Part shown: positions 1 through 64,000 of the stretch, in pieces
Position numbering within the stretch: the first letter of the stretch is position 1
How the letters are laid out: every line of letters starts with the position of its first letter
Assembly: GCA_965235115.1 (NCBI GenBank)
Contig: OZ249437.1
Span: forward strand, 5,456,001 to 5,520,000
Origin: Laetmonice hystrix
Taxonomy: Eukaryota
Direction of reading: 5' to 3'
Length of the DNA: 64,000 nucleotides
Translations under genes and position numbers: made by a program
Notes under the pieces: model-generated
Told to the model about the DNA's origin: nothing
The model's database searches: none
What the model saw: the letters and a program-made list of their open reading frames with translations, nothing else

Positions 1-761
1 AGTCAAATCAACAAATTCATCACCTCTGATTTGCTTCAAACTTTCAGGAAATGCTGTACCTGTGCACAATAACGGAAATACAAAATTTTAGACTGATATC
101 TTTGATACTTTTTGAGATATCGGCACAACAAAAATGGCCCCTGGAAATTTTAGCTAACTGATATAGTGCAATATTCCAACATTCATTAAACTTTAAAACT
201 ATAAAGGCTAGATCTATGAAATTTCCAAGGATTGTTCTCTATTGTTACTCTTAAACCAATTAAGAACAACACCCAATGTATTATAATATTTATATTTGCA
301 ACGTTATTGCACATTAAATTTTGAAAAAAAGAATGTCACTTTTACACATTTCAACAACTTTGACACTCGATATCTCCAGAATGAATCGAGTGAGACATTC
401 CAATTTTATTATCCCATGCGCTGGTAAGGGGCTTCCAGCTTCCAGCCAGTAGAGCTAAAAATTGAAAATGGAAGATGGTCAAAAAACCAATCTCAATGTT
501 TCGAGTCATTAATACGGCCGGATTCTTCAGAACAAACAATCTGTTTAAGGTCGGCCCAGGTCATTAAATGATCTTTAATCACAAAGTTCTGGGGCCGGTT
601 TCTCTGTCACATTTGAGACCATCAAACAGTCACCATCCTTGTATAACCGTTTGCATTTTTTTTTGCAGGCAGCTGGACAGACCATTCATGGCCCAAGTTA
701 GATAAGGGACTTGCCCAACGACTAAGAAACCGGTCCCAAATGTTATTTGCTTTTTGCTCAC

Positions 762-6785
<6,024 letters not shown>

Positions 6786-7157
6786 TGTGCCTGATGGTGC
6801 ACCTGTGCCGGGACTATTGTCCCTGCACACTACTCCCACCGAGGTCGAGTCCGTTGTGCCTGCTGTTGATTACAATTTTTTACGTGAAATCTTTGAAGAT
6901 TGACGCCACTTGTTTGGCGCTCCTTCCCCTCTGTCACCTGCAACAAGCAATACAGTTAAAAGTATGGTAGCCATAAAGTATCATCTTGTATAGCGACTTG
7001 TATGGTACATTCACAACCCTGCATCAGGGAACAAAACAGGCGCTTGCTACTCGCTAAATGCGAGTCGGCAAGAGTAACCAAGTCGGTGCACTAGTCCGTA
7101 CTATTGAGTGCCAAAAAAATGGCCAAAAAACGTAAAGGTGCCCTAAAAACACCTGGC

Positions 7158-7665
7158 CAGTGTTCTCCACAAGGCTCCAAGGTCGGGCGGGCCCGACCTT
7201 GGCAGCGGGCCGCCCGACCTTGATCACGACCGCCCGACCTTGGCGGCCGACCGCCCGACCTTAAAATCCATTCCAATTGTCTGTGGAGTCGATTTATTAC
7301 TTTGTGACTTGGGTGTGTGTCGGCTTAGAGTAAATTTAGCATACATAAAGTTGTACTAATAATATTAGGCCTATTTGGAATCATCCTGGGAGTAAAGTGT
7401 AATAAAAATTATAGGCCTAAGTAAAATTAGCTCTTCCTTGTGGCATACTGTTCTGACTCAGGATTATAACCATGGTTTTCTGAACTTGGTCAGTTAAAAA
7501 TAGGCGATTGGGGTGCCTTCCGAGAGCAGTCATTTTCTCTCCCAGATGCCGGGAAATCGCATCTCCGGGCTTCTACATTTCAAAATTTTCTGGGGAAGGA
7601 CCCCCAGGCCCCCACTCCAAACAAAAGGCCTGCCCGACCTTGGCCACACCCTGTGGAGAACACTG
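7158..7665. mobile_element. CAG-terminal MITE with 5-bp TSD
   Basis: 14-bp perfect TIR CAGTGTTCTCCACA with further similarity (CCAAGGTCGGGC), repeated GCCCGACCTT subterminal motifs, and CTGGC on both flanks. Confidence 0.75.
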
Positions 7666-7721
7666 CTGGCCTGACTGAAATCTGCAAGGTATCTTATATC
7701 TAAATGACAAGACGGGAGTAA

Positions 7722-8155
7722 GGCTGAGTTCACATAGGAGTATACGGCACGGGTATACGGTGCACGTTTTGCAGGGCACGCGAATAGTTTAAATCGTACA
7801 ATAGGATCTTATAATACCGGGTCACATCAGAGGGCACTATTCGAAAAGGCGTATAGTATAGTATAGTGGGAATCGTGCGTGTTCGATTTTAGTGCAGCGT
7901 ATACCTTGGGGTGCCTGTGTTTAAAAGTTCAGCATTTACACAGTTCTTGATATTTTTTAACTAAATTTTCAGATCTAAGGGCAGATATATAGGGGTATTA
8001 TCTCTTAAAATTTCAAAGAAATCAGTTCAAGGGGAGGGGCAGGGGGGCACCTTTCAATTCATGTCGGGAATTAAGACACTGGCGGGCGTGACTCGCCGTG
8101 CCCGTATAGCGTATAGCGAATACCAAATACCGTATACTCCTATGTGAACTCAGCC
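7722..8155. mobile_element. PIF/Harbinger-type MITE
   Basis: Perfect 26-bp TIR GGCTGAGTTCACATAGGAGTATACGG with TAA target-site duplication on both sides. Confidence 0.9.
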
Positions 8156-9185
8156 TAAAGGAAGTTCTGTCTATAAGTGACATAAGAATAATTAGACCCA
8201 GAGTCTACCTCTATCCATAAAACCTGTGAGATATTATTCAAATAATTAAATCAGGGGATTTGGCCCTATCTAGGTTGGTGTATATAATAAATCTTAACTT
8301 ATGTAAATATGCATTTTTTTCCGGGTCTCCGCGGGTTTGATCTTAACAAATTTAAGGCTGTTAAGATTGCCATCATCATTGCCATTACAGGCCACAGACC
8401 TTCAGCATCCTTGGAGGATGGAGGTTTGTGACCTGCTACATGCCTGGCACCAGGTCCTGACAGATACCACCTGTCAATGACAGTAGGTTTAACCAAGACT
8501 GGGCAAGAGTCCGTCGGACTACCATTGATATATTTTCACAAGTCCGGAGCAATAATAGGCAGGTCCCGGACCTCGGGCTAGTGAAAAATAGCCAGGCGCG
8601 GTGCCCTGCCTTTACCAGCACTCGCACTGCCCTTTTGAAGAGTGCCCTGCCTCTGTTAGTATTTTCTACAGAAAATGAGCATATTTTAATTTGTTTGAGA
8701 GGAATTCCCGATGCAAATAACTTTACTACGAAGAAATAGTCCCTAGTCATGCCCGGAAACTCCCCCCCCCCCCCCCCCAAAAAAAAATGAATAGCTAATT
8801 AAATAACTAAATAGATATAAATGAATTACTAATATTATGATTGGGAACCCCCCCCCCCCGGCCATCTCATTTGGACCCCCCCCCCCCCCCCAATATCTCA
8901 GTTTTGCCTGCTACACCCCTGAGCAGCAAGATAACTCTGGGCCATGCAGCATTGAAATAGACCAAAAGGGGGCCCAAAATAGCCATAATCACAATCGCGT
9001 AGCGAGGGTTAGATGCCCCCCCCCCCCTTAATCCTTATCAAAATCCTGGATCCCCCACTGAGCCACTCGCTGAGTAGCTGAGCGTGTAGGCTAGTCTGTA
9101 CGTTAGAGATCGAAACCTGGTCTAGGCCTAGTTCCAACAGTTTGTCGGGAGTCCCGTCGGGTCGGCGGCTAAAGACATCACTCAC

Positions 9186-9600
9186 CGATGGTATGCAGGA
9201 CACCTAGACTAGACACCACTACGTACGTTACATGGATTGTAGGAAATGCCAACGCAAAGGCGCCACATCACATACTGAGTGATACCGACAATGATTGATA
9301 GTGATACTAGCGACATAGGCGATGCACATGATGCGATATTCGATCCCTTGTACCGAACTCCATAGACCTCGGATGCCTAAATTTTGCTGATATGCACACA
9401 GTCTGTGTGCCAAGTTCTATTACCATCAAATGACATCGATGAGAACTCACCAGGAATTGTCAAAATTACATGCCAAAGCGGATCCAGCTCTGAAAATGCT
9501 TGATCCACTTTCCAACACTGGCGCGATGGTGCAAAAGACGTTACTGCGCATGTCAATCCTAGTTTTTGACGAATGGGCACAGCCCTTACAAGCTATTTGC
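9186..9600 (-). other. Possible non-coding 5' exon / promoter region of SMAD4
   Basis: Minus-strand donor CATCG|GTGAGT at 9186/9185 in a CpG-richer stretch upstream of the 6937 acceptor. The upstream boundary is a guess. Confidence 0.3.
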
Positions 9601-10322
9601 GGTACGGCATCCGGGCTTCGCTGACTTCGACCAACGACATCGCAGCTTACTTATGAAGAGGCCTCCCTTTTCAACCCTTTATTCTAGGCCTAGATGCTCT
9701 CTAGATCCTTATTCGGCATTTCAAATAATACAGTGTGAGTGATCAGTCACGTTTCAATCCCAATCAACCGAGTCCGAGCGGACATGACCTATGTAAAAGG
9801 ATGCTGGCCCACAGTCAAGGTGGTCTGTTGGCGCGATTAGGCACCCCGTGAGTGCGTGTGGTCGGCATCACTAAGTACGGTACCTCAGTAGGCCCACACT
9901 GGCCACAGTCACACTCACAGATTAAAAATTGCATTTTTTATCCGTGGCAGGGCGGGGGCGCGGTCGGCTACGTCCGCCTCCCCCCCCCCCCTCCAAGTTC
10001 CATGTTCAGGGGAATGTAGTGTCGGCCTAGGCCCTATGCAGTTGCACTAATAAGAAAAATCAGTGTAGCCATTGGCCTAGGCCTACCCAAAAGGCCAAAT
10101 CCAAGACAAGATGTTTTATTAAAGCACAAATCAAGTAACCTTCTCAAACAGAGAAACTCTTTAAAAAAATCAAATGTGACCAAATTGCCTTATACTAGGC
10201 CTATATTTACAACCAAAACTTTAAAGTAGGCCTATCCTTTTTTTTTTTTTTTTTTTTTACAACGGACCCCCCCCCCCCCCCCCCCAATTTAGGCTAAGCT
10301 GTAGGCAGAACTGAGATGGGCC

Positions 10323-11171
10323 TAGAGTATGGTGGGGTAAAACGCCCACTCTAAGGCCAATAAGTAGCCATTACCTGAGGACCATATAAATTAGCCTAAG
10401 TGCCGAGAACCGTGAACCCGCCAATGTAAATCAAACCGGTAGGCCTACACTATAGCTATGGGCTATAGCCTGTAGGCCTATAATTATATAGGGCCTACCA
10501 ATCTATTCGTATAATAATGACATAATGACAAAATATTTACTTTATGAAAATTTAACCTGATGGGCGTTTTACCCGGGGCCGGTAAAACGCCCAGTGGGTA
10601 TGCCGTAGGCCCCCTATACCGTATGGACATGGATTTCAGGGACTCGCCCATTTTTACTGCATGAAGGGCATTTTTAACGCTTTTATAGGCCTATCTCCAG
10701 ACGAACCACGATCTGTCTTTCGTAACGGTTTGTATTCTTGGCCCTTTTTATGACAGTAGCCTACTATGCCAATCAATATCCTGTAAAGAATAAAACAATT
10801 TGTTAATCCAAAATATAGGTCTTAAAAGGCCCATCAGTGGGCGTCTTACCCCGAGCACGTGTGGGCGGTTTTAGATCTACCCCGGCATGACTAAATCTTT
10901 GTTTACATCTCTAGATATGTTATAACAAAAACTTAATGCCCTTAAAAGATTCTATATGTAGGCCTTTGATTTCTAACAGGATGACAAGAACACGAACGTA
11001 TACTTACATGGAACTGACAAAAAAATGGTGCTGGGGAGAACATGACGCGATATTTGTTATTATCGCTAGATGTCGCTGCCGATATGCGCATTGTGACTTC
11101 GCAAAGTTGTTAGAAAATTAAAGGCAATGGGCCTCTTGCCCACAGTGGGCGTTTTACCCCACCTTACCCTA
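10323..11171. mobile_element. Tc1/pogo-like MITE
   Basis: 20-bp perfect inverted core GGTGGGGTAAAACGCCCACT (10331-10350 vs 11144-11163), TA at both ends, and internal GGGCGTTTTACCC repeats. Confidence 0.75.
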
Positions 11172-14040
11172 AGGGTTTCAACTGACGGGGGGGGGGGGTC
11201 TAACCACAATATTAATCCTTCATTTATTCAGTAGCCGCCAAGTATAACCTGAGATAGGCCTAGAAAGTACAAAGTGGCGGTAACCAATGTAAATCAAACC
11301 ATACACTAATAAATGACACCGACAAACCAATCTATTTGTATATTTAATCATGACAAAAAGTTTACCTTATAAAATTTAACCTGATGGGCGTTTTATCCCT
11401 TATTGGGATATGCCATATACCGTGTGGACATGGATTTGAGGGACTCGCGCATTCGAAGGGCATTTTTTTCACGCTTTTATCTCTATATTATACGAACCAC
11501 GATCTGTCTTTCGTTTGTATTCTCCCTGAAATAGCTGAAATACTGCTGACTGGGCGTTAAACACCAACCCAACTACTCGTTTGTATTCTCGGCATTTTTA
11601 TAACTAAATCAATATATTCTGTGAAGAATAAAACAATTTGTTATCAAAAATATAGATCTTTATAATGAAGGGTATAGGTCTAAAAGGCTCAGTGGGCGTC
11701 TTACCCCACGTGTGGGCGTTTTACCCCGGCAGCCATAATTTTTTGGCCGCCATTTTTTCGTCTGGGGAAGGGGACTCCTCCAGCGTGGCTCGCAGCCCCG
11801 CCAGTGGAGCTCTTGCCCGTTAATTCTGACCCCCGGTGCCGGCCTGAAGTTGGGCCGAGGTTTTTCGAATGCCCCGGTGCCGTCCGCACCGACCCATCGC
11901 CCGGCAGCCACCGATACCTTTCCCGTGTAGTAATGCAGGCGCGTGTCCAGGATTTTCAGCAAGGCGGGGGCGGGGGGGGGGGGGGTCTCAGGGAATTTTT
12001 AAAAATTAGAAGCTCTGAGACGCGATTCCCCGCCATTTAGGGGCCATTTTAGGGCATTATATTTTGTGGATTCATCGCTCAACGGGTTAAAAACGGAGGG
12101 AATACTTAGAAAAAATCTCTCAACGGGTTCAAATCGGCAGGAATGCTTAGAAAAAAAAATCTAGGCCTATGCTCTGTGGGAGCAGGGGGGTCCGGACCCC
12201 CCCCCCCCCCCCGACACGCGCCTACAGGTAATGGGCTATATAGTTTGGCTAGTCGTGGAGCTATGTTGTGGGGTTAAGGCGCCCCTGCCTTCTGCTAACC
12301 TAATTGGGCCCTATCAAGGTCACCATCCTGGGAGAAAAAAAAGAGAAAAGATGGTTGTTTTTATGTGACCGACCACCGATGGCCCTAGTGTCCACTTTGA
12401 GATGTTTTGATTGTAAAGTGTTGGTGACATTTTCATTAATGTTGTTGCGTTTTCTTTTCTGTTATCGCAGGAAAGAGTAGCACACCACCACCCCTTTAGA
12501 GACCCCTTGAGATACATTTTGAGACCCATATACATGTATAGGCGTATACCCTTCATGACTTTTGTGTAACTGAGGATAGTATATTGTAATTGCGACAATA
12601 GCGTTACCGTGTTTTGAAAGTACAGTCAAGACGTACTTTATTTCATTTTCCCTTTTAATTAAGGGTGGTGTCTTCCTGACTTAAGTTGTTATAGATTGAA
12701 AGACAGTGTTCTATAGTAGGCCCTAATTGTTTCCAATATCGTTATACCAAGTTATACATTTCATCTATAGTTATTCTTACCTATTACTATTTATTTTAAA
12801 ATCCACAAGTCACCTCACTATTGAAGTTTGCTACCTGACTGCCGTGATCGTTGTCAGTTGTCCGTTGCCTTGTCCGCACAAGGACATGACCTGCTCTCCG
12901 TTAAAGGACTTTGAAACCTGTAGCTGCCAGGTTGCATCTCGAAGTAAATGTATGAGGCCAACATTTGGTAAATGATAATAATTCTGGCTTTCAAACGATC
13001 AATAATTTCGGCTTTACAATTAACCTACTGTCTATAGGCCTCAACTGTAACAAAATTAATCAGTACGTTGTCACCGCCAGACACTTGCACGACGACGGTA
13101 ATTTCAGTAACCCTTGTCAAATGCCAGAGGAGCAATCTGTCACTTTGGGAAGTTTGCCCCCTGTTTCTCCCATTTCGAGTTCTCCGATTGACTTCAAAAG
13201 CAGTCAGAATGTGAGAAAAAGTGTGATACATTAATGTACTGCGCTGTCTTTGCGTCGCTGAACATTTGGTAGAGACTGAGTCTGAGAAAACAGCCTGTAA
13301 AAGTTCGAGTCTCAGACGCGGGTGACCAGATCGGTTTTGGCGAAAGAGGATGGGTATTTGAAAATTTGAAGAGGGTAATTGTGGCATTGGAGTGTGCTAT
13401 TTCTAGCGATTTCTTGGGTACTGATCCACATTTAGGTTGGTTTACGAGCTCAACATTGAATTACTAAAGTAATCACACAGAAGTAGGGCGAGGCCTAGTG
13501 ACAACACGCGAGGCAATCTCATTGGCCATTGGCGACGGATCCCGATTAATGGCGAGCTTTAAACACAATAGGCCTATACCTTGCGTGCAACAGAAAACAT
13601 TTGAAAGTAATTGTGAGTTTGGACTAATTTTAATAATGTACATGTAATTATTAATGTAAATGTTGCTTTCATTGATGTCACAGGATTGATATGACATTGA
13701 CTGCATAGAATTGATCACATCAAAGTCACACTCTTTCACATAACGCAAAATTAAAGAAGTTACAGAAAACTTTTATAATACAAAAATAACTGGCAATCAT
13801 CTTATGGGTTAGCGACTGACATGTCACCCACCAAACATATTTTCACCCAAATATACATGTCTAATTAAAAAACAAAGTAAAAGCCATGTATAAAAATTTA
13901 AATCTTTGAAGTCGACCCCCTGATTGATATAATACTGCTGATGCCTCCCTGCTGTCATATTTGGCCATGACATCTCAAAACAGTGTCCACGCATTTCAAT
14001 ATGACCTTTCAGTGGCATATTTTATATGGCGTTTTATTGT

Positions 14041-14700
14041 AAGTAAACTCCGCCTCAGTCGCCAGCGTGTAAGCCGTCAAATCACCTAAGTCGACGCAAT
14101 TCCCAAAGTCCCGATTTGGTTTAATGTTAATTCTATGTAGAATACATCGTCAAAGCCGACACTTTATAAGTCGCCACTTGGCCTAAGCCGACGCACCGAA
14201 TCTGGCCCCAAGTAACGTTTATACATATAAATTTCTACCTGTAAGTCGACACGAGGAATACCGAGCTATAACGTAAGCCTGGCTGCCCAGTGAGTAGTAC
14301 TGGAAAATGAACCTTTTAAGCGGGCATCTGTTTCTCACCGTGTTCTAATCATGGCGCTGGTAGATTATGAGCCTCGGAACGTCACAAATATGACGTCCTG
14401 CTACCTACCGTAGATTTCTTTCGTTTCTCTTGATTTGATGGAATATATTTGAGTAGCATGATATACACTGCAGCTACGTGTACACATGTATATTTAACTG
14501 GAGATGCCCTATAGCCGTCAGTGTTATCATAATGTGTGCTGCCGGTGTAGGCTACATTGTATCGACATACACACATGGCGTCCATGTCATCTTATGCATA
14601 AATCGACATAATGGTGACTTATGATTGTGTATCTCGTCATTTCTCTAAGCCGACACAAAAACGCTGGTCCCAAAAGTGTCGACTTAGGCGGAGTTTACTT
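14041..14700. mobile_element. pogo/Tigger-like MITE
   Basis: 21-bp TIR AAGTAAACTCCGCCT(C/A)AGTCG with 1 mismatch and many internal AAG(T/C)CGAC motifs. TSD not resolved. Confidence 0.65.
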
Positions 14701-15075
14701 CTATATATAATATTAATGGCAGTACTCATCCTTATGAACAATAACATCTCCTAACAAATTATCTCTAACAGATTCTTTCCATATTAGATAATCTTATAAA
14801 TCAATGAATCATATCACATATACAAGATAAATGCATTTTTCTTTCACCTATAGCAGTATAATTCACGACATTATCATTGTTTGAGATTTTTCTGAATTTC
14901 TGCCCTACATATCAATCTTCTTCACGTCCGTTCACGTTGCTGACCACTAACATCAGGTTTAAAAGGTCCCACTTTGAGGCCTCATGATTCATGTCTAGAA
15001 AACATTAATGTAAGGGAACAAACTTTTGGAATCTATTCAAGGCCTGCCTAAACTATTTTATGTGTTGTTTTAAAA

Positions 15076-17687
15076 TTATTTTTCAACATGTTTCCTAAAA
15101 TGATATCTTACCCAAGGTTGATTTTTGTAAAATGTAGCATTAAAGCTGAGAGTCTTTCCTGTCCTGGTTCTATTCTCGTACCACTGCTCAAAACAACTGA
15201 ATGCAACAGGCGAAAATTCAAGCCTGAATTTGTTGGCAAAGAGATGAGGTGCTCCTGCCAGACGGGGGAGATCTCCGACACCAAAGTTACATATAAAACG
15301 GAACCAGTGCCCATCACACGTCTCATCTGGTGACTGCCACACCTTAAACCGCGTCAGGAACCACTTTAAGTCAGGATTTTCTGAAATAGAACAGTGAAAA
15401 GGATGAGTTGAGATTGATGTTTAACACGTCAAGCTCACATTCTTATTCAAAAGCAAACATCAGTTAGTGAACTGCACAATAGGAATTTTAATGATGATTC
15501 AATATTTAAACGCTAAATATTTTGTGGTATTGCTAAATACTTATCAATAGAAAAAATAGGACCAAGGGCCCTAATAAAGGTCTTAATAAATGATCTTAAA
15601 ACGCAGCACCCCCTAGGAACAACTGAGGTGGAAATGTAAACAAAGTGACGCCGCAATGCACAGACACAGGCTTTGATGCGGCTGTTGACATGAACGTAAT
15701 TACCGAAATAATTACGAATTTTGTATTAAAGAAGCAAGGAGATGAGAAAAAACTCATGCCCAGACAGCTTTGGTCGCAATTCCTACAATTTATTGCTGCT
15801 ACATGCTGAGCTATCCTGCAGTTGTCAATGGGGCCACCTCAGTGGCACATAGAGGGTGCTGTGGTATTCTGCTTCACCGTTGTAAAAGACTAAGATGCAT
15901 ATCCTACACTGCACCATTCTTGCTTACTCTTTAAGGATGACGACTTTAGTAAACTGTCAGTCCACTTTTCCATCAACCAGACTGATGTGAACAGAACATG
16001 TTCATAAAATCTAAAAATGTATGATTCACAGAATTATGGATTTCTTCAAAACTTGGTTCACCTACCTGTGTAAGCTCCAGGAACACCTTTCTGTGGATTG
16101 TGATTCAAAGTTGAAAAATAATGTTCATCTGGAGACCGTATATCACGCATCCACTCAAGAAGATCCTGTGCAGTCTTGTTATGAAGTACAAAATCAACAA
16201 AATCACGGGAAGCTGCTATGTGGGTGGATCCCTTGGCAATGTTGTAGCCATGTGGAGGTGCTGTCTTTACTTGGTAAGAACGCCAATTCTCACTTCTCCA
16301 ATGATATTTTGTCCAAATGATGGGTCGTCTGTAATAAGAATTATGGACTTGATGTCAGGGAATGAAATACGGTAATACAACATTTGAGCTGTCTATCAAA
16401 AATTCGACCTTTGAGGAGGATTTGCCAAATTTTGGTAATGGTAAATGGCACTAAACAAAAGTTCATTCTATTAATTCCTATCTATCAATTATAATAACCA
16501 AGCTATTATCTTGTACCATTTTCAAGATATGAACGAATATAGTGTTATTATAGAGGTCAAACAAGAAATATGATTGCCATGTCGCCATATTGGGTCTGAA
16601 CTAAAAATACAGCCTGCCAATTGCCCCTTATAATTATGTCTCTTCTCTGCACCAAGTTTGAAAGAAATACTAATTGCTATTGCTGCTAATGTGTTAACAG
16701 TTTTCATTCAAGATGACCACCAAGTGGCCGTTGTGAATGATTTAAGAATCTACTTGATAGGCATCATCCTAAGACCAGCGTCCCTGATGATTGACCAAAG
16801 TTTTACGCAGTTTGACCAACATACTTCTGAAAAATCATGGTAGAAATCACAGATGTACAGATTTTCAAGTTTCCAGGTTGAAATTATTATTTTACTTCCT
16901 CTCATTCTGCTTACCTCCATAGCGTCCCATCAATATCATTTCCACCATCGTAAGACTTCAATATCTGGACCAATTCCGCATTTGTACGTAGTGGAAATTC
17001 TCTTCCCGTCAAATTGATGAAATAGCGCCAGCTTGCAGATTTCCATAAATCATGCATACAGACAATTTCCGCCTCTAATACTGGAAACCATGCCCACTTA
17101 ACATCTAACATTTGTGAGGCAATGAACACATTTTCAAAACATCCAGCTATGGCTTTCATCGAAGCTTTGACAAGAGCATCTGCTTTGGCATCGATATGTA
17201 TGCAATACACATTCTGTGGTTGATATATTGCACGCAGGAGACGTTCAGTCTGCTCGACATGTTCAAACATCAAAATGCTGTAAGCTATTGGAAATTCTAC
17301 CTCTTCAGCACTTTTAGGATACTTTGGGTACTTTCTTTGTTCTCTGAAATGATGGCAATTCTTTGTCATTTGAAGATAAGCCTTGTTAGATATCTCATCT
17401 CTTCGGGAACACTCAGAATACTTTCTGGCATGTGAGATCTCCTTCTTGTCATTAGATAATAAAGCAGCACAATCAAAAATGTCATCATTTGTGACTATCC
17501 CATCCTTAAGCACATGAGGCTTATACGTCTCTCCGTATATGTTGGGGCATTCTCTGGTAGGAAATACTGGTGGTTTAAGTACAAGGTAGCAGAGATACAG
17601 CATAAGGCCAAGTACCACTGCTCCAGGAAGAGCAACTCTCCAAGCTCCACGATAGTGTCTTAACAAATTAGTGGTATATATATGCAT
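15076..17687 (-). CDS. GCNT: Core-2/I-branching beta-1,6-N-acetylglucosaminyltransferase (GT14 family), 446 aa; exons 17687-16915, 16328-16066, 15380-15076
   Basis: N-terminal signal-anchor TM followed by the family motifs FPIAYSIL, RLLRAIYQPQNVYCIHIDAK, WRYFINLTGREFPLRTN, KGSTH..SRDFV, SPDEHYFSTL and C..ICNFGVGDL..LFANKF. GT-AG junctions in phases 2 and 1 give 1341 nt. The 5'UTR acceptor is at 17740. The specific paralog cannot be assigned. Confidence 0.95.
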
Positions 17688-18896
17688 TGTATAGTGTATC
17701 CAGTGTACCTCTTTGCCTTACATTTGTTATGCTTGACCCTCTGAAAAAAAAACAAAAAAAGTGAATATTAAAGAAATGTCAATTAAAAGTGTGAGATAAA
17801 AAAATAATGAATATATGTACATGTACTTATTCAGGGATCTCGCTCATCACACTGATGCAAGAAGGAAAATAACTGGTTTTAATAGACAAGAAATAAATGA
17901 TTCCCTGTAGATAGACTGAGAGCATGCAAGAATGCAACAAGTACAGCATACCTGACATGGGATGTCAGTATTATAAAGACCCACAATTTTTGACACAAAA
18001 AAAAAAGACAATAATAATTTGTCATTCTTTCTTGTATATTTTATCAACATCAGCAATTTTCAGGAAATCATTTTCATATAATTTTCCCACTTTTCGGCAA
18101 TTTTTACTTTACAGACGAGTCCGATCACTTTCTTCCGTTTATCAAAAAGAGGCCAATTTGAACGCCTAATTGTCATTCATCAAGAAACAAAATTCAAACA
18201 GATCGATTTGTTATTCCCATGCACATCCTAGAAAATACGATGACATCAAACTGTGTGTCCCGGGCCTATACTAGCCTCCCCCGGGCATAGCCACCACGCA
18301 TGCCCCCCCCCCCCCCCCCCCCCTTCTCGAAAACATCCTGCATCCGAGCCTGCTAGTGCTACCTACCTAATTTCTGCTTTCGGCCCAATGTGAGCAACAA
18401 TTAACCATTGAACCAATCCGACTGGCTCCAGTTAACATAATCGGGAGCCACCCTTTGCAGACCTTTACGCTCCCACTTCCAGTTACAACGTACTGACTAC
18501 CGTACCTAGGGGTACCGGGTACTTAGGTTCAAGGTGCCGCAAGTCCCGCCAGCAGCTCTAAGTAGGTCAGGGAATCCCGCATGCTGCAAAATACGGAATG
18601 TATTACCGTAGCCGAAACGACATGTTCCCTCTCCGTCTTCCGATGCCCACATGTCAAATAGCCTAAAATTTTGTTATGGCCCACTGACACCTTTTATTGA
18701 TGTGATCTACTTTTTAAATGGAGGAAATGAACGTGTAGCTACACCGGCTACGATTTTTTGCGCCCCCCTTAGGCTTAGCTATATTAACGTTGGATCCGCT
18801 CCCAGCCTAAACACTCCCCTAACGGCCCTAGTCACTCTCTTCGGGCCGAAATCTCCCCCCCCCCCCCCCATCAAAGTTAAATGGTCCTCTCCTTAC

Positions 18897-19256
18897 TTGT
18901 GCGACTGGAGAGCAGGCGATTCATCGAGCGCGTATAGTTTGAGAGCATGTTGTTTCGGATGTACGGTAAAATCCCTATTTTATAGTAGTTCACATAGGGG
19001 ATTCCCTGACCCATTTCAGAGATACCCATGCATATGGTGTCACTCCCATACTGCCTTGGCCTGGGACATCCGACACTGGCGGAGCCATTACACCTACCAC
19101 TACTCCTCCAGACCAGGAACAGGCTAATATCAGTGATGGTGTTGTCTCTGAAGAGTCTATGGTAATCGATGGATCAAGCGATACAACGATATCCTCGTCG
19201 GTCGACAACAGTCGGGGATTGGGTTGTGACAAATAACGCAGGGCCTCCTAACCTAA
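18897..19256. promoter_or_regulatory. Candidate bidirectional promoter / first exons of GCNT (minus) and TESK (plus)
   Basis: Minus-strand donor AA|GTAAGG at 18897 and plus-strand donor AA|GTAAAT at 19256 face away from each other between the two divergent CDSs. TSSs are not directly visible. Confidence 0.4.
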
Positions 19257-19605
19257 GTAAATGGCCATGGAGACATTGCAGGGATCACGGATATGAAGCA
19301 CGGATATAGCCTAGCCCGCTAACACTTACGGTTAGGCCTAGCCTACTTGCTCAGACTGCCCAGACCGGATTGCGCAGCCGTGCATTAGATTATCATTAGG
19401 CCGGACATAGCCTTAGCTTAGGCCTAGGGCCTAGGCCTAGAATCCGCTAGATCATGATTGAGGGCCGATTACATAGTCATACTCATCATAGGCGCCCTAA
19501 GATTATCTGGGATTATCTCATCCTCGTGAGGTCGAGGGGCATGTATGAAAGGAATTATTGAAAGTGTCAACCAATCTGAAAAGTATGGAAAGTCCGTGAC
19601 ACAAA

Positions 19606-22600
19606 ATGAAACCACCGCCTGACAATCTAGTCAAAGGAAGGTCTGATGGAAACAGCTTGCCAGGGCTTGCTGCTCGAACACTAAGGCTGGCCCCAGATGG
19701 GTTTGATAGCCTGTCTTTTAGGTCGTCGACTCCTGTGCCTGTGGAAAGGGCATCTGTCCGAGGCTCCAACCGCAACCTAAATCAATGTCAAAGAACGCCA
19801 CCAACTCCAGGTGCCACATGTCAAGCTCTCAAACGTGCTGTCTCAAATTTGTTTCGACTGGACGATTTCAGAAGGGAATCTTTGGGAACTGGATTTTTCT
19901 CAGAAGTGTATAAGGTAAGGGCCCCTTTGCACACACGGAGATCGTTGGGTGACCATTGAGCGTTCAAAAATTGGCCCAATGATCTCTCAAATGTTTGTAA
20001 GATCCTTGTGCGCTTGTGCGATCAAAAATTCAATTTTCGCCAACTTTCATGGTGATCTATAGAGATCTTTGAGAAACCTTGGCGATCATTGAGCGCTCAT
20101 TGAAAGATCCTTGAGAGATCAATGGAGACTAAAGGCCGGAACCCACTATGCGATTTTGACCTTACGATTCATGTCGTGACCATTTGTCGCATAATGGGTT
20201 CCAGTGCCACTTACGATTCCAGATCGCAGGCCCTGCGATTTCAGATCAAACATGTTTGATATTTTGTCGCAGGCTCATACGATTTTAAAATCGTAGAGCC
20301 TGCGATGTGAAATCGCATAGTGGGTTCCCGGCTTAAGCCTCTTGCAGCGACCATTGGGAGTTTGCTGAGCGCTCATTGTGCGACAAAGAGAGATCTATGA
20401 AGATCGCTGAGCGATGGGTGCGACCAAGAAAGATCACTGAGAGAACTACGGAGAACACTGAGAGACCAGGGCCCAGTTTGTAAAAACTTAAGAGCTTGCT
20501 TAATCTTAAGCTTAAGGCTTCTGATTGGCTGGTCTGCTTAGACCAGCAAATCTGAAGCGGTAAGCTTAAGGTCATGTGCAGCACCTATCAAATCTGGCAC
20601 CATATCTCGCCATGGTAACCAATGTATCCAACCCAAACCCATGACATATCAATATCATTTCTCGAAATACAAAGAACAAGTATGGTATTGTTGATTTAAA
20701 AAATGTTAAGATATACATGTATATGTATGCCCCGCCCCCCCCCCCCCTGCAAAAATTCCTGGATCCGCACCTGCTTGGGTTTACCTTGGTGGCCCCCAGT
20801 TTAGTGTTAGGTGCATTCAAATTAAGAGTAACATGCATTTTCTATAGATAGCCCACACAAAAGTGAGCATGGTGATATATATTTTTCCCTTTTTAAAATC
20901 AGAAACTCTTGTTCTTTCTATCTAAATACGTAAATAGTAATATTGATACTGTAATGGGTTTGACTTAGTGTCTAAGTGGTTTCACATGACCTTAAGCAAG
21001 GTTTTAAGTTTTTACAACTTGGGCCCAGGAGAGATCGCTGAGGGATCATTGAGAGTTCCTTGGGCGACCAAGGAGGTTGTTGAGCGAAAATTGATCTCTC
21101 TGCTATGGTCTTTCAATGAAATCTAATGGTCTTTCATTGAACACTCATCGATTCCTCTCTGACCTCTCAGCCATCTCTACCTTCAGGTTGGAAAAATTTG
21201 GCTTTCATTGAAAAATCGCTGAGAGATCATTGGGAGATCGATGAGATCCTGGAGTGTTCCTAGAGCGTTCGGCAAGAGCGTTCATTGAGAGATCGCTTTC
21301 CTTGGCGATCGTCTCAAGAGATTGTTTGGGACTGAGTCAAAACTTTGAGGAGACCATGGAGATCAGTGGAAGATCATTTAGAGATCTTGGCGATCACTGA
21401 GCGCTCATTGGAAAATCGTCGAGAGATCTCGGCACTTCGTTATTGCTCAGCGATCTCTCAGCGATCGCCACCCCTGTGTAAAGGGGGTATTATTATAAGT
21501 GAGTTCTGTACTGCGCATGTGTAAATGGAACTGGCTTCCTTTCAAAAGGTATCTACAAGGAAAACAAAATGCTCTAATTAAATTTAAGGTATCATCTCAC
21601 CCGCCTGATAGGTCGGAATCTTCAGATTTATGCTCACCTCCCCACCAGTGACATACTCTATGGTACTGAATGTTTTTCACATTTATTCTGTTAACACCTC
21701 CTATGAGTAGATAGCTATGAAATTATCCCTAGTGGTGGAAAAGTGAAAAAAACTAGCTGGAGTGCCGCTGTTTTGGCATGTTGCCGAATCGTTTGAACGT
21801 TCTGTTGTTTTGGTGTAGATTCGAAATCTATTTTCGCTAGTGCAAATAATTTGCATAGCAAAAACATAGACGAAGGTCCCGGAAGCTAAGTAGGTCATTT
21901 TCAGTGACTGAAATAAGATTTGGCGACTTTTTGAATGTATTTTACATAATACCCGCAAAGTTCACATTCGAAAGGTAAGGGAGCTTTGGATCATATTGGA
22001 GACCCCCAATGCAGACATATTTTTTGTGAAACACTACATATGACTCGAAATTTCTAAGATATTCCCTTTCAAATTCATTGAATGGATCGAATAACAGAAA
22101 TTACGCACTGAAAGGGTTAAGTTTCTCTGAGGGCCTAATTATCATCAGCCGAAGCGACAGTCACCAACCATAGTGTTACTAGTAAGACAGTTATCACAGG
22201 ATGTTGCTAGGATATCACCATTTGGGGATGTCACCGTTTGGGGAGTGACATTCTTCATAATAATCCACTGGGTACATCTATGGGAAAGTACTCGATCCAA
22301 TGTGCCACATGACTGAACTGCTATATTTCAGGTGACGCACAAGGTCACAGGGAAAATTATGGTGCTTAAAATGAACACATCGTTAAGCAACCGGCCAAAC
22401 ATGCTACAAGAGGTCCAGCTCATGAACCGTCTGGCACATCCAAATATTTTAAGGTAAGTGAAAACGTTAGTCCACTCTTCTAAATGTTCTTTTTTTTACA
22501 TTTTTTTAAGCCATCAGTACAGGAAGGTCCCTGTCCAGAGTGGCTGAGCCACTCCCTGACATACTCCCCCCCCCCCCCCTGCAAAGTTTACCAAATTGTA

Positions 22601-25600
22601 CATGTATACCAGGGGTGGCATTTGGAGTCGACCGGTCGACCGAGGCGACAGAATTCGAGCTCGGGCGACTAGACATTCACAAAACACATGCCCGGTTGGC
22701 GAGTAGCATATTCTGGAGATAGGCCTGACTGGGATTAATTAATTGCAAAACAGACCCGGGCATCAGACGTTTCCATCATGTGGGCTAATAATTTTTCATC
22801 CGGGCTAGTTGATTTTTTGCTTTACTAGCCCGGCTGTCTAGTTCCTAAAAACTTTAATTTCCACCCCTGTATACATACCGGGGCGATTCTAAATCACTTT
22901 ATGAATAAGCAGCTAAGAGCTTGCTTAAGCAAAGCTTAACTCAGCTTTAAAAATAACGTCAGATTTAAAAGCACTAGTCATCTGAATGGCTTTTTGAACT
23001 TTTTTTTGATACTTTTGATAGTTTCAGAAATAAAGTGGGGAACTATCTGTTGGGATCAAAATTATGACTTCCAAAACTTGTCCCCAAGTTCCTGCCACGT
23101 CTACCTTACCATGTGCGTTTTGTTGATGTCGCGTGATAGGCAGCTTTCTGGTGTATCAGCAATCCACTTGTTTTGTATTGTTGGTTCAGTTGGGCTGCCA
23201 TAACAGAATTCAGCACAAGTTTTGCCCATTTACAGATGAAAATTGTGTGAATCTCGCCAAGAGGGGCATGAGATATATTTATTTGGCTCAATAGCTGCCA
23301 GGGATGGCCACCTACACTTTGGAAGCATCTAGGTTATGTGTGGTGCTCTCTCAGATCCTGCAGGATGGAAACAGTGTTAAAGGTCAGGGCCGTAAATTGT
23401 ATTTAGGCAGCCGAGGCCGCTGCCTCGGCTAAATTTCCAACATTTTTAGCCATACAAAATTGAAAAGAATTCTGGGGGCGGCCCCCAATTGCCGGCCACA
23501 TGGAATGTGCATAATAAAATACTAAATGGCTGAAAAAAATCAATGTTTTTACCTCACAAGGGAGAACAGTTGTCGCAATGCATCTGGCAGTGTGCCAACT
23601 GAGCTAGGACACTGGCCTCAATTCGATTTTGGCAGGGCCAGAGAGGGGACCCGGCAGGGGCGGGGGGAGAGGGGGGTGTCAATGGCAAACCAAACAGATA
23701 AGTTGGGAAAACATTGTTTTCCCTCAGAAAAACCATGCTTTCCCTAGGGAAAATATTGTTTCCTGTGGGAAACCCAGGTTTCCATCGGGAAACCATGGTT
23801 CCCGAAGTCAAATTTCATGAATTCATTTAACCTAAAAATTTTACTTTTGATGTCTTTCAGATTTATGGGCGTCTGTGTTCATGAGGGCCAACTGCAGGCC
23901 CTGACAGAGGTGAGAGAATTTCATTTTCCACACTTTGACCACTGTTGTCTGTGTTCATGAGGGCCAACTGCAGGCCCTGACAGAGGTGAGAGAATTTCAT
24001 TTTCCACACTTTGACCACTGTTGTCTGTGTTCATGAGGGCCAACTGCAGGCCCTGACAGAGGTGAGAGAATTTCATTTTCCACACTTTGACCACTGTTGT
24101 CTGTGTTCATGAGGGCCAACTGCAGGCCCTGACAGAGGTGAGAGAATTTCATTTTCCACACATTGACCACTGTTGTCCGTGTTCATGAGGGCCAACTGCA
24201 GGCCCTGACAGAGGTGAGAGAATTTCATTTTCCACACTTTGACCACTGTTGTCTGTGTTCATGAGGGCCAACTGCAGGCCCTGACAGAGGTGAGAGAATT
24301 TCATTTTCCACACTTTGACCACTGTTGTCTGTGTTCATGAGGGCCAACTGCAGGCCCTGACAGAGGTGAGAGAATTTAATTTTCAATACATTGACCACTG
24401 CTTAGCATTGCGACGGCCATAGGGAATTGCGGTTGTCAACTTCAACTTGTGATTTCTGTGTAATTGTGCTGCTCTTAGTAATGGGCGTTCCCAGATATAT
24501 ATGTATCAACCTGTTTTACGTTTGAATAAAAAAAATTTACACATAAAAAGTCAAAATTCTTTTAAAAAGACTAGGCCAATAACCACCCAATATGAATGAT
24601 GGACGAAGTCTTAGTCAATTTTAAAGTTTCTTTTATGTATCATACTCTCAGATGGACTGTATCCCAAAGATACATAGAAAGCATAGTTACTATGCACTTA
24701 GATAATTAGTGCCTAGTGCCTACCCGGTTGGGGGCTGTGACTTAGATGGGGTCTTGTTACTAAAAACATTTAGTGTAGATGAAAAACGATAATGATGTTA
24801 AACCAGAGTCCCTCTGCTATTCCAGTATATAAATGGAGGATCCCTGGAACAGATGCTTGCATCAGATGTTTCTCTTCCATGGACAATTCGGATTAAGTTT
24901 GCTTGTGACATCTCTCGAGGGATTCGCTACCTTCACAGCAAAGGCATATTCCACAGAGACCTCACATCAAAGGTTTGTTCTAATGTTTAGCGTTTTTTTT
25001 AAATTTGCTAAATTATTTGGATTTGGTCCCTTGGTTTCCAAGTGTTTGTGGTATTTAAGTGTAAGTCAACTGAAATCATCTAGAGTTAAAACAACTAAAA
25101 GATAATTACAGCATGAGTGTGGTTTTGGACTGAAGCTCCAGAAGTTGTGTATGACGGAGAGCAGTATTTGGTGTAGTGGTTGTACAATGTGAAAAGATGC
25201 AGTGTTGCAAACAGTGGTGCATTATTTTTGTTTCAGAATGTTCTGATAAAGATAGAGGCTGAGAATGAGTACTCCGCAGTTGTTGGTGACTTTGGATTAG
25301 CAGTCAAGATTCCTGATCCATTGTAAGTACCGGTATATATATGAGCAAAATATAGGCATTAGTTAATTAGGCCTAACAAACAAATTTTGTTTGTTTCCGG
25401 TTTGTGGCCCCCCAAAAATAGGGTCGATAGGTGACAGATTTATGAGTATTTATGAGTATATCTTTTTATTTTCAAATGATACTTTTATTTATCATGTGTT
25501 GAACTTGATACATGTATATCATAACAGTGAAAGACCAGCTTGCATAATTTGTCTTCACAAAGTGGTAATATAGAATTTTAATGAACAGTGACAAAACAAC

Positions 25601-28516
25601 TCAGCTTCCCATCGCGGGATCACCTTACTGGATGGCACCTGAATGCCTAACAGGCAGCTGGTATAATGAGAGGGCTGATATTTTCTCATATGGCATCATA
25701 CTTTGTGAAATTATTGCACGGATCGAGGCTGATCCAGATATCCTACCCCGGACTGAGGTAAGTGTACACTCTATACTGTCACCAGGGCCAGGTTCCTGTA
25801 AATTCTGATGAGTTCTTTCACCCAGTAAAAGAGGCAGTGTAGCGCCCTAATGTACTCTGTAACAATATTGGGGTCTGCTACACTGAATAAGGCTGACAAG
25901 AAGTAATTAAATGCCAGTTTTGCAGTATTTAAAAAATTTAGTCAAGGATAACTGGAGAAAAGGTCAGCCTCTTGACTGGGCTTGTTTTTTAAAAGTAAAA
26001 ATCATTGTGGAGTTGTTAGCTTGTTAGATCTCAAAGACAGCCAGTATTTCTGTGAATCCTTTGAGTACAGGTACCGGGTATGTGATTCACAGTGCATTTT
26101 AAATTGTGGATAGATAGACACTAAATTCTCAAAATAAGGCAGACTTCCTTACCAATTTTTAAAGAAAGTATTTAATTGTTTTCCAGAAATTTGGCCTAGA
26201 TTATGTAGCCTTCAGCAAGCTGGTTGATGACTGTCCTCTAAATTTCCTCCACTTAGCATTTGGCTGTTGTCAGGTAAGTTTATAAAGTGAACATGGTAGG
26301 CATATTGTCTACATTAGTGCAAGGAGTAGATTAACACTGCTAATTTTACTTCTTTCAAGTGTGTTTCTGTGCATTCCATTGTAATAATGTCATGTACAAA
26401 GAGGTAAGACTCATCATTTCCAAGGCAGAGAACTTTGATGTCCCCTTTCAGCCATGTGTTTTTTTGTTGCATTACAACATTAAGCCGACTTTCTATTCGT
26501 GGGCTGGTATTTACTTGCCCCATGCCCAACGGCCAATTCACAGGGTGACCCATTTGACCTTTGGAATGGTTGTATATCATAGCCTACCCAAAATACATGG
26601 CCGCCAGCTTGGATGTAAACACATTTCAAGCAATAACTCGGACACAATGATATCCTTCAAACATTGTGCAGATAAGATAAGAGGCATCTCGGGGGGGGGG
26701 GGGCGCCTCGGTGGGTCAGTATCTGGCGTGTGACCACATGACCTCTCATGTCTGAGATCGAATCCCCTTCGTGTCGGACTTCGCAAATTGTATGAAAATA
26801 ATCTTCGTTTCTAGGATGTGACCTGTCGCATTCATGCATGTATTATTAGCACAAACAGTTCACTTCAGTTATGTTTAAAAGATTCTTCCCATTTTCAGAT
26901 AGATCCTAAAAAGAGACCAACGATGACAGAAATTGTGAACACATTGGAGGAAATAAAATCTCGTTCACAAATGGCCATTGTCCTTGCTGATATATCTAGC
27001 CTCAATCTACCAACAAGTGATGTCATCAATAAAAGTCTACTGGAAAAGATTCTGGGTAAGATATACTGTCAATTATAATTGGGGGAGGTAGATTTCTTTG
27101 TGCTTCTTGCTTGTAGGATTTACAGATGTTTTTGCAAAATGAAAGTTGAATATGCTGGCTAAAATAACCATGGATAACACCTTGACCTTCACCTTACTTA
27201 TGGACCTGATCCACTTGCGTTGCAATGACCTTATGGTTATGTGGATTCTGATTTTTAGCTCTACTGGCTGGAAGTACGTGGGGTACAGTTTGATTTACAC
27301 AGAACATCAAGGATGTCCTGATTAAAGATGATTAATATAACAAAAAAAATGCATTTTGATACAGCTTTCGTTATATTTCCATGTTATTTTTCTTAATCCA
27401 AAAGGTCACAGACGGAGTCGTTGGGATGAGGGTCTCCAGTTGGTTACTGTCAAGATGGCACCGATGAATGACAGCTTCGATGAGAGTTCAGCAAGATTGC
27501 AGGTTGAGAGGCATAAACCGACTGTAATCCCGGTCAATGCTCATGTGGTCGGTAAGGTGATGAGCCAGGATGATCTCTTCTACACACCACACAAGAGTAA
27601 TCCATTCACGAGTCGTTACAAGAGCTGTGCAAAAATACTGGGCAGGGACAGCTCGGCTATGGATTTACCTTTACCATTGCCATTTACTCCGCCATGCACG
27701 CCACTCAATCCAGTCCAAGGCCGTCCAGTTCGGACACAGTTACGACGATCCAAGTCGCTACCAGAAGCTCTGACTTCTGTTTTGGATAATTTGCAAGAAA
27801 GTCAGTTACCAAGAAGGGCTCCCAATACTTTGAATCAGCTAAACTCTATAGCGAAGCCAGAGAATGAAGCTATGCATGACAGTTTTGATGTGCGTAGTGA
27901 GTGTAGCATCAGCAGTGACAGTGCTGTTGAGATACATTCTCGGGATCTGATTGCAGTGTCAAGTCCATATTTACAGATAAAAAAAGGTAGTGGAGACCCA
28001 TCAGTGTGGGAAAGCCAGGGTCATTATAGTATGGATCCTATGTCCCCTTCTATGGAATCCCACTCAGCACTACATGGATGGTTGCCTCCGTTACGGACAC
28101 CAAATCGCCATTTGCAGTTTTCAGTGTCAGGACTGGAAGATGTGCCGGATGTAGTGCCCTGCTCATTTAGTTCATCTGAATCTTTCATGTCAGTGGACGA
28201 GTCGAGCCTCCTGTCACCCACTGGGTCCTTATCAAGTTACAGTGAGTCAGACTCGGTCGTTTGGCGTAGCCGGTTCAATTTTGAATCGTATGAATCGCGT
28301 TTGCGGTCAAGAGAACGTTTTCAGGAATTGGTACAAAGGTGGGAGGCCAAACAGGCAGCTGGGGGAGAAGGTCCTCCAGTTGAGCCCCCTGCAGAGCCGC
28401 GGCCATTGCAGGGTATTAAAGAACGGAATGACCCAAGTGAACTTCAGATGGAAAAACGCTTTAAGGAGCTTTGCCAAAAGTGGGAAGATAAAAACATTGA
28501 GACACCACCAACCTGA
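19606..28516 (+). CDS. TESK: TESK (testis-specific kinase, LIMK/TESK/Cdi family), ~745 aa; exons 19606-19914, 22332-22453, 23861-23909, 24826-24972, 25237-25322, 25589-25757, 26187-26273, 26899-27055, 27405-28516
   Basis: Spliced kinase domain [18 protein letters not shown]|[29 protein letters not shown]|[16 protein letters not shown]|[16 protein letters not shown]|[13 protein letters not shown]..|[37 protein letters not shown]|KFGLDY..|IDPKKRP matches TESK1/2. There is no LIM/PDZ domain, and the tail carries RSKSLP, like the TESK 14-3-3 site. Phases are consistent. Confidence 0.96.
20133..20333. mobile_element. Nested Harbinger-type MITE (201 bp)
   Basis: ~24-bp TIR ..CCGG(G)AACCCACTATGCGATTT with TAA TSD (20130-20132, 20334-20336). 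Confidence 0.85.
20470..21025. mobile_element. Nested Harbinger-type MITE with CAG TSD
   Basis: ~34-bp imperfect TIR GGCCCA(G/A)(T/G)TTGTAAAAACTTAA..CTTGCTTAA with CAG on both flanks. Confidence 0.8.
22610..22869. mobile_element. CAG-terminal MITE with 5-bp TSD TATAC
   Basis: TIR CAGGGGTGG / CCACCCCTG with TATAC immediately on both flanks. Confidence 0.65.
23871..24400 (+). repeat. 76-bp minisatellite x7 spanning the TESK exon 3 / intron 3 junction
   Basis: Unit GTCTGTGTTCATGAGGGCCAACTGCAGGCCCTGACAGAG|GTGAGAGAATTTCATTTTCCACACTTTGACCACTGTT starts at 23871, 23947, 24023, 24099, 24175, 24251 and 24327. Confidence 0.97.
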
Positions 28517-30060
28517 AACAGAAAGTTCCTACGACTAATGACGCAACTTCAGCACATGTGATAATTGCCACCAAAAACTTATGAGGCTAATAATTCACGT
28601 TGTCTAGGCAGCTTGGGATGCACGAGTGACATTCTCTGTTTGAACATGTATTAAAAATCTTGCCAATATCAGTGGTTGGAGAAAGGTAAAGTGGTACGAC
28701 GGGTGTCCCATAGTATCCGGCCCCACCCGGAAAGTAACTCCTGGTCCCTATAATAATATACATGTAGTTCTGTCCCATCTACACCAACCTTTTTAATGAT
28801 CAACTGACTATGTAATATCATTATTCTATCATATATAAGTTAATATATCGTGTTAGTTTATCTCAAGTACCCAACTCATTTTTTTTAAATGGAGAAAAAA
28901 GAATTCAGAGCAGGTATTGGGTATCTGCATATCAAAAACCTGCCACCAAAGCAATTCCAATAAGATATGTCACAGATATTACGTGTAGAAGCAGTCTGGC
29001 CCATCGGACTTCGATCCGTTTCTTCAACTCAAAATTCATCTGAGACGGGCGAACAAGTAAGTGATGCTGTGGTGGCCTTTAAGGGGTGTGTGACGTATCC
29101 TGGTTTGAGGAGATGGCAATGAAGCTTGAGAACCGGTGGGAGTAGTGCAGTCAAGGCGGGTTATGTAGAAAACCACGACTAGTTTCTATACCGATGTCTA
29201 CCATGGTGAGGCCGGAAACTTTCAGGACACCCCCCGTATTGCCTTGAGACAACTTGCTCCTTGTTGGTGGTCTGTGATAAGAAGATGGTTTGGGGATATG
29301 GTGCCCCAGAAGGACAATGGTGAATGTTCTGTATACTTAAGAATGCTAAACTCTCAATTGTTAAAAAAATTAACCACATGTAAACCGCAATATATACATA
29401 AGATGTACACGAAGAACCATACCGGGTAAGATTGTTAATAAATACTATACTCAGGATTGTGCTTTAATTCTTTGTATATCATCGAGGCAGGGGGGGGGGG
29501 TCCCGTTTCTTTTGTGTTTTGAGATAATCTCGTTTGACATATTGGCTGAATTTGAGACAGACACATATGCCCATATATGGCACAAACAGATTTGTCACTG
29601 ATACAGTTTCAACCTCCTGCGAGATATACACGCCCACAAACTTAACATATACATGTATGGTGCACAAATATGATATACTTAATGTATAGCTTGCAAATAA
29701 AGGCAATATAATGTCCTATTATAACTAAAATAAATATATACCAAATGGCAAAAAAAAACATTTATGGCCCACAAATATTTGTCGCTCAAATCACTCCCAT
29801 ATATACCTAGGGCTAGGCTACGGCCTACAAGACTGTGTGTTGGGGTTTTGCTCGTAAAAGTTGCCAGTGTATCGATGAGGTAAAGCAGGAGTCCAAGTCC
29901 GGGTAAGAAGTTTTAAGGTTTATTCCATCGGAGCCATATCTGGAGCCCCTCCTGTCCTCACCTGCCGCACCCCCGGCCCACCCCTACCGCTGTCACCCCC
30001 ATAGGTGGCCGCTAGGAGGCGCCAGTGCCGGAGGGTCGGCCGAGAACCTGGCCCGACCGC

Positions 30061-31580
30061 CTTCGCCGGTCACCGCCAGGAGGGGCGAGTCCGAGAAGTC
30101 ACCTGAGGACATGGACTGGCTACCTCCGCCGGTCACCGCCAGGAGGGGCGAGTCCGAGATGTCACCCGTGAGGACATGGACTGGCTACCTCCGCCGGTCA
30201 CCGCCAGGAGGGGCGAGTCCGAGAGTCACCTGAGGACATGGACTGGCTACCTCCGCCGGTCACCGCCAGGAGGGGCGAGTCCGAGAAGTCACCTGAGGAC
30301 ATGGACTGGCTACCTCCGCCGGTCACCGCCAGGAGAGGCGAGTCCGAGAAGTCACCTGAGGACATGGACTGGCTACCTCCGCCGGTCACCGCCAGGAGGG
30401 GCGAGTCCGAGATGTCACCCGTGAGGACATGGACTGGCTACCTCCGCCGGTCACCGCCAGGAGGGGCGAGTCCGAGATGTCACCCGTGAGGACATGGACT
30501 GGCTACCTCCGCCGGTCACCGCCAGGAGGGGCGAGTCCGAGATGTCACCCGTGAGGACATGGACTGGCTACCTCCGCCGGTCACCGCCAGGAGGAGCGAG
30601 TCCGAGAAGTCACCTGAGGACATGGACTGGCTACCTCCGCCGGTCACCGCCAGGAAGGGCGAGTCCGAGATGTCACCGCCATGAGGGGCGAGTCCGAGAA
30701 GTCACCTGAGGACATGGACTGGCTACCTCCGCCGGTCACCGCCAGGAAGGGCGAGTCCGAAATGTCACCCGAGGACATGGACTGGCTACCTCCGCCGGTC
30801 ACCGCCAGGAGGGGCGAGTCCGAGAAGTCACCTGAGGACATGGACTGGCTACCTCCGCCGGTCACCGCCAGGAGGAGCGAGTCCGAGAAGTCACCTGAGG
30901 ACATGGACTGGCTACCTCCGCCGGTCACCGCCAGGAGGGGCGAGTCCGAGAAGTCACCTGAGGACATGGACTGGCTACCTTCGCCGGTCACCGCCAGGAG
31001 GGGCGAGTCCGAGAAGTCACCAGAGGACATGGACTGGCTACCTCCGCCGGTCACCGCCAGGAGGGGCGAGTCCGAGAGTCACCTGAGGACATGGACTGGC
31101 TACCTCCGCCGGTTCCCGCCAGGAGGGGCGAGTCCGAGAAGTCACCTGAGGACATGGACTGGCTACCTCCGCCGGTCATCGCCAGGAGGAGCGATATCGA
31201 GTCCGAGAAGTCACCTGAGGACATGGACTGGCTACCTCCGCCGGTCACCGCCAGGAGGGGCGAGTCCGAGAAGTCACACGGTCTGAGGACATGGACTGGC
31301 TACCTCCACCGGTCACCGCCAGGAGGGGCGAGTCCGAGAAGTCACCTGAGGACATGGACTGGCTACCTCCGCCGGTCACCGCCAGGAGGAGCGAGTCCGA
31401 GAAGTCACCAGAGGACATGGACTGGCTACCTCCGCCTGTCACCGCCAGGAGGGGCGAGTCCGAGAGTCACCTGAGGACATGGACTGGCTATCTCCGCCGG
31501 TCACCGCCAGGAGGAGCGAGTCCGAGATGTCACCTGAGGACATGGACTGGCTACCTCCACCGGTCACCGCCAGGAGGGGC
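30061..31580. repeat. GC-rich 63-bp minisatellite, ~24 copies (61/63/65-bp variants)
   Basis: Unit GCCGGTCACCGCCAGGAGGGGCGAGTCCGAGAAGTCACCTGAGGACATGGACTGGCTACCTCC. Indel variants shift the MDWLPPPVTARRGESEKSPED reading frame. Confidence 0.97.
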
Positions 31581-31679
31581 AAGTGTAGGGAGTCAGCCGA
31601 GGTCATGGAGGGGGTGCAGAACAGTCGAAGCAGGTTAATTTACGCAGCCGCCACCAGATGTCGGGGCATTATGATCAGC

Positions 31680-31739
31680 TCACTCGCTAGGTGACTCTGT
31701 GGTCGACGAGAGTCGACCACAGAGCCACCTAGCGAGTGA
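31680..31739. repeat. Near-perfect 28-bp inverted repeat (hairpin) with 4-nt loop
   Basis: TCACTCGCTAGGTGACTCTGTGGTCGAC-GAGA-GTCGACCACAGAGCCACCTAGCGAGTGA, with one mismatch. A single arm recurs at 50048-50075. Confidence 0.9.
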
Positions 31740-32989
31740 ACCGGGAACCAACATACTGCGCAAATCGGACGCCATTTGCTGTTGTCGTCCCACACTGCCG
31801 CCAGATGGCTGCTCTTAAACCGGATCACCGCTTACCGATAGAGGGCGCCCGCTACCCGGACTTCTTCCTTGCCACCTTCAGACAGTCTCATGTTCGAGTC
31901 CTTTCGGTAATCTTCGGAAATCTTCGGGTCGTTCGGAGAAAGGACTCTCACGGATTACATAATCACTCCCTGCCCAAATAGGAACATGCTCGTTATATTA
32001 TCAGTGATATAAAGTAGGCCTAGCAGGGGCGGATCCAGGATTTTCGCTTGGGGGGGGGGGGGGGGGGGGGCACCGGGACGAAGTCGGAAAGGGGTGGCTG
32101 GTCCTGAACTGCTGATGTTAGGCCTATACAAATTTCAATCTTCATAAATCGCCAGGTTTACTGTTATAGACCTTACTTTACTGCTCGAAAGGGGTGGTGG
32201 GTTCATTTGGGCCTATAAGTTATACTATACTTGTCCAAAATTGTCCCCTGTCCCCGGATCCGCCTCTGCTTATATAGGCCTACACCTACAATTCTTACTC
32301 TTGCATCATGACTGAGTCCACCACCGGATAGGGCCTACACCTTCGAGCCCACTCACAAAGGGTGGTCGTGCAAATCTCTCTGCCAGTTCTCTCAAATTTC
32401 CTTGATCAGTCTATAGCAGTGGAGGATCCAGGATTTTGATATGGGGGTAAAAGTTAACGGGTACAGGGTAGGCCTATACCCGTACATGTATAGGAACATT
32501 TTTTGCCACGGCCCTGGTGGCCATCATGACTGATCATTGGTATGACATAGACCTAAGGATCTAAAGTTTCTACCGCCTTGCATTCCCGCCATTTTCCACA
32601 TGTAGGCCTAGGGCCTATATGGCAGCTCTGTAAAGCATCAGAATCCAGCGTATTTATAATCATGTATATATAAAGTTTGTTGTAGATCTATGTCCTAATT
32701 ATATTGAATATTGTGTAGAATGATCCTAATTGTTCAGTGAGAAAAGTTCTTTGGTGAAGATGGTATAAAAGATAACACAAATGTCGCGGCACAAGGCCGA
32801 TGTCCACCACGCGGGTCAATTTTCCTCAATAGCGCTCCCCAGTGATCCACAACTGGGCCATTAAAGGCTTTGCTGTGTCCAGCCGTTTTTGAAGGATTTG
32901 CCGCGGAAGTGTTGTCAAATGAAAAGTTTTCTTGCAGTTGCTGGAAATCAGTTTCATATTTTTTTTAAATTTGATCCACTCACTGCATG

Positions 32990-33083
32990 TGCCCCGGGGA
33001 ATGATCCACCTTGCCCCGGGAATGATCCACTGTGCCCCGGGGAATGATCCACTCTGCCCCGGGGAATGATCCACTCTGCCCCA
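32990..33083. repeat. ~22-bp tandem repeat x4-5 inside a dispersed repeat
   Basis: TGCCCCGGGGAATGATCCACT(C/G) units; the flanks resemble 53860-54250 and 54820-54870. Confidence 0.8.
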
Positions 33084-35379
33084 GGCTTGGGGCGCAGGGG
33101 ATAATTTTTTTTTCAAAGGTCCCTCATCTTGTCGCTGATGTATAGTGCACTACTATTCTATATTATGATAACGTACAACATCCACCTGTACCACCTCCAG
33201 TAAAGACAATTCCTGATCCACTGTGGCCCGGCTTGTCAAACAGTAGTATAAAGAAGATTTCTGGTTAATATTAATATATTCTTTACTGTCCAAAACCTAG
33301 ATAATTTTTGTTTCCTTTGCGACAAATTTGGTCAAGATTGTTTCATTATTAACAACGCCAGCGTATTTTGAACCGATTGAGGCACCAAAAACTAAGCTTT
33401 TTAAGCAGATTACAAGCATACAAACATACAAGCACCGATCGTGGTATAAATATAGATATAAATATAAAAACAATGTCCACCCAGAATTATTTTCATTTTT
33501 GCAACTCTCGGTTAGTAGGTATGCTGTTTACACACAATTAAATTTTAAAGCCTAACTACACCATGCTAATAATTGGTGTGGACTGGCATCCATTGTCGGG
33601 TATAGGGACAAAATAACGTGTAAAATTATATGACATCGATACAGAAATGTATACACATAGTTTTTTTTGTCGTATTTTAGTTAACGCTTTATTCGCCTTT
33701 TACAGGTCGATGCAAAAGGCAACATTTCTTTGCCAGTAGCTAAATGTTGTTAACATAAACAAATTGTCAAAACAAGTTTAGCAAAGCGCATACATACATG
33801 TTGGTGCGTAAAGTATGTGATGAAACTAATAGAAGAGATCTTCGAAGAAGCATCTGCAAGTGATCGTGGTCCACGGCAAGTAATTGCATGCCTAAACCAA
33901 TTAATGGTTAGATATGTTCAAAAGAATATCAAGAAGTCCGAAAACTCCTTCTGTTTGTTAATAGTTTTGCTGTATGCATACAGCTTATTCACCACAGGAA
34001 GTACTGAATGTATTATCGTATGTATCCTCAGACAAAACAAGGGCACATTTTTCTTTCATTACACTTGAATACATGCCGACTCCGTGCCATGAGTTGTACA
34101 TCTTTTCCTATAGGTGTTGTACAGAGATCTGTAGCATTGCACCAATGACGCAGTATGGCACTAGAGCATGAAATGATCAGAAGTGAAGAAGCTGATGTCA
34201 TGACGTCCACGGCAATATGTACTGGGAGAATCGTCACCCGATGGGGTTGTACGCTCACCCATATCTTGTGTTGTCTCCTTCCTATCTTGTGTTGTCTCCT
34301 TCCTATATCCTGTGTTGTCTCCTTCACGGAGTCCACGAACAGTCGGGAGACGGAGTGAACGCAGCAGAACACGCCGCTTGCGTAATTTATGTGATCGTCC
34401 TGTTTGCGAAACGATTTATAAACCTTTCTTCTTCATACTTGGTAAATATTAGTTTAATAGAAGACGATGATTTATACACAATGCCACTAAGGCTAATTCT
34501 CGTTCAACCCTCACTCGACAGCTTCCATTTATAGACTGACGTGATTTATTTGCGATGCCATGCCTTGCAAGCGTCCTTTTACTCTCGAACTGTCCGCCTG
34601 ATGAGTTTTTCTATCAAAAGGCCATTAATTTGTACGGGATTTGTGAGTTTTGCCACCGACCTATTCACAGTCCTTGTTCTGACCCTGTCTAACCCTCCAG
34701 TACCACATGTTTTACTTCTCACATGCTGCGTGTGATACGAATGCTTTATAAATCGGAGTGGTGCACCTTTGAAATGCAATATATCGGGTTCTACTGGAGA
34801 GCGCAAACATAAGTTACAACTTAGATGTGCAGTTACTTTTATACATAATGGTAAATATGACTTCAAATATATCCATTAACTGGAATATATGCTATCACTC
34901 TGATGGTTCTATGAGTGTGACAAACGTTTAAAAGCAGTATAGTACAGTTTCCCATTCATCCATGCGAATCTTTCCTTACCGCACAAAAAGGGCACACCAT
35001 TTATGATATTGTTAAAAATTATATCTAATAATTATTGTAATCTTAAATTAAATACTATCACAGAGAACTCGTTAAACGGAGGTAAAATACGCCGATGTGT
35101 CCTAGCCTATGGTGATCTAAACCTTCCTGTGGAATCATTTCTTTTCTGGAATTCCAACTTGCACCCACTGGTTGTGGACCCCAGCTTCTATAGATAGTGA
35201 AGATATCTATGAATTGCTAGTGTACAGTGGTCATAAGTTTGTACTGATTTGTGTGACAGTTGTCAGTGCAGACACAGACAGACTGAGCATGCCGCACGTA
35301 TAACCACCGCAGCAGAATTCCCTACTTACGAGGAGTACAGTATTAATAGACTGAAGATAAGTCAGCATGAGACCTTTGT

Positions 35380-35575
35380 GCCATCTCAAATATAGACGCA
35401 GAGTTCTCTGGGTTTGAACCCCCTTCGAGTCAGATGTGAGGTTTGCCAGTTACCTGCTGTAAGGTCGGTGATCCCCGGGATATTCCGGATTTTTCTACCA
35501 GTAAAACTGACCTCCTTCATATACCCCTGGCATAAAACCCAAATTAAAAATGTCAAATAAATAACTTTGTCTCAA
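35380..35575 (+). mobile_element. tRNA-derived SINE remnant
   Basis: B-box-like GGTTTGAACCC at 35410, a core-like GCCAGTTACCTGC..AAGGTCGGTG..TCCGG..AAAACTGACC block and an A-rich tail. Family similarity is from memory, not from a search. Confidence 0.5.
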
Positions 35576-35727
35576 ACAACAGTGTAACTTTAAATCAACT
35601 ATAATTTATGGTTGTCCATCTAGCCAACCCCATCCTTACTCATACGAAGATCGAATTTTATGTCTATATATTTTGTAACTCTTATAGTTGCCCAATATTG
35701 CACACATCCTGCTTAGTACTATATTAT

Positions 35728-36774
35728 TCAGTCGTCACTGCAATCTTCCTCGGCGCTGCTGTCTCCGTAATAGGAGGAGCATGGCGAACAGATCGGAGTA
35801 CTTATTTCGGACACGGGCGTTTTTGCATCTCTTTTGTTGGAATCCTTTTTATAATCGCTAACCGATGCCTTCAGAGGTTCCACCTCTTCACCATTCTGCC
35901 GCTTCTGAAAGGCTATTACCGTGTCTAGTAACATTATATATTTTATCGTCAATCGCAAAATTTCATTCTTGCTGAGCTTTTTGTCAGGTGGGTGAGTCGG
36001 CACCAATTTACGAAGCTCGGCAAAGGCGCCATTGACGTTCTGTTGTCTCCACCTCTCCCGACTGTTCGTGAACATTCGGCGGGCGATCTTGCGCACAGGA
36101 GGCCCGTGCTCCTCTATTTCACCTAGAAAACTACTGCCAGATCTGCCTGCCTGCTGCTGCTGTGGTGTCGGCTGCTCTGGCTGCTGTCGCCGACGTTCCA
36201 TGTCCTGGAAAACGTGGGGTATCAGAGGCGAGGTCGGAGTCATTAGAAATGGTGTTGGCCGCCGAGGTAAGAAGGAGAAACTTGGGTGTACCCACGGAGT
36301 GATGGCCGGCACACCAGCCGGACCTCCCGGGCCAGACTGAAGCGGAATCAACGTCCTCAGTGGGCCAAAGTTTTCACTTATGATCATGGGTTCATTGTTG
36401 TTGTTGCTGCCGTTGTTGTTAATGCAGTTATTGTTGTTGTTGTTGTTATTGTTGTTGCGATGGTGATTTAAGTCTCCTTTCTTATCCTGGGCGTTGCTGC
36501 CGTGGTTTTCAGAATATTCTCTATAGTCAGGACCGTTACATCTCCGACCGCTCCGACGATCAGAAGCCTTTTCAACCTCTCGTTTGATTGGTGTTTTTCT
36601 TCCTGATCTGCTGGTATTTATATCTTCAGTTTCCGATTCGATAATATCGGAATCCTCATGAAACTCCATCTCTCGTTTGTAGATGGCTGGTCTCGTACGC
36701 CGCCGTGGCATACCGCCTCGCCGACAAGAATCCGGGCCGCTGCCTTTCTTTCCTACTTTGCGGAAGTTTGGATG
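35728..36774 (-). CDS. TAL1: Scl/TAL1/LYL1-family bHLH transcription factor, main coding exon
   Basis: b[52 protein letters not shown] is near-identical to TAL1; upstream PRRPTPF resembles TAL1 KRRPSPY. The exon begins after the acceptor CTAATTGCAG at 36774; the first internal ATG is at 36711. Confidence 0.96.
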
Positions 36775-37766
36775 CTGCAATTAGTAACCTGTTTCTAGAG
36801 ACCACTCACTGTAGCTACGATGTCCTTGTGAAGCTGCTGGTAAAGTCTGTGTCAAGGAAGAGAGACAGTGAAATACATTTAATAAAGACGAGTGCATGTA
36901 CCCTATCTTTGAGAAATGAATCAGTTCGTTAACAAATAACAAATAAAATAAATTAACGAGGAATACATATGCAAAATTGCATTTACGGCTAGTGGCCTAA
37001 AGTGCGTTTACTATATATCGTACGTGGGGATGGGATAGGGGGCGGGTTCTGCGTTATTTCACCTTCAGGATGCCAACAATAGCTGTAAAAGAACACTAGA
37101 TTTAGCCAGAGAAAATGTCCAGGCCAACCCATGCAGGCAACCTCAGAATCTATGGTTCCCCAGAACCTGATGGCGAATCTTCTTACGTGAGAAACGGTCT
37201 TTATTTCATCAAAATCAATGAAGTGAATCAAAAGTTATGTCGTTTTTGGTGCAGCAAAGTCACACCCTATAGTTCATGAACATTCACTCTCTCATACGCA
37301 ATGATGATGCGTGAGGGATTTTGCCGTAATCGATGCCTAAATCTTCGGATCCTTTTGGTGATATTAGGCTTTCATAATGCATAAGTATCCCTCTGAAATC
37401 TGATCAAAAGACTGCCTCCAATTAAAAATCCGCCCCTGTCTCAGACCGACAAACCAGAACCACAATATGGCAAACCGGACTAAACGCGTAATATGACTTA
37501 ATTCATAGGCCTACTTATTCGTAAGTATGGATTCTCTTAACGTTCCTTGTGTTAAACAACTTCAAAGGCCTTAGGGTAATTATGAACATACATTTGTATA
37601 GATACAAATTTCATTATCTGTAGTGATTCTGCAGGGAAGACCTGGATTAGGCAAAGGCCTATCTCAGCACGTGACAACATTATAGTGTATGTACACCCAC
37701 TTGAAATCTCACAAGTCGTAATATTCGCACAGGAATACTATAGTCAGGATCGAAATAGTTACCTAC

Positions 37767-38168
37767 CTTATAAGGCGCATATCGCGGGTCCAATACCTGC
37801 TGGGTATTGGGGGAAGGATTATGCCTACGTCTGTTATTTCTGTCCACGTCCGGACTGAATGCAGCCAGCCTCACTACTGCCACTAGATCCCACCCGTTCA
37901 TTAGGGCGACGGCTGTCGGCAGGTTCGTGAGTTTGTCACCTGTGCAATGACTGCCCGAGGGAGCGCGTGATTGCCATGTGCTGTGCCTCCCACCGCCGCG
38001 GTGTAACTCCGCCCTCGGCTGGTCTGGGGACAGCGGAAACACCCGAGCACCCGCCACCGCCAAACACTCGGCAGTACTCGTCCCGGTGTGCTCACCAGGG
38101 GGTCGTGGGAAGGACGCAGCCAAACGACGCGTCACCACCAAGGTCGGGAGGAGGATCCCGGGGTTCAT
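37767..38168 (-). CDS. Candidate upstream coding exon of Scl (start at ATG 37901 or 38168)
   Basis: Open frame ending ..DPRYAPYK|GTAGGT gives a phase-0 donor at 37767 that joins in frame to the phase-0 acceptor at 36774. Confidence 0.55.
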
Positions 38169-41100
38169 ACCGGAGCTACCGTTTACCGTTTACCATTAAT
38201 AGTGAAGGAAATGATAATTCGTTACACAAACCATTTAGTGCTGATCCTCTCTCGAAACTATCAACAATCATTAAATATCGGATCCAATAAATTCTTTGAA
38301 CGGACACAGGCGCGAGTGACCTAGGCCAACAGCAGACACAATTCGTTTGCGGTGATGAGATTTAAAGGACTTGAGCTAATTACCCAGAAGCAACTCTTGC
38401 CCTTACAGTACTTCTATCTTCAGTAAGACGTAGGCGTATATTTACTATGCACTGGGGGAATGATCCCGTATACGTCGAAATCATAAATCGTATCCGACCA
38501 CATGGAATGAAATCATTTAACCCCTACGTCCAAGACAAGTCAGTCAGATGCCCATGGTTACAATAGTTTTTTTGTCGCTTTCAGGAGTTTCGATTTATTT
38601 ATGATATTTTTTCGAACCGACGACAACACCACATCTTAAATAGGCCTATACTTGCATATAGGATGTATTGTCGCGAGTTGTTTCAAACACTCATACAAAC
38701 TTTCCCTTCATGTACATTTTTAGACCCCATTGGTTGGTCAATGAGCGACTGACAGTACACACATTGATTATAATTACATTGTTTTAGAATAAGTCGTAGA
38801 ATAATTCAATTAGCGTAGATTAGCGTAGCGTAGATATTAAGACCGTTTATACAATAAGGGGTCATTTTGAATGAAATTAACCCTTATGTGCCCCTAAAAA
38901 ATATCATGTTTTGGAAGCTACCCTTAACGTAAAGAATTTTTACACCAAGGGTTAACACCCCCCCCCCCCCCTCCAATGTAAACATTTTTACGTCAAGGTA
39001 GGATTGGGAAAGAGCATTCTTTGTGGCATTGGCTTCTGTGTTGACTAGACATTTTAGTGTTTGGACAGAAAAAAAAGGCTGCGAAATTAATCGAGATTGA
39101 AGACTTGATTACAGTTGCGGACACCCACTGGGTTGGAATGATAAGTGATGATGAATATGAATCAGTTGAGTGGCGTTGGGCGCACGTGTTCTCCCTGCGG
39201 TCCATGGCCACAATGGGCATGACGTTCAGGTGCAGCGTTTGACAGGTCTGATCCCTAAACCTAACTCTGGTATTCAGGGGGGTGAATATCGACGGCGCAC
39301 GCATAAAAACAAGTATATCATCTCATTCCATGTATAAATAGTCTGAAGAATTTAATTTCTAAGCAGGCCTTTCACAAATTTAGAACAGACGTGAGGATAT
39401 ATAGCTTACACAATGCGTCCACACCGAGTCTGTGTTCAACTCTTTGTGTAGATGGCTTGGTCTGAGCGTCTATGTTTGTAGGAAGCGAGGCTGTGGGAGT
39501 TGTGATCGAAAATTAGTTGTAATATATTGCAAGTCCTTCTATTATTATATCTTAATTGTAATTACCAGAATTACCGAATGTTTTTTCGTTTACTATGTGT
39601 ACTACGTACACATGCACGAGGAACAATAATTACTAAAGGTCCCAGCAAGACCAACAGATAATAAACGTTGTAATATATTATAAAGTATAATTTTACTTGA
39701 AAATTGAAACGCTATTGTCTTTCGTGGAAGCCCAAGTAGCCTACATGTGCCATGAACTGTAATGGGTCAGAGGAAATGCTTTTAGAACACTTATCTTCAC
39801 AGATTCAGCCTTCCGGCCATTATACCTCTGCCGCCAAAACTAAGCAAGATACAGGGTGGCTCGAGTTACGGCACACTGCAAGTGGAGCGAAGGGATTGTG
39901 TATCACGTGACAGTCTGAGTTATGGCTAATCCTTATAGGCGATCCAAACGTTATGTTCTGTCCTGTATAATCAAATGTTGGTGGGATTGTACACAGGGTG
40001 CTGCCGTATTATATTTTCATTTGTTGGAGAGTTACAAAAATGGATGCAATTATTTTTACTTGAAATGTATACCCTTGGGAAAAAAATATTTTGCACTTTT
40101 CGAGTAAAATCAGAGTCGTCAGCCTCTTTTTCTTCATATTAAAATAGACGTTTAAATGGAACGATTATTCGTTGGCATAACTTGACTGAACTGATTTACT
40201 GACGCTGTGTGTTTTTATGCATACCGACCATGGAAATTCTTTAGTGAATCGAGAATATTCCAAGCAGCTGGAGAGGATCAACTCGACGGACGAAAAGAGA
40301 AGTTGGCAAACAGGAAAAACATGAATCGGAAGCATATTTGAACCATAACGGTTGAATTGCATCCAGAGAGTAGGGACCAATTGCACAATAATGTCTTAAC
40401 CAAACCTGTCAAAGGGAGTATTTTGATGGTAGGTCCACTTGATTAGTCAAGCAGATGTAAAATGGCACCTGCAAGGGTCCTCGCCCAAGTACAGTTTGTG
40501 TCTGCCGTTTCCAATCTGACTTTTAATTGAATTTTAATAGAGGGCATAATGGTTAGCGATAAACTGTTGATTAGGCTAATTTCCTTAAATTGGCGTTTAT
40601 AGTAAACTTGCCAATCAGTTCATCTCTTTAGTTTTATTATTTTAGTTTTAACTAAAGACAAAAAATATCAAATAAATAATCTTTGTAGACATATATATAG
40701 ATGCGTTATAGTCGAATGTTCTGCATAACGCTTCTCAAATATCATGCATAGTTCCCCTAACTTCCTGTGGAGTTTTATTATTATTGTTAAATAAAAAAAA
40801 TAGGAGTGCCATATCGTACGCCAATGGTGAGCAGGTAGGCCTGAGTATAAATCTGATGAGGGACCATACTTTTAAATTCTTCTTGCATGCAGCTGGGTGG
40901 CGGTTGTGACAACCTTTCTTCAATTGGGTTTCAGTATTTCATTCTTTCCCTTGAGGTTCAACTAGAGTTAGCTGGAAGGCATACCTCTGTGCTTCTACTC
41001 AACTCTTGTCTCGTCCTAATGAGAACCGGACTGATTCAAAGCTAACGTGTCTGGAATAAAATAAGACCAACCACATGGGCAAACTTTGTGTCTGTAACAA

Positions 41101-41579
41101 TGGTTTGGTTCGGCAACCTTTGTGACGCGAGAGGAGCCGGGCAGCCAATGGTCCCATACATCACGTCCCGACCGGCGGCCGACCAAGACCTCTCTAAACC
41201 TAACCACCCCCTTCACTGTTTACATATGTCCACTCCAATGTATTTACCCTTCCAGATGTCATCCATGCTGACGGTCAAGCCAGATTAAGTCGTTAGCATG
41301 AAATGAATAGGCCGGCTATGCTGACCGGTATCATGGCGTCTGTCTTCGTGAAACTGTGACACGATACACTAAGTCTTGGCCCATAATGTGGAGATGAGAT
41401 AAATAATTTTGCCACTGACAGAGGATCTCTTGGGGAGGTCAATCCGAGGCGGCCTTTGATTTAAAGTAGATCAGGCAATGACGTCATCTGAAATGATAGG
41501 ATAACAAGTTAAGAGACCGCTTGTTTGGCTATCATTAGTTTGTCTTAGGCATCTTCACCTCTAGCTCAGAACACAATTA

Positions 41580-42436
41580 TATCGGGTGGATAAAAAAAAA
41601 CGCCCCGAACTTTAAACTTCAATATTTCAAAAAGTGTTGATTGTAATTCAATGAAATTTTTCTTACTATCACTTCATGCTGTTGTCTCTTAGTTGTTAAT
41701 GTTACAACTCAATAGCTTCAATAATATTTCCGTAGCGCTAAAAACAAAAATCAATGTACAAAAGCGCAATGCCGGGCTAAAGCGATTGGTAGTCGCACCA
41801 GAGTCCCTGGCCTCACACTAGAGTAGGTGGTCAATCGGTCCCCCGTTTTCACTTCATACTGCTCTCAGTCTCTTTTTACATGCGCAATGCACTTCCTGAT
41901 CTCTGATAGGGAATTATCTTCCCATTATTTGGAAATAAGCAGCGTTCTGAACGTGTTACTAAAGGTGATAATGATACGATTTCCCTTAAACTTCTGGTTA
42001 CAGTCATATCGTCCTAATGTTGCAGTTTCTCTGTAGGGTTTGGCAAATTAAACATCTGGGTTTCTCTAGAAGTACTAGGAATAGCATATAATTTATTATA
42101 TCTAGTGGTTCACAACATTATACATATTGTAAAATATGCAAAAACTAAATATTGAAAACTTTTTTACCCAAGGTACAATGCGGTGCATCAAACAGGTGTC
42201 AAATTGGACACCTGGCAGCTGCATGATATTTGACCTAATTCCGGCATTGTGTTTTTAGACATTGATTTTTGTTTTTAGCGCCACGGGATTAATATCAAAG
42301 CTATTGAGCTGAAACGTTAACATATAAGAGATAATATCATGAAGTTATATTAAGAGAAATTTTATTAAATAATAATGCAAAGTTATTGAAATATTAAAGT
42401 TTAAAGTTCGGGGCGTTTTTTTTTATCCACCCGATA
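41580..42436. mobile_element. Tc1/mariner-like MITE
   Basis: ~200-bp imperfect inverted arms starting TATCGGGTGGATAAAAAAAA..CGCCCCGAACTTTAAACTT, with TA TSD (41578-41579, 42437-42438). Confidence 0.88.
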
Positions 42437-44052
42437 TATACACTTTACGCTATACACTATAATTATATAATAAATATACACTGTAATCGATTTGTAGACA
42501 AATTAAAAATGGGAGGGAGGCTCTTCATACTTGAATGAAGACAACGAAGCAAACTTATCGTCATCAATATCCCATAAAAATACAAAATTACACCCTTGTC
42601 AATCATCACACTCACTAATGCTGCAAATTCGACAACATTATTCTCTTAATCTTCCGACTGACTGTTACAACTTTTAACCGTGCACGTTAAAGACACCAAC
42701 AAATTACGCATTGGGATCCATGGACTCTTACTGGTGTCAAAAGCTGTCAAGCACGCACGAATTCTGACCAAGAGATGCACATTGTGTAAAGTAACATTCC
42801 GTTTCTGACACATAAAAATGACTAGAATTAGACAATTATCAACTGCCCTGCACATGGAGGGGACATGGACGTAACCTAGACTTGGTATCCAAGGGTGACC
42901 TGCCAACCCTCCTCAAAGATTTCTAATGAGGCCAGCTGTAAGCAGGGTCTCTTTTCGCACAACCATGGAAGCCCGTCTCCATAAATCTTACACAAATCAC
43001 ACAGGTCCGTCTGTTTTGTGCCTTGTCACGTGTAAGTCAATTTGCACTTATCGATATCCAATTAGCGCGTATTAATTTGTCCCTGGCCCGACCCCATGGA
43101 CGAAATACGCGACCGCATTCTCGATACATCTATCCAAGTAGAAATATTAACGACTTTTCGAGCCCTCCCCCACGCTCGGCTGAGAGCCATAATCCTTAAC
43201 TGCAGCTCTTTCAGGAGATGCCCTCAACACAAAGTCCCCTGTCTTCTGGCTCCCATTAAAACACTCATTAGGATGATGCTTTTCCCAGAAATGCGCAGGT
43301 TCGACAATTTATGAGAGTCGTCCCGAACTGCAGCGAACTTTATTGTTCGCGGCCGTGCGCTGCTTACAATGGGTGTGCATGTAATCATTTGCTTGTTTAA
43401 TGGTCGGAAATTGGTCATCTCGACCGAAAAGACTCGATTCATAATCATATGTTAATAGGCCATAATAGTGAGAGCCGCGGACTTCAACACCCCCAGCCGT
43501 TGCTGTGATGTGTTTCTGGCGAAGCGTGAAATGCGCGATGTGCCGTTTGTCTGAGGGACTCTGTCAGGGCTGGGCGGAGTCGAAGCGGCGCTTTGAGAAT
43601 AGAGCAGTTGAAGTCCCTGCACAGAGCAGATAGAGTCCTTCTACCTACCGTAAAAAAAATACCCCATTAGCCGGTACCATTGACATAATGCACCCAGTTA
43701 ACTGTTACATAGCACTCTCCCATCGACATCACCAGTCACTAGATCATCCAACGAATTCAACGAACAGGTTTGTTACATTTTGTGGATTGTGTTGGACAAA
43801 GAAGGGGCGCCAATGGGCAATCAGACAATTGATCTCAGTAACTCGCAGTACAGTTGTATATATATGTGGCCCGTATATAGCAAGGCGACTGTATACGGAT
43901 AGAATGGCCGGTGTGTTTCCTGTGCGGGGCAAGGGGGCAACTACCCCCTGTTATTTCCAGTTTAAAAAATTATTTATTGGGCCTGGATCCTCAACATTGA
44001 CACTGGAATTGACAACTGGTATGCCTATTTGCCCAAGGTTCCACAAGGTTCT

Positions 44053-44276
44053 CAGGGGCGGATCCAGGAATTTTGGAAGGGCGGTCCCCCCCAAGCGAGC
44101 GCCAAAGGCTCGAAGCCTTGAGGGGGTGAGGCCCACCCCCAGAAAAAATGAAAATTAAAGTGCCAAATACGCCATTTTCTGGCATCTGGTAACTAAATCC
44201 AAGATCTTGTGCGTGCACGTGTAACAAGCAAAACGTCAGTGCAGAAATAAAGGGGGGGGGCTTAAATCCGCCTCTG
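44053..44276. mobile_element. CAGGGGCGGATCCAG-family MITE (relatives at 32024-32268 and 59111-59365)
   Basis: Left end CAGGGGCGGATCCAGG, right end ATCCGCCTCTG; the same terminal motif recurs several times in the window. Confidence 0.6.
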
Positions 44277-45319
44277 TATACTGACGCACATGGCAAAGAG
44301 GAAGCAAAGAGCAGCTTAAGTTGTCTTTTATTGTGATGGTAAACCCCCACTCCTGTAGGTAGGCATACTTCCTCAACTTGGGAATGTTCTATGTGTAAAT
44401 TCGCAGCTCCTTTGCTCATTGTTGCTGAACCGTCTATGCTGGTGCCAACGACGTCTGCATAGTTCTCACTTTCACGGTTTCCGCCTTGGATTGCTACAGT
44501 TCTGAACCGTGGTCAACCCGGCGTGATTTGGCCGGGTTGACCACGGTCAACAGAATTTCCTATATAATGTAATATTACTTTCCATAATCATCTTTTTGGC
44601 GATGTTTAAAAGGCTGGTCTGATGGTAAATTTAGTCCTATACTAAATCCACTTCGGGTATCTGTACACCAACCGACGAACATCGGCAGGACAGACATTAT
44701 TCTGCGTGTTTTCGCCATTTTACTAGCCGTATTTCCTCTTTTATTTCGCGCGGGGAATGACTGGCTAATCCCAACTGAAAGCGAAATGCATCAACTCACC
44801 TAATTACAGAAACCCACCCATCTGCAAAAATCCCATTTAGTATGTTTACCCGGCCCCTCAATCTTTATTCACTGCCTCAGTCATAATGTTGGCAGTTGGT
44901 CGCACGCCTGCTGATTTATCCCCGGCCAGGCGGGCGTGTGCGGCGCCGATAACGGCCGAGCCCCTCGTCGGTCGTGGCTCGGCAAGGTGGGCTCGACTGA
45001 TAGCGAAAGGGATCCACTGGGGAAGAGGATCAATCCACATACAGCTCTGGTGGTGATTGATTGGCACAGTCTCGTCGACTACAGTAGGATCATACGGTGA
45101 CGATCGGACAAAAGACGCCGGGACTCTGCACTCTCCATCTTCCAGGAACGGCGACGCTGGAGAGCAGAAATTGAGTTGGTTGTATGTACAGTACTTGTTA
45201 TAATATGGACCTCGTGTGGGGATGATCTGTGGGGAGCCAGTCAATGAACGTTCGAGGTCGGTTATCTCGATACGTATACGGAGTAATTATTATTATATGT
45301 ATTATTATAATTCTTATAA

Positions 45320-45467
45320 NNNNNNNNNNNNNNNNNNNNNNNNNNNNNNNNNNNNNNNNNNNNNNNNNNNNNNNNNNNNNNNNNNNNNNNNNNNNNNNNN
45401 NNNNNNNNNNNNNNNNNNNNNNNNNNNNNNNNNNNNNNNNNNNNNNNNNNNNNNNNNNNNNNNNNNN
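45320..45467. other. Assembly gap (148 N)
   Basis: Run of N. Confidence 1.
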
Positions 45468-47060
45468 GACCATTTCACAAAAAATAAAACTATAAAAACA
45501 GGGAGTTCCAAACGTTCCGTTTTTGATTATACACATATTCCTTTCTAAAGTAAACACCAACAGTTAACTTTGACTGGCCATGTGCATTATCTAATTCGTG
45601 CGTGTAAACATCCGCCACGAATTACTGCGTCGTTATTGTAGCAATGTAACAATAGAACAATTGGGCTGTGGTAAGCCCCGACAGGTGTGCCTTCTCAGTA
45701 CTATCCCCTCTATGTCAACACAACCTTTCCTTAACACAAACATGGTGCTACCCCGACACCTAAAACAGCGCGTGATCACCAACTATAAAAACTGATCTTA
45801 CGATGTCCCAATAATCTGAGTACTAGTTTTGATGGTCATTCTTTGTACGCATTTCATAATTATGTTTCCAACGGAACCTGGTTTGGGATGAGATTTCGTT
45901 TCAAAATGCACGATTAAAGTGAGCTCACTATGTGGTGAAGAAAATGTGGGCCCTTGTTAATGTTTCATTTCATTCCAAAAACTAAGAAAATGGTCCGAAT
46001 TAACATAAATCCTTGAATGAGGTCTTTTCTAAACTGGAAATGGCAAAGACTACTTATTATATTTCCTAATTTAATCGTTATATAAACCGTATTTATAATA
46101 GGATCAGTCAATTATTGTCTTATTGGCAGGTTAAACTCGCCTATACACGTAAAATACCCCAGTGCAATATCGATTAACCTAACTGAGAGGGGAGGGCAGG
46201 ATAGAAGATGCCGCACCGGTGAACGCGAATACGGCAGGTGATGATATAGGTGACAGGTGATGAGGGATAATAGAATAGCCAAATAGAATACCCCACCCCC
46301 GCCCTTACCTCTCCCCCAATCCCCACCCTCAACTCTCCCCCACCCCATCTCTACCCCCACCCCCACCCCCACCTCTCCCCCACCCCCACCCTCACCTCTA
46401 CCCCACCCCCGACCTCATTCAGTCGCCTGTAACAACACGCCGGTCACGGTCGGCTGAACACATAAAACCCGGAATACAGACTTTTTTCTTTTTCATCTTC
46501 TTTCTTCTGGGAGTGCACTACAGACCTGACTGACCGGGAAAATCCGAGACCCGGCCGGACCCGACCCGGACCCGACCCGGACCCGCCCGGCGAGTGGTAT
46601 ACTTGTCGTGCTGGATTCATGCACGGACAATGCTGTCTGTGGGATGACGTGTTTTTGAATTAATGACTGGTCGTATAGACCTGCAGTGTATTAACCAATC
46701 AGGAAGGTTTTCATGCAGGCACATTCGATAGGATCTGAAATAGAAAGGTTGCGTGCAGTTTGCCGTGTATTCGGAACTTAAAAATTACTACCACACCTTT
46801 GATCGCCACTTGGGGCCGACCATTGTATAGGGGCAGGAAGAATTTTTTAAGACAGATTTTTTTTTTCAGGGGCGGGGGAGGTTCACTGAGCCGGAAGATT
46901 TTATTCAACCCACTGACAGCTCAATTATTGTTTATATACTTTCACGGCTGTCATTTCAGTATATATTCAAGTAATAAAATCGAAATCCATCAATACTCTA
47001 GTCCATTCCAAAGGTGTCGTTCAAGAAGCTTGACCAGTCACAGACGCCACACTAGAGTAA

Positions 47061-47152
47061 ACTACAATACTATTATAGTCTACACTACAATACTATTATA
47101 GTCTACACTACAATACTATTATAGTCTACACTACAATAATATTATAGTCTTC
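47061..47152. repeat. 23-bp tandem repeat x4
   Basis: ACTACAATACTATTATAGTCTAC units. Confidence 0.9.
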
Positions 47153-47415
47153 TACTTTAGTAAACAACGAAAGTTTTAATGTTTGCTTAACACCTGGATT
47201 ACGGTTGTTTCGCGGCCAATCAAATCTGAGCACCTAATTATTTTTTTCTAAACATGGGAGGAAGAACATTTTTCAATAGAGGGAAACAGATAGTGTTTTC
47301 TCTCAAAGAAAGGGGAGCGGGAATTTTGTTCTCTCTAGGAATCCTTCCTCTCCCTATCAAAGTTAAATGGTCGGGCCCGTAACAACAAGAGGGACGTGCT
47401 TCTCTTTATACAAGT

Positions 47416-47695
47416 ACCGGTGTCCCAATTTCAGGTTACCCCCCCCCCCATAAGATTACCGGGGGGTAACCTGAAGTTAACTTCAAACTACCCCCCCCCC
47501 CGGTAATCTGAATTTAGTTTCAAAAAGCCCCTCGGTTAGGGTTAAGGTAAGTTTGGGGTTAGGTCTATTTGAATGAACGCGCTAAACATTTTTTATCCAA
47601 AGTTTATTTTGAGGGAGATTTGAAATTAACTTCAGATTACCGGGAGGTAACTTCAATGGGGGGGGGGGGGGGTAATCTGAAATTGTTTCACCGGT
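47416..47695. mobile_element. MITE with inverted ends and internal GGTTAG-like motif
   Basis: ACCGGTG..CAATTTCAGGTTACCCCCC vs GGGGGGTAATCTGAAATTG..CACCGGT. TSD unclear. Confidence 0.6.
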
Positions 47696-47795
47696 TTAAG
47701 TGCATGGAAAGTTCCCTTGATCCCTATGTTAGGCATAATTTAATAATCGTTAATAATCAGTATCATGATCGTCGTCGGTCGTTAATAGTGACATT

Positions 47796-47870
47796 AGTGA
47801 CGGACATTTTGACCGTCGGTAGTGACGGACATTTTGACCGTCGGTAGTGACGGACATTTTGACCGTCGGT
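47796..47870. repeat. 25-bp tandem repeat x3
   Basis: AGTGACGGACATTTTGACCGTCGGT units, each containing a GACGG/CCGTC stem. Confidence 0.9.
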
Positions 47871-50209
47871 TGTGACATTATATTGAAAAGTACTTCGACC
47901 TCTTGTATAATATTTGATTGATGGCCAACATAATCACAGATAATATAGGGCCCTACTCTTTTTATAAGTCTAAATCAGGGACAAATATCATCGTTTTCTT
48001 GTGACTAATGACAAAAATAACGTAAACGACGGTCGTTCTTTTAGTAAGACTGCCTGCTAGTTTACCTTCACTGTTTCAAATTGGATAAACAGGAATATAA
48101 GACTCAATATTTTGATGTTCGTATACACCGCTGTCTGCTCATCGCTACTGTGATAGCTTCATGCACCCTTTATATTATACATTACATTATGCGCTGCTGT
48201 GTTTTTTTTTGTTGGTCAAAATTATAATAATGCAAGCCAATCAGGCGACCTTAAACATTGTATCAACTCTACATTTTACAAGAAAGGAAAAGAGCCTGGG
48301 CTGAGGTCGATATGGATGGATGGACAGGGTGTGTGTCGTGTGTCAGGGTACTGATGCCCTGAGGCCTGCCGGGGGTACCGGCAGTGATTACAGAAGGAAC
48401 ACGCGCCGCTCAAACATCTATTATTGTAAACGTTTCTAGGGGTCTCACTGCATGTAGAAAGCCGGCGATGATTCAAGAAATTGTTTTTCGAAATTTGGAA
48501 AATTACACGTTTAACTCATTTCATGCGCGAATTTGGTCGCTGGTAAACCTATGACCAAAATGGTACTTTGAAATCAATGCTGTTTTTATGACAGTGCCCT
48601 GTCAGTATAGGGCAGACGTTGCCTTCACCACTGACCACCTGAACCGCCCGCGGCCTCGAAACCATCCACCGGCAAATGACGCCGGCGACAGATGCGTCCC
48701 TGCTCGGCCCTATCTGCAGGATTCCAACAGCGTCGCGGCGACTATCGCTTACTATCAGTCAGGTCGGCGAACGTTCACCACGACCGGCGACCGGCGAAAC
48801 GTTTAGGGAGAATCGACACACCCGTCACACGCGTGTCGCTAGTGTCATATTCTGACGCCTGTCAGTTGAAATAAATGGTTATGATCGCATGTGGTAATAA
48901 AGGCATATGCATTGGTGTATCAAAAAGAACCCCCAGAAGTAATTATAAAATGTGTGAAAGCAACAGAATATATTTTAATAAAGTTGAAACCAAAATGTAA
49001 TACAGACCTGCCAAATCTTTTTGCTACCATTGCAAGTGCATGGGAAAATCTCCCACTTGAGGTAATCCCAAACGTTCACATGTCAGTCGGGAGTTCGGGA
49101 GAAAAAGACAAACCCCCTCCCCAAATTCGGGAGTTTTGCCAGGTCTGTGTAAAGGCGGCAGGTGCCACAAGGGACACATTGACTTGGGGTCCGTTTTATC
49201 AGCCATCTTCAAGATAAGACACGAACAAGTCAGTTTTTAATATTGACAAAGTTAAAATAGAGAGGGTTATAGGCCTATTAGTATAGACTGGCCTGGGGCT
49301 CGGTTTTTGAGCTAACGGTTGGCACACGAGATGGCACGAACGCTCCCACTTTCCATCGTTCGGTCTGGGCATGGTGTCTTTCGCGCTTATGACATATTAT
49401 TACATAATTTTAAAAAATCAATGTTCTTTCGTAAAGCTAACCCCTACGTATCCACTTGCGTGGACGCGGACACGGACACGGACACGTCTAAAATCACTTA
49501 TATTGAAATAGGAGGGGGTTGTCCACTTAAATGCAGTGCGGAGCACGGTCAGCCATACCAGCATCCCCTCCTATTTCAATACGAGCGATTTTAAACGTGT
49601 CCTTAAAACATGGAATATGGCATATCTATACCAATAAAATCTTTAACCTTTCTGAAGCTGGAATATAACATAAGACATGTATATTGGACAGGAAAATAGG
49701 CCTAGCTGGCAGCGAGATTGCCTAACCTGTATTTTAGGGGTAGGCCTATCAGGAGCTGATCGGGGGCGGGCGGGGGGGGGGGGTTAAAACAAAAAGGAAA
49801 AAAAAGAGTTGTTCACGCTGCCAGTTCACCACTCAGACCCCCCCCCCCCCCCCTCTCAAAGTCCTTAATCCGTCCTGGGTATTATTTTATGAACCTGGCG
49901 GCCGGCAGCGGCTTGACAGCGCACGTGGCCCGAGCCACTGTGTGTGCTGCCACCTGGTGGAGCATACTGCATCACCAATTCAACACCTCCCCCTAGCAGC
50001 ATACTATGTCATCATGAAGCTGTTGGGTAACTGAGCTTGTTTCCGGCTCACTCACTAGGTGGCTCTGTGGTCGACGCAAGTAGGAAGATGCTACTCGATC
50101 TTTAACCACTACAGACAGTGCCAGTCACTACAGGCAGTGCCAATTAAAACACAAGCCACGCCCAGTCTCCGCCCAATTCGATTCGGATACACGACTGACA
50201 CGGGGCCAA

Positions 50210-51690
50210 CTGACTGTAGGTAATACTCCCCTATATATATCCCACCTGCCTGTAGTGATTAGGAACCTATACGCCACCTGCCTGTTTGTTTTGTGTTTTT
50301 TCTTTCTTTTTTTTCTTTTTAAATGCACGGGCATCAGGCGTAACCCAGTTACTTTGAGAATGTCCGGAAAGAACCCTATATACCTCACCTGACTGTAGTG
50401 ATTAGGACATAATACGCCACCTGCCTGTATTTTTCTTTTGAAATGCACGGGCATCAGGGGTAACCCAATTACTTTGACAATGTCCCTAAAGAGAAAAGTT
50501 GTATAGTCCTCTACAGGAATCGAACCCAGGCCCTAAGATTACTGCACCCATTCGCGTGATTAGGAACCTATATACACCACCTGCCTGTAGTGATTAGGAA
50601 CTTATACCCACCTACCTATAGTGATTAGGCCCCTATATACCCCACCTGCCTGTAGTGATTAGGAATGTATAGATCTATACGCCACCTGCCTATCGTGATT
50701 AGAGCCTTATATGCCCAACCTGACTGTATTTCTTTTTAAATACATGGGCATGAGGCGTAAGCCAATTACTTTGAGAATGTCCGGAAAGAGAAAAAGTTGT
50801 ATAGTCCTCTACTGGAATGGAACCCCGGCCCCAAGATTACTGCACCTATTTGCATAGCATAAGGTATCGACGCCCATGCCCACTCGGCCACCGCCACTTC
50901 CCTATAAAGAAAGCTTTGGGGGTCGAGCAGGACAATGGACCCTCCCCCCTCCACACATCTTCCGAGATGAGACGGCATCCAGATAGAGTGATTAGGACCC
51001 TATATTCCCCACCTGACTGTTTTTTTCTTTTTAAATGCACGGGCATCAGGCGTAACCCAGTTACTTTGAGAATGTCTGGAAAGAGAAAAGTTCTATAGTC
51101 CTCTACTGGAATCGTACCCCGGTCCCAAGATTACTGCACCCATTCGCATAGCATAATGTATCGACGCCAATGCCCACTCGGCCACCGCCACTTCCCTAAA
51201 AAGAAAGCTTTTAGGACGCTATACGCCACCTGCCTGTATTTTTCTTTTGAAATGCACGGGCATCAGGGGTAACCCAATTACTTTGACAATGTCCCTAAAG
51301 AGAAAAGTTGTATAGTCCTCTACAGGAATCGAACCCAGGCCCTAAGATTACTGCACCCATTCGCATAGCATAATGTATCGACGCCAATGCCCACTCGGCC
51401 ACCGCCACTTCCCTAAAAAGAAAGCTTTTAGGACGCTATACGCCACCTGCCTGTATTTTTCTTTTGAAATGCACGGGCATCAGGGGTAACCCAATTACTT
51501 TGACAATGTCCCTAAAGAGAAAAGTTGTATAGTCCTCTACAGGAATCGAACCCAGGCCCTAAGATTACTGCACCCATTCGCATAGCATAAGGTGTCGACA
51601 TCCATGCCCACTAGGCCACCGCCACTCCCCGTGATTAGGAACCTCTATACCCCACTTGCCTGTAGTGATTAGGAACCTTTATAAACCGCT
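50210..51690 (-). repeat. Complex tandem array (217-bp period) of tRNA/SINE-like Pol III units
   Basis: Minus-strand A-box TGGCCGAGTGG at 50880, 51174, 51391 and a variant at 51608. B-box GGTTCGATTCC at 50516, 51325, 51542, with variants at 50814 and 51108. TTTT follows each B-box. A ~35-bp GTGATTAGG..CCACCTGCCTGTA subrepeat is interleaved. Confidence 0.85.
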
Positions 51691-52320
51691 TAGCCGTGGT
51701 ATATCTGTCGCACTTCATTATCCATACGCAGTCGATGGACTACACAACGTTGGGCCCTGAACGAGCATAATGTGACGCTCTGGGACGTCACCAGAGGGGA
51801 TTATTTTGCCATATATAGGCCTACCTCCCTAGGGAGGGTTATCAATCGAACACGTGACGCTGTCTATGAGGTCTGCATAAATTAAAAGTTTACCAACTCC
51901 AACGCAGTCTTTGCCGACGTTTACCAAAGCCTGAACATGCTTCTGGGCTCTAACTGTCGAGTATAGATATCATGAAAAGGATCTACGCCCTGGAACTGAA
52001 GATTGGCTGTATAAAATAGACATATCTTGCCAACATTACGTTAGATTGTGTTTGTTTACATGTCGAAGCGAGCCTTGTCGCCGCACCTGCCAGCTACTGT
52101 CAGCTCACAAGGTGGGCGGGGCATGAAGACGGCTCCACCAATAAGATTAGAGGGTTGAAAATTTGCATATGGGTCGAAAGCATTATGGGATGTCGATGGA
52201 TGACACAACGGAATGGCCACGGAAAGGCGGAACGGGCATGCACAAACAAACGCCAAAAAATGCGAGTAAATGTAGAGATCAAGTGCTTTATTTAATATAA
52301 AATTTGGTTTATAAAGGCAT

Positions 52321-53546
52321 TAGACCCTGGCCTTTGGTGGTCGCCCTCGGGTCTGGGGTCAAATAACCATTCCCTCGGGGCTTCGCCTAAATATACCCCA
52401 ACTGACTGTAGTAATTAGAGAAGCTGACTCGGAGTGTATGCCAACTTGAAACTTTTGCTATGGATGTCATTGCTACCTTCTTCAGTATCCGTTTTGCATA
52501 ATATTAGGTCATTATTGCAATGTGTGTATGCATATCTGGTATTGTAATTCGCTACTGGAATTTTTGCATAGTATTCGTCAAGTACGTTCACTCATAGAAA
52601 AGAGAGCACTTCAGTCTTCACTGTTTAAGAGGCATCGAGGTATTACTATATCAAAACCATGTCTACCTCCATCTATTGGCATTGTGTAAATATCGTGTGC
52701 TTCATGAAAGTATTCAAAATAACCGTAAAACTTTTCTGTCACGTACGTTCGCTAGAGATAAATTGTTGTGAAATGTATACTTCCCATTTGAGCATCTTCT
52801 CCAAATTTTAACATTAGATGCTCCTCGCCTATACCTTTCATTTCCACTACATCACTGTACTGTTTGCTTGGGTACTAGGCCAGCCAGTACCAGTACCACG
52901 TAGGGACTCCTCACTGTACTGTTTGGCCTCCCCTACTGTTTGGCCTCACTGTACTGTTTGGCCTCACTGTATTGATCTGTCAAGTGGACCAAAATATGTA
53001 GTGATTAGGCCCCTTTATAAACCGCTTAGCCGTGGTATATCCGTCGCACTTCGTTATCCATACGCAGTCGCTGAACTATACAACATTGGGCCCTGAACAA
53101 GCATATCCGCTCTGTGACGCCACCAGAGGGGGTTATCTTGCCATATACCTACCTCCACGGTGGGAGGGTTATCAGTCACGTAGTCTGTCTAAGACGTTTG
53201 CATAAATTAAAAGATCACCAACTCCAACTCGGTCTCCACCGACGTTTACCAAAGCCTGAACATGCTTCTGTCGAGTATATATTTATAAACCGCTTAGCCG
53301 TGGTATATCCGTCGCACTTCATTATCCATACGCAGTTGATGGACTACACAACGTTGGGCCCTGAAGGGGCACCAAAGGGGATGCCATACCTCCCTTGGGA
53401 GGGTTATCAATCGAACACGTGACCTGCCTATGACGTCTGCATAAATTAAAAGTCTGGCGTCAGATAACGTTTCCCTTGGGGCTTCGCCCCTCGGGAAGGG
53501 TTATCTGACACCAGACACTCGGGCGACTACCAAAGGCCAGGATCTA
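52321..53546. mobile_element. Palindromic MITE arms bracketing a duplicated block
   Basis: TAGA(C/T)CCTGGCCTTTGGT(G/A)GTCGCCC in inverted orientation at both ends; the right end contains most of a palindrome centred on GGGCTTCGCCC. Confidence 0.55.
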
Positions 53547-54520
53547 ACCTCTAAATATCCCCCGCCTGACGGTTTTACCGTTTGTTTGCTTACGGTTTTA
53601 CCGTTTGTTTTCACAGTAATCACGGTAATATACCGACAGCCCAGCTTCCAGTATTTTTACCGTAAAAAAAACGGGATATTTTTTAGTGTTGAAATAAAAG
53701 GCAATCTGGGATCCGCCTTTATTGTTGATTGCATGAACAACGTCTGGTGGTCATCCTGACTGGAAATTGGTATTACATAAAGTTTCTTTCTTACCGCCAT
53801 GGATTCATGCCATTTTGAACATCTGGCAGCTCTGTTTGTAAAGCCCCAGAGTAGTATACATGTATATAAAGTTTATTATATGTCCTAATCCTTGTACATT
53901 TATATGAATATTGTGCAGAATCATACTAATTGTTGAGTATAGGAAGAGTTCTTTGGTGCATATAAAATAGAAAAAAAAAGAATGTCGACGAACCGAATAG
54001 CATAAGGTCGATGTCAACCGCGAGTCCATATTTCTCACTGGCCCTCCCCAGTGCTCCAATTAATAACTGGGTGATCAAAGACAAAGTATGTCCAGCCGTT
54101 TATGAAGAATCTGTGGTTGAAGTGTTATCAAATACAAAGTCGGGGCACAGTGGATCATTTCACTTTTTATTGATGATTCGCTGATGTTGAATGACTATTC
54201 TCTACGATGTTATGTACAACATCCACCTGTAACCAGTATAGAAATAAGGCACACAGTCTGTTAAAGGCAATCGATCACCCTACGGCCGCCGATTTTCGCG
54301 AAGCGCTGTCCCCAATCTCCTATGAATCTGCGTATTTCAAGCTTACCTGATCTTGAATCTATCCCACTGGACTGATAAAACATTCTGTCGTATCCATAAC
54401 ATTCTTGTTCTATAGGTCTATTGTTGATTATGAGCCATAATGAGGTAATACGTCCCATATTTATTCACCTCAATGGACTGAGAACCGAGAACGACCGCCA
54501 TGGCCGCGTTAGCATTGTTA

Positions 54521-54560
54521 GGGCGGTCGTTACTATAGCAACGGGATTGGGCGCATGCGT
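54521..54560. promoter_or_regulatory. Promoter-like cluster: GC box, RFX X-box, CCAAT, NRF1-like
   Basis: GGGCGG 54521, GTTACTATAGCAAC 54529-54542, ATTGG 54546 and GCGCATGCG 54551 within a CpG-rich patch. Confidence 0.55.
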
Positions 54561-55516
54561 TGCCTCGCACTGCTCCGCCAGCCCTCCCCCCCCCCCCCGC
54601 GGAATCCAAATAAGGGCATGATGTGATTCGCGTGCTCTCGTCTCTAGCCAAATGGGTCAACGCTTAATTCATTAAAAATATTGTCAATATGGACGCGCCA
54701 TGGTACCAGACTGCAAAAAAAACCCTTATAATAATTGTTTTTACTCAAGTTCTGATGAATTGACTGCGTTTATTTCAATTTTCGGATCGATTACCTTTTA
54801 ATAGTAGATATGTGGAAAAAGAAAATTCCTGATCCATTGTGCCCCGGCTTACCCATCATAGTATTTTCTCGTCAGGTCGCTGTGACATTGGTGCTTACGT
54901 TGTATTTATAGACGGTCTATATGAAACAACCGAGGTGGAGTTGGTCTTTTATTTTTCAAAAGATGACCAATGTTTTATGACTATTAATAGACTAATTCAC
55001 ATATTTGTTTTCCATTTAGATTCACGGTGATTGCTTGCCATATTTCCTATGACCAGCTATGATCTCTTAGATAGGGTTGGTGATATGCAGTCATGCGTGT
55101 CGTCGTGCGATCCCGTGTGTAAGCCAGGCTGCTGGGGTTCCCACTGGTTTGAGGGGAGGGAGGTGGACTTTAGTTTATGCATGCAGTCTGTTGTAAACAG
55201 TGACCTGTGCGTCCTACACGTGATGTGCGCATTACATAGTGCAGAATTAAGCATTTCTCCATGGAGGTGACATCTTCCAGGCTTCACATAAAGCAGTTCA
55301 TCGCACCGAGTATCAAGGTCACATCTGGTCCATAATTATACGTCGTGACCCACTTATTTTTATGAACTGATAGATATGATGGACAAATATTTTTTTTAAT
55401 TTTAAAGAGGGGTGTTTTATGAATACATATTTAGCAATCATCAAGGAACAGTTGATAACGGAGCGCCTGGCCTACAAGCTAGCAATGCATGACTTTATTC
55501 CAAGATCCCAGTCACG

Positions 55517-57164
55517 TTATTTGATCAAATAAGAATGTTTATACCTTTCTAACTGGAATGATCTCGATGCGGCTTCTTTGAAAGAATACAGTCTGTTTTG
55601 GGTATCGAAGTCATTTAACTGACACCGCGTTTCCTCGAAGAGATCCATGGCTTCGATCAATGTAAGTCGCAAGTGATCTTGTAAAATTCGTCCATTCCAT
55701 ACCAAGAGACGGTGCTGCATAATACACGTAAGGGGTTCACTGAACAGAAAAACTGTCATTACTGTTGTCAGTAACGTCCAAGGAGTCGCTTCATTGACTG
55801 CCAATGCCATGCTTCCGACAAGGACACTGAGCAAGACGGCAGTTTGTACGGAGAGATACGTCCATATGCAAACAAAGAGTGAAAGTGTACGACCCCGGGC
55901 TACAGTTCCGTCATCCCAGGCGGTCACCTCCACATTATGGCGTAGTTTTCTTTCTTGCCAATACAGACACATCGTTTCAATCGTCCGTATAAACACACAA
56001 TAGAATGCTGTAATGGTTTCCAATCCTGTTAGTAAGGTCATGTGCCTGACATCCTCAAGGGGCATGAAGGTTTTTAAACAAGCAAGCAGGAATGTTACGA
56101 AGAGTAAGATCCAGATTACCAGGGGGGAACTAAACCACCGCCATGCCAAGAGTGAGGACATTCCATCGATTACCCTGTAAGGAAAAAGTGGTGGAAGTAA
56201 GAAGAGAGAATTATTTGTGCCATAAAAAACTCTAATTTCATTTTTTAAACTGATTGGTTGTATTGCCGTTTTATGCGAATGCATAGTGTACGTATAGCAA
56301 GTATACATTTGTGTACTTAAAAATGAACTAAGATGTTTCAGAGATAACAGGTTCCTCACTGCTATTGTTACGCCCACAATGATATCCATATACATTTGTG
56401 CATTTACTTCCGTAAGACACGCCACACACATTTTTACACACCTAAAAAGTTCCAAAAACACAAAACACTGTCAACCTAGTCACAGAACTAATTTTACTTT
56501 TCTAGTATCCTAAATTCGATTCACAAAACTTGCCGCAAATGTCGGCGACGTTGCGATGGTAACCAGTTTAACATCCTGACACCCATTGACTTTATGCTTA
56601 GCGGTTATTGTCATCAAGGATACTCGGTTTTAGAATACAAAGGCTAATTCTTTAAATTTTATTTATTTTTGGAAAATTATTGAAAGAAATCCCGCATATT
56701 TCAGTCATTTAATGTTAGAAATCTCGGGCTGCGCCATCTTACAGCCGACAACAGTGTTTTCTTGGGAGAACTAGATGGCACAATTGGTCCTAGTACACAA
56801 AACTTCCAGGAAATCGTCTTTGCTGAATCCATTTTTTATGTTTTCCTCGAAATCCGCTAAGGGAGATATACGAGTACTCACTGCGCTTACCATACCTGTT
56901 ATTATATATAGTCTGTTCTATGTCCTCAGTGTATGCTTTCAGCCGGATCTTGGCTCCGGCATGCGATTCGACCATGGGTTCCTGGGGAAGAAAGCTGTCC
57001 AGACATGGCAGACAGGCGAGCATCCCACCAGCACATGGTCCGTCCAGCTGTCGCTCTCGGTCAATGTAGTGTCTTGTAGCATACTGGTACACCGACCCTC
57101 GGCCCAGGATGAGAGCCCCAATGCGAACCTTTTCTGGTTCCGGGTTCGGTGACATGTGTGCCAT
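55517..57164 (-). CDS. Uncharacterised ~308-aa protein with about four TM helices; exons 57164-56896 and 56174-55517
   Basis: A phase-2 donor AACAG|GTATGG (56896) joins the pyrimidine-rich acceptor TTTTTCCTTACAG (56174) in frame (NN-R-VIDGM), giving 927 nt. Hydrophobic stretches are SPLVIWILLFVTFLLACL, TITAFYCVFI, LSLFVCIWTYLSVQTAVLLSVLVGSMALAV and WTLLTTVMTVFLF. I do not recognise the family. Confidence 0.72.
56550..56563. promoter_or_regulatory. RFX X-box-like palindrome in the intron of the 4-TM gene
   Basis: GTTGCGATGGTAAC, one mismatch to GTTGCCATGGTAAC. Confidence 0.5.
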
Positions 57165-59110
57165 TCAATCGGGCTAGTGTTAGCGGCAGTTCCAAATATG
57201 CAAGTGAAAGAAAACAGACAAACTTAAACGAGACGAAATGCCCTTCGAACGTGTGCGTCCGTCCAGGTCCTTCCCGGAAAACATGCGACGCAGCCTTGAA
57301 CCCCCTCCACCCACACACCCCCACCCCAACACGTGGACCCCCTCCACCCACACACTCTCCTAAGCGTGCGTCGTCTTTTAGTTATAGTTGATGCGATACT
57401 TTTTCAATTGTATTTTACCACTTATGTGTAAGGATTATATTTTGGACAAATCACTTGCGGATGTGCAATGGCGTATTAGTTTTCGCCTGCTGGTGACGTG
57501 AGTTGGACTGTATGGAGGAGTTTGGTTGAAGGACAACCAAACTTCCGGCGGAGGAGTGACTGACTATCGCTCAGTGACATACTTATAGATAGGGGTATGC
57601 TGGTCATGTGCGGTCATGCGTGTACGCGAGCATTCCCTTTAGATGTGCAGGTGTGGCAGGAATGCAAGTTTGGCTGGATGCAACCCCGTTGGACGTCAGA
57701 TTCTCTTGTTATGCAGGTCCTAGGTATAGGCAGTATGGGTTAAGGTTAGGAAGATATATTGATATAGTATAATATTAATAACTTCAATCCTTCTAGAGGT
57801 ATCAGATTACCTGCATTTTGGGATTGCAGATCCATCGGAACCGCATTCCAAGGAGACTTGGAAATCTGCTTGTGTTGCACCAAACTGATGGAGCCGCCAC
57901 TGAGTGGCGAATGCCAGCATAGCGCCCAGATGGCAGGGAGACTTTTTTAAATTATAGATCTATTGGGTCTAGTTTATTAATTATGCATTTTCCTTTCATT
58001 CAGGGAGGGGGCGCACAAATATGATATTACAGACGCAGGCCTAAACACACAATGGTGACAACAATCTCAGCAATGACACGGTTAGCTACACCCTCAACAA
58101 ACATTATAATTATAGCCTTATCGGTGAAATTCTTACAAGTTATCAATAACCTTAGCGATGCTTTAACTGGGAAACCGCACGAATACTACGAGGTTCAATT
58201 TAATTTTAGGCTTATACACAACGAAAGAGCCCAACTTACCGCACAATTGAAACTGCCGCCATTCACTGAAAGAATGGACACTTTGTGATGAGCTCTATCA
58301 GTCTATGAATATGACAAACAATGAGCACATGCAAGTGAAGCTTCCATGACATCTGTCGCTAAAACTGACTCACCTCTCCCTGGTAGCGATGATCAGGTAT
58401 TTTATGCTCCGGCTGACCTGACTGTAGTATCTTCCTACCATCAGTTCACGGCGACGCTGTGACCTTGCCGTATTTCAGTTCGGACTCATCCTCAGACTGA
58501 TCACACACGATCTCAGCCCTTGGCATATCTGCAGCTCTGGAGGCCTCACATATATCTCCTCAGTGCATGTCGCGAGTTATAATTGAATGCGTCGATCTAA
58601 CTGAGACAGCACGACGCTCGCTCAGTAGGTCTTTATGACACGTACGACCAAAACGAGGCCACCGCCGACGCGGCTTTGTAAATCTTGCCGAGTGCCGCAG
58701 TCGCGCAGATGAAAATCAATATCAATCACTAGGAACACTGACTCATGCTTTTGCTCCTCGCCAAAAGCTCTGGAGGGGCACGGGGTAACTACTGCAGACC
58801 CCCTGCCTATACTTATACGCTCATATCTATAAAAAAAAGTGAAGCTGATGGGGAGTGAGGCCCCCACATGCAGGCACTCCTTTTCCCCCAGGGGCCGGTC
58901 TTGCTCTCGATACTTGCTCTCCGTTTATGAACAACGGAGTACCACAGAAGCGTGGGGCGACGCGCCCCTTTTAAAGTAACAATAGAGAGGGTTCGCCACA
59001 CGTTTAGCACCGTGTACGTCAGGCAAGGTCACGACCTGACCACCCGTAGGCCTACAGGTTCTGTCAGACAGAGTTGTTTTGCCAGGAGTCTCCCTGACGC
59101 TCTACGTATA

Positions 59111-59365
59111 CAGGCGCGGATCCAGGGGGCGTGGGGGCGCACGCCCCCCCTTCAAAAAATAGGTGAAAAAAAGCAGTTTACTTTATTTTTGGATAGAATA
59201 TTCACCAAATTGCAGGAAAATGCATCTAAAATTTCAAAGGTTTCTGGAGACAAACCCCTACACCCCTCTAGAGGGGCGCGCACGTGTGCGGTGCGTGCAC
59301 TGCTAGTTTACCATTCAAACCCCACGCCCCCCCCCCCCTTTTCCAAAATCCTGGATCCGCCCCTG
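59111..59365. mobile_element. CAGG(C/G)GCGGATCCAG MITE with 5-bp TSD GTATA
   Basis: TIR CAGGCGCGGATCCAGG / CCTGGATCCGCCCCTG with GTATA on both flanks. Confidence 0.8.
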
Positions 59366-60198
59366 GTATACAACATAGGTGCATTGGCAGGACAGAGCTG
59401 GTCAGCAGGCCAAATGTGCTCCGTTTAATTCCATTTATCACTTATATCCAACCATGGTTTATATATAACAAACACTTAACTCAACATGTATATTTTGATG
59501 GTAGCAAACTGACCGAAATTTGCACTCATCTGTAAACGTACCCGTACAGACCACATGCATGGGACGTGTGGAGGGGCGTTTACCAGTACATGGTAATGTG
59601 TACCAAAAATATTATATAAACATATAACATCAAACTGTAGAGTAACCTTAAACACGTACAGTGTACCATCAAAACAGACATACATGTCGAGTTCAAGTGT
59701 TTGTTATATATATAAACCATGATTTGAAATAAGGGGGCAGGGGCGCCACTGTGCACACCCGAGTTGTACGACATCACGAGTTGGTTAATGTGCGCTGACG
59801 AGTCGCGGTATGTGTGCCCCCTCAAGCTTGTGTCCGATATTTTTTAATTTTAAGGTGGGGGGGGGGGGTGTGCGAGGTTTATTTCATAGTAAGCTCAATA
59901 AAAGATTATGGAGTCGACCACCCAAACCTCTGCCCGGCATTATACTGCCTAGATTATTTTAATAGAGAATTTAAAAAATAATAATAAAAGATTAGGCCAT
60001 TGGCAACTATCCTTTCGTATTCTATGACGAGTTTGTTAACATTATAAAACCATGTACCATTCTACAGAAAATGATAGCTTACATCCTTTGGAGTTCAAAA
60101 AAACCCAAAAAAACAGACATTTGTGTACATTATAATTTTATTCAAACTATTCATAAGAAAAAAAATGGCTTGTATAGTTATTATCTTACTGCCAACAA

Positions 60199-63100
60199 CT
60201 ACCGTTTCCTGTTCTTTGCAATTTGACGTTTTTTCTTCCCCATCCGAGGTCTCTTTCCAGTAGCCTAAAAATAAAAAATTATATTTTATTAGCAACAAAA
60301 TAGGGTTTTTTATTTAAACATTGATGGGAAGTGGCTTTGGGCCCTATAGCTGAAGGCCAGCACCTTGGTATATAGGGGCTCAACCACTGGATAGGTAGGC
60401 AGAAACATGGCACAAACCTAAAACAAATATGCCTGACAATTTGGACATGCCAGTCAGGTCAAAGGGATAGTACCAAATTAGAGAGCCCTATAAGAGTTAG
60501 AGTCAGTGTGTCGCCGAGTCGTTTTATTTTACTCAAGTACTATATATTATTCAAATATAGTCATCTTCATCAAACAAAAAAAGGAAAAACTAAGGGGGGC
60601 AGGACCCCTGGGCCCCCTTGGATCCCCCAGTGAACCCCATTATAAAATGCAAAATTGTCCCCTGTGGTGACATAGCAGTAGTAGTTGGAAAATCAGCAGA
60701 AAATGGGCGAATCATTATAACTTAGATAAAAGGTACATTGATTGGACCATATAAAAGGTACATTGATTAGATCACATAAAAGGAACATTGATTGGATCAT
60801 ATAAAAGGTACATTGATTGGATCATATAAAAGGAACATTGATTGGATCATATATAAGGTACATTCATTGGATCAAGATTCGCCTTGGAGTTATTGACAAA
60901 GAATTATAGAGTCTCTTTCACACTCATGTAATGTTGGGTTATTTTTCGTTTACCTTTAACCCAACTGGTGTTTTTCCACCTTTCGAGCCATGCGTCTTTG
61001 CACTGAAGCCGGACATGTCACTGGCACTATTTGAAGTGTTGTATTTTGACCTTTTCTTCTGTCCACCAAATCCAAACTTCAAATTCCTTGACTGCCGCTT
61101 CTTGTTTGGTCTTCACAATATTATTTGAAAAAGTTTAAAGTATAACATTTTGAAACTAAAATTGATTTCAATACATTCATGTTGCTGTCGAGATTCTAGG
61201 TGAATTGCATTTGAGAACACTTCAAAGAAAAAAGTTTACTTCCAGATCTAATCCATTTAGAACATAACCTATCTAAATTTGTAATGTTTCTTTGAAGTCG
61301 TTAGGACCTGGTATATGACTCATTACTAACCCTATCAAAATAATGTGTGCTTCTTAATGATAAAGTTTTGTATTTTTGATGAAAACCAAGATCATTATGT
61401 AAGGAAGCTAGGAGAACTTACAGGAATGATTTGCCTGGTGCTTTTTCTTTCTGCTTTTTCTCCTTGTGGTCACCGTCTTCAAGGAAGTCAAGATTTGTCA
61501 GCTTTCCTGTGAAATCAGAAAGAGTAATGTTTTTAAAAACATCGATGTTGCTACAGATTGGAAGGGGGCAATGATTGGAGTGACTGAACAACTGATTTTA
61601 TGCTGTCCGGGCCACCTTCACGGGCCAATCACGGCAACAATAAGGTTAAAGTAGAGTACAAGGTTAAAATATCTGTTGCCTGGGCCAAATGTTTTTTTAT
61701 CCTTTCTGATCATGTTCAGCAACCCGGCCAGCAGACATGGCCGAACCTGTCCCCAATCACATATGTGGGGAAGGCCTGCCAAGCTGTTCATGATTTCACT
61801 GAGATTTCTGTATCAGGAGGTCCAACCCAGATGTAACGGAAAATGTCTTGAATGCAAAAAATGTCACACGCAGAGATTGAGACATTTTTCGTTCCATACA
61901 TATGAAAAATGCATAAAAATCTCTGGTCGCGAAAAGTATCACAATTTTGTACCATTTGGGCTCACCCAGTTCACGATTTGCTTTATTAAGAATAAAGAAC
62001 AAACATTTACCTTTCCTTGCTTTTTTCACTTGATCCAGCATTTCCTTTTTTTCCTTTCTTCGTTTCGACAGGACGTCTTTCTGTACCTACAAAAGTCAGA
62101 AATGAAGAGGTTTCTCAAAAATGTATCAATCTCATGCTTCTTAAACATACATTATTTCATATCACTGTTATTATCATTGTGTCAGACCCAATGCATCAAG
62201 CTGCCAACAATGTGTTACCGATTGGTTTGATGGGTGACTGACTCCAGCAGACTTGTGCCCCCCCTGTCGGATCTAAACAACATTAGATGGAGTGTGGAAG
62301 TGGTTCCTACCATTACATGGCACAGACCAGCCACCAGCACTTGACTTAATTAACCTATCATGGTCACTGAATGTAAAGGGAAATAGTGCAAAACGAAAGT
62401 GCCCCCTCTCCCATAATGCACTTTTAGATCTCAGTAGATTACATCGATCTCGTTGACCATAAATTTGGATGAAAAACAAGCCCGACACAGGACTGAGGTT
62501 CAACTGGCTTAACCTCGACATTGGTAGCAATGTTTAACATTTCCTTGATGTTATGTGAAAACTGAATGGTAGTTTCATTGATACCATCATGATTTGTTCG
62601 TTATTGCACTGAAACGAAATCCCAAGCACAACCAATGCGAAGCCTGCTGACCTACTTACGGTGCATGGATTTCACTTATTATTGAACTCATCCGAGATAT
62701 TGCCCATATGAACTATGTTCAAAGTTTTGCTGAAATCCATTAAGATTTGTTGCAGTTATCTTGTTGAAACCTAATTGTTATTGGATGGTAGGACAGATGG
62801 ACGACATGCCACCACATAAGCTCTACTGGCTTCCAAAAATGGCTTAACTCCCTACTTTTATCACTGAGAAGAACCACCAATAATGTAACTGCTTCAGCTC
62901 TTTCGAAGGAGACAAGACCAGGTATTTAATTTTCCACCCAGGTGAGGCAGTCAACTTACCTGTTACAAGACCAGGTACGTGTACATGTATTTAATTTTCC
63001 ACCCAGGTGAGGCAGTCAACTTACCTGTTACAAGACCAGGTACGTGTACATGTATTTAATTTTCCACCCAGGTGAGGCAGTCAACTTACCTGTTACAAGA

Positions 63101-63973
63101 CCAGGTACGTGTACATGTATTTAATTTTCCACCCAGGTGAGGCAGTCAACTTACCTGTTACAAGACCAGGTACGTGTACATGTATTTAATTTTCCACCCA
63201 GGTGAGGCAGTCAACTTACCTGTTACAAGACCAGGTACGTGTACATGTATTTAATTTTCCACCCAGGTGAGGCAGTCAACTTACCTGTTACAAGACCAGG
63301 TACGTGTATGTAATTTTCCACCCAGGTACGTGTATTTAATTTTCCACCCAGGTGAGACAGTCAACTTACCTGTTACAAGACCAGGTACGTGTACATGTAT
63401 TTAATTTTCCACCCAGGTGAGGCAGTCAACTTACCTGTTACAAGACCAGGTACGTGTATTTAATTTTCCACCCAGGTACGTGTATTTAATTTTCCACCCA
63501 GGTGAGGCAGTCAACTTACCTGTTTTCCATACTTCCTGAGTTCCCTCATTTGTTTTGCTTTCTCCGACCTTTCTATCGACAACTGCTTGGATAACAACTT
63601 TTCCCGGACCTGAAAGGAAAATAGGCATCTATCAGGTGCTAACATCCAATAAAGCTGCTGAGCGGCCATTTTGAATGATATATAAAATCTAATTTACATA
63701 CACAATCCTCAGACTGTCCCTGATCATTGTGTAAAGTTTCATAAAATCTGACCCATACACTTCTGAGAAATCACTGTCTATGGACAGACAGACGTCAAAT
63801 TTGAATGTCCCACCCCTGCGGGTTTTAGGCTAATAATCATGCAACATACTTTCTTCATGTGTTCATCAGACTTTGCCATTTCGGCAAAGTAATCATCTGA
63901 ACGTCTGGTTGGAATGCACAAAGCCTTGAGCCGTGGTATTGCATGAAGCAGTGCTTGCTGGGCCTGGCGGTAA
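60199..63973 (-). CDS. EBNA1BP2: EBNA1BP2/Ebp2 rRNA-processing protein, 3' part; exons 63973-63850, 63609-63520, 62086-62011, 61506-61422, 61110-60954, 60264-60199
   Basis: Spliced translation YRQAQQALL..IPT.R..DYFAEMAKSDEHMKK|VREKLL..ERSEKAKQMRELRKYGKQ|VQKDVLSKRRKEKKEML..|..LDFLE..|PNKKRQ.RN.KFGFGGQKKRSKYNT..|ATGKRPRMGKKKRQ..* matches Ebp2. All phases are consistent, and AATAAA lies at 60142-60137. Confidence 0.96.
60726..60874. repeat. 25-bp tandem repeat x6 in the last EBNA1BP2 intron
   Basis: ATAAAAGG(T/A)ACATTGATTGGATCAT units. Confidence 0.9.
62913..63524 (-). repeat. 65-bp minisatellite (two 85-bp variants) starting at an EBNA1BP2 exon/intron junction; 9 copies of the donor
   Basis: Minus-strand unit AACAG|GTAAGTTGACTGCCTCACCTGGGTGGAAAATTAAATACATGTACACGTACCTGGTCTTGT. 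Donor G positions are 63519 (true), 63434, 63369, 63284, 63219, 63154, 63089, 63024 and 62959. Confidence 0.97.
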
Positions 63974-64000
63974 CTGAAGAATAGAAAAATGTAATGTATC

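What the first reader, a model, noticed from the sequence alone, without database searches (positions are those of the whole stretch)
23871..63524. Recurrent splice-donor-anchored minisatellites as a possible genome-wide process
Seen: two unrelated arrays in two conserved genes share one design: the unit straddles a true donor, is 65-76 bp (about minimal-intron size), is highly homogeneous, extends into the intron, and regenerates both AG and GT. That is 2 of ~20 coding donors in the window. Inference: a mutational bias or selective filter favouring duplications that remain spliceable, i.e. a candidate intron/micro-exon factory and splice-tuning VNTR class in this lineage.
Basis: inference. 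Interest (0 to 1): 0.8.

Follow-up and report, generated by a model that had tools for sequence, protein, structure and literature searches.

The report
Minisatellites that repeat splice donors
Two introns in this animal genome begin with tandem copies of the exon end plus its splice donor; this is a real and recurrent feature of a very repeat-rich genome, but it is a known kind of structure (amphioxus "mirages", human F7), the one transcript I could check splices normally, and donors are at most weakly favoured.

Summary
Both arrays are real. Array 1 (23871-24400, 76 bp x7) repeats the last 39 nt of a TESK/LIMK-like kinase exon plus its donor. Array 2 (62922-63524, 65 bp x about 9, minus strand) repeats the last 5 nt of an EBP2 exon plus CAG|GTAAGT. 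Both units are unique to their locus. A transcript contig joins the EBP2 exon from its first donor to the next exon, so all of array 2 is removed as intron. The class recurs: of 12 other arrays with periodic CAGGTAAGT on three chromosomes, four start at Pfam-supported exon ends (ECH_1, FGGY_C, TSP_1, and a weaker Ras match that I read as RAB4-like). Two other first-stage notes describe the same thing elsewhere in this genome. A donor-specific process is not supported. Consensus donor 9-mers lie in 49-79-bp periodic runs at 2.2%, against 1.2-1.7% for three same-composition controls, and a dispersed 20-mer family inflates the donor figure. Tandem repeats cover 6.7% of the window and 12-58% of the other loci. 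Unit sizes of 30-90 bp are ordinary here, and the exonic share varies from 5 to 61 nt. The design is already described (amphioxus "mirages"; human F7, IFI6, CBS, LMNB2), including the intron-gain idea. These are new members of a known kind. The raw-read test could not be run for array 1.

The parts
23861..23909 (+). Exon 3 of a TESK/LIMK-like kinase gene (49 nt, ...[16 protein letters not shown]). Its last 39 nt (23871-23909) are the exonic part of the repeat unit.
   Evidence: Translation. Gapless alignment of exons 2-4 to LIMK2 4tpt_A, E 3e-23. Sequence read.
23871..24400 (+). Array 1: 76 bp x 7.0 at 98% identity. Each unit is 39 nt of exon end, then GAG|GTGAGA, then 37 nt of intron. The authentic donor GT is at 23910; pseudo-donors follow at 23986, 24062, 24138, 24214, 24290 and 24366. 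The last unit is the most diverged.
   Evidence: TRF, sequence, spacing, unique in the genome. Using a later donor would add 76n nt and run into a stop (...[20 protein letters not shown]).
23910..24825 (+). TESK-like intron 3 (916 nt). The array fills its first 491 nt.
   Evidence: Donor and acceptor (ttccag|TAT at 24826) read from the sequence. The exon 4 translation continues the kinase domain. No RNA check was possible.
24826..24972 (+). TESK-like exon 4 (YINGGSLEQ...HRDLTSK).
63520..63609 (-). EBP2 (EBNA1BP2-like) exon, VREKLLSKQLSIERSEKAKQMRELRKYGKQ, ending ...AAAACAG|GTAAGT.
   Evidence: Translation. Transcript contig pieces and joints. Pfam Ebp2 on a downstream exon of the same contig.
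62922..63524 (-). Array 2: 65-bp units (two are 85 bp, with a 26-bp sub-duplication), 9 copies of CAG|GTAAGT. Each unit is 5 exonic nt (AACAG) plus about 60 intronic nt. The authentic donor has its first intron base at 63519; the pseudo-donors are at 63434, 63369, 63284, 63219, 63154, 63089, 63024 and 62959.
   Evidence: TRF, sequence, spacing, unique in the genome. Partial depth support from DNA contigs in one bin.
62087..63519 (-). EBP2 intron (1433 nt), removed as one piece in the dominant transcript. The array is its first 598 nt.
   Evidence: Joint 62083->63517, skips 1433, CT..AC with cut +3, in a 730-nt contig of depth 286 from run X4.
62011..62086 (-). Next EBP2 exon (VQKDVLSKRRKEKKEMLDQVKKARKG).
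   Evidence: ORF. Transcript contig.
45320..45467 (.). Assembly gap. It lies inside the finding's span but outside both arrays and both genes.
   Evidence: The flanking ORF has no Pfam hit.

Best explanation
These are ordinary locus-specific minisatellites of a very minisatellite-rich animal genome that happen to have arisen across an exon-intron boundary. They are the structure called 'mirage' in amphioxus and known from human F7, IFI6, CBS and LMNB2.

The likely history is as follows. A tandem duplication of 30-90 bp with one breakpoint in the exon end and the other in the intron was amplified and homogenised by slippage or unequal exchange. That step is inferred from the 98-100% unit identity and the more diverged edge copy. 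The duplication is tolerated because the spliceosome uses the most upstream donor, so every further unit, including its exon fragment and donor, is intronic. This is shown for EBP2 and inferred for the TESK-like gene. Use of a later donor would frameshift into an immediate stop (shown from the sequence), so such transcripts would be unproductive.

Two such donors fall in one window because arrays are very dense in this genome. No donor-seeking mechanism is needed.
For: - Structure and true donors.
- Units unique to their locus and containing host exon sequence, so they are not derived from a transposable element.
- The dominant EBP2 transcript contig splices from the first donor across the whole array.
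- Reading through either first donor meets a stop at once.
- Density of arrays: 6.7% of the window and 12-58% of 12 other loci are tandem repeat, with unselected periods of 10-258 bp (median about 44) and 82-100% identity.
- Whole-genome counts. Runs (pairs minus triples) per site are 2.18% for MAGGTRAGT, against 1.70%, 1.60% and 1.23% for three same-composition controls. For CAGGTAAGT the figures are 2.84% against 2.31%. About 46% of the CAGGTAAGT runs on C1 belong to a dispersed 20-mer family.
- Anchored and unanchored arrays coexist. Of 13 arrays, 5 start at a Pfam- or RNA-supported exon end (one of them, Ras, below Pfam's cut-off), 1 is possible, 5 show no exon and 2 are unclear. Exonic shares are 5, 11, 13, 21, 36, 39 and about 61 nt.
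- Precedent. In F7 the first 37-bp unit is 4 nt of exon plus 33 nt of intron, and only the most upstream site is used (PMC1557585). Amphioxus mirages do not disturb splicing (PMC3087553, PMC3902484).
Against: - The donor 9-mer class is still 1.3-1.8 times above every control, so a modest real excess at donors (perhaps about 2-fold, if a third to a half of such 9-mers are true donors) is not excluded.
- Two donors out of about 20 in one window is unlikely under my rough rate of about 1% per donor: P of 2 or more is about 1-6%.
- The two arrays share a rare 14-mer. The empirical chance is 0.2%, and the random-origin picture does not explain it.
- RNA evidence is one assembled contig from one run. 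Contigs drop rare isoforms, and array 1 has no RNA or read check at all.
Confidence: 0.75

Rival explanations
1. A lineage-specific mutational bias, for example one coupled to transcription or splicing, preferentially creates or expands duplications at 5' splice sites. That would make these arrays a factory for new introns and micro-exons.
For: Donor-consensus 9-mers exceed all three controls in periodic runs: 2.18% against 1.23-1.70%. Five or six of 13 periodic-CAGGTAAGT arrays sit on true exon ends. There are two in one window. Array 1 could in principle yield 12-nt in-frame exons (ctgcag|GCCCTGACAGAG|gtgaga) with 64-nt introns. The intron-gain model was proposed for amphioxus mirages (PMC3087553).
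Against: The excess is small and is inflated by a dispersed 20-mer family. True donors are themselves a large source of CAGGTAAGT words, so finding many anchored arrays among arrays chosen for that word is expected even if arrays arise at random. The exonic share and unit size show no fixed design. The only transcript seen is canonical. The shortest confirmed intron here is 240 nt, not 65-76.
Confidence: 0.12
2. The arrays are functional splicing devices, either copy-number-dependent tuning of splicing efficiency or stepwise (recursive) removal. Every unit of array 2 ends ...AACAG|GTAAGT, which resembles a recursive splice site.
For: The junction motif in array 2. Perfect-consensus pseudo-sites can compete in the F7 minigenes (PMC1557585). 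Human IFI6 and CBS do use proximal pseudo-sites.
Against: The CAG|GTAAGT junction follows automatically from duplicating an exon end plus its donor. The pyrimidine tract before it is weak (cctggtcttgtaacag). Recursive removal would leave the same mRNA and so cannot be seen in the contig. There is no conservation test, and no evidence that copy number matters.
Confidence: 0.05
3. The arrays, or their copy numbers, are assembly artefacts.
For: All DNA runs found come from the sample that was probably assembled. Contigs collapse the repeat. Array 1 was not checked.
Against: The array's unit is present as contigs in the read sets (for example a 95-nt contig at 62954-63048 in X2), and in one array bin two of three runs show about 7-8 times single-copy depth (the tool warns that such depth is not a copy number). 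Arrays of 530-600 bp are well within long-read length. The same architecture recurs at many loci.
Confidence: 0.03

Closest known systems
Amphioxus 'mirage' minisatellites (Adh3, troponin C, globins BflGb6 and BflGb9, PGBD5)
   Same: Tandem duplications of an exon-intron boundary, with units of 10-160 bp that are near-identical. They duplicate AG/GT signals but do not disturb normal splicing, and edge copies escape homogenisation. They have been proposed as a source of new introns and as possibly general in that lineage (PMC3087553, PMC3902484).
   Different: Here I cannot name the organism. Both arrays here are on the donor side, whereas mirages are reported at both 5' and 3' boundaries. Here there is also a first rough genome-wide count.
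Human F7 IVS7 37-bp VNTR, and IFI6 (6-16), CBS IVS13, LMNB2 and PDGF minisatellites
   Same: The first monomer spans the exon-intron boundary (in F7, 4 nt of exon plus 33 nt of intron, very like array 2 with 5 plus 60). There are 5-25 identical pseudo-donors, and the most upstream site is used (PMC1557585).
   Different: The human cases are isolated and polymorphic, with tested splicing. Here polymorphism and minor isoforms are untested, and the class seems far more frequent because the genome is much richer in minisatellites.
Intron gain by tandem duplication across an AGGT proto-splice site (the Rogers model; cases reported in fish, mammals and Drosophila)
   Same: Duplication of a segment carrying splice signals creates a spliceable interval (cited in PMC3087553; PMC2891723 was listed but I did not read it).
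   Different: No new intron has been created here. The duplicates lie inside an existing intron and the coding sequence is unchanged.

Membership tests
Exon-boundary ('mirage'-type) minisatellite | Head-to-tail repeat whose first unit spans a real exon-intron junction. | tested here: met
   The junctions are validated by homology and by a transcript contig.
Exon-boundary ('mirage'-type) minisatellite | The splice signal is reiterated identically in the following units. | tested here: met
   Seven copies of GAG|GTGAGA and nine of CAG|GTAAGT.
Exon-boundary ('mirage'-type) minisatellite | Normal splicing is preserved: the authentic site is used and the pseudo-sites are silent. | tested here: inconclusive
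   Met for EBP2 at the level of the dominant transcript contig. Minor isoforms cannot be seen in contigs. The TESK-like gene has no RNA data.
Exon-boundary ('mirage'-type) minisatellite | Length polymorphism or instability (VNTR behaviour). | not testable with these tools
   Only collapsed contigs from one sample were available.
Recursive splice site array | A 3' splice site joined to a regenerated 5' splice site, used stepwise. | tested here: inconclusive
   The AACAG|GTAAGT motif is present in each unit of array 2. Use was not tested, and the motif is an automatic by-product of the duplication.
Dispersed satellite or TE-borne minisatellite | The unit is found at many loci. | tested here: not met
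   Both units match only their own locus. By contrast, the 63-bp array at 30060-31584 has copies on at least 9 contigs.

The most novel reading that the evidence does not exclude
True donors in this lineage are hit by minisatellite formation about 2-fold or more above matched intronic background. The cause would be a transcription- or splicing-linked mutational process, perhaps with sequence cofactors such as the 14-mer shared by the two arrays. Some arrays would then go on to become new short introns or in-frame micro-exons.
Probability: 0.12. Interest if true: 0.6.

Novelty: new member of a known kind. Interest (0 to 1): 0.3.

Why it matters
If such arrays sit on roughly 1% of donors, this genome carries on the order of a thousand natural experiments in 5' splice-site choice, each with identical competing donors, as in F7. 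That is useful material for testing first-come-first-served donor selection and the tandem-duplication route to intron gain. They also matter for annotation: each array offers gene predictors many perfect false donors and false exon fragments. On present evidence, though, they are a by-product of a very high minisatellite load and not a new mechanism.

Tried and rejected
I did not look for another route and used whole-genome pattern counts instead.
- RNA runs: neither search listed a run on record as RNA. Run X4 turned out to hold transcript contigs. Reads were laid on EBP2, so array 1 has no read or RNA check.
- Relatives: the closest homologues of the TESK C-terminal exon are 60% and 50% identical and their DNA was not retrievable. 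The contigs that were retrievable (38% identity, L048 and L049) hold only the orthologues of exons 5-9, not the exon-3 donor.
- Naming the lineage: cluster names, assembly accessions, a literature search and the protein atlas gave nothing. I left it open.
- Estimating what share of CAGGTAAGT words are true donors from the reversed control failed. Same-composition 9-mer sets range from 18.6k to 24.4k sites, so the fold-excess at true donors can only be bounded.
- The shared 14-mer as a general minisatellite core: rejected. It has only 40 other sites in the genome, and it is absent from the roughly 65 other arrays I hold.
- A Pfam match for the L052 flank, which looks like a tau/MAP repeat: none found, so it is counted only as possible.
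Full report
**What is there**

The window is G000:C2:5456001-5520000 of a 627-Mb, 35-contig animal genome. TRF reports two long, very homogeneous arrays at the stated places. One is 23871-24400 (76 bp x 7.0, 98%). The other is 62922-63524 (65 bp, six perfect copies plus variant copies carrying a 26-bp sub-duplication). A third array, at 30060-31584 (63-65 bp x about 24), is a dispersed GC-rich satellite with relatives on at least 9 contigs, mostly C29. It has nothing to do with splice sites.

**Array 1**

- The + strand exon 23861-23909 reads (R)[16 protein letters not shown] and is followed by GTGAGA. The next exon starts at 24826 after ttccag and reads [25 protein letters not shown]....
- Exons 2-4 joined in this way align without a gap to the LIMK2 and LIMK1 kinase domains (4tpt_A, E 3e-23). 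The gene is therefore a TESK/LIMK-type kinase and the donor is real.
- The unit is the last 39 nt of the exon plus the first 37 nt of the intron, so the donor occurs seven times, 76 nt apart. The last unit is the most diverged.
- Reading on from the first donor meets a stop after 16 codons, and 76 is not a multiple of 3. Only the first donor can give a functional kinase.

**Array 2**

- The gene is on the minus strand. The exon 63520-63609 (VREKLLSKQLSIERSEKAKQMRELRKYGKQ) and its neighbours are EBP2 (Pfam Ebp2, 1.7e-11, on a downstream exon).
- The unit carries only 5 exonic nt (AACAG) plus about 60 intronic nt, giving nine CAG|GTAAGT sites.
- Read-through gives V-S-stop at once.

**Independence and origin**

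Each unit matches only its own locus in the genome and contains host exon sequence. The arrays are therefore local duplications and not transposon cargo.

**RNA and reads**

- No run on record as RNA was found, but run X4 behaves as a transcriptome.
- Its 730-nt contig (depth 286) joins EBP2 exons at 61110|61422, 61505|62010, 62083|63517 and 63607|63848. All are CT..AC on the + strand, which is GT..AG for the gene. The third joint skips 1433 nt, which is the whole intron including all of array 2.
- So the dominant mRNA uses the exon-proximal donor. Contigs cannot exclude rare isoforms.
- In the three DNA runs (same sample) the array is collapsed. In one bin over it (63396-63499) two runs show about 7-8 times single-copy depth, while the other covered array bins and the third run are near single copy, and the tool warns that contig depth is not a copy number. 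This is partial support for array 2 only.

**The gap**

N 45320-45467 lies in AT-rich DNA without recognisable coding sequence, 17-21 kb from either array. I could not test continuity across it, and the finding does not need it.

**Is it recurrent?**

Yes.

- A whole-genome search for three CAGGTAAGT words spaced 49-79 bp apart gave 377 matches. On C1-C3 these fall into 13 independent arrays, plus several loci of a dispersed 20-mer repeat, (CAGGTAAGTGGGGRATAGGA)n.
- I fetched the 12 arrays other than ours. In four, the first donor ends an open frame with Pfam support:
  - ECH_1, 1.5e-11 (L053)
  - FGGY_C, 2e-8 (L054)
  - TSP_1, 5e-15 (L059)
  - Ras, 1e-3 and 19.2 bits, below Pfam's cut-off of 21.6; the flank reads to me like RAB4 (L060)
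- One more flank looks like a tau/MAP repeat but has no Pfam hit (L052). Five show no exon and two are unclear.
- The exonic shares are 13, about 61, 11, 21 and 36 nt. The units are 55-68, 72/92, 30-33, 32 and 61-64 bp.
- Two other first-stage notes on this genome describe 'about 25 tandem donors' and 'about 100 tandem copies of an exon end plus splice donor'. These are leads that I did not check.

**Is it more than the background would give?**

Only weakly. The pattern tool returns whole-genome counts together with a reversed-pattern control. I took runs as pairs minus triples, and sites as singles minus pairs.

| Pattern | Singles | Pairs | Triples | Runs per site |
|---|---|---|---|---|
| MAGGTRAGT (donor consensus) | 24378 | 2104 | 1618 | 2.18% |
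| Its reverse | 22533 | 1295 | 933 | 1.70% |
| GATGMAGTR (same composition) | 18634 | 1003 | 721 | 1.60% |
| Reverse of GATGMAGTR | 24269 | 963 | 676 | 1.23% |

For CAGGTAAGT alone the rates are 2.84% against 2.31%.

The donor class is therefore 1.3-1.8 times above the controls. Several points limit what this means:

- On C1 about 46% of the CAGGTAAGT runs come from the 20-mer family.
- The controls themselves differ by 1.4-fold.
- Interrupted arrays are counted as several runs.
- By locus count on C1 and C2 there are 11 non-family donor arrays against 5 control arrays, which is not significant once the site numbers are allowed for.
- True donors are a major source of CAGGTAAGT words. Finding 5-6 of 13 such arrays on real exon ends is therefore roughly what random placement predicts. 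I could not fix the true-donor share (same-composition sets range from 18.6k to 24.4k sites), so the fold-excess at true donors is bounded only to about 1-2.5.

**Background density**

- Tandem repeats of period 10 or more cover 6.7% of the window and 12-58% of the 12 other loci, with 3-10 arrays per 8-9.5 kb.
- The unselected arrays have periods of 10-258 bp (median about 44) and 82-100% identity.
- The 65-76-bp size and the homogeneity are therefore ordinary for this genome. The shortest intron confirmed here is 240 nt, so the 'minimal intron' resemblance is not supported.
- Scaling the 5-6 anchored perfect-consensus arrays on about 150-174 Mb suggests that on the order of 1% of donors carry such an array. 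This is my rough inference. With about 20 donors in the window, the chance of 2 or more is about 1-6%. That is unremarkable for a scan that has read more than a hundred windows of this genome.

**What it is**

The structure, its harmlessness to splicing and even the intron-gain proposal are already published. The published cases are amphioxus 'mirages' in Adh3, troponin C, globins and PGBD5 (PMC3087553, PMC3902484), and human F7, IFI6, CBS, LMNB2 and PDGF, whose first monomer spans the exon-intron boundary. For F7, minigene experiments showed that only the most upstream site is used (PMC1557585). Array 2 (5 nt of exon plus 60 nt of intron) is almost a copy of the F7 layout (4 plus 33).

My best explanation (0.75) is that these are neutral boundary-spanning minisatellites, tolerated because the first donor wins.

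**Unexplained**

- Both arrays carry ATTT[C/A]ATTTTCCAC on the + strand, although their genes are on opposite strands.
- Random 76-nt and 65-nt pairs from this window share such a 14-mer, with at most one mismatch, in 0.2% of trials.
- The word has only 40 other sites in the genome, against 20 for the control. It is absent from the roughly 65 other arrays I hold.
- It is not a general core. It may be chance.

Noticed in passing
window 23918-24311 and 62924-63497 (+ strand): The two arrays share the 14-mer ATTT[C/A]ATTTTCCAC on the same genomic strand although their genes are on opposite strands. The empirical chance for two such segments is 0.2%. The word has only 40 other sites genome-wide (control 20) and is absent from about 65 other arrays.
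   Followed up: partly
window 30060-31584: A GC-rich (64%) satellite of 63-65 bp in about 24 copies. Related copies (73-93% identical) lie on at least 9 contigs, most of them on C29. It is open in several frames but is a dispersed repeat and is not donor-related.
   Followed up: partly
L018-L023 (G000:C1:250437-250783); also C1:43.97, 44.25 and 46.70 Mb, and C2:18.73 Mb: A dispersed 20-bp tandem family, (CAGGTAAGTGGGGRATAGGA)n, carries a perfect donor consensus in every unit. It accounts for about half of the periodic-donor runs on C1 and would mislead any motif-based census.
   Followed up: partly
L050-L061 (12 loci on C1-C3): Minisatellites cluster strongly: 3-10 independent arrays per 8-9.5 kb, covering 12-58% of the sequence, against 6.7% in the window.
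   Followed up: partly
G000:C2:333393-337627 (seen only in the match lists): A 64-79-bp satellite near the start of C2 contains runs of (TTAGG)3-5, the telomere motif I recall as typical of arthropods. This is a possible hint to the lineage.
   Followed up: no
window 62356-62771 and 63708-63811: Stretches of the EBP2 introns have very high contig depth in the DNA runs (up to about 900 times and about 41,000 times) and many loose ends. They are high-copy dispersed repeats next to the array.
   Followed up: no
window 61536-61696: Two contig alleles differ at 6 of 161 positions (3.7%), so local heterozygosity is very high.
   Followed up: no
L049:4586-5620 versus window 25590-26270: In the distant relative, the orthologue of TESK exon 6 is split by an intron, and its second half is continuous with exon 7. 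Intron positions in this gene therefore differ between the two species.
   Followed up: no
window 6513-6869 (-) and 16061-17717 (-): Other genes in the window: a SMAD MH1-domain exon (Pfam MH1, 3.7e-14) and a core-2/I-branching glycosyltransferase (Pfam Branch, 1.9e-26 and 5.8e-11).
   Followed up: partly
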